DNA of 27,196 bases from Conexivisphaerales archaeon. GTDB taxonomy: Archaea > Thermoproteota > Nitrososphaeria > Conexivisphaerales > DTJL01. Both the position numbers and the translations under genes were made by a program. The stretch is taken from NCBI GenBank assembly GCA_049509455.1, contig JBEKZX010000018.1, positions 1 through 27,196 on the forward strand. Direction: 5' to 3'. Position 1 is the stretch's first letter, and every line of letters begins with the position of its first letter. This document shows positions 1-27,196 of the stretch, piece by piece. The notes below the pieces were generated by a model that did no database searches, was not told the DNA's origin, and saw only the letters and a list, made by a program, of their open reading frames with translations.

Positions 1-229
1 ACTTTTGTTCAACTACGCTGGAGGAATTCACCAATCTGCCTCAAATCACATGATTCCCATATCCAAATGCAATAAGGTTAAGAGATGCATCATTATTATG
101 ATACTATCGGCATGGTTCACCTTCCGCAAGAGGTTGGTGAAGGCTCCCCGTGGAGGATTTTCGCGGAGGGCAAAGTCGGTAGGGGGACGGCGTTGACAAT
201 TTCGCTTCCGCTGGTGAGGGGGCCGTAGA

Positions 230-3200
230 TTGGCGAAGTCGGACGACCTCTCTAGGACGCAGAGATGGCTGGTCAGGAAGCAGGCCCCCATCAGGCTGAC
301 CGCGCTGGCCTCCGTCGTTGGGCTCCTGGCCATCGTCATCTGGGACCTCTACACGACGATGGTGACCGGGGGGACGGCGGCGACCTTCCAAGGAGAGGTC
401 CTGGGCGACCTGCCATTCCTGGTCCTCTTTCTGGTCATCCTGTACTACATCCTCTCCCGCTACTCGAACGCCCTTGAGAAGGCCCAGGTGAACACCCGCT
501 ACCAGGCTTCGCTCGTCGACAATGTCGCCGATGTCATCATAGCGACGGACCTGAACTTCACCATCACCTCTTGGAACAAGGGGGCCGAGAAGTTGTATGG
601 CTGGACCACTGAGGAGGCCCTCGGGAAGAACGTCATCGACTTCCTGAAGACGCAGTTCCACTCTGGCCCCAAGGAGGACGTCATAGCCCGGCTTTCAAAG
701 GAAAGGTCGGTCAGGGGTGAGGTCTCGCAGGTCTGCAAAGATGGGAGGACCATCGAAGTCAAGGGCTCGATTTCCGCCCTGGTGGACGTCGAGGGCACGC
801 GGATCGGTTACGTCAACATCGGCGTCGACATCACGGAGACCAGGCGTGCCGAAGAGGCTCTTAGGGAGAGCGAGGAGAAGTTCCGCTCGATATTCGAGTC
901 TTCGGGCGTGGGGATAGGCATCGCCACCCCCGACGGGCACATCATCCAAGCCAATCCGACCCTCCTCTCCATGCTAGGCCTCTCCGAGACGGAGATTCAC
1001 GAGACAAGGATTCACGAGTACATCCACCCGGACGACCTGGAGCGAGTGATGGCGACGAGGGAGAAGATGCTAGCCACCGGATCCCTGGATTACCAGTCCG
1101 AGGAGAGGTTCGGCCACAAGGGCGGCCGCTACCGGTGGCTGGCCCGGACGGAGTCGTCGGTCAGGGGCACAGACGGGAGACCCCTTTACACGGTGGCCAT
1201 CCTTGCGGACATAACATCTCGCAAGGAGGCCGAGGAGGCACTCCACCTCAGCGAGCATGAGTACCTCCTACTCTTCACCAACATGCCGGACGGTTTCGCC
1301 TACCTTAGCATGGTCCTCGACGAAGGGGGGAAGCCCGTGGATTGCGTCTTCTTAAAGGTCAACGGGGAGTTCGAGAAGTTGACAGGGCTGAAGGCCGCCG
1401 ACGTCGTCGGCCGGAGGGTCACGGAAGCGATACCCGGGATATTAGAGGACAAGTTTGACTGGATCGGGGCATTCGGGAAGGTAGCCTTGGAGGGAAAAAG
1501 CATCGCCTTCGAGGAGTTCTCCGAGGCTCTGCATAGATGGTACTCGGTCTCCGCCTACTCCCCAAAGAAGGGCTACTTCTGCGCCGTCTTCAGCGACGTC
1601 ACTGAAAGGATGAAGGCCGCGGTGGCCATTAGGGACCTGGCGAAGTTCCCCTCCGAGAATCCAAGCCCCGTCCTGAGGCTCGACGGCGACGGCGTGGTCA
1701 TCTACGCCAACGCTCCCGGACAGAGTATGTTGGCGAGCCTTGGGTGTAAGGTGGGAGCTCCGGCTCCGCAGGGCATCAGGGAGAGGGTCAGGGAGGCAAT
1801 GGAAGCGAACTCCGTGAGGAGGGACGAAGTGGAGGCGGGCGGGGTCCCCTTCGATCTCTCGTTCTCACCCATGGTCGGGAGCGGCTACTGCAACGTTTAC
1901 GGTGTGGACATGGCGGTGCGGAAGAAAGCTGAGGCCGCACTGCGCGAGAGCGAGGAGAAGTTCCGCTCGATGTTCGACTCGTCGGGCGTGGGGATGGGCC
2001 TTGCCGCCCCCGACGGGCGCATCATAGAAGCCAACCCGGCCTTCCTCTCCATGGTGGGCTACTCCGAGGCGGAGATCTATGGGACCAGGATACAGGAGTA
2101 CCTCCACCCCGACGACGTAGGACGTGTGATAGCGGCGAGGGAGAAGATGCTGGCCAGCGGACTGACGAGCTTCCGGGGCGAGGCGAGGTTCCGCCACAAG
2201 GACGGCCATTACGTCTGGTTATCTCAGACGACGACGCCCGACAGAGATGCGAATGGGAGACTTCTGTACACAATCGCCGTCCTTGAGGACATAACCTCTC
2301 GCAAGGAGGCCCAGGAGGCCCTCAGGGAGAGCGAGGAGAAGTTCAGGAAGGCCTTCGTCGTAGGCCCCGACGCCTTCTGCGTCTTGGAGGAGGGCCGCCT
2401 ACTGGAAGTCAACGACAGGTTCGTGGCGATGTTCGGCTACTCAAGGGAGGAGGCGGTGGGGATGTCCTCGGATCAGCTGGGCCTCTACGATGACCCGTCC
2501 GGCCGGGAGAGGGTGTTGTCAGAGCTGAAGACGAAGGGGGTCGTCAGGAACATGGAGTTGAATGGGAGGCGGAGGAACGGCGAGGTCTTCCCTGGCCTCT
2601 TATCCGCGTCCCTCCTGCAGGCGGAGGGCAGGAATCTAATATTGGGCACAATCAGAGACATCACCGAGCTGAAGAGGGCGGCGGAGGAGTTGAAGGTGTA
2701 CAGCACACGGCTGGAGGAGCTCGTGCAGGAAAGGACGGCCGAGCTGGAGGAGACCCACAGGGCGCTCCTCGAGTCGGAGAGGCTGGCGGCCATAGGCAGG
2801 GTCTCGACCCAGCTGGCCCATGACCTCAGGAATCCGCTCGCCGGGATCAAGACCGAGGCCTACATCCTCGGCGAGCTGCTTCCCAAGTCGCTCGACCCCA
2901 GGGCTAAGGACACCCTGCGGCTTCTATCGGGCTCTGCGGACCATGCGGGGAAGGTCATCGAGGACCTCCTGGAATACACGCGCAACTTGGAACCGCCCAA
3001 ACAGCAGCTGGAACTTGGCGCCTTCATCGCGGGTGCGGCGACAGCATATCCCATCCCGAAGGGTATCAGGCTGGTGGTCAGGAAGGCTCCCAAGGTATAC
3101 GTCCTGGCGGAGCACAGTCAGCTGGCGAAGGTTGTCAATGGGTTGCTAGAGAACGCAGTGGACGCCATGCCCCACGGAGGGAAGCTCACCATCTCCTTCG

Positions 3201-3484
3201 AACTTAAAGGCGGCTCCGTCTCATTCTCCGTTGCGGACACTGGTGCGGGCATCAGCAAGCCAGACCTTCTGAAGGTCTTCCAGCCCTTCTACACTACAAA
3301 GGCGAAGGGCCTGGGCCTAGGCCTGCCCATCGCCAGGAAGATAGCGGAGGCGCACGGCGGCTCCCTCGAATTGAAGAGCAAACAGGGAGCAGGTACGAAG
3401 GTGACGGTGACACTCCCCATCGCTTCGGAGACGCCGGATAGAGCACAAACCCCACAGGCCAAGTTGATGACAAACCGGCCCTGA
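230..3484 (+). CDS. Membrane-anchored multi-PAS (about six PAS/PAC) sensor histidine kinase
   Basis: Two N-terminal hydrophobic helices; repeated PAS/PAC units (e.g. IIATDLNFTITSWNKGAEKLYGW...DITETRRAEEALRESEEKFR); H-box AHDLRNPL, N-box ENAVDAM, G1 DTGAGI, F-box FQPFYTTK, G2 GLGLGL. TTG start preceded by GAGGGG. Confidence 0.95.
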   Translation: MAKSDDLSRTQRWLVRKQAPIRLTALASVVGLLAIVIWDLYTTMVTGGTAATFQGEVLGDLPFLVLFLVILYYILSRYSNALEKAQVNTRYQASLVDNVADVIIATDLNFTITSWNKGAEKLYGWTTEEALGKNVIDFLKTQFHSGPKEDVIARLSKERSVRGEVSQVCKDGRTIEVKGSISALVDVEGTRIGYVNIGVDITETRRAEEALRESEEKFRSIFESSGVGIGIATPDGHIIQANPTLLSMLGLSETEIHETRIHEYIHPDDLERVMATREKMLATGSLDYQSEERFGHKGGRYRWLARTESSVRGTDGRPLYTVAILADITSRKEAEEALHLSEHEYLLLFTNMPDGFAYLSMVLDEGGKPVDCVFLKVNGEFEKLTGLKAADVVGRRVTEAIPGILEDKFDWIGAFGKVALEGKSIAFEEFSEALHRWYSVSAYSPKKGYFCAVFSDVTERMKAAVAIRDLAKFPSENPSPVLRLDGDGVVIYANAPGQSMLASLGCKVGAPAPQGIRERVREAMEANSVRRDEVEAGGVPFDLSFSPMVGSGYCNVYGVDMAVRKKAEAALRESEEKFRSMFDSSGVGMGLAAPDGRIIEANPAFLSMVGYSEAEIYGTRIQEYLHPDDVGRVIAAREKMLASGLTSFRGEARFRHKDGHYVWLSQTTTPDRDANGRLLYTIAVLEDITSRKEAQEALRESEEKFRKAFVVGPDAFCVLEEGRLLEVNDRFVAMFGYSREEAVGMSSDQLGLYDDPSGRERVLSELKTKGVVRNMELNGRRRNGEVFPGLLSASLLQAEGRNLILGTIRDITELKRAAEELKVYSTRLEELVQERTAELEETHRALLESERLAAIGRVSTQLAHDLRNPLAGIKTEAYILGELLPKSLDPRAKDTLRLLSGSADHAGKVIEDLLEYTRNLEPPKQQLELGAFIAGAATAYPIPKGIRLVVRKAPKVYVLAEHSQLAKVVNGLLENAVDAMPHGGKLTISFELKGGSVSFSVADTGAGISKPDLLKVFQPFYTTKAKGLGLGLPIARKIAEAHGGSLELKSKQGAGTKVTVTLPIASETPDRAQTPQAKLMTNRP
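866..2323 (+). repeat. Intragenic duplication of one PAS/PAC unit (866-1243 vs 1946-2323, offset 1080 nt)
   Basis: Colinear DNA similarity; 901-960 vs 1981-2040 match at 50/60 nt. The junction gagagcgaggagaagttc recurs at 866, 1946 and 2327. Confidence 0.9.
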
Positions 3485-3533
3485 AGTTGGAAATGAATTT
3501 CCGTGCACCACCTTCAAGCCCGCCGGCCGAGCT

Positions 3534-3755
3534 CTCCTTCAATTAACCTATTGTCTTCAATAACACAAAGATGATTAAGCGATAGCCGTCATCGCCAGAA
3601 TGATAACAACGCCATCTTTCCTGTTGGACGTCTTGATTTCGGATATCTATCGCTGCTGGAAGGAATTACGATGTCACGAGACCTTTTGGTGTTAATTGAG
3701 AGCAGGTTGAGTTCCAGTAATCTGTCGCCTTGTGGTCAGGCATCGAAGTATATCT
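3534..3755 (+). repeat. Most complete copy of the modular intergenic repeat (modules T-B1-B2-B3-C)
   Basis: T 3534-3574, B1 3570-3598, B2 3596-3632, B3 3637-3661, C 3691-3753. Each module has at least one other copy in the window. Confidence 0.9.
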
Positions 3756-3934
3756 GTAAGTCCGACTTAGAAACGAGTACTAGTAAATCCGGACCCTCGG
3801 GGATTGCATTTGGTGGTCGTACTTGCGTGGGAATTCATGTTGTCACCAAAAGTGTCGGTCGGTTAAGGCCAAGCCAATCATGATCGTCTTGGACACCTGT
3901 TTCTGCTGAATGAGAGCCAATATCACCGACTTGA

Positions 3935-3994
3935 CTGACGATGACGACTCTATCGCTTAATCATCCTTAAGCTATTGAATACAACTGAATAATT
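3935..3994 (-). repeat. Inverted copy of modules B1+T
   Basis: The reverse complement of 3935-3965 (gatgattaagcgatagagtcgtcatcgtcag) matches 3570-3598, with the first 16 nt identical. 3961-3994 matches the reverse complement of T at 25/34. Confidence 0.85.
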
Positions 3995-3999
3995 CAGTT
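3983..3999. promoter_or_regulatory. Perfect 8-bp inverted repeat AACTGAAT-A-ATTCAGTT (operator- or terminator-like)
   Basis: Seen directly, 12 nt past the stop codon of the minus-strand pilin-like gene; function unknown. Confidence 0.35.
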
Positions 4000-4010
4000 A
4001 CAGAGGCAAC

Positions 4011-4394
4011 TCACGGCCAGACTGACCGGTACGGGTAGCTGTTCCCTGCCGCCGTCACTACTGCGACTTCATAGCTCTGTCCCGAACTGACGTTTAAGAT
4101 TGAACTCTCAATTAGCAGCTCTCGCTGAGTTCCTGACGCCAACAGGAAAGCGCCAGCTGAAGTACTGTTGAAATCCCCTTCGGCGGTGATACTGCTCATC
4201 GGCAGCGACACGTCAAACAAGACCTGAGTGACGGTCGCTGAAACAGGGCTGTTGTTGAATATGTAGATGATGAGGGTGCTGTTGGAGGCGTCTGTCGATG
4301 CGGCGAGAACGAGTTTCTCCGTGTGTGGACCGGGTATGACGAGACCAGACCCGAAGGATGCTTGAAGTCCGAAGAAGGCCACCAGCCCGACCAA
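4011..4394 (-). CDS. Archaeal pilin/archaellin-like small secreted protein, 5' end probably damaged
   Basis: The in-frame upstream sequence reads SSGKTG-YIAIAIFLVGLVAFFGLQ (class III signal-peptide-like). The domain is beta-rich and ends in YEVAVVTAAGNSY, typical of archaeal pilin-like proteins. No ATG/GTG/TTG precedes the signal. Confidence 0.6.
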   Translation of the reverse strand: MVGLVAFFGLQASFGSGLVIPGPHTEKLVLAASTDASNSTLIIYIFNNSPVSATVTQVLFDVSLPMSSITAEGDFNSTSAGAFLLASGTQRELLIESSILNVSSGQSYEVAVVTAAGNSYPYRSVWP

Positions 4395-4465
4395 GAAGAT
4401 GGCTATCGCAATGTACCCTGTCTTACCTGAACTGTCTTGGGTCGTGTAGTAGACTGAGGTATTGC

Positions 4466-4588
4466 CAAGATATGAATGTTGAGCTGATAATCGACCGAGC
4501 TTTGTTTCAGGGACGTGGGCTTGGACCTGCGAATGTGCCTGGCTCGTTCATCTTTGTGTCGTTGAAAACAATAGGTTAATTGAAGGAG
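4466..4588 (+). repeat. Modules E (4466-4486), D (4511-4547) and inverted T (4548-4588)
   Basis: E matches 25161-25182 (19/22, one-base offset at the 5' end). D ggacgtgggcttggacctgcgaatg recurs at 5590, 6296 and 12268. T matches at 38/41. Confidence 0.9.
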
Positions 4589-4783
4589 GATAGGTCAGCC
4601 TGCGGGCCCGGCGGGACCTGCCATTCACAACTGGGTCCTTGGCCTCATCTCGGCTATTCATTCGAGCCCCGGAATGCGGGTGCTCCAATGCGCGTCAGGA
4701 AGACGGGACCTCAGAGGAAGGCGCCGCATCGATGGTCAGGCGGCCGATATGTTTGCATCTCACAGCGGGGAACCGACGATGGG

Positions 4784-4789
4784 TTTAAG
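4784..4789 (+). promoter_or_regulatory. Archaeal TATA box (TTTAAG) for the cNMP-binding gene
   Basis: About 25 nt upstream of ATG 4814, which fits a leaderless archaeal transcript. Confidence 0.55.
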
Positions 4790-4813
4790 TTTCCACTTCA
4801 AAGACCTCACTTG

Positions 4814-5242
4814 ATGAAAGAAGGCGTAGGACAGCCGGACTTTGCCAGCGCCCTGGCCTCGGTTTCCCTTTTCTCCGGCCTCGGGAAGAAGGAGCTGCAG
4901 AAGGCGGCGGAGTTGGGCCAAGATCTGTCCTTCCAGGCGGGCCAGACGATAGTCAAGGAGGGAGAGCTCGGAATCGGGTTCTACGTGATACTCTCGGGGA
5001 AGGCGGAAGTCAGGAGGAGGGGCAAGGTGATGACGGCTCTAGGGAAGGGCGACTTCTTCGGCGAAATGGCGGTGTTGGGCAACCAGCCGAGGTCGGCCGA
5101 CGTCGTCGCCGTCGAGCCTACACGCTGCGCCGGTTACATCGCCCGGTCGTTCGGAGCTCTCATACACATAAGGCCCGAAATCCCCGCCGCCATCCTGGTC
5201 GAGCTAGTCAAACGCAGCGCTGCCAACGCGTCGTCAAAGTAG
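4814..5242 (+). CDS. Stand-alone cyclic-nucleotide-binding domain protein (no HTH)
   Basis: SLFSGL...IVKEGELGIGFYVILSGKAEV...LGKGDFFGEMAVLGNQPRSADVVA is a complete CAP/cNMP fold with its phosphate-binding cassette. Start moved from 4580 to ATG 4814 on the TATA position. Confidence 0.9.
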   Translation: MKEGVGQPDFASALASVSLFSGLGKKELQKAAELGQDLSFQAGQTIVKEGELGIGFYVILSGKAEVRRRGKVMTALGKGDFFGEMAVLGNQPRSADVVAVEPTRCAGYIARSFGALIHIRPEIPAAILVELVKRSAANASSK

Positions 5243-5534
5243 GGCAGCGGTCGCCGTGATCCACGGATATGCTGGTCTCTCCGGGTCCCATGGGATTTCG
5301 GCACATCGGAGAATCATCTAGTCGCGTCTAGACCAGATTGGCAACGAGGCAAGACCTTAGCCTAGGGTTCGACACGTGCATGAGCGTATCTCCTAAGAAC
5401 ACGAAGCCGAAAGACTCACGAGGACGATCAGCGGGACATCCGTCAGTCGCTAGCCGAAGGAGAAGAGAGGCGAATTGAGCCCAAGGGACAATCCAGTGCT
5501 TGGAGACGATACCTCTTCCGGCATCCCATCTTGT

Positions 5535-5654
5535 TTTTGGATATCTATCGCTGCTGGAAAAGAAATCAATATCATCAACCACCCGCCTTGGACGTAGGCT
5601 TGGATCGGCGAAATGGGCTGACTGGGTCATCTTTGTGTCATTGAAATCAATATG
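5535..5654 (+). repeat. Modules B3 (5535-5559), D (5590-5626) and partial inverted T (5627-5654)
   Basis: ggatatctatcgctgctggaa (5539-5559) is identical to 3641-3661; partial T matches at 24/28. Confidence 0.9.
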
Positions 5655-5877
5655 CAGAGGGAACGTGGGATGTACCCCATACGTCGCTATGCTTCGATTA
5701 GGATGTTGCTCTTTTGGGCTCGCGTCTGACTTTGCTGTGCAGGTAAACACATCCCACAGACATCCCACTGCTACAGAGCTACAAGCGGTCTAACATCATG
5801 AGAGTTCAATGATTGGTCTCATTCGCCATAGGCTTATATACTGAGAGAATCGACGCGGAATGAGGAAGGACTTCTAA

Positions 5878-6090
5878 TTGACAGAACCGGTAAAGGCTGC
5901 CGACAACCGCAACATGCATGCCATCATTCTGACTGTGTTAGGAATAATCCTATTGATCGCTGGACTGGCGATCATAACTATTCGTGGCGCCCCTTTTCGC
6001 GGCTCGGGACTGGGGACCCTCGCAACTCTGGCAGGTATCGTGCTACTGGCCTTCGCCTTTCTCAGGTTTAGGCAAAAGCCCCGGAAATAA
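5878..6090 (+). CDS. Small two-helix membrane protein, hypothetical
   Basis: Two hydrophobic segments and a basic C-terminus; TATA-like CTTATATA at about 5833-5840. The start could instead be ATG MHAII. Confidence 0.7.
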   Translation: MTEPVKAADNRNMHAIILTVLGIILLIAGLAIITIRGAPFRGSGLGTLATLAGIVLLAFAFLRFRQKPRK

Positions 6091-6295
6091 GCCTCCTTTC
6101 ACGGACTCGTCCATTTCCCTTTTTCTCTGAGCGTCCCTTACGTTCTGTAATCGCATCGCCCGAATCTGAACGAGGGTTTGCTCTTCTCAACTCTTGCAGT
6201 TCTTGAGTGGTGAACTTCCGATGTCATCTCTTATCGCTCCTTTCGAACAGTCATCTTATTTGATGGTAACGACAGGCAGAAGCGGGTTGTTGCCT

Positions 6296-6412
6296 GGACG
6301 TAGGCTTGGACCTGCGAATGGGCTGACTTCGTTCATCGTTGTGTTATTGGAAACGATAGGTTAACTGAGAGAGAACGAAGCCGACCAGCATCCACGGTAT
6401 TTTTGGATATCT
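6296..6412 (+). repeat. Modules D (6296-6332), inverted T (6333-6373) and B3 core (6401-6412)
   Basis: T matches at 34/41; taggcttggacctgcgaatgggc (6301-6323) is identical to 12268-12290; ttttggatatct core present. Confidence 0.9.
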
Positions 6413-6593
6413 GTTCTACTAGGACGCCAAGCCGACATATCATTTTGCCATATTTTTGTGGTTTCAATCAAGCCTTCGATTTGCCATTAAGCATTTCATC
6501 ATTTCCGACTTCGTTCATGAACACCCTCAGAACTCAGGCGCACGCCCAAGGCGGGCTACTTAAAAGCGGCTCCAGCCCACTATCCGACCGGTC

Positions 6594-8246
6594 TTGGCCG
6601 GGCAGAACCGTCCAGCCGCCATCGAGGGAAGAAACGCGCGCCCAAAGGAAATCCTGCTTGTGGCAGGCTTGCTTGCTAGCATTCTGACCTTCTTCAGCCT
6701 CTTCTCGATGTTCTACCTCAGCCAGACAATCGATGACATGCTGGATGTCACGCTGATGGATGAATTTCCTCGACTCCTCTCCACCGGGTTCGTGACCAAT
6801 GCGTGGTTCTATCCAGTCTCGGTGCAAATCAAGGATGGGTTTGACCTGAATTTCCTTCCCAGTCTGATTGGGAACGTCGTCAACTTTTTCGTCGCGGACT
6901 GGGTACTCACGCAGAGAATCGTCGCAGTGCTGCTGGTCTTCGGCACGGCTCTGTCGATGTACTACTTCCTTCGTCGTGTTGGCACCGAACCTTTCGGGGC
7001 GCTGGTCGGCGCAGTCGCCTATGGCTTCAGTGACCAATTCATCATGCGAATGCCTTCACATCTCTCTCTTCTAAGCGGCTTCGTCTTTCCGCTACTGATG
7101 CTCGCCTTGTATGAGAATAGGAAATACCTCGCAGGACTCATGCTGGGGCTCGCATACTGGTCAAGCCCCTTCTTCGGAATCATGGCACTGATGCTCTTGG
7201 CGCTGTATCTGGCGCGGGAGGTCTGGCGCAGCCGCGGAGTGAGTCGCGCACTGCTCTCCAAGTACGTAGTCGCCGGCCTCATCTTCGCTGTCATGGCCGG
7301 CCCGCTCATTCCCTTCGGCATGCCTGCTCAGTGGAGCTCCACGACCAACACGTTGCAGAGCCTTCTCTGGAGAAACCAGTACGCCTACTTCTTTCCTGGC
7401 AATCCAGTGCAGCTGTGGGAGCAGACGCCGTCGTACCTCGGACTCTCAACCGTCGTGCTGGCCGTCGTTTCCATCCTTCGCCGTCGGAGCCCCCTAAGCG
7501 TGTTCATGATCGTGTGCGGTGCAGTCTTTGCAGTCATTTCGCTCTTGCCGCCCGTGGCCTGGCCCTTCACCAGCCTTCGGGAGGTGACCCGATTCTCCAC
7601 CCTGACCACCTTTTCGTTGGCCTTCGTGGCTGGGCAGGTCTTCTCTTCCGCACCCAAGCTGCGAGTGCCGACCAAGGCCTTGATCGCCGCCATCGTGCTC
7701 GCCGTCATCATCGCAGACAACCTCGTTGCGGCACCGGCGTGGTATTTCACCCCGCAATCGGCAGGCTACCAATGGAATGACCCAGGCTTCGCCCTCATCG
7801 CCAAAGACCACGCAGGGATCGCCGAAGTAGACTTGCCGATCCTGCCCTCCACCGCGGGTCTCGTGTACTATCAGTACTACGGGGTGCTCACAGGAAAGGA
7901 TGTCGTGGACGGTGAGACCTCGGGGCTCACGCAAGTTGCCGCCTCGGACCACTTCGTCGAGGAACAGCACTTCCTAAGTCGGTTTTTCATTCCCTACATT
8001 CCCAACGTCACCAACAAGTGGCTCCTGTCCTACAATACAAGCGCATTTGCGACTCCTACACAGGCCGCGGACCTGACTCAGCTACGACAGATGGGCATCG
8101 ATTACCTCATCCTGCACACGAAGCTGTACGGGGACATCCAGGGGTCAGACGCGGCCCGCACGTATCTCGACGGCCTGGTATCGAGAGGATGGCTGAGCCT
8201 TATGTATAGCGATGCTGAAGTCGTAATCTATCAAATCGTAGTCTAG
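6594..8246 (+). CDS. Polytopic membrane protein, GT-C (YfhO/PMT-like) glycosyltransferase-like
   Basis: About 11-12 hydrophobic segments, an acidic loop after TM1 (TIDDMLDVTLMDE), AYGFS and PSYLG motifs, and a soluble C-terminal domain ending LRQMGIDYLILH...VVIYQI. TTAAAA at 6560-6565. Confidence 0.7.
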   Translation: MAGQNRPAAIEGRNARPKEILLVAGLLASILTFFSLFSMFYLSQTIDDMLDVTLMDEFPRLLSTGFVTNAWFYPVSVQIKDGFDLNFLPSLIGNVVNFFVADWVLTQRIVAVLLVFGTALSMYYFLRRVGTEPFGALVGAVAYGFSDQFIMRMPSHLSLLSGFVFPLLMLALYENRKYLAGLMLGLAYWSSPFFGIMALMLLALYLAREVWRSRGVSRALLSKYVVAGLIFAVMAGPLIPFGMPAQWSSTTNTLQSLLWRNQYAYFFPGNPVQLWEQTPSYLGLSTVVLAVVSILRRRSPLSVFMIVCGAVFAVISLLPPVAWPFTSLREVTRFSTLTTFSLAFVAGQVFSSAPKLRVPTKALIAAIVLAVIIADNLVAAPAWYFTPQSAGYQWNDPGFALIAKDHAGIAEVDLPILPSTAGLVYYQYYGVLTGKDVVDGETSGLTQVAASDHFVEEQHFLSRFFIPYIPNVTNKWLLSYNTSAFATPTQAADLTQLRQMGIDYLILHTKLYGDIQGSDAARTYLDGLVSRGWLSLMYSDAEVVIYQIVV

Positions 8247-8296
8247 CAGCCATTGGGGCGTGCAGAGGACCTGGGGCTCCCCAAGGTCTATGGAAC

Positions 8297-8380
8297 GATT
8301 AAGCGAGAGTCGTCAGAGTCAGAATGATAACAACGCCATCTTTCCTGTTGGACGTCATAATTTTGGATATCTCGTGCTGC
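8297..8380 (+). repeat. Modules B1-B2-B3
   Basis: 8320-8356 is identical over 37 nt to 3596-3632 (cagaatgataacaacgccatctttcctgttggacgtc), flanked by B1- and B3-like sequence in the same order. Confidence 0.95.
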
Positions 8381-8448
8381 AAGATAACCTTTAGTCCGAT
8401 CTTGACTTTGCAATGTCAATCTTGATACCGTCGATTCCTGACGACCGA

Positions 8449-9096
8449 TCAGGTGAGTCTTGCACTACGCCATAGGACGTCCTTCAGACTGAGCATGCGG
8501 TCCTTAGTCAGCGCGAAGATCAGATTGTAGTTCAACAATGAGGCGTACACCGCCGCCAGCGTTACCTTCGCACTGGAGTTAAGAGGTATCGACAAACCAC
8601 AAGCATCCGATCCTTTGAAGATCTGGGGGTAGTAATAGGCATCTCCAATGCACTGAGGATAACCATAGAGTATCCAGACCGACCAAATCGCAACGAAAGC
8701 GCTCAAGAAGACGACGCTCGTCCATTTGAATGACAGATGCTTCCTGAACAAGAGAATGGGAATGATGGGCGCAACCATAGTAATCAGATATTTTGTTTGG
8801 GGACCACTAAGTGAGATCGGTTTGAAGTAGTTCAGATATATCGGAAACGTGAAGTGGTATACCAATTCGTAAGTTTGAACATATGCGAAAGCGAACACAA
8901 GTGATGCAACAACGGCGTCCAGCTTGCCCATCTTTGAATTAGTCATTGAGACTTCTGCGGTGACATATAAGAGAGCCACTATGGCCAATGTGACAGGTGT
9001 TACGTCTCCCAAGAACTTGACCGAGTAGTCTCGTTGAGATAGCAGGTATAACGAATAGACCAAGGCAAGGATGGCGGCACCCCGAAGTCCCCACAT
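8449..9096 (-). CDS. Hypothetical polytopic membrane protein (about 6 TM)
   Basis: Long hydrophobic ORF; the frame extends to 9216 but ATG 9096 (MWGLRG) is the more plausible start. Confidence 0.75.
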   Translation of the reverse strand: MWGLRGAAILALVYSLYLLSQRDYSVKFLGDVTPVTLAIVALLYVTAEVSMTNSKMGKLDAVVASLVFAFAYVQTYELVYHFTFPIYLNYFKPISLSGPQTKYLITMVAPIIPILLFRKHLSFKWTSVVFLSAFVAIWSVWILYGYPQCIGDAYYYPQIFKGSDACGLSIPLNSSAKVTLAAVYASLLNYNLIFALTKDRMLSLKDVLWRSARLT

Positions 9097-9308
9097 GAGA
9101 TACTCAGAAACTCCTTTGGAATTGCTACGATCAGTGGGCCGATCTTGGATTATTTGTTCGGGGGGTGACACGCAGCACCGCCTGGAGAATGGGTCTGTTC
9201 GGCTCGCAAATAACATTTTGTGTTGGTATTTGGATCATCAAATCTCGGTGGTAAATATCTTTCAGAACCCTTAAAATATGGATATGCGCGACGGGTTGTT
9301 GTTCGAAT

Positions 9309-9728
9309 GTGAATAAAGGAACCACTCAAAGGTTAGCCATGATTTCTCTCGGGGTTTCTGCGTTGCTAGGTGTGCTCATCTTGGTCCTCGATAAGATACT
9401 ACCCAATAGGTTCCTCTTCGCATACGGCAATGTAGTCGCCCCCATCTCCCACGTCCAGGCGCTCATCGGTATGATCATCATAGACGTCATTGTGGCCATT
9501 CTGGTTTTTGTGAGACCAAGGACAGGCCTGATAATTGCAGGTGTCTGGGGCGCGCTTCAACTGCTTGCCATGGCCGCGAACCCAATAGAGGGGCCTTCGT
9601 TCGGCATGTCTGTCTCAGCCTTTGCTTCATATCTTTTCGGCCTACCAGAGTATGATGCCCGTCTTATAGTACAATTATTCACGATCTACTTTGGCTGGAA
9701 AGGTTACTTCCAATTCAAGAAAGCATAG
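9309..9728 (+). CDS. Four-helix membrane protein, free-standing homolog of the N-terminal domain of the Rieske fusion at 18384-19349
   Basis: Ungapped 70-aa alignment with 25 identities, including SH..LI.M and FASYLFGLP.YD; TTAAAATA at 9271-9278. Confidence 0.85.
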   Translation: MNKGTTQRLAMISLGVSALLGVLILVLDKILPNRFLFAYGNVVAPISHVQALIGMIIIDVIVAILVFVRPRTGLIIAGVWGALQLLAMAANPIEGPSFGMSVSAFASYLFGLPEYDARLIVQLFTIYFGWKGYFQFKKA

Positions 9729-9858
9729 ACAAGGCTCAGCATTTTTGTATTGCACATTCACCCTCACTATCAAGTGGAAAGCATCCTTGATTCGAATTGG
9801 AGGAACCTGGTTTTCAACCGAGATAGAAATATAAGGTCCAACTCACCTTCTTGCTCTA

Positions 9859-10710
9859 TTGTCGGTTGGTGTAACGGGGCCTGCCACCATCAGAGTATCT
9901 GACCATCTCTCCTTGAGGCTCTATCCTGACTCACGCCCTCACCTGTTGGAGAACGCAACACTTCAGAAGGGCTTGGTGTTGGTGTTCGACGGAGAAGAGC
10001 TTGTCGAAGAAGGCATGGGTTTAGGGACACCCGTAGTCAGGTACTCCAACGACATATACTTCTCAAGCTCCGCTCACACCTTCGTTGAACATGGAGATGG
10101 CGCCAACCAAGTCCTGAAGAAGTCCTTCCTCATCGATTCCGTGTCTAGGAAGCGCATTTGGAATGGGCCCTTCATCAATGCCCGGATTTACGACGTCCTT
10201 CATCTTGCATTTGCCCGAGCGTATATCTCAAAAGGACATCCCAACAGGTTCCTGACCAAGCTGGTTGAAATACGGAGGTCTCTAGGAATACGCACCCAGT
10301 TTGTTCAGACCCAGTCAAAGGGCAAGGTCACGATCAGCTACAGACGGTTTCCCAACGTCATCCAAGTGCGTGCTGACTTGAGCGAACTGCACAAACCAGG
10401 ATGTGAGGAAATCCTCATCATGAATGAAGCCGGATCGACATTTTTCACGAAGTATACAGACCGAAATGGTCTCGAGCTAGTGAATGATGAAATTGGAGCG
10501 TGGAATAAGGTCGAAGCTACAGAGGCTTCTCTCTCAGACTTCAGCGGAACCCTGCTTTTCAGTCTGAAGAAGACGGAAGGGGCCGATTTGTATAGGGGAT
10601 GGGAGCGGGTCAAAGGACGTCTCTCCTGGGCTGGATTGAGCTACTCCATGAAAGCTTGGAAGCCGGTTTTCGAATACTACATAAGAATACAAAGTGACAA
10701 GTATGGTTGA
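9859..10710 (+). CDS. Hypothetical soluble protein, translationally coupled to the radical SAM gene
   Basis: 283-aa ORF with protein-like composition; its stop overlaps the start of the next gene; AATATAAG at 9828-9835. Confidence 0.8.
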   Translation: MSVGVTGPATIRVSDHLSLRLYPDSRPHLLENATLQKGLVLVFDGEELVEEGMGLGTPVVRYSNDIYFSSSAHTFVEHGDGANQVLKKSFLIDSVSRKRIWNGPFINARIYDVLHLAFARAYISKGHPNRFLTKLVEIRRSLGIRTQFVQTQSKGKVTISYRRFPNVIQVRADLSELHKPGCEEILIMNEAGSTFFTKYTDRNGLELVNDEIGAWNKVEATEASLSDFSGTLLFSLKKTEGADLYRGWERVKGRLSWAGLSYSMKAWKPVFEYYIRIQSDKYG

Positions 10711-12052
10711 CCTTCTTCTAATTTACCCGTACTACAACGACAACAATTCAATCTTCAAATTCCCTCCTCTCGGCGTAGGCTACATCGCATCCTACGTGAA
10801 GAAACATGGCTATTCCGTGTCTATCATAGATTGTACGTTCATGCGTGAACAGGATGCCGTGAGCAAGGCAAGAAGCATGAAGCCCAGAGTTATCGGAATC
10901 TACTCGATGCTGAGCATGAAAGACACGGCAATCAGACTAGCCAAGGCGCTGAAAGGTCAAGCCGAATTGACGATTGCCGGCGGGCCCCTGCCGACATCTT
11001 TGCCCGAATCGTTCCTGGACGATTTCGACATAGTGGTCCTTCGCGAAGGTGAAGAGACGGTACTTGAAATCCTTGCCGCGCTCGATAGAGGTAGGGGTAT
11101 CTTCGAGGTCGAAGGCATAGCATACCGGAACCCTGACGGATCCACTGTCAAGACACCCACCCGAGAATTGAACCCTAGCTTGGATTCCCTGCCTTTTCCA
11201 GAGAGAGAGATGTATGACCATGAGAGGTACAAGAGCTATTATCGAAGGCACCATGGCTATACAATCACATCAATCATGACTTCTAGAGGGTGTCCATTCG
11301 ACTGTGACTTCTGCAGCCGTCCAGTCTTCGGGAACGTCTTCAGGAGCAGGTCCGCCGCGAACGTAGTTGATGAAATGGAGATAATCAAGGAATTTGGCTA
11401 TGACAGGATATGGATAGCTGACGACATCTTTCCCCTCACCAAGAAGATCGGTTTAGAAATCTGTGATGAGATAACGAAAAGAAAGCTGGACATCTCCTGG
11501 GAATGCCTCTGCAGGTCCGACCTTCTGGACTTGGAAATCGCATCAAAGATGAAGGCTTCTGGATGTCATCGCGTCTTCTTCGGCTTGGAGTCGGGGAACA
11601 ATGAGGTTCTAAGACTGATGAGGAAGCGCATCACCACCAACCAAGCTCGCGAGGCGGTGGAGACTGTGAACTCTGTTGGAATCAGAGCTGGGGCGTTCTT
11701 CATACTGGGCTATCCTGGAGAGTCAAACGATACCATGCTCGATACGATGAGGTTCGCCTCTTCTCTCCCGTTAGACTACCTTTCATTCACCGTGCCATAT
11801 CCGCTCCCCGGCACCGCGCTTTTTGAAAGACTCAAGGACAGGATATTGGTCGACGAGTGGAAGAAGCCAAGATCAGCCTTTGTTGACCATGTTCTTCTCT
11901 ACAGATCTGAGTTCTCCATGGGCAAGTTGAGATTCGGTATTATTATGGCGACGTCTCAGCACCTATTAAGAAAACACCTCGGTCCAGGATATCCCCTAGT
12001 GGGGAAACCCATTGACGTCATTACTGGCCGCGTCTTCACAGCACTAAGGTAA
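10703..12052 (+). CDS. B12-binding domain / radical SAM protein (class B methylase-like)
   Basis: N-terminal PPLGVGYIASY B12 domain with GGPLPT and IVVLREGEET; SRGCPFDCDFC CxxxCxxC motif; FFGLESG and FILGYPGE motifs. ATG 10703 or GTG 10694. Confidence 0.93.
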   Translation: MVDLLLIYPYYNDNNSIFKFPPLGVGYIASYVKKHGYSVSIIDCTFMREQDAVSKARSMKPRVIGIYSMLSMKDTAIRLAKALKGQAELTIAGGPLPTSLPESFLDDFDIVVLREGEETVLEILAALDRGRGIFEVEGIAYRNPDGSTVKTPTRELNPSLDSLPFPEREMYDHERYKSYYRRHHGYTITSIMTSRGCPFDCDFCSRPVFGNVFRSRSAANVVDEMEIIKEFGYDRIWIADDIFPLTKKIGLEICDEITKRKLDISWECLCRSDLLDLEIASKMKASGCHRVFFGLESGNNEVLRLMRKRITTNQAREAVETVNSVGIRAGAFFILGYPGESNDTMLDTMRFASSLPLDYLSFTVPYPLPGTALFERLKDRILVDEWKKPRSAFVDHVLLYRSEFSMGKLRFGIIMATSQHLLRKHLGPGYPLVGKPIDVITGRVFTALR

Positions 12053-12267
12053 GAGTCCAACCCATCTTATTCTAGGGCACCGGTCCATCATAGCACCTTG
12101 AGCGGAGAAACTCATCAATAGTCTCTTCTCGGCGCACGGCTGAGGCTGTTCGAGCGATGAGGACTTTCCTTGACCTGTTCAGCCTTCCAAATCACATCTC
12201 GCCAAGCGTCTCATGAGGTCACCCCCCTTTTACACGGAGCGACTCTGACCGACCGCGGACCCCACCT

Positions 12268-12290
12268 TAGGCTTGGACCTGCGAATGGGC
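12268..12290 (+). repeat. Isolated module D core
   Basis: 23-nt exact match to 6301-6323. Confidence 0.85.
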
Positions 12291-12477
12291 CTGATTCAGA
12301 TTTAAGTTTCCCCAACTTGCAGGCTCGACAAACACGAATTGTGTTTTCATAGGTACCTTTGGTTTATGCTTCAAGCTTCAAGTGATATCCTGTCGTGTCG
12401 TTCCCCATCGAGGCTTCAGATGATATCTTCACAGCGGAGTATATGTGGTGGCTGAACCACCAATCTTCTGTACAGGT

Positions 12478-12600
12478 AACGATACCTTAGAAACTAGCGT
12501 TCCTGGATGTTATGCGGTCGGAGACGGCGCTGGACAGACCAGAGGGCTGGTGCCAGCTCCAATCACCGGAATCCTCGTTGGCAGAGACATTGCTCCCTAT
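12478..12600 (+). pseudogene. C-terminal remnant of a COG2509/HI0933-like NAD(FAD)-dependent dehydrogenase
   Basis: TLETSVPGCYAVGDGAGQTRGLVPAPITGILVGRDIA resembles the conserved terminal FAD-binding motif (LETS..G.YA.GDGAG.TRGL...); the rest of the gene is absent. Confidence 0.65.
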
Positions 12601-12658
12601 GTTGAGAATTGCATTTTCGGCCTAGACCGATGTCGGCAAGGCGAGCCGGGCGACACGT

Positions 12659-12931
12659 TCACAGGGTCAGATTAGTGAAGAGGATCGCGAGCGCCAGGAG
12701 GCAGCCGGCCACGAGCAAGCCCCTGCTCACGCCCCTCCCTCCTCTTTCGGTGCGGTAGACGTAGGAGATCATGGAGAACGAGACCAGCATCAGGGAGAGG
12801 ATCAGGGCGAAGGCCCGCTGGCCCTGCAGGCTCGTCGCGTCGAGGGTCCACAGGTAGAAGACAGATAGCAGCTCGAGAAGCGCCAGGAGCGCCAGGACCC
12901 GAGGGTCAGCGGGCCGGGCCGTTCGGTTCAT
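12659..12931 (-). CDS. Small three-helix membrane protein, last gene of the Rieske/cytochrome b operon
   Basis: ATG 12931 overlaps the cytochrome b stop (ATGA); three hydrophobic segments. Confidence 0.8.
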   Translation of the reverse strand: MNRTARPADPRVLALLALLELLSVFYLWTLDATSLQGQRAFALILSLMLVSFSMISYVYRTERGGRGVSRGLLVAGCLLALAILFTNLTL

Positions 12932-14436
12932 TCCCTCCACCCCACTTCGAAGGCCTTTATCCGGCGCTTGATCATGCCCGTCCCCAGGTCCAGCCTATAG
13001 AGGAGGTAGAGCGTGCCCAGGAGGGTGACGGCGAGCCCCGCCGCCGAGAGGACGAGGGTTGCCAGGACTTCAGCTGACCCGCCTAGCAGCGCTTGGGAGA
13101 CGGAATTGACCAGCCATCCGATGGACAGCGCCCCGAGCGCCATGAGGAACGCGAAGCTCCCCGCCGTCCAGGCGGACGCCCAGCGAACCGAAGGGGCGGC
13201 CAAGGCCTTCCTGGCGTCTGCTGAGCTGGTCACCAGCCTCCTGAAGATGAGACGGTGGAGCACGAGGGAGATCAGTGCCACGGCGACCGCCGTTCCGCCC
13301 AACACCAGGGCCGCCTGCCAGTTCGGGATGACCCTACCAGGGGTGACCATTCCCCAGTAGGCTAGGACGATGACCTCTGCCGCGAAGATGGCGCCCAAGG
13401 TCGTGTACTTGGGCCTCTGGCCGATCATCCTCGTCTTCCCCCTGTCGATGAAGGGGAGGAGGAAGATCAGGGCGATGATGACGGAGACCACGGAGATGGC
13501 CACCGGGAGGCCTGCCTCTTCGAACGCCGATATCTTCAGTAGCTGATAGATCCACAGGAAGTACCACTCCGGCTGCGCCGTGAACTGGGAAGCCAGCTGA
13601 GGCGTGTACTGCGGGGCGAGCGTTAGGGGGAACGCGGCCGCGACGAAGAGCATGAGAGAGCCGAAGAGGGCCGCCAGCTCGAGGAGGTAGAACGAAACGT
13701 CGGGGAATATGGGGATCAGCCTCCTCTTGCCCTCCTGGGTCGGGGAGGCCGTTACGGGCTCCGAGACACCATGAGACTCTAGGAGGTACATCTTCACGAC
13801 GAGCAGGACCAGCAGGACGGCGGGGAGGACGACGACGTGGAGGTCATAGAACCGGAGAAGCTCGGCCCCGGCCCCCCCTCCCCCGATTATCAGGAATGAA
13901 ATGAAGGAGGAGATGGGCTGAGGCAGGGCGTCTATCATGCCGACGCCTACGTCGGTCGCCGACTTGGAGACGACGGTCCACGGCAGAAGGTACCCGGTGA
14001 ACCCGAAGCCCAGGGTGACGAGGCCCATGAGCATCCCGACGACCCACATCAGCTCCCTCGGCTTCTTGTGGACGGACACGAAGTATCCCCTCATCAGGTG
14101 CATGAAGGCGAGCAGGATCATCGCATAGGCCGTGTAGAGGTGCACCGTTTCGAGGAAGCTGCCGTACGCGACGCTCTGGAAGATGAACTGAGTGGACGAG
14201 TACGCCTGGGCCGTGGTGGGGACGTAGTAGAGCATCATCATGACCCCCGTGACCCCCTGGATGACGAAGGCGACTACGGCGAGGGCCCCCAGCCAGTAGA
14301 AGGGGTTTATGGCGTACTCGGGCACGGGGCGCAGGAACTGGTGGGAGAGGCCCAGCCTCGAATCGAACCACTGGGCGAGCTTCTCCATCCTCCCCGCCTC
14401 GCCCTCGCGCTCGGCCTGCGTCTCAACCTCCGTCAT
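12928..14436 (-). CDS. petB: Cytochrome b of a Rieske/cytochrome b complex (SoxN/SoxC-like, extended C-terminal helices)
   Basis: ITGVMMMLYYVP-type helix A (IQGVTGVMMMLYYVP), HLYTAYAMILLAFMH (His pair 14 apart), FGFTGYLLPW, RFYDLH and the Qo motif PEWY. The fourth heme His is replaced by Lys. Confidence 0.95.
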   Translation of the reverse strand: MTEVETQAEREGEAGRMEKLAQWFDSRLGLSHQFLRPVPEYAINPFYWLGALAVVAFVIQGVTGVMMMLYYVPTTAQAYSSTQFIFQSVAYGSFLETVHLYTAYAMILLAFMHLMRGYFVSVHKKPRELMWVVGMLMGLVTLGFGFTGYLLPWTVVSKSATDVGVGMIDALPQPISSFISFLIIGGGGAGAELLRFYDLHVVVLPAVLLVLLVVKMYLLESHGVSEPVTASPTQEGKRRLIPIFPDVSFYLLELAALFGSLMLFVAAAFPLTLAPQYTPQLASQFTAQPEWYFLWIYQLLKISAFEEAGLPVAISVVSVIIALIFLLPFIDRGKTRMIGQRPKYTTLGAIFAAEVIVLAYWGMVTPGRVIPNWQAALVLGGTAVAVALISLVLHRLIFRRLVTSSADARKALAAPSVRWASAWTAGSFAFLMALGALSIGWLVNSVSQALLGGSAEVLATLVLSAAGLAVTLLGTLYLLYRLDLGTGMIKRRIKAFEVGWRE

Positions 14437-14439
14437 CGG

Positions 14440-15117
14440 TCAGGTCACCGGCGTGCCACCGACCAGGTCGTTGGAGATGTCGCTCGAGCCGGTGTCGAAC
14501 CCGAAGACGGTGGGGGGAGCCATGCCCACGGCGTAGATGTTACCCGTGGAGCCGTCGAGCTCGAGTATCACCTGTGGCTCGGGCCTTGGAGAAGGGCCGC
14601 CTATCACGGCTGCTCCTTCAGTGAGGTCGAAGACGCTCCCATGGCAGCAGCAGTAGCCGACGGGGCCCGGGGCCTGGTAGGTGGCGTCACACGAAGGGGA
14701 GGAGCCCGCGGCCTGGAAGGAGTAGATGCAGCCCAGATGCTGGCAGATCTGGCTGAAGGCGACGATGTCGCCGTCCGGGCCAATGCCGTTCTCGGCCTTG
14801 ACCCCCAGCTTCACAAGGATGTTAGGCTGCTCCTCGAATGGGTAGTTGAAGAAGACGGGCTGGTTCAGTTGGATGTCCGCCACGTTGGCGACCTGGACCT
14901 TCGGGAACGAAGCCAAGGTCGTCACGCCGCCTCCCGAAGAATTGGAGGTATCGGAAGCGGGGGGGCTGATGAGAGCCTTTGTCACAGATGCCACGCCCCC
15001 CGCTACCAGGAGGAGGGAGAAGGTCACCATATTCGTAACGAACGCCCTGCGCGAGCTGGGGGAGGCTGGCTCCGGCTTCTCTTCGGGCTTGCTGCCCTCG
15101 CCCTCGGAGGCGGCCAA
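14440..15117 (-). CDS. petC: Rieske [2Fe-2S] protein, SoxL/SoxF-like
   Basis: Tat motif SRRAFV plus TM anchor; GIGPDGDIVAFSQICQHLGC; YCCCHGSVFD; GPSPRPEP. Confidence 0.95.
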   Translation of the reverse strand: MAASEGEGSKPEEKPEPASPSSRRAFVTNMVTFSLLLVAGGVASVTKALISPPASDTSNSSGGGVTTLASFPKVQVANVADIQLNQPVFFNYPFEEQPNILVKLGVKAENGIGPDGDIVAFSQICQHLGCIYSFQAAGSSPSCDATYQAPGPVGYCCCHGSVFDLTEGAAVIGGPSPRPEPQVILELDGSTGNIYAVGMAPPTVFGFDTGSSDISNDLVGGTPVT

Positions 15118-15118
15118 G

Positions 15119-16540
15119 CTACTTCTCCGTCCTTGAAGGGCGAATGACTATCCCGGCGACCATGCCCACGATGAGGGTGCCCACGGCCGTCAAAAGGGCC
15201 AGAGAGAAGGAGACGCCCCCTCCGGACAGAATGGACGTCGAGCCGCTTCCCGAAGAGGACTGGCTACCAGACGGGGTGCTGACGACGGTGACGGTGCCGT
15301 TGATGGGGAGCACGATGGAGGGAGCCATGGTGTTCCCTCCTACGAAGGTATAGTTCCCGTTGACTATCTGGATGCCGACGTTTTCGTTCTGGAAGACGTT
15401 GTCGGTGATGGTGGAGTTGAGCACGGGGACGGGGCCCTCTCCTCCGACGATTATGCCAGTGAGGGTGGCGCCGGAGCCGTCATTGCTTAGGACGTTGCCC
15501 ATGACGACGTTCCCCGTCACCACGCAGCCAGGCGCGTTGTTATGGAGCACGACGCCGGCCTCCCCGTCGTTGAGTATCGAGTTGAAGACTACGCTGTTGT
15601 TGATGGCGATGGTGTTGGGCGTATCCGCCGCGACGATGATGCCAGCGGTGTTGTCGACGACCGTGTTATAACTCACTATGTTGTTGCTGACCCCTTCCCC
15701 CTGGTTATAGGCGGAGACCACGATGGAGCAGTGGTTGGGCGTGTTCCCTATCACGACGTTCGCGCTGACGATGTCGTTATCACCGGGGTTCGGCTGCCCG
15801 TCGGGGATCCCGGCGCTGGGCACGGCCGTGCTGTTCCAGGTGGCCAGGAGGGGACCATCGTCGGCGATCCCTATGCCGCCGTAAAGGTTCCCGACGACCC
15901 TGTTGCCGGCCACGGTAGAATACGAGGAGCCGGCCAGCTGGATGGCCTTGATTTCGCCTAGGCCCGCGATTACGTTGAGCCCGTTGTTAGATACTATGTT
16001 GTTCTCGATAACGACGTCGTTAGCGTCCTGCACGTAAATCCCGTGGTTGTCGGCGTTCTCGACCGTGAAACCGTCGACCACGGTCCCCGAGGCCGAGGGG
16101 CCGAGCACCACGATACCGTTGGCGTCGCCCAGGGCGTTCACTATTACGTCGGAGGCCTGGAACGTCTGAGACTGCAGGGTCAGCGTCCGGTTTATGACGA
16201 CCATCCCGTCGTAGGTGCCGGGAGAAACGACCACTATCGCGCCCGGAGGCGCGGCGGAGACGGCATGAGAAATCGTGGCGAAGGGGGCCGACGCCGAGCC
16301 GTTCCCGAGCGTGTCGCTCCCCGTCATGGCCACGTAAACGTAGGGCGTGGAGGCGGCCCTGGCGGGTGAAACGATCAATATTCCGGGGGTCAGAAGGAAG
16401 GCGACGACCAGCGAGGCCAGAAGGAGGGCCTTGGCAGGCCTTATCCTTGGCTTCACAGGCGAACCGGCCGACCTTCTGGGCGTATCATTTCGAGCGTCGG
16501 AGTCGGCGACGTCCGTCCCAAAGGCAAACAGACTCGGCAT
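15119..16540 (-). CDS. Secreted, C-terminally anchored right-handed beta-helix protein (NosD/CASH/pectin-lyase-like)
   Basis: Signal-like segment, then YVAMTGSDTLGNGSASAPFATISHAV...VSPGTY (DUF1565-like start), many Asn-ladder repeats, a Ser/Gly linker and a C-terminal TM. Start at ATG 16540 or GTG 16456; the longer frame to 16993 overlaps the opposite gene. Confidence 0.88.
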   Translation of the reverse strand: MPSLFAFGTDVADSDARNDTPRRSAGSPVKPRIRPAKALLLASLVVAFLLTPGILIVSPARAASTPYVYVAMTGSDTLGNGSASAPFATISHAVSAAPPGAIVVVSPGTYDGMVVINRTLTLQSQTFQASDVIVNALGDANGIVVLGPSASGTVVDGFTVENADNHGIYVQDANDVVIENNIVSNNGLNVIAGLGEIKAIQLAGSSYSTVAGNRVVGNLYGGIGIADDGPLLATWNSTAVPSAGIPDGQPNPGDNDIVSANVVIGNTPNHCSIVVSAYNQGEGVSNNIVSYNTVVDNTAGIIVAADTPNTIAINNSVVFNSILNDGEAGVVLHNNAPGCVVTGNVVMGNVLSNDGSGATLTGIIVGGEGPVPVLNSTITDNVFQNENVGIQIVNGNYTFVGGNTMAPSIVLPINGTVTVVSTPSGSQSSSGSGSTSILSGGGVSFSLALLTAVGTLIVGMVAGIVIRPSRTEK

Positions 16541-16573
16541 GCTATGATCGACTCCATGGGGGGCGGGCGCGTG

Positions 16574-16580
16574 TTTATAT
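16574..16580. promoter_or_regulatory. TATA element (TTTATAT/ATATAAA) in the divergent promoter between the beta-helix operon and the wHTH gene
   Basis: Only AT-rich patch in a GC-rich 78-nt gap; 34 nt from ATG 16540 and 39 nt from ATG 16619. Confidence 0.55.
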
Positions 16581-16618
16581 CGCTGGCGCGCTTCGCCATT
16601 TCCTGGCAGAGCGATAGC

Positions 16619-16981
16619 ATGCGTATTAAGGACACATCGCGCAGCGAAGGGATATTGGAAGCCATCGCGGAACCTGATTGCCGTAGGATACTGGCGCTGA
16701 CCATGGGCCACCCTCTGTCGGTGACCGATGTCTCCGCGCAGCTGAGCATACCCGTCAGGAGCGCCTATAGGTACGTAGAGGACCTCTGCAGCCTCGGCCT
16801 CCTCACGGGCGAAAGGGGCGTGGTCATGAAGGGAGGAGGCAGGTATCTGCAGTACCGAAGCATGGTGAAATCGGTGACCCTCACCTACCAGGGAGACAGG
16901 AACTCTCTGGAGGTCGACATGCTTCCGAACGAGGGGATCCTTGACAGGTTCCTGAGGTTCTGGACGTACATGAGCGGGTGA
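16619..16981 (+). CDS. ArsR-like winged-helix transcriptional regulator
   Basis: ILEAIAEPDCRRIL...PLSVTDVSAQLSIPVRSAYRYVEDLCSLGLL HTH pattern; ATG 16619 preferred over 16544. Confidence 0.85.
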   Translation: MRIKDTSRSEGILEAIAEPDCRRILALTMGHPLSVTDVSAQLSIPVRSAYRYVEDLCSLGLLTGERGVVMKGGGRYLQYRSMVKSVTLTYQGDRNSLEVDMLPNEGILDRFLRFWTYMSG

Positions 16982-17277
16982 TTGGGATGGCATTACCAGG
17001 CATCGGGATCGTGTGGTACATCAGCGGCGTCGAGATACTATCCCTGGTAGTGGCCTTCGTCTTGGTAGCCCTGGCCTATCGCGGATACAGGAAGAGCGGA
17101 AGCAGCTCCCTCCTCCTTGCCGCCGTGGGATTCGCGATGCTGGGCGCGGCCTCCCTCACGGAGGGCATTCTCTACGTCGTAGTGGGGCTCTCCCTCGACG
17201 AGGCCCACGCATTCAGGTCCACCCTGACGCTGGCTGGACTGGTCATCCTGCTGTACTCCGTGTACAAGACGCGCTGA
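16978..17277 (+). CDS. Small three-helix membrane protein coupled to the wHTH gene
   Basis: GTGA overlap with the upstream stop; LAYRGYRKSGS..LLLAAVGF pattern of the small archaeal membrane proteins that accompany such regulators. Confidence 0.8.
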   Translation: MIGMALPGIGIVWYISGVEILSLVVAFVLVALAYRGYRKSGSSSLLLAAVGFAMLGAASLTEGILYVVVGLSLDEAHAFRSTLTLAGLVILLYSVYKTR

Positions 17278-17325
17278 TCCTGCCCGGCGCCCCCCTGCAG
17301 GGATGGGCTAGGGGACCGGCCCTGC

Positions 17326-18114
17326 CTAAGAGGGGATCCGATGGCTTTGGCGCCGAGAGTTCGGCCATGTGACGCAGTACCTGCACACGGGATCGCCGTG
17401 GCCCTTGCACGACTCGCGGGTGGTCTTCAGGCCGAGCTTCTTGTCCAGGCCTTGGTGCATGCCTTCGTCCAGGATGTCACAGACCAGATACGGAAGCTCG
17501 CTCGCCAGCTCCTGGAAGAGGCAGTTCCTCTCTTCGTAGACGACACTCTTCCGGCCAACGCTCACAACCCTGGGGTAAACCTTCATCCCCGCGAGGAAAC
17601 TCATCACGACCCTTTCCGCGTACCCGGAAGGGTCCAGTGGCTTCCCGCCTTCCTGGGACAGAAGCGACTCGCCGACCTCTTCGCCCATGCGGACCGCCAT
17701 GTCCTTCAGGACCATCTTCGCGCTCTCCGCCCCCAGCGAGTCCACCAGGCTCTTAATCAACGCCCTGCTAAGGTATTGGTAGTCCCTAGGAGGATACCCG
17801 ACGCTCCTGCCTTCTGCGAGGACGTAGGCCATGTAGCGCCGTCCCGACGGGAGGGTCCGCCGATGCGCAGTCACCAGCCCAGCGAGGACGAGTCTGTCGA
17901 GGAGCTCCTTTGCCGACTTCTCTGTCGCGCCGAGCGCTTCGGTAATCTGGGTCATGCTCGCCTCGCCATTCATCAGCAGATCGAGGGCCCTCCATCCGAG
18001 TTCAGACGAAAGGGCTTCGGCGATGGCCACCTCAGACAACGAACTGCTCCACTCAGGCTCCGTGAAGAAGACCCCTCTTAATAAAGGAGGGAGCGCTCTG
18101 CCAGCTTCTGTCAT
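17326..18114 (-). CDS. HTH regulator with a Cys-containing V4R-like C-terminal domain (COG2345/SufR-like)
   Basis: N-terminal wHTH, PPRDYQYLSRAL, ERNCLFQ...YLVCD and ESCKGHGDPVCRY. The true start may be TTG 18039. Confidence 0.85.
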   Translation of the reverse strand: MTEAGRALPPLLRGVFFTEPEWSSSLSEVAIAEALSSELGWRALDLLMNGEASMTQITEALGATEKSAKELLDRLVLAGLVTAHRRTLPSGRRYMAYVLAEGRSVGYPPRDYQYLSRALIKSLVDSLGAESAKMVLKDMAVRMGEEVGESLLSQEGGKPLDPSGYAERVVMSFLAGMKVYPRVVSVGRKSVVYEERNCLFQELASELPYLVCDILDEGMHQGLDKKLGLKTTRESCKGHGDPVCRYCVTWPNSRRQSHRIPS

Positions 18115-18365
18115 TCTCCGTGCCGTCCCGGCGTAGCAATTGTTTTAGACTTTAAGACATCCGCCTTGCCCAGTTCGTCGAGTTGGAATGCCAGCACCGC
18201 GGGCGCACCGGCCCTTTCGAATCGCGGGAACTCCACTATCTTGCTAACCGAAAGCATTTTGCATGCTATTTCCAGCTCGGCGTTCTTCTCGTCGATCATG
18301 ACGACAACTGCCGCCTTCTCAAGAAGACCGAGCACGTGCCTGGCTGAGTGGATGCAGAGATTCAC
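18111..18365 (-). CDS. Possible small hypothetical ORF between the second Rieske and the regulator
   Basis: Co-oriented and fills the gap, with an ATGA overlap at 18111-18114; no recognisable motif. Confidence 0.3.
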   Translation of the reverse strand: MNLCIHSARHVLGLLEKAAVVVMIDEKNAELEIACKMLSVSKIVEFPRFERAGAPAVLAFQLDELGKADVLKSKTIATPGRHGE

Positions 18366-18383
18366 AAAGCAGAGGCGGACGCT

Positions 18384-19349
18384 CTACATGCAGGGACTGG
18401 CCCCGCTGACCCCGGTGGGGGTGATCGCACCAGATGAATCGACCTGCAGCGCTATCTTAGGAAGGGCGTACGCCGCCGGGCCCCGAAGGATCCGCCCGCC
18501 GCTGTCGAAGACCGACCCATGGCACGGGCAGACGAAGGTCTGCGAGGTGGAATTGTATCCGACCGGGCAGCAGACGTGAGTGCAGAGGAGGCTGTACGCC
18601 TCCACGGTGCCGTCGGACAGCTTGAACAGAGCGTTGGGATGATTCTGATCGGGATAGTAGAAGGTGAAGGGAGTGCCCACTTGCAGCTCGCTCAAGTTGG
18701 CGACCGGGGCCGTTGAGCTTCCGCCGCCGCTCCCCGAGGACGATGTGCTCTGGCTCCCGCTCTGCGTGGTGCTCCCCGAGGTGCTCCCCTTGGACTGGGA
18801 GCCCGTAAGATCTATGGCGGCCAGGACGACGGTCAGAACGAAGAAGGCGCCAATGGAGCCCATGATACGAATGAAGTCCCTCCGCTGCCTCTGGCTGGTG
18901 ACTTCGAAGTACGCACCCTTTCGAGCCCGCACCTTCAACCTAGGCCCCCTAAGGTAGAGGACGATCACCAGAAACTGTGAGACAAGGAGGAGGTCGTAGG
19001 CAGGGAGACCGAAGAGATATGAAGCGAAATATGAAATGGACATGTTATAGGCGGGAGCAGTGACCAGGTCTCCCAGCTGCAGGACGATCACCCCCGCCGC
19101 CCACATGGGGGCGAGGGTATACAGGCGCCTGACACCCAGGAAGCACACCCCACCCATCAACAAAGAGACCGCGCACATGGCGATCAGCCCATACGCATGA
19201 GATACTGCTAGCCTCCAGAGGGACCCGTCGGTCAACAGCAGGTAAACGCCCGCGGCTGCGGACAGAACGAAGAATGAACCGACGAGGAGCTGAGTCCGTC
19301 TGAGCCGTCGGTCCAGGCGGTCTCCCACCTCTCTCCTATTGGGTTTCAT
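18384..19349 (-). CDS. Second Rieske [2Fe-2S] protein fused to an N-terminal 4-TM domain
   Basis: LCTHVCC and CPCHGSVFD boxes, GPAAYALP, an internal RRDFI motif followed by a TM, and a Ser/Gly/Thr linker. ATG 19349 preferred; the frame is open to 19544. Confidence 0.9.
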   Translation of the reverse strand: MKPNRREVGDRLDRRLRRTQLLVGSFFVLSAAAGVYLLLTDGSLWRLAVSHAYGLIAMCAVSLLMGGVCFLGVRRLYTLAPMWAAGVIVLQLGDLVTAPAYNMSISYFASYLFGLPAYDLLLVSQFLVIVLYLRGPRLKVRARKGAYFEVTSQRQRRDFIRIMGSIGAFFVLTVVLAAIDLTGSQSKGSTSGSTTQSGSQSTSSSGSGGGSSTAPVANLSELQVGTPFTFYYPDQNHPNALFKLSDGTVEAYSLLCTHVCCPVGYNSTSQTFVCPCHGSVFDSGGRILRGPAAYALPKIALQVDSSGAITPTGVSGASPCM

Positions 19350-19737
19350 CGCCTCAATTCCACAAGGATGTTCGCCAGCGGCTCCGAGGTGCCCCCACGG
19401 CCCTGGAGACGGGGTTACCCATCCAAGAGTCGCCGAGAAGGGCCCCTTAGTTAAACTGTATTGGCATTCTTGCAGCCGAGCTCGGCCAGCGTGGCTGGCG
19501 CGGAGCACCTTCGTCCCACTACCCGAGTCCCTACCATGGGTCACGTCTGGTTCTCATCCCGCCGGCGAAGCAACTTCTATAAGCGGCGCACTCCGCTCCC
19601 CGAATTATGGCTTCATGGACAAGCCTTCTTGCTGTCCTGCCTCTCCTTGGCCGTGGACGTCCCCGAGATGTTGCGGGCCCGACACGTCGAAAACGGCATA
19701 GCAAGAGGAATCTCCACCCTGGTAGGATAGGCCCATC

Positions 19738-20436
19738 TTGAACCCAAAGGTCTCAACCGAATTACACGCGCGCTCCGGTCTCCTCTCCAACTTCATCCTG
19801 GGAAGTCAGGATGGACTTGTGAACGTCCTCGGAATCCTGTTGGGACTGACCGCCGCCTCGAGCGGCATCCGACTGATCTTCGTCGCAGCTCTTGCAGCAC
19901 TCGTCGCTGAATCGATCTCAATGGGGGCGGTGGCCTACACATCCACCCTGGCGAGGAGGAAGCATTACCTGAAAGAGGTCAGCCGCGAAGAAGCCGAGAT
20001 GAGGGAGGTGCCACAGATCGAAAGGGATGAGGTGAGGGGAATCTTCCAAGACTGGGGGTACGAGGGCGAGGAGCTCGAGCGTGCGACCGACCTGATTGCC
20101 TCCAAGCCGAAGGCCTGGCTCGAGTTCATGATGTCCTACGAGCTCCGGCTTGAGCGGGTCGACGAATCCGAACCAAGGAGGAACTTCTTGATCGTGCTGG
20201 GCTCCACCGTCTTCGGTTCGATCATCCCTCTGGTGCCTTACCTCCTGGTGGGCAATGACGTCCTCCTGGGTGCGCTTGGCTCGGTGGCGGTCAGCGGCGT
20301 AGCCCTCTTCATTATCGGGTACTACGAGGCGAGGACGACAGTCGGGTCGATATGGAAGAGTGGGCTCCAGATGGCTGCAATTGGATTGGCCGCTGGGCTG
20401 GCTGGCTTCCTGGTAGGGCATCTAGTCGGTGCCTAG
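19738..20436 (+). CDS. VIT1/CCC1 family iron/manganese transporter
   Basis: FILGSQDGLV, AESISMGAVAY, Glu-rich cytoplasmic segment (EVSREEAEMREVPQIERDE) and GSIIPLVPY. Confidence 0.93.
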   Translation: MNPKVSTELHARSGLLSNFILGSQDGLVNVLGILLGLTAASSGIRLIFVAALAALVAESISMGAVAYTSTLARRKHYLKEVSREEAEMREVPQIERDEVRGIFQDWGYEGEELERATDLIASKPKAWLEFMMSYELRLERVDESEPRRNFLIVLGSTVFGSIIPLVPYLLVGNDVLLGALGSVAVSGVALFIIGYYEARTTVGSIWKSGLQMAAIGLAAGLAGFLVGHLVGA

Positions 20437-20467
20437 CCAGCTTAGCTATCTCTAGGTCACATGACGA

Positions 20468-20517
20468 AGCAGATTGAGTCCCAGTACTCTAGTGAAATGT
20501 CAGGCATCGAAGTACAT
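20468..20517 (+). repeat. Module C copy
   Basis: agcagattgagtcccagtactct...gtcaggcatcgaagtacat aligns to 3701-3753. Confidence 0.8.
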
Positions 20518-20601
20518 ACAGTGATTGAACCACGAATCTCCTGTACAAATAGCGACGGGGCTAGCTAGCGGGGGCTTTCGTGACTCCTCGCCTGTCTTCC
20601 A

Positions 20602-21801
20602 TCATCGAGTCATCGTCCTTCTGAACACGGGCACGGCGATCGAAGTCATGACGATCCCGAACGCTATCATCACCGCGAGGTCAATGGTCAGATCCGGTAT
20701 CCCCGCCCCCAGCACCATGACCTTCCTCAGGGCATCCGACGCGTAGGTCAGGGGTAACACCTTCGAGATGTCCTGCATATACCACGGCATCTCCTGTATG
20801 GGGAAGAACACGCCGCTGAGGAACATCATCGGGAAGATCAACGTCGTCACCATCATGGTCGCTGTCCCCTGGTCCTTCGCGAACGAAGTGATTACGATGC
20901 CCAGGCCGACGAAGCTGAATACACCCAGCAGGAGCAGCCCGAAGACCAACAGTATGTTTCCGTGAATCGTGACGCCGAACAGGCCAACCGCCAGCGCCAG
21001 GATGATGACCCCCTGCAGCAAGCCCCTAGCGGTCTGGCCCAGGGCCTTCCCCAGTATTATGGAGAGCCTGTTGATCGGCGCCACCATCATCCCGTCCATG
21101 GTGCCGACCTCCTTCTCCTGTGATATGGCCTGCGGCAACCCCGTCATCACGCTCATCATGACGGTCATCATCATTATTCCCGGAGCTACAAAATTGAAGT
21201 AATTGGTGCTTCCGGAGACGATACCCTGTACCTGCACCTTGTAGGGCTCTACGATCGCCAGGGAGTTGCTTTCATTGACGGCCGAGCTGAGCAGCTGGAC
21301 TTTCTGTTGAGCCAGCATCGTGCCCATCTCACCAAATACGCTGGAGAGGACCGTCTCGATGGTCGCGGATATCTGCGGATTGGACTGGTCCGTCACTATG
21401 GTGATGGTCCCCTGTTCTCCAGCAAGGATGCTGGCAGTGAAGTTGCTGGGGATGATGATCCCACCTTCGACGTCACCTTTCTGAATCATGGTCTTGACGT
21501 CGCTCAAGCTTGACGCGTTGGAGAGGACCATCATCCCGGTCTTGTTGTTGATCTGCTGGAGTATCGCAGTGAAAGTCTGGCTCCCGATGGTGGAACCGTT
21601 GTACCCGGCATCCTGGTTCACAATGGCTACAGGAACGTTGCTCAAGGAGGTGGCGTTGGATGGAAATATGAAGCCAACCATGCCCATCATGAACAGAGGC
21701 ATTATGATAAGAAAGGCCAGCATGAGCCTGTTCCTGAACAATTCCAGTAGGTCCTTCCAAGCTATTCGCAGGCTATGTGAAAGCAGAGTTTTCGCGCCCA
21801 T
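20602..21801 (-). CDS. ABC-2 type exporter permease
   Basis: N-terminal TM, extracytoplasmic VAIVNQD domain, EKEVGTMDGMMVAP and FLSGVFFP...LPLTYASDALR. Start ATG 21801, GTG 21810 or TTG 21825. Confidence 0.93.
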   Translation of the reverse strand: MGAKTLLSHSLRIAWKDLLELFRNRLMLAFLIIMPLFMMGMVGFIFPSNATSLSNVPVAIVNQDAGYNGSTIGSQTFTAILQQINNKTGMMVLSNASSLSDVKTMIQKGDVEGGIIIPSNFTASILAGEQGTITIVTDQSNPQISATIETVLSSVFGEMGTMLAQQKVQLLSSAVNESNSLAIVEPYKVQVQGIVSGSTNYFNFVAPGIMMMTVMMSVMTGLPQAISQEKEVGTMDGMMVAPINRLSIILGKALGQTARGLLQGVIILALAVGLFGVTIHGNILLVFGLLLLGVFSFVGLGIVITSFAKDQGTATMMVTTLIFPMMFLSGVFFPIQEMPWYMQDISKVLPLTYASDALRKVMVLGAGIPDLTIDLAVMIAFGIVMTSIAVPVFRRTMTR

Positions 21802-21821
21802 CTCTCTCACCCATTCCTCCT

Positions 21822-22826
21822 TCAAGGCCTCATGAACCGTCGGCGCGGCGCGATCGCTATCTTCTGGTCCGCAGCATCTCTTACCTCATGGCCGGTTAGG
21901 TGCAAGAAGACATCCTCGAGGGTGGGCTGCAGGTTCTCCATCGATGCGATCTTGCCGCCCTTCGCCCTTATCGCGTCGACTACGCTGTCGAACGCGTCGT
22001 CGCCGTGAGCAAGGACCTTGATATGAGTGGAGTTCTCCTGTGAGACGGAGCCCACACTCTCCAACGCTTTCAACCCGGCGAGGAGATCGGGTGTAATGTT
22101 CGAGATATCCAGTTTCAATACAATAGTGTTCGCCCCTGTAATCATCTTCTTCAGGTTCGTCGATGTGTCGAGGGCCGCGATCTTCCCGTGGTCCACGATG
22201 GCTATGCGGTCACATAGCATATCGGCGTCGACCATCGTATGCGTCGTTATGATCACGGTGGTGTGATTCTCTCTGTTGAGTTTCTTTATGAAGTCCCTGA
22301 TTTCGACGGAGGATTGGGGGTCTAAACCTAGCGTCGGCTCGTCAAGGAAGAGGACCTGCGGCATGTTGAGCAGCGCACGTATCACGTTCATCCTCTGTCG
22401 CATGCCCGTCGAGAAGGTGCCTACCTGGGCGTTCTTCCACTTTGTCAGCTGTACCAGCTCAAGGAGCTCGTCAGTTCTCTTCGCCAGGACGTCCTTGGGC
22501 ATGTCGAATAGGCTCCCGAAGAACCAGAGGTTCTCTCTGGCCGTGAGCCGATCGTACATTATCATCTTCTCCGAGACGATGCCGATCAGCTTCCTCACTT
22601 CGGTGTCATCCTTCACGATGTCGTAACCGCCGACCCTGGCAGTCCCCTTCGTGGGCCTTGACAAAGTGGAGAGCATCCGGAGGGTCGTGCTCTTCCCTGC
22701 CCCGTTGGGTCCCAGCAGGCCGAACATCTCGCCCTTCTTGACGTCGAACGAAATGTCGTCAACTGCCACGAAATCGCCGAACATCTTCGTAAGGTCCTCA
22801 ACCTCGATTATTGATTCGTTTTCCAT
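21822..22826 (-). CDS. ABC exporter ATP-binding subunit (DrrA-like)
   Basis: Walker A GPNGAGKS, signature FSTGMRQR, Walker B LFLDEPT, H-loop TTH and C-terminal PTLEDVFL. Confidence 0.96.
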
Positions 22827-22854
22827 GATGGATTCGCCCGGATACTAACCGCTG

Positions 22855-22885
22855 CGATATATCCGAACAGGATATAAATATATCG
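22855..22885. promoter_or_regulatory. Inverted repeat CGATATAT-N15-ATATATCG overlapping the TATA box: putative PadR operator in a divergent promoter
   Basis: Perfect 8-bp arms seen directly; TATAAATA at 22873-22880 lies about 30 nt before ATG 22910. Confidence 0.6.
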
Positions 22886-22909
22886 AAAGGATACTCTCGC
22901 AGGAAAGCG

Positions 22910-23497
22910 ATGCTCAGGCATAATGAGGAGAGGACGGCCTCGAACTGGATCAAGGAGGCCTCAAAAGGGTACATTCGTGTCGCGGTGCTGATCCTCCTCA
23001 GCAAGCACCCTGCTCACGGCTATGAGATCATGAAGGAGATCAAAGACAGGACGAAGGGCTTGTGGATGCCCACCCCTGGCGGCGTCTACCCCATACTTAG
23101 AGACCTAGAGAAGGCCGGATACATAAAGGGGAAATGGTCCACTCAGAGAAACAGGAAGATAAAGGTCTACGAAATCACCGAAGCAGGGAGGCTCATCTTC
23201 AAACGGGCCATCGAAAAGCAGAGCGAGCTGGCCAACAGCATGAACACCCTGTTCAGAGAGTTCGCGAGAGACGTCTTGAACATAGGGCCAACAACGCTGC
23301 CGATGCCCATGATGCCAACCCCATTCTCCCCGTTCCTTGAGGAGGAGCATGGAGGTAAGGGCGGGACAGAGGGCCTGGTGCAGAAACGACGCTACTTGGA
23401 ACGCACCATCACAACGTTGAAGGAGGAGCTTCGAAAGACGGACGATGAGCTGGCAAGAAGACGTCCTGACGGAAGTGGGTTAGCCAAGCAGAAATGA
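22910..23497 (+). CDS. PadR family transcriptional regulator
   Basis: VLILLSKHPAHGYEIMKEI...PTPGGVYPILRDLEKAGYI...KVYEITEAG. Confidence 0.95.
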   Translation: MLRHNEERTASNWIKEASKGYIRVAVLILLSKHPAHGYEIMKEIKDRTKGLWMPTPGGVYPILRDLEKAGYIKGKWSTQRNRKIKVYEITEAGRLIFKRAIEKQSELANSMNTLFREFARDVLNIGPTTLPMPMMPTPFSPFLEEEHGGKGGTEGLVQKRRYLERTITTLKEELRKTDDELARRRPDGSGLAKQK

Positions 23498-24126
23498 AGA
23501 TCGCTATCTTTGGAGCGACCGGAGGAACGGGCAAGCAGCTCATCGAACAGGCGCTTGAAGCAGGGTATGAAGTTGTAGCCTACGCGCGCAATCCATCCAA
23601 GCTCGACATCCGCCATGAGCATTTGAAGGTTATTCAGGGCGAATTGGCCGATGCGGCGTTGATCGAGAGTGCGGTGAGCGGGTCAAAGGCAGTGATCAGC
23701 GTGCTGGGTCCACGGGGTGGTTCAAAGGGAAGGTCAGTTACACAAGGGATGAAGAACATCATTGCCTCCATGAAGAAACAAGGCGTAAGCAGACTTGTCG
23801 TCTCCTCTACCTTGAGCGCTAAGGATCCGAACGACAGGTCGGATTTCAAGACCCGGACTATGGTCGGAATTGTCAAGTTCACGATGCGCGATGCCTACGA
23901 AGACATAGTCAGCGCGGCGGAATTGGTCCGCAATTCCGACCTCGATTGGACGATCGTGCGCCTGTCAATCCTTAACAATGACGCTAAATCTGGAAAAGTC
24001 AGGGCTGGCTACGTAGACAAGGGCGAAGTAGGCACTTCGATTTCCCGCGCGGACGTCGCTGACTTTATGCTCAAGCAAGTGGAAGACACGAAGTACTTAC
24101 GGCGCGCGCCAGCGATAAGCAACTAG
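23494..24126 (+). CDS. NAD(P)H-binding oxidoreductase (flavin/biliverdin reductase B-like, atypical SDR)
   Basis: MKIAIFGATGGTGK Rossmann motif, DLDWTIVR and ISRADVADFML; ATGA overlap with padR. Confidence 0.93.
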   Translation: MKIAIFGATGGTGKQLIEQALEAGYEVVAYARNPSKLDIRHEHLKVIQGELADAALIESAVSGSKAVISVLGPRGGSKGRSVTQGMKNIIASMKKQGVSRLVVSSTLSAKDPNDRSDFKTRTMVGIVKFTMRDAYEDIVSAAELVRNSDLDWTIVRLSILNNDAKSGKVRAGYVDKGEVGTSISRADVADFMLKQVEDTKYLRRAPAISN

Positions 24127-24140
24127 GAACTGATGGTTTC

Positions 24141-24229
24141 GTGTTACGCATCGAAGTATACCTTGTAGTTCCACTTTGAGCTGATTAAGCGTGAGCGCCA
24201 CCTACAGGTGGACACTAGTCAGTCCGGAC
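24141..24229 (+). repeat. Degenerate patch of C core, B1 core and a further shared 16-mer
   Basis: gcatcgaagtata (24148-24160); tgattaagcg (24182-24191); actagtcagtccggac (24214-24229) matches 3779-3794 at 14/16. Confidence 0.65.
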
Positions 24230-24409
24230 GGTCGGAGATCAAATCTGGAAGTCGTATTTGACCTGGGATGCAAGCTGCCACGTAGGCGTGGCTGTTGTCC
24301 AAGACCGAGCTGACCTTGTCGTGCATATGGTGTTAGGAAGGCGAGTCGTTCCTAGGAATCTGTGAGCTCGAATGAGTAGAGAACCTTATTACTACTTCGT
24401 ACCAGGCGC

Positions 24410-24895
24410 CTAGAAATGACCCATGATGAAATCCCTGATTCCCTGATGATTGGCCAGATGACTGATGATGCTCCTCGTGGCTCTTACTACTTGCGGATCG
24501 AAGTACCTCGACATGATCAGGGAAAGGACGAATGAGAGAATACCCAGAGCCATTACCTCGTAGACATTTATCGTGCCAAGCAACGCCGTAGCAGCGATCG
24601 TAATCGCCGCGCCTATGAGGCCCATGATGGAGGCTCTTACTATGAAGTAGAGTCTTTGCAATCTCGTGGAATACAGCAGAGCCTTTATAATCACTCTCCT
24701 TTCGACATCGGTCTTCTCTCCGAGCGACGCGGTCTGTATCTCCAACAAGACCCCTTTTGTGTTTTCAAGATCGGACAAGAGCAAGGCTTTCTTCGCGTAA
24801 AGGCTCGCTGACAGATCCCAAGACTTTGCCGTTTCAAGCTCCGACTGGATCCTTTGAGCCATTGCTCCTATTTCGTCATCTATTTTGGTCGTCAT
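24410..24895 (-). CDS. Hypothetical membrane protein (coiled N-terminus, two TM helices)
   Basis: 161-aa ATG ORF with protein-like composition and no competing gene. Confidence 0.75.
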   Translation of the reverse strand: MTTKIDDEIGAMAQRIQSELETAKSWDLSASLYAKKALLLSDLENTKGVLLEIQTASLGEKTDVERRVIIKALLYSTRLQRLYFIVRASIMGLIGAAITIAATALLGTINVYEVMALGILSFVLSLIMSRYFDPQVVRATRSIISHLANHQGIRDFIMGHF

Positions 24896-25160
24896 TGTCC
24901 CACCGAATCAGGAACCCCATACATGAATCTGGAAGCCCACTATTAGACAGTTGCGTCACCCGTGAGGTCGGTCTATAGGGTCGCCAAGAGCCATTTTCTA
25001 GAGCTAACAACCGATCTAACTTGTTAGGGGGCTCTCTTGCGGCTTGACCCAGGGCAGCACGAGAGCAATCACAGCAAAGCTGAGGATTGCCGTGGCGATT
25101 ATGTTTGTCCGTCCTCCAAAGATGGGGCTTCTCAATCATAACCGGACGCTGATGGACCCA

Positions 25161-25299
25161 CCGAGACATGAATGTTGAACTGGCTTGGAGATCTATTGCT
25201 GCGGAGAAGGATCACGACATCGCGCGTCTTGTAGGCGTTAATTGAAAACAGGTTGAGTTCCATTAATCTAGCGACGTGTGGTCACGCATCGAAGTATAT
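25161..25299 (+). repeat. Modules E, degenerate B3 and C
   Basis: 25237-25299 matches 3691-3753 at 55/63; the ungapped similarity extends back to about 25189 vs 3643. Confidence 0.92.
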
Positions 25300-25527
25300 G
25301 TCGTGGTTGGACCACTACATATCAGCTAGCGTGGAAGGCATGACCAGCCCTGCGCCGCTGGGTGATAGGGCGGTGCCGCTGAAGGCGCTTCGCGAGATTG
25401 TGGAGACCTACATGGGGAAACCCCAAATACAATCCTCATGTTCAAGGATTGCGCAGAAGCCTAGCTCCCGGACGGACTTGGGCAACTTTATTAGGAGACG
25501 AAAGGCAATCGCTACCGATCAGTCAGC

Positions 25528-26208
25528 ATGCCCTATTGTGAGAACTGTGGAAAAGAGGTCCCCCCAACCTCTAAATTCTGCAGGAACTGCGGAGCTCCCC
25601 AGCCCATCACACCCAGCGAAGTTCAGCCCACGCCACCTCCTCCGCCCCCACAGGCTCAAATCGCGCAGGCACCTCAGCCTATTATGCCCGCGTCGCAGAC
25701 CCAACCTGAGACCGTCGTTGGGGCGATACCATTGAGACGGCAGAGGTCGCTGGGAAGACAAGACTCCTTCGTGGGAGTGGTGACCAGCCAACGCTTGATC
25801 ATCGCTCAGATGACCAACGAAATGATGAAGGAGGCCGCGCAACAGGCAAGGGAGCTGGCCAAAGCCGCCGGCAAGGGATTCCTTGGTCAATGGTCAGACC
25901 AGCTGAAGGCCACGTTTGGCTACACGAGAAGATACCTGACCATGGAGCCATCAGCCGTGCTCTCCGAGACGCCGGGCAACTTCGGAATCGGGAACGGCGC
26001 CATTGGCGAGATCAAGGTGGAGCTGAAGCGCATAAGCACACAGGACCAGAACCGCCGTGAGTTCGAGATCAAGATAGAATCGAGCTCCGGCGAATTCGAC
26101 TTCAGGATGGACGAAGACGACGACTACGCGAACCTCCTGAAACAGGTGTATGGAGAAAGGGTCAAGATGCCGTTCGGCTACTCCTTCCACCCTGTCAAGA
26201 TTGGGTAG
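25528..26208 (+). CDS. Zinc-ribbon domain protein with a Pro/Gln linker and a PH-like soluble domain
   Basis: MPYCENCG...SKFCRNCG double CxxC, poly-Pro linker, GVVTSQRLIIA. Confidence 0.9.
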   Translation: MPYCENCGKEVPPTSKFCRNCGAPQPITPSEVQPTPPPPPPQAQIAQAPQPIMPASQTQPETVVGAIPLRRQRSLGRQDSFVGVVTSQRLIIAQMTNEMMKEAAQQARELAKAAGKGFLGQWSDQLKATFGYTRRYLTMEPSAVLSETPGNFGIGNGAIGEIKVELKRISTQDQNRREFEIKIESSSGEFDFRMDEDDDYANLLKQVYGERVKMPFGYSFHPVKIG

Positions 26209-26453
26209 TAATGAGGAGTGTTTTCCGCACAAGTGGGGGTTGGTGCGTCGGGTGATGGCGAGCGCGACATCTGCGCGGTTCTGCCGCAGCTGCGGAAGGA
26301 GCTTTTCGCGATGAGAAGTTGGACGGCTCTTACACCCCATCGTGAGCCTGACGGTGGACTCCCTCGAATCCCAGAAACATGAAGCCTGGTGACACGGCCT
26401 CCTGACGCCGAAGCCGCGAACCTCAAGCCGTCCAAGTTCGCCTCTCTCGATAT

Positions 26454-26478
26454 TTTTGGATATCTACTGCTGCTGGAA
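26454..26478 (+). repeat. Module B3 copy
   Basis: ttttggatatctactgctgctggaa vs 5535-5559: 23/25. Confidence 0.85.
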
Positions 26479-26584
26479 AGAAAAGCGATACCCTTCTTCA
26501 ACCTCAAGGGATTCGAATCCAACCGGCTCCGCCTGAGTTACTTCCATGGAACTTTAAAATAGCCAAATGCTGAATCATCAGATC

Positions 26585-26881
26585 GTGAATACCAAGAAGC
26601 TGTTTCCCGTGGCGGTAGAGGTCGGGAGCGTCGCTCTTTCGATTTACGGCTTCGCTAGTGCGCTCTACTGGTATTGGATATTTCTTCAATCAGCGCCTGC
26701 TCAGAGCATCAGCTCCAACGCTCTTGTGCTTCAGGGAGTCCCTCTTTCTCACATCATCGAGAGCCTTTTGACAATAGCTCTAGGCAGCTTCATTCACACT
26801 ATGCACAGGGTTTGGCCAGAGATTCTCGACCTTTTCGAACGCGCCGGGCGGGAAGTCGAGTCTGAAGTGAAACGCGTGTGA
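26585..26881 (+). CDS. Small two-helix membrane protein, hypothetical
   Basis: TTTAAAA at 26553-26559 places the start at GTG 26585 (ORF open from 26567); two hydrophobic helices. Confidence 0.7.
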   Translation: MNTKKLFPVAVEVGSVALSIYGFASALYWYWIFLQSAPAQSISSNALVLQGVPLSHIIESLLTIALGSFIHTMHRVWPEILDLFERAGREVESEVKRV

Positions 26882-27109
26882 CTAATTTACGACGAGCTCT
26901 TTTGAGATGGCTGAAGAGGCCCTTACCGGAAGGGCAGGAACGATGATCGTTACATGACGTTCCCTTCTAGGACCAATGAACGGACCAAAACCCTCTGAAT
27001 ATAAGCACACTAGAGCAAGCGCCACGGCTGTTTCTGAAAGATGGGACGCATCAGCTCCTGATGCGCTTCTTACGCATTCATTAAATAGAGCTACAGAAAA
27101 CGGAATCAT

Positions 27110-27196
27110 ATGAGTGCAGCGGATAGGGTAAGAAAGGACCTAAACGATAGCATCAAGAGCGCCGAGGAGTTCATCGAAAGCACGAAGAGGTCGTTG
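27110..27196 (+). CDS. Start of a gene running off the window (MSAADRVRKDLNDSIKSAEEFIESTKRSL...)
   Basis: TTAAATA at 27081-27087, ATG 27110, open frame to the window end, amphipathic helical pattern. Confidence 0.6.
   Translation, partial: MSAADRVRKDLNDSIKSAEEFIESTKRSL

Follow-up and report, generated by a model that had tools for sequence, protein, structure and literature searches.

The window analyzed here, a 27,196-nucleotide stretch of a Conexivisphaerales archaeon (contig JBEKZX010000018.1), carries between its genes patches assembled from the same few short repeat modules, which raises the question of what such a module family does in the accessory DNA of an archaeon. A prior reading, made by a model from the letters of the window and here called the sequence-only reading, had described the patches as mosaics of varying order and orientation, and had offered three options: a recombination-site toolkit tied to gene acquisition, a decayed MITE family, or a dispersed ncRNA or regulatory element. 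The follow-up analysis supports the first of these and disfavors the other two: with a probability of roughly 0.58, the modules together make up one polar junction element which separates gene cassettes in the accessory regions of one peat-soil Conexivisphaerales genus, and the patches are best read as places where the units of non-integron gene-cassette arrays meet.

Repeat finding and profile searches retrieved every module family at the positions previously assigned to it (Table 1), including the 37-nt exact match between 3596 and 8320, which falls within the B1/B2 patches, and no copy was found in the interval of 12.7-20.4 kb from which the modules had been said to be absent. The 16-nt core of module D, searched with up to 3 mismatches, gave four window matches versus 0.33 expected, with no shuffle reaching four, and B3 gave three matches versus 0.00 expected. 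Variability of order and orientation had been overstated: T at 3531 and the paired B1 and T modules at 3935-3994 are the only ones in the window that do not lie on the + strand, and the module order is nearly fixed across the genome rather than shuffled. The distinction from CRISPR stands, with D copies spaced 209-5967 bp apart, genes between them and no Cas1 in the genome. Further copies, expected if the family is not confined to the window, were indeed encountered, as the MAG, 2 Mb in size and assigned to Conexivisphaerales (Nitrososphaerota), carries the modules on dozens of its contigs. T contains the dyad TATTG-N4-CAATA, and C a TATA-like stretch.

Table 1. Repeat modules and D-bounded cassettes of the window (G004 denotes a sister species; coordinates are window positions)
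Feature	Position	Strand	Content or remark
T	3531-3574	-	sole inverted T copy; abuts B1; repeat finding and profile search
T copies	4548-4589, 5627-5668, 6332-6376	+	repeat finding and profile search
Inverted B1 with diverged T (3950-3994)	3935-3994	-	a block shared with G004:C2 and G004:C4 starts here
B1/B2	3570-3635	+	37-nt exact match with 8320-8356
B1/B2, second patch	8297-8359	+	repeat finding and profile search
B3	3635-3666	+	empty copy of the site occupied by an IS1111-type element in the sister species
B3	5533-5567	+	within cassette 2, left of D
B3	8358	+	in internal B1/B2/B3 patch 8297-8387; profile search
B3	26451-26485	+	solitary
B3, weaker copies	6401 and 25182	+	profile search
C	3663-3772	+	after B3
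C, partial	20467-20535	+	between two blocks mapping to different places in G004:C3
C partial and B1 partial	24141-24200 (C 24143-24179)	+	directly 3' of the 20602-24126 block
E partial, B3-like stretch, then C (25210-25319)	25161-25319	+	
D copies	4513-4539, 5592-5618, 6298-6324, 12268-12291	+	
E	4395-4488 (match from 4465) and 25161	+	
F	12304-12442	+	alternative right-hand partner of D
Cassette 1	4011-4539	+	surface-protein gene 4011-4394 (-), E 4395-4488, D 4513-4539
Cassette 2	4548-5618	+	T 4548-4589, cNMP-binding gene ~4811-5242, B3 5533-5567, D 5592-5618
Cassette 3	5627-6324	+	T 5627-5668, 70-aa membrane-protein gene 5878-6090, D 6298-6324
Cassette 4 (multi-gene)	6332-12291	+	T 6332-6376, weak B3 6401, B1/B2/B3 8297-8387, D 12268-12291
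Cassette 4 genes	6594-8246, 8449-9216 (-), 9309-9728, 9859-10710, 10694-12052		

Module D is the hub of this family. Its consensus is RCGTRGGCTTGGACCTGCGAA followed by 0-4 variable bases and GGGC, a 26-nt site. With up to 2 mismatches allowed in the 16-nt core, 72 copies are present in this genome; a profile search returned 59 matches over 26 contigs, 57 of them intergenic. Conservation of D reaches ~97% per position versus 77-92% for shared cassettes. D forms a predicted hairpin that is strand-biased, with folding energies of -12.2 kcal/mol for the D-forward strand and -8.4 kcal/mol for the other, and the two tolerant positions of its stem are T.G and R.T pairs that would be mismatches on the opposite strand. 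The outer-stem signal in the position table is weak, and fold z-scores of whole junction composites are inconsistent. The core itself is nearly invariant, too much so for covariation testing.

Genome-wide, the modules follow a polar order, being B1/B2, B3, D and then either T or F, with C placed after B3 (D before T 13 times, B3 before D 8, D before F 7, B1/B2 before B3 4), while left-flank and right-flank classes at D combine freely. Adjacent D copies within 8 kb are co-oriented in 148 cases and opposite in 2, at a median spacing of 758 bp, and all 53 metagenome contigs with at least two D sites are uniform in direction. The direction of D relative to its flanking genes is random (15/13/12/12), single-gene units carry their gene on the strand of D in 49 cases and on the opposite strand in 57, and genes downstream of T lie on either strand. 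A role as promoter or 5' leader was ruled out on this independence of D and T from neighboring genes, and replication-linked polarity on the observation that D clusters on one G004 contig flip direction several times. The module order and the strand-biased D hairpin are additions of the present analysis.

Each D lies at a boundary, with one cassette on its left and the following one on its right. A cassette carries one to a few self-contained genes, which may be on either strand, and gain, loss and transfer among arrays, strains and species involve complete D-to-D units. Homology blocks between the window and G004 terminate at D: cassette 3 is 82% identical to G004:C5 from T through D, and three different G004 contigs align at 77-82% to the intervals 5626-6331, 3961-4538 and 4003-4587. 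A further block, 20602-24126, is 92% identical to G004:C3, and a paralog of cassette 2 is present on contig C69. Homology to near-identical metagenome strains likewise ends at D: two indels between sequences of 99% identity, of 1070 bp and 293 bp, each take out precisely a single D-to-D unit, with one hybrid D remaining. Of 106 internal homology breakpoints, 51 are within 45 nt of a D versus 5.7% expected, and half of them are not at D. The toolkit option is borne out to the extent that D marks homology breaks and the presence or absence of single packets. In the two crossovers that were mapped, one falls inside the D core and the other ~25-30 nt to its right; these differing sub-intervals do not agree with cleavage at one constant position, so that exchange at a fixed site is not established. 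Gene-less units occur, many units are multi-gene, and at least 12 separate clusters are present per genome; the gene product of cassette 1 is predicted to be a membrane-anchored coiled-coil surface protein. A candidate array boundary beside a PAS kinase, shared with G004, was rejected on the orientations.

All four genomes of the genus carry D, with 24-60 copies each and mainly a variant in one of them; a search of 56 further genomes from the family, order and class found none save for one chance-level one-mismatch match (G015), reversed-pattern controls giving 0. Among 185,579 species genomes, multi-copy D was retrieved from Conexivisphaerales/Nitrososphaerota MAGs only, and plasmid and phage collections gave no match. 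Virus carriers were rejected because 21 viral-contig matches were at chance level and lacked extended D context, and a tRNA-derived att site because none of the tRNAs of the genome resembles D.

A search for an associated enzyme was performed by tblastn over 315 kb of D-bearing metagenome DNA, using as queries the only tyrosine recombinase of the genome, its TnpA and TnpB and three IS110 proteins; it revealed no recombinase beside the arrays, only an IS110 copy abutting a truncated T. The genome contains no serine recombinase, and its sole PF00589 match is a 455-aa zinc-ribbon protein encoded on contig C100. Members of this protein family occur in numerous genera devoid of D, and the tyrosine integrase was set aside as the cassette enzyme since its family neither tracks D across genomes nor occurs in arrays. 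An IS110 recombinase as cassette mover was likewise rejected, the flanks of the intact IS110-family element on contig C86 holding no guide-like D complement; the rest of the genome yielded chance-level 9-mers only, and this genome contains no mini-elements bearing the IS subterminal repeats.

These observations can be set against the proposal that the modules are a selfish or structural dispersed repeat of the REP/BIME kind, cassette shuffling being a by-product of homologous or microhomology recombination and slippage. REPs and BIMEs of enterobacteria are short intergenic palindromic units that form mosaic patches with a few other motifs, and REPs alternate in orientation and typically stand as inverted pairs tied to a RAYT gene. 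The mosaic design is shared by the D junctions, no enzyme was found near arrays, the two mapped crossovers differ in position as such exchange would produce, and the 16-nt core is the longest shared identity, so that any homology-driven event would map there. However, the 148-to-2 co-orientation, the persistence of the core at ~97% across species while flanks drift, and the origin of new copies are all left unexplained; moreover, D copies bound swappable genes without forming inverted pairs, and the sole Y1 transposase of the genome is the tnpA of an ordinary IS200/IS605 element with tnpB, whose ends are unlike D, by which a RAYT/REP system was discarded. We consider this explanation unlikely. 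Far less probable is the option of a structured ncRNA encoded by the modules, or of regulation through such an RNA or a protein-binding regulatory site, linked to accessory genes: the strand-specific hairpin with its G.U-type pairs, the T dyad and the TATA-like stretch in C speak for it, but Rfam gave no match to the modules even at E up to 5, the direction and distance of D are unrelated to flanking genes, T precedes genes on either strand, the composite z-scores are inconsistent, and breakpoints at D are not accounted for.

B3 and T double as landing sites for IS1111/IS110-family insertion sequences. In G004, B3 is interrupted at one point, between CTATYGC and TGCTGGAA, by three IS1111-type copies in one orientation, which are 93-95% alike. 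This element encodes a DEDD transposase and has 13-bp subterminal inverted repeats with a 7-bp left and a 3-bp right extension, while its upstream non-coding region holds TTTCCAGCA, the 9-nt complement of the right target flank, and also carries copies of junctions. Judged on these G004 copies, B3 has the properties laid down for an IS1111/IS110 target site (PMC11187229), the B3 copies of the window being empty and the window free of such elements. The G004 element resembles IS1111/IS110 elements with a seekRNA or bridge RNA (PMC11187229; PMC11208160) in transposase, repeats and target habit, its own RNA being putative, but differs from the usual IS1111-type in its long upstream non-coding region, which is typical of IS110-type elements (PMC11187229). 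In the present genome, T abuts an IS110-family element; a second T-abutting copy, beside D on contig C52, was rejected because the neighboring gene encodes a THUMP-domain protein. That B3 is an IS1111/IS110-type insertion site in the sister species, and that T abuts another such element here, are further additions of this analysis. Elements of this group typically take recombination sites of other elements as targets (PMC11187229). Here they are guests in the junction rather than the junction itself, and their homing on junction modules, in parallel to that of their relatives on attC, provides independent, indirect support that junctions behave like recombination sites. The least probable reading, that patches are decayed MITEs or IS-end relics (3534-4588, for example, being a non-autonomous element with 41-bp inverted T repeats), draws on the 93% complementarity of that T pair and on IS110-family genes beside T and inside B3, but is opposed by the lack of a target-site duplication flanking 3534-4588, by the pair being the only inverted one while T elsewhere follows D in one direction, by variable patch composition, by the absence of T and D from genera carrying related IS110 genes and of matches in plasmid and phage collections, and by no module matching an IS end, B3 being the split target in G004 and the element ends being the different 13-bp repeats.

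The closest comparison for junctions that bound cassettes is the integron. Nearest are sedentary chromosomal integrons and integrase-less attC clusters (CALINs), archaeal ones having been described (Ghaly et al. 2022, PMC9668308), and the criterion used there, at least two co-oriented sites <4 kb apart, applies to the D arrays, with 148 of 150 adjacent pairs co-oriented at the median spacing given above. Like integron arrays and CALINs, D arrays consist of small accessory-gene units split by one-direction sites much less than 4 kb apart, vary in unit content between strains and species, include gene-less units and mostly lack an adjacent recombinase, and IS1111-type elements use the junction as target in both, some IS1111/IS110 elements targeting integron attC sites (PMC11187229). 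Unlike attC, D is a 26-nt sequence-conserved motif: the R''-L''...L'-R' boxes with RYYYAAC/GTTRRRY ends do not appear in the position tables compiled from 72 and 183 D sites, and IntI was found neither in the genome, with its one PF00589 match, nor in the 315 kb of array DNA. Genes of integron cassettes generally share one orientation, whereas in D units both strands are used (49 same, 57 opposite); D units are also often multi-gene, fall into at least 12 clusters per genome, have the optional flanks B, T, F and C, and show no fixed crossover point in the two mapped cases.

Under the junction reading, D would be the constant part, with B1/B2 and B3 as optional left-hand and T or F as optional right-hand extensions, and C as an alternative partner of B3. 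D may then be the exchange site of a trans-acting site-specific recombination system, and because its hairpin contains wobble pairs, recombination would probably occur on a folded single strand, namely the one on which D reads forward. Each inserted cassette would bring its own D, and therefore arrays would keep one direction. A more specific proposal, to which we assign somewhat less than an even chance, is an integron-independent archaeal gene capture in which D is a strand-specific hairpin site, the enzyme is not of the IntI type, and cassettes with their own promoter and own D are inserted at a resident D; the enzyme could be an RNA-guided DEDD recombinase or a member of an unrecognized family, encoded away from the arrays, and one-directional arrays would exchange units within and between species. 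As regards the enzyme taken by itself, a tyrosine recombinase encoded elsewhere is doubtful and an RNA-guided DEDD (IS110-type) recombinase less likely still, the rest of the probability falling to something unrecognized or to plain homologous exchange.

To our knowledge, integrons are the one well-understood machine by which single genes are stockpiled and swapped, with one enzyme family and one type of site. If the junction reading is true, a second, unrelated design would exist in soil archaea, so that cassette-type gene capture would have arisen at least twice; a new site, and probably a new recombinase, would come with this design, which would also account for the way in which these little-known, uncultured archaea of peat diversify surface proteins, transporters and regulators.

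The metagenome-assembled genome (MAG) that holds the window, as its contig C51, comprises 2.05 Mb in 140 contigs, is 95.5% complete and is fragmented, with arrays broken at D; since it carries TBP genes, the organism is an archaeon. By means of a repeat search and iterated nhmmer profiles, every module that the sequence-only reading had placed in the window was recovered, with D core and B3 copies being present far in excess of shuffle expectation, and a genome-wide count revealed that the modules recur across the whole MAG (see table below), D reaching 72 copies when up to two mismatches to its 16-nt core are allowed. That reading had also described the modules as varying in order and orientation. 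Inverted modules do exist, namely T at 3531 and the B1/T pair at 3935-3994, all other window modules being located on the plus strand; the order, in contrast, is polar instead of shuffled and runs, with few exceptions, from B1/B2 to B3 to D and then to T or F, or from B3 to C (adjacent-module counts: D to T 13, B3 to D 8, D to F 7 and B1/B2 to B3 4). D forms the hub of this design. Its conservation is sharp from approximately -6 to +20 around the motif RCGTRGGCTTGGACCTGCGAA, after which come 0-4 variable bases and GGGC. Recognisable partner modules are missing from most D copies, and the left-flank and right-flank classes of D combine freely.

Features of the window, module copies retrieved with nhmmer profiles from the whole MAG, and insertion sequence copies in the sister species G004
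Feature	Position	Copies	Contigs
Large PAS histidine kinase	230-3484
Low-GC stretch with small or poorly annotated genes	3.5-12.4 kb
GC-rich block encoding, among others, cytochrome b and a Rieske protein	12.7-20.4 kb
More accessory genes	past the GC-rich block, to window end
D		59	26
T		27	17
B3		28	16
F	12304-12442	17	14
B1/B2		5	4
C		5	3
E		2	2
IS1111/IS110-type element copies of G004	L046:1993-3294, L047:2665-4020, L048:1345-2709		C7 and C3 of G004

The PAS histidine kinase gene contains a 1080-bp internal duplication (820-1262 versus 1900-2342, 72-79% identity) corresponding to PAS repeat units, and window positions 1-849 are 94% identical to G000:C93:26-874, a kinase paralogue or strain variant which adjoins a D array. 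The first 122 nt of the window (positions 1-122) are identical to the ends of contigs C79/C35, and its last 122 nt (positions 27075-27196) to the end of contig C95; these are assembly-graph overlaps, and therefore the window ends in repeats and its neighbouring contigs are ambiguous. Its right end (26910-27196) also shares 287 nt, at 99% identity, with the beginning of contig C118, which carries an IS200/IS605 element (tnpA 5106-5504, tnpB 4003-5109), thus probably placing this element a few kb past the window.

D copies agree in direction within contigs (for example, eight forward on C58, seven reverse on C69 and five forward on C112). A metagenome scan retrieved 77 D-bearing peat or soil contigs, and direction was uniform in 53 of the 53 that contain at least two sites; over the whole data set, adjacent sites point the same way in 148 pairs and opposite ways in two, with a median D-to-D spacing of 758 bp (interquartile range 548-1447 bp). 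The 10 contigs of G004 contain at least 12 D clusters whose direction flips from one cluster to the next, and so polarity is local rather than replichore-wide. At L015:9894-10633 (G004:C2:103.9-104.6 kb) two D arrays lie back to back, approximately 590 bp apart, with inverted D and B3 on the left and forward B3 and D on the right, an arrangement that may have been left by an inversion between sites. D is intergenic in 57 of 59 profile copies, genes outside the window having been called with a crude codon-bias method. The reading of D as a promoter, or any other gene-expression signal, was discarded because D is evenly split in orientation with respect to genes: compared with the genes on its upstream and downstream sides, its strand is opposite/opposite in 15 cases, same/same in 13 and mixed in 12 and 12, while the gene of single-gene D intervals (n=106) is on the D strand in 49 and on the other strand in 57. 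Genes following T may be on either strand, and an Rfam search of the modules returned no match.

Each of the four other genomes of the genus has D, with 24, 44 and 58 copies and, in G003, mostly the variant GGCTTGGGGCTGCGAA; the latter is almost the exclusive core there, with few copies (C95:3955-5094, C11:358, C51:2645), and may represent the system in a diverged or decaying form. In 56 genomes from elsewhere in the family, order and class, D was absent save for a one-mismatch hit at chance level (G015), and among 185,579 species genomes D is multi-copy in these archaea only. T is restricted to the same lineage.

The cassettes located between D sites encode ABC-2 and MFS transporters, aldo-keto reductases, methyltransferases, HTH regulators, cNMP-binding proteins and an adenylate cyclase, the largest families being membrane-anchored coiled-coil surface proteins without a Pfam match, of which one has 23 members and that of window gene 4011-4394 (minus strand) has nine. 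Members of the two commonest cargo families combine a helix at the N terminus with a Q-rich coiled coil and a variable, beta-rich part (22 and 8 relatives in D arrays, e.g. L187:2328-3830 and L210:4465-5718).

Relative to its sister species the window is a mosaic, since its blocks match scattered G004 places: 5626-6331 (T, a 70-aa gene and D) matches contig C5 at 82% identity, 3961-4538 and 4003-4587 (surface-protein gene, E and D) match contigs C2 and C4, and 9779-12105 and 20602-24126 match still other places at 91-92%. Homology breaks at D; overall, internal homology ends fall within 45 nt of D in 51 of 106 cases versus 5.7% expected, these ends being mutually non-independent. Contig C69 carries a cNMP-binding cassette that is paralogous to the one in the window and likewise headed by D-T, and several cassettes between two D sites recur at 90-98% identity with differing neighbours (L167 versus C112, L175 versus C93, C58 versus C98). 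Moreover, two metagenome contigs from near-identical strains, L231 and L176, lack C93:6951-8020 and C93:10175-10467, respectively, in each case exactly one D-to-D unit, with one hybrid D being left. The crossover of L231 lies between position -1 and the spacer, i.e. within the D core, and that of L176 approximately 25-30 nt to the right of the core, its downstream partner being a degenerate D; as these positions differ, a fixed cleavage point is unproven. Homologous or microhomology exchange between D copies is therefore a live alternative for at least some events, although it leaves unexplained the near-perfect co-orientation of D, the conservation of its core across species and the origin of new copies.

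D can form a 6-bp stem (CGTRGG / CCTGCG) around CTTGGA, an outer stem being weakly supported. Its two tolerant stem positions are T.G in 61 of 72 copies (C-G in 6) and R.T (G.T in 36, A-T in 31), which would become C.A and Y.A mismatches on the opposite strand, so that the D-forward strand folds better (-12.2 versus -8.4 kcal/mol, p = 6e-11). This predicted fold suggests that D is recognised as one folded strand, although the core varies too little for covariation to be assessed.

The genome encodes a single tyrosine recombinase, from a family scattered across genera that lack D, a single IS200/IS605 element (TnpA with TnpB) with ends unlike D, three TnpB genes and two IS110-family genes; it harbours neither a serine recombinase nor Cas1. 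None of these recombinases and transposases was found in 315 kb of D-bearing metagenome DNA, save an IS110 copy adjoining a truncated T.

In G004, three copies (93-95% alike) of a ~1.35-kb DEDD-transposase element are flanked on the left by the left half of B3 and on the right by its right half, after which come the usual linker and D; the elements are inserted between CTATYGC and TGCTGGAA, and one copy lies between two D sites in a cassette-like manner. Its subterminal inverted repeats of 13 bp (ATGAAAGACGCCC), extended by 7 bp and 3 bp, match IS1111-family rules (PMC11187229), and its 190-nt upstream non-coding region, which holds 9 nt complementary to the right flank as well as copies of the two junctions, resembles seekRNA or bridge-RNA guides (PMC11208160), making it a candidate natural seekRNA/bridge-RNA system in Nitrososphaerota. 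A second IS110 lineage, in the present MAG (C52:30888-31250, the contig ending within the gene), starts 50 nt past a T module cut at its tenth base (G000:C52:30799-31252, equal to L043:2300-2753), and G001 and one metagenome contig share this junction (the two loci being L229:3014-3697 and L049:1962-2153). T was not found beside related IS genes in other genera, which argues that T is a flank rather than part of the IS; as the right end is missing from the contig, insertion into T is likely, not proven. IS110/IS1111-type elements thus use junction modules as landing sites, B3 and, less certainly, T. No guide-like match to D was found in the flanks of the intact IS110-family element of contig C86, and the rest of the genome yielded 9-mers at chance level only.

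According to the reference list of PMC11187229, IS1111-family members target integron attC sites and transposon ends; the targeting of attC parallels the elements at B3 and T, a likeness that fits the junction reading and does not identify the cassette enzyme. Archaeal integrons have been reported with canonical attC sites and genes in the same orientation; for Nitrososphaerota, nothing similar to the present arrays was found in the papers within reach of our literature search. The results agree with D being a one-directional site of 26 bases at the junctions of non-integron cassette arrays.

Follow-up and report, generated by a model that had tools for sequence, protein, structure and literature searches.

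Integrons are, to our knowledge, so far the one system for storing single-gene cassettes in chromosomes and changing their order whose workings are well understood; in Archaea, the integrons that we know of are all canonical attC/IntI systems from a few metagenome-assembled genomes (MAGs). Lambda-type att sites share a 15-bp common core, and archaeal integrases target tRNAs. The occurrence of integrons in archaeal MAGs was described by Ghaly et al. 2022 (PMC9668308). In Acinetobacter, plasmid dif (pdif) modules are moved by XerC/XerD (PMC13141974, PMC6449649), and members of the IS1111/IS110 family target REP elements (PMC11187229). Nothing relevant was found when the literature was searched for archaeal cassettes bounded by repeats in this way.

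The DNA analysed here (the window) is a 27,196-nt stretch of a Conexivisphaerales genome (G000), which was compared with a sister species (G004). The window is the beginning of an array in which single genes lie between same-direction copies of a short repeat in a soil archaeon. A full site consists of module D, preceded at some sites by E and followed by T' or F. D carries a 16-nt core, GGCTTGGACCTGCGAA, which contains most of two short inverted arms (ACGTRGG and CCTGCGA) and the asymmetric 6-nt spacer between them (CTTGGA).

As in sedentary chromosomal integrons and CALINs (e.g. the Vibrio cholerae VCR array), lineage-specific, homogeneous and co-oriented sites divide mostly small accessory genes into units of one or two, cassette order varies between close relatives, sites are more similar within than between lineages, and IS1111-type insertion sequences home into them. 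Unlike in those systems, the sites have neither attC R and L boxes nor a long single-strand hairpin, there is no IntI, what is conserved is a 16-nt core whose arms measure 6-7 nt, and the cargo lies in either direction and is apparently self-expressed. The exchange point also falls in the middle of the site, so that each cassette bears long site-derived sequence at both ends. Gene modules bounded by short recombinase-type cores (inverted arms and a 6-nt spacer), present in many contexts and lacking a recombinase of their own, are shared with pdif, but pdif sites have an 11-6-11 geometry, alternate in orientation and match chromosomal dif, whereas the sites here are all direct, with arms of 6-7 nt, and the only Xer-like gene found is a tRNA-linked integrase. 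Bacterial REP/BIME sequences are likewise short intergenic imperfect palindromes in mosaics with other motifs; in contrast to the present sites, which are clustered in accessory arrays and co-oriented, with no RAYT gene found, REPs occur genome-wide, often alternate and go together with a RAYT gene that has REPs on both sides. Tandem accretion at an att core also gives directly repeated short identical cores between independently acquired segments, with exchange inside the core; the units here, unlike those, are 0.3-5 kb long, lack an integrase and number tens per array, and the core lies outside tRNA genes.

Organisation of the window

A repeat finder recovered three direct copies of one family (4502-4588, 5581-5667 and 6287-6373; 68-79% identity to the reference copy). 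Together with the inverted T at 3534-3574 and a decayed T' proper at 3950-3994, 80% complementary to T, these copies confirmed the D+T' ends listed in the initial annotation (Table 1). The array outlined there was correct in its three D+T' sites and too short in extent, the fourth site being D followed by F. Homology of the window to G004:C2 begins at 3961, and the T-B-E composite of the left window edge was found also at an array edge in that species (G004:C2:14739-14880). The B stretch at 3573-3656 is repeated at 8297-8380 (87%). Of the 39 E modules counted in the genome, 4 lie in the window; E is present at only part of the sites, and many D copies are without it. A small conserved ORF (3671-3883) has its ATG 30 nt past the GGATATC of E, and E may act as a promoter.

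Gene positions in the intervals were taken from codon-model gene calls, which gave one gene per interval, at 4011-4394 (-), 4814-5242 (+) and 5878-6090 (+). Both the single gene between successive sites and the mixed gene orientation first described were thus recovered, and the cNMP-binding assignment of the second gene was upheld by its Pfam domain. This gene has eight paralogues in the genome, one of them inside another array on contig C69. The product of the first gene had been called pilin-like; it does have an N-terminal hydrophobic helix, and the label is unverified because no Pfam family was found above the curated cut-off (the same was true of the third gene); no ATG, GTG or TTG lies upstream of the helix. 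Homologues of the first gene with 70-76% identity are present on G004:C4 and G004:C2, and D sites flank both. No homologue of the 550-aa membrane protein in the fourth interval was found in the four congeners searched.

Table 1. Features of the array in the window (cassette ends as predicted from the position of the context switch).
Feature	Position	Strand	Remarks
T module, left edge of array	3534..3574	-	93% complementary to 4548-4588
B module, then E-type module (GGATATCTATCGCTGCTGGAA)	3573..3673	+	E runs up to the ATG of the small ORF
Decayed B'/T' module, predicted 5' end of first cassette	3935..3994	+	80-82% match to 3551-3598, other strand
Cargo 1, small membrane-anchored protein	4011..4460	-	No Pfam family; start codon uncertain
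D site 1	4511..4545	+	16-nt core 4518-4533
T' module 1, predicted 5' end of cassette 2	4548..4588	+	
Cargo 2, cyclic-nucleotide-binding protein	4814..5242	+	PF00027, 5.9e-19
E module 2	5534..5580	+	
D site 2	5590..5624	+	Core 5597-5612, 2 mismatches
T' module 2, predicted 5' end of cassette 3	5627..5667	+	Diverged past 5652
Cargo 3, 70-aa protein	5878..6090	+	Two predicted transmembrane helices
D site 3	6296..6330	+	Core 6303-6318
T' module 3	6333..6373	+	
Partial E-like box (TTTTTGGATATCTGTTC), 5' of next gene	6396..6420	+	Read from sequence
Fourth interval	6594..12052	.	550-aa membrane protein, B module 8297-8380, four further genes
D site 4, then F (module with internal hairpin)	12263..12362	+	Core 12270-12285

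Abundance, polarity and distribution of the D core

With up to 2 mismatches allowed, the D core was present in 73 copies in the genome, compared with 0-3 copies for 20 shuffled cores. In a genome that is 17% intergenic, 68 of the 73 copies were intergenic. Neighbouring sites were co-oriented in a ratio of 38:2 in G000 and 35:2 in G004. This polarity was independent of the strands of the flanking genes, whose four possible combinations occurred 17, 15, 15 and 13 times; these genes ran in the same or the opposite direction to the site in 30/32 cases upstream and 32/34 downstream. The median site spacing was 1.1-1.4 kb, and one gene was the modal content between sites (20 of 40 intervals in G000 and 16 of 37 in G004). 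The co-orientation and the modal one-gene spacing support the cassette-array architecture of the initial annotation, for which the absence of a one-gene periodicity at sites elsewhere had been named as the counter-evidence. The cargo was accessory in type, comprising ABC-2 exporters, MFS transporters, GNAT acetyltransferases, methyltransferases and regulators. Seventeen of the 73 cores lay within 500 nt of a contig end (expected, 6.8%), which indicates assembly breaks at D. A link between site orientation and replication was considered as well: genes for orc1/cdc6 were seen near some D sites, but no such gene is located at the orientation switch at G004:C2:104 kb.

D was multi-copy in three of four congeners, the fourth (G003) having no D, and the repeat family was limited to one genus of the Conexivisphaerales (Nitrososphaeria). 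A single borderline match (E ~0.009, 18 nt) was obtained among 36 further relatives. Across ~186,000 species genomes, multi-copy D occurred, among the matches listed, in four Conexivisphaerales/Nitrososphaerota assemblies only.

D is an imperfect palindrome with a 6-bp stem and a 6-nt loop, and its hairpin forms on one strand only: positions -2/-1 pair in 91%/93% of the sites on the D strand and in 9%/33% on the other. Folded with RNA parameters only, the three window sites gave separate small hairpins, two of them with z values between -0.1 and 0.2 and the third with a z value of -2.8.

Several other readings of the site were tried and rejected. As the 5' end of a minus-strand gene family (T reversed giving a TATA-like box and an ATG, D' giving MNExxxFAGPSLRP), it lacks the ATG in several copies and has indels between T and D that are not multiples of three. 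A promoter, terminator or UTR of a neighbouring gene does not fit the random orientation of the site relative to both neighbours, and a consensus scan for promoters and terminators gave no excess over shuffles. No known RNA family matched, either at the gathering cut-off or at E ≤1, and fold energies did not support a stable RNA structure in two of the three copies. The best match to a tRNA-derived att site (11/12 nt to the T-arm, E 1.3) was not significant. Nor did the site resemble a MITE: the ends of E-D-T' are not mutual inverted repeats, no flanking duplication was seen, and the variants found always differ by an entire unit, gene-bearing or as large as a gene, against the filled/empty pattern of MITEs.

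Sequence context in relatives and natural populations

In the sister species, the three window genes were on three different contigs, each adjoining its own modules. Synteny of these genes without repeats in relatives had been set as the observation that would speak against an array; the genes were non-syntenic in G004 and had kept their modules. On G004:C5, homology runs from 5626 to ~6327-6331, i.e. T'-gene-D, and D is followed by F and not T'; this copy of the two-helix unit has no recognisable D left of its T'.

Peat metagenome contigs that were 96-100% identical to the genome carried cassettes with other neighbours or lacked them. Contig L224 was without C93:6951-8020, a segment between two D sites, and had a hybrid D in its place. 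In contig L177, both neighbours of one cassette had changed, and contigs L174, L178, L190 and L220 showed context changes at D. The comparison of gene order between strains proposed at the outset thus revealed cassette loss and new neighbours at the site. No variant with a bare repeat inserted or missing was seen among those found.

Of 25 informative pairs, 23 had their switch of context within the 16-nt core; the 25 pairs include repeat views of one event in overlapping contigs, with ~12 or more independent junctions estimated by eye, and come from metagenome assemblies, in which repeats can give mis-joins. In pairs sharing the left flank (n=17), the 8 nt 5' of the core were 93% identical and the 14 nt 3' of it 31% (background 32%). 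The pattern was reversed in pairs sharing the right flank (n=8), with 59% identity 5' of the core and 92% 3' of it. Core variants at positions ≥10 mostly tracked the right flank, and position 4 tracked the left flank in two right-shared pairs. In L187 compared with C93, the switch took place at 5 identical nucleotides ~15 nt beyond the 3' end of the core, a poor fit to a single fixed cleavage point.

The site's boundaries were redrawn on this basis. Each gene had been described as closed by D+T', with emphasis on T'; the conserved, recombining part is D, and the switch lies inside its core. It follows that T' (or F) would open the cassette downstream, as its 5' end, and that the cassette before it would close, at its 3' end, with E and the left arm of D.

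Candidate enzymes

A dedicated capture platform with its own recombinase, encoded elsewhere, had been suggested as a possibility; no array-linked recombinase was found in this genome, which is 95.5% complete. The single tyrosine recombinase match (PF00589) in G000 is beside tRNA-Glu on C100 and near no array, and no serine resolvase was found in G000. An IS91-type or rolling-circle Rep enzyme acting at the loop CTTG was rejected, as searches of the genus gave neither a Y2_Tnp nor a Rep_1 gene; this negative is weak because the control genomes gave no match either. The only Y1_Tnp gene is located in a 1.65-kb IS605-type element, overlapping a 368-aa ORF (presumed TnpB), and the ends of this element are unrelated to D and T, so these modules were discarded as its ends.

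One insertion sequence targets module E. It has the DEDD transposase (PF01548 at 6e-28), the subterminal inverted repeats (ATGAAAGACGCCC at both ends) and the site- and orientation-specific insertion of the IS1111 group of the IS110 family. All three copies in G004 are inserted in one orientation between ATCTATYGC and TGCTGGAA of E. IS110-family transposase genes lie within arrays at G000:C52:30888 and G004:C3:1480-2575. G000 has a second such gene, on C86, with neither E nor D in its vicinity, and no IS110-family gene was found in G001 or G002, both of which carry D.

Discussion

The reading that is modestly favoured is a cassette array, integron-like in architecture only, that recombines at the D core via a putative enzyme. 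It is preferred because of the abundance, intergenic location, polarity, one-gene spacing and genus-limited distribution of D, and because of the non-synteny, the population variants, the switch point, the assembly breaks at D and the accessory cargo. The window would then hold units one to four of a chromosomal array of gene cassettes, the basis of which would be a recombination site specific to the genus; D would be the essential part of this site, with exchange within the 16-nt core. A mobile unit would start with the right half of the core and the tail TGGGCYGAC; T' or F would come next, then one gene or a few, in either orientation and with promoters of their own, an optional E and, last, the left half of the core. 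Directly repeated cores would allow units to be excised, lost, re-inserted and re-ordered, circular intermediates probably exist, and the asymmetric spacer may be what makes all sites face one way. The exchange is probably directed by an enzyme rather than driven by homology, and this enzyme would be a putative site-specific recombinase working in trans.

The main rival, which has a minor though appreciable probability, is that D and the modules combined with it are intergenic repeats of a selfish or structural kind (REP/BIME-like or a decayed mosaic), and that general recombination or replication slippage reshuffles genes via the 16-nt identity. Such repeats would look much like D, which is a short imperfect palindrome of strictly intergenic position, has 73 copies and forms mosaics with E, T', F and B, and no dedicated recombinase was found. 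As unrelated sites have little in common besides the core, homology-dependent exchange would map there as well, and the crossover of L187 outside the core also fits. A co-orientation of 73:4 over tens of kb, irrespective of gene strand, is nevertheless unexpected for REP-like elements. Moreover, 16 nt is a very short homology for many independent exchanges among sequences that are 96-100% identical, the variants included no bare repeat gained or lost, and no single-copy Y1 HUH (RAYT) gene flanked by the repeats was found, the lone Y1 gene belonging to the IS605-type element with its unrelated ends. It is improbable that T'...gene...D units are non-autonomous transposons with asymmetric ends, mobilised in trans by an HUH or an IS1111/IS110-type DEDD enzyme and inserted side by side. 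The G004:C5 unit that begins at T' with no D on its left, the one-strand D hairpin and the IS110-family genes within arrays would all suit such elements; the switch, on the other hand, is inside the D core and not at the D|T' junction in nearly all pairs, the IS1111-type element targets E and has subterminal repeats unrelated to T'/D, D-carrying G001 and G002 yielded no IS110-family gene, and the searches for IS91 Y2 and Rep_1 genes, which had no positive control, were blank.

That E-D-T' and E-D-F represent genes for small RNAs, or transcripts with a regulatory role, with E as promoter, D as an RNA hairpin and an incidental intergenic position, appears quite improbable. In three copies of E, a TATA-like box lies ~26 nt upstream of the ATG of the conserved small ORF, and the wobble pairs of the D stem match the strand transcribed from E. 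Against this, there was no Rfam match, fold energies were no different from those of shuffles in two of three window copies, many D sites have no E, and the chromosome-wide co-orientation and the in-core context switching would be left unexplained. A canonical integron or CALIN (an attC cluster without integrase) is highly improbable and already contradicted. At least two co-oriented sites <4 kb apart with single ORFs between them were present, as expected of such clusters, and integrons in archaeal MAGs are on record (PMC9668308). However, when both strands were scanned up to 120 nt from the core on each side, none of the 73 sites had the pair of boxes RYYYAAC (R'')...GTTRRRY (R'), 57-141 nt apart (control intergenic windows, 0.7%), in agreement with the lack of attC boxes remarked on initially. 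In addition, no single long attC-like hairpin and no IntI were found, and the cargo ORFs are divided between both directions instead of mostly following the sites.

The favoured reading, an array of cassettes exchanged at the D core, leads to a broader proposal, which is plausible but tentative: that Conexivisphaerales, which are non-ammonia-oxidising Nitrososphaeria, have a new site-specific system independent of IntI and attC, in which dozens of self-expressed cassettes per genome are excised, captured and put in new order at a 16-nt asymmetric core. The enzyme might be an RNA-guided DEDD protein or a divergent tyrosine recombinase, or might be virus- or plasmid-borne. The array looks like an independent solution to cassette storage in an uncultured soil and peat archaeal lineage, with a compact, well-defined core site and a turnover that is visible and ongoing in natural populations. 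If an enzyme is responsible, this would add a new system of site-specific recombination whose target is short and looks programmable, and it would account for the assembly of accessory exporters, sensors and modifying enzymes in these archaea. Even if ordinary recombination is responsible, genome plasticity organised by a 16-nt repeat, with ~70 points of exchange in a genome of 2 Mb, is of an unusual form.

Repeat family and sites of the window

The window is contig C51 of the Conexivisphaerales assembly G000 (2.05 Mb, 140 contigs), and BLAST and iterated nhmmer searches placed the repeat on 29 contigs of this genome, many of them short. The alignment of all copies contained a strongly conserved 16-nt core in module D, GGCTTGGACCTGCGAA, with (G)ACGTR on its 5' side and, after 0-4 nt, TGGGCYGAC on its 3' side. 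In G000 there were 39 exact copies and 73 at ≤2 mismatches, against 0-3 for shuffled cores (n = 20), and 68 of the 73 were intergenic. The order of modules around D was constant, with a varying composition: module E (TTTTTGGATATCTATCGCTGCTGGAAAAGAAATCAATATC...) was often present upstream, and T', F (a separate module with its own hairpin) or unique sequence followed downstream. The D+T' site of the initial annotation is one composite among several around D. A small conserved ORF (MSRD[LH]L.LIES...) was present at window 3671-3883 and 25185-25324 and at G000:C124:5112-5252; it sits after an E-type box, its ATG 30 nt past GGATATC, a spacing that fits a leaderless archaeal transcript.

Genes were called with a codon model trained on G000 itself. 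Together with the repeat finder, these calls bore out the proposal that a single gene lies between successive D+T' sites, and Pfam confirmed the cNMP-binding assignment of the middle gene. Genes 1 and 3 had no Pfam family above cut-off. For gene 1, described as pilin-like, an N-terminal hydrophobic helix was found, with no standard start codon upstream of it. Elsewhere in the window, a 1084-aa PAS histidine-kinase gene contains an internal 1080-nt duplication (820-1262 and 1900-2342, 72-79% identity), which represents repeated PAS modules. Two histidine-kinase genes of similar length (G000:C86:21831-22601 and G004:C3:379979-380755; open frames of 619 and 621 aa), each with one in-frame TAG, match the same C-terminal part of the window kinase.

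Features of the D arrays in the window and in the sister species G004
Feature	Location	Strand	Basis
Direct family D2, three copies	4502-4588, 5581-5667, 6287-6373		Repeat finder
T part, inverted	3534-3574		93% complementary to 4548-4588
T part, decayed	3950-3994		Repeat finder
Gene 1	4011-4394	-	Codon-model gene caller
Gene 2	4814-5242	+	Codon-model gene caller; Pfam cyclic-nucleotide-binding domain
Gene 3 (2-TM)	5878-6090	+	Codon-model gene caller
Fourth site, continuing the array	12270-12362
Co-oriented runs	G004:C2, 14.7-34 kb, 45-49 kb, 94.8-103.9 kb
Run in opposite orientation	G004:C2, 104.6-110.6 kb
IS1111-type copies	G004:C3:188396-191827 (L247); G004:C7:18168-21599 (L249); G004:C3:1345-2710

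Several simpler readings of the repeat were rejected. Minus-strand coding of T/D (a TATA-like box plus ATG, with D' as a conserved peptide) was discarded, as several copies lack the ATG and the indels between T and D are not multiples of three. Rfam gave zero matches for the repeat at any threshold, a tRNA search found none, and the fold energy was indistinguishable from that of shuffles in two of the three window copies. The orientation of D was independent of the strands of both flanking genes (the four combinations occurred 17, 15, 15 and 13 times), which excludes a gene-tied role as promoter, terminator or UTR.

Polarity, spacing and cargo of the arrays

Adjacent sites shared their orientation in 38 cases versus 2 in G000, and in 35 versus 2 in those parts of G004 that were examined. 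At G004:C2:103887-104630 two E-D sites point apart over ~600 bp and the whole array flips orientation; the intervening DNA has a homologue in part of G000:C62:4025-4450, a region that overlaps the beginning of a gene for a GNAT acetyltransferase (C62:4459-5010). Intervals most commonly held one gene, followed by two, with a median spacing of 1.1-1.4 kb, and the one-gene periodicity was thereby seen at sites elsewhere as well. The cargo is typical accessory material: the 141 array genes included ABC-2 exporters, MFS transporters, cNMP-binding proteins, NHL and lactonase propellers, GNAT acetyltransferases, methyltransferases and HTH regulators, and the 25 commonest families included no recombinase. 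D sites lie no more than a few kb from each of the two orc1/cdc6 genes of the genus (G000:C59:17852-19350; G004:C4:335462-344950), and on C59 a site lies directly beside the gene.

Distribution and cassette turnover

Of 40 relatives searched at the DNA level, three of the four congeners carried the repeat; the other 36 genomes, from the family, order and class, gave one borderline match (E ~0.009, 18 nt). In an exact-match scan of ~186,000 species genomes, the only multi-copy cores among the matches listed were in four Conexivisphaerales/Nitrososphaerota soil MAGs, and single matches elsewhere in that list were estimated to be near chance level for a 16-mer. One of the four MAGs, G004, consists of only ten contigs and is therefore useful for viewing whole arrays.

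The three window genes were not syntenic in this relative. Their homologues lay on separate contigs (C4 or C2; C3 or C10; C5), with modules still attached to each close homologue. The 2-TM unit (window 5626-6331) was 82% identical to its C5 counterpart, in an alignment that started exactly at T' and ended at the 3' end of D, past which G004 has F and the window T'. The repeat-free congener G003 carried a homologue of the 2-TM gene without any module nearby. Across all array contigs, homology blocks with G004 commonly had their edges at a module or within ~100 nt of one.

A pattern scan of public metagenomes recovered 55 peat and soil contigs, many 96-100% identical to G000. Contig L224 was collinear with C93 minus C93:6951-8020, a segment between two D sites, and its single D was a hybrid of the two bounding sites. 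In L187, C93:10175-10467 was missing from one D to the next. Cassette C112:8219-8953 recurred in L177 at 98% identity with different flanking DNA on both sides, and four further contigs (L174, L178, L190 and L220) shared one side of a D with G000 and differed on the other. Comparison of gene order between sites, as the initial annotation had proposed, thus revealed cassette loss and changed neighbours at D in near-identical DNA. Cores lay ≤500 nt from a contig end in 17 of 73 cases (6.8% expected), and such breaks are the expected product of a branching assembly graph.

Exchange within the D core

Among 206 distinct D contexts, pairs were collected in which one flank was common (≥90% over 62 nt) and the other was not (≤45%). 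Pairs sharing the left flank (n = 17) were 93% identical over the 8 nt directly 5' of the core and 31% identical over the 14 nt directly 3' of it (unrelated-pair background 32%). In pairs sharing the right flank (n = 8) the 3' side was 92% identical and the 5' side 59%, against a background of 50%. This change across the core places the switch inside the 16 nt in 23 of the 25 pairs, which are partly non-independent and represent, by eye, an estimated ~12 or more distinct junctions. Core variants at positions 10-16 mostly tracked the right flank, and in two of the right-shared pairs position 4 went with the left flank, a behaviour that puts the exchange near the central CTTGGA. In the L187 case the switch lay ~15 nt 3' of the core. 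The claim that each gene is closed by D+T' did not hold, since exchange maps to the D core and the T' or F that follows goes with the next cassette; the cassette-array reading itself was supported by architecture and evolutionary behaviour.

In the core, the inverted arms CGTRGG and CCTGCG flank a 6-nt spacer that is asymmetric, which is how the core site of a recombinase is laid out; the asymmetric spacer would explain the single direction of all sites. On the D strand, stem positions -2 and -1 formed pairs (U-G and G-U wobbles) at 91% and 93% of sites, and on the opposite strand at just 9% and 33%. This bias hints that one strand may be read folded, as RNA or single-stranded DNA.

Search for an enzyme and comparison with known systems

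No recombinase linked to the arrays was found. The one tyrosine recombinase of G000 is a 437-aa integrase (G000:C100:1567-3027) directly adjoining tRNA-Glu(TTC). It is 97% identical to a copy at the end of G004:C9 (16771-17217), homologous array blocks being typically ~75-95% identical, and it probably belongs to an integrative element recently exchanged between the two species. At G004:C5:9507-13443, two adjoining tyrosine recombinase genes (~400 and 417 aa) precede a 368-aa gene of unassigned family and may form a recombinase-in-trio type element. G000 has a single IS605-type element, in which a Y1 TnpA gene overlaps an ORF of 368 aa (presumed TnpB); this element was rejected as a source of D/T, its ends being unrelated to either. 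G000 had no serine resolvase, and searches for IS91 Y2 and Rep_1 genes, both run without a positive control, gave no match.

IS110-family DEDD transposase genes lie physically within the arrays. An IS1111-type element of G004 (~1.3 kb, transposase of 363-364 aa, 13-bp subterminal inverted repeats ATGAAAGACGCCC) was inserted in all three copies, one of them frameshifted, at the same point of E, between ATCTATYGC and TGCTGGAA, in one orientation and next to D. A related transposase gene at G000:C52:30888 (region C52:30805-31250) interrupts a T module; it starts 55 nt past the truncated T, at the contig end and 500 nt from a D, and no further part of its element was recovered from the assembly. 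Such behaviour is described for IS1111-group elements, whose targets are attC sites and REP sequences (PMC11187229), and the G004 element is an archaeal parallel to those targeting attC. These insertions show specific recognition of the modules as targets, but are no demonstration that the enzyme moves cassettes. Searches of the D-carrying congeners G001 and G002 detected no IS110-family gene.

On balance we lean towards enzyme-directed, site-specific exchange at D. Reshuffling of the repeats by short-homology recombination is an appreciably less probable account; unrelated sites are alike in little beyond the core, so homology-dependent exchange would also map there. The probability that is left is divided between transposon units mobilised in trans, genes for small RNAs and a canonical integron. 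Archaeal MAGs do contain canonical integrons (PMC9668308), and the D array resembles a sedentary chromosomal integron or CALIN in architecture and dynamics. It does not, however, qualify as an integron: the attC box pair, already noted as lacking, was absent at 73/73 sites, neither an attC-like long hairpin nor IntI was found, and the cargo lies in either direction, as first described, unlike the generally co-oriented ORFs of integron cassettes. The dif modules of Acinetobacter likewise have short, core-type sites and encode no recombinase themselves (PMC13141974, PMC6449649), but their sites alternate in orientation and need Xer, and no Xer gene was found here. REP/BIME sequences are similar to D in size and mosaic use and differ in clustering, polarity and RAYT linkage. 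We therefore place the D system among cassette arrays but outside the integron, dif-module and REP/BIME families, and we infer that it may act as a dedicated capture platform.
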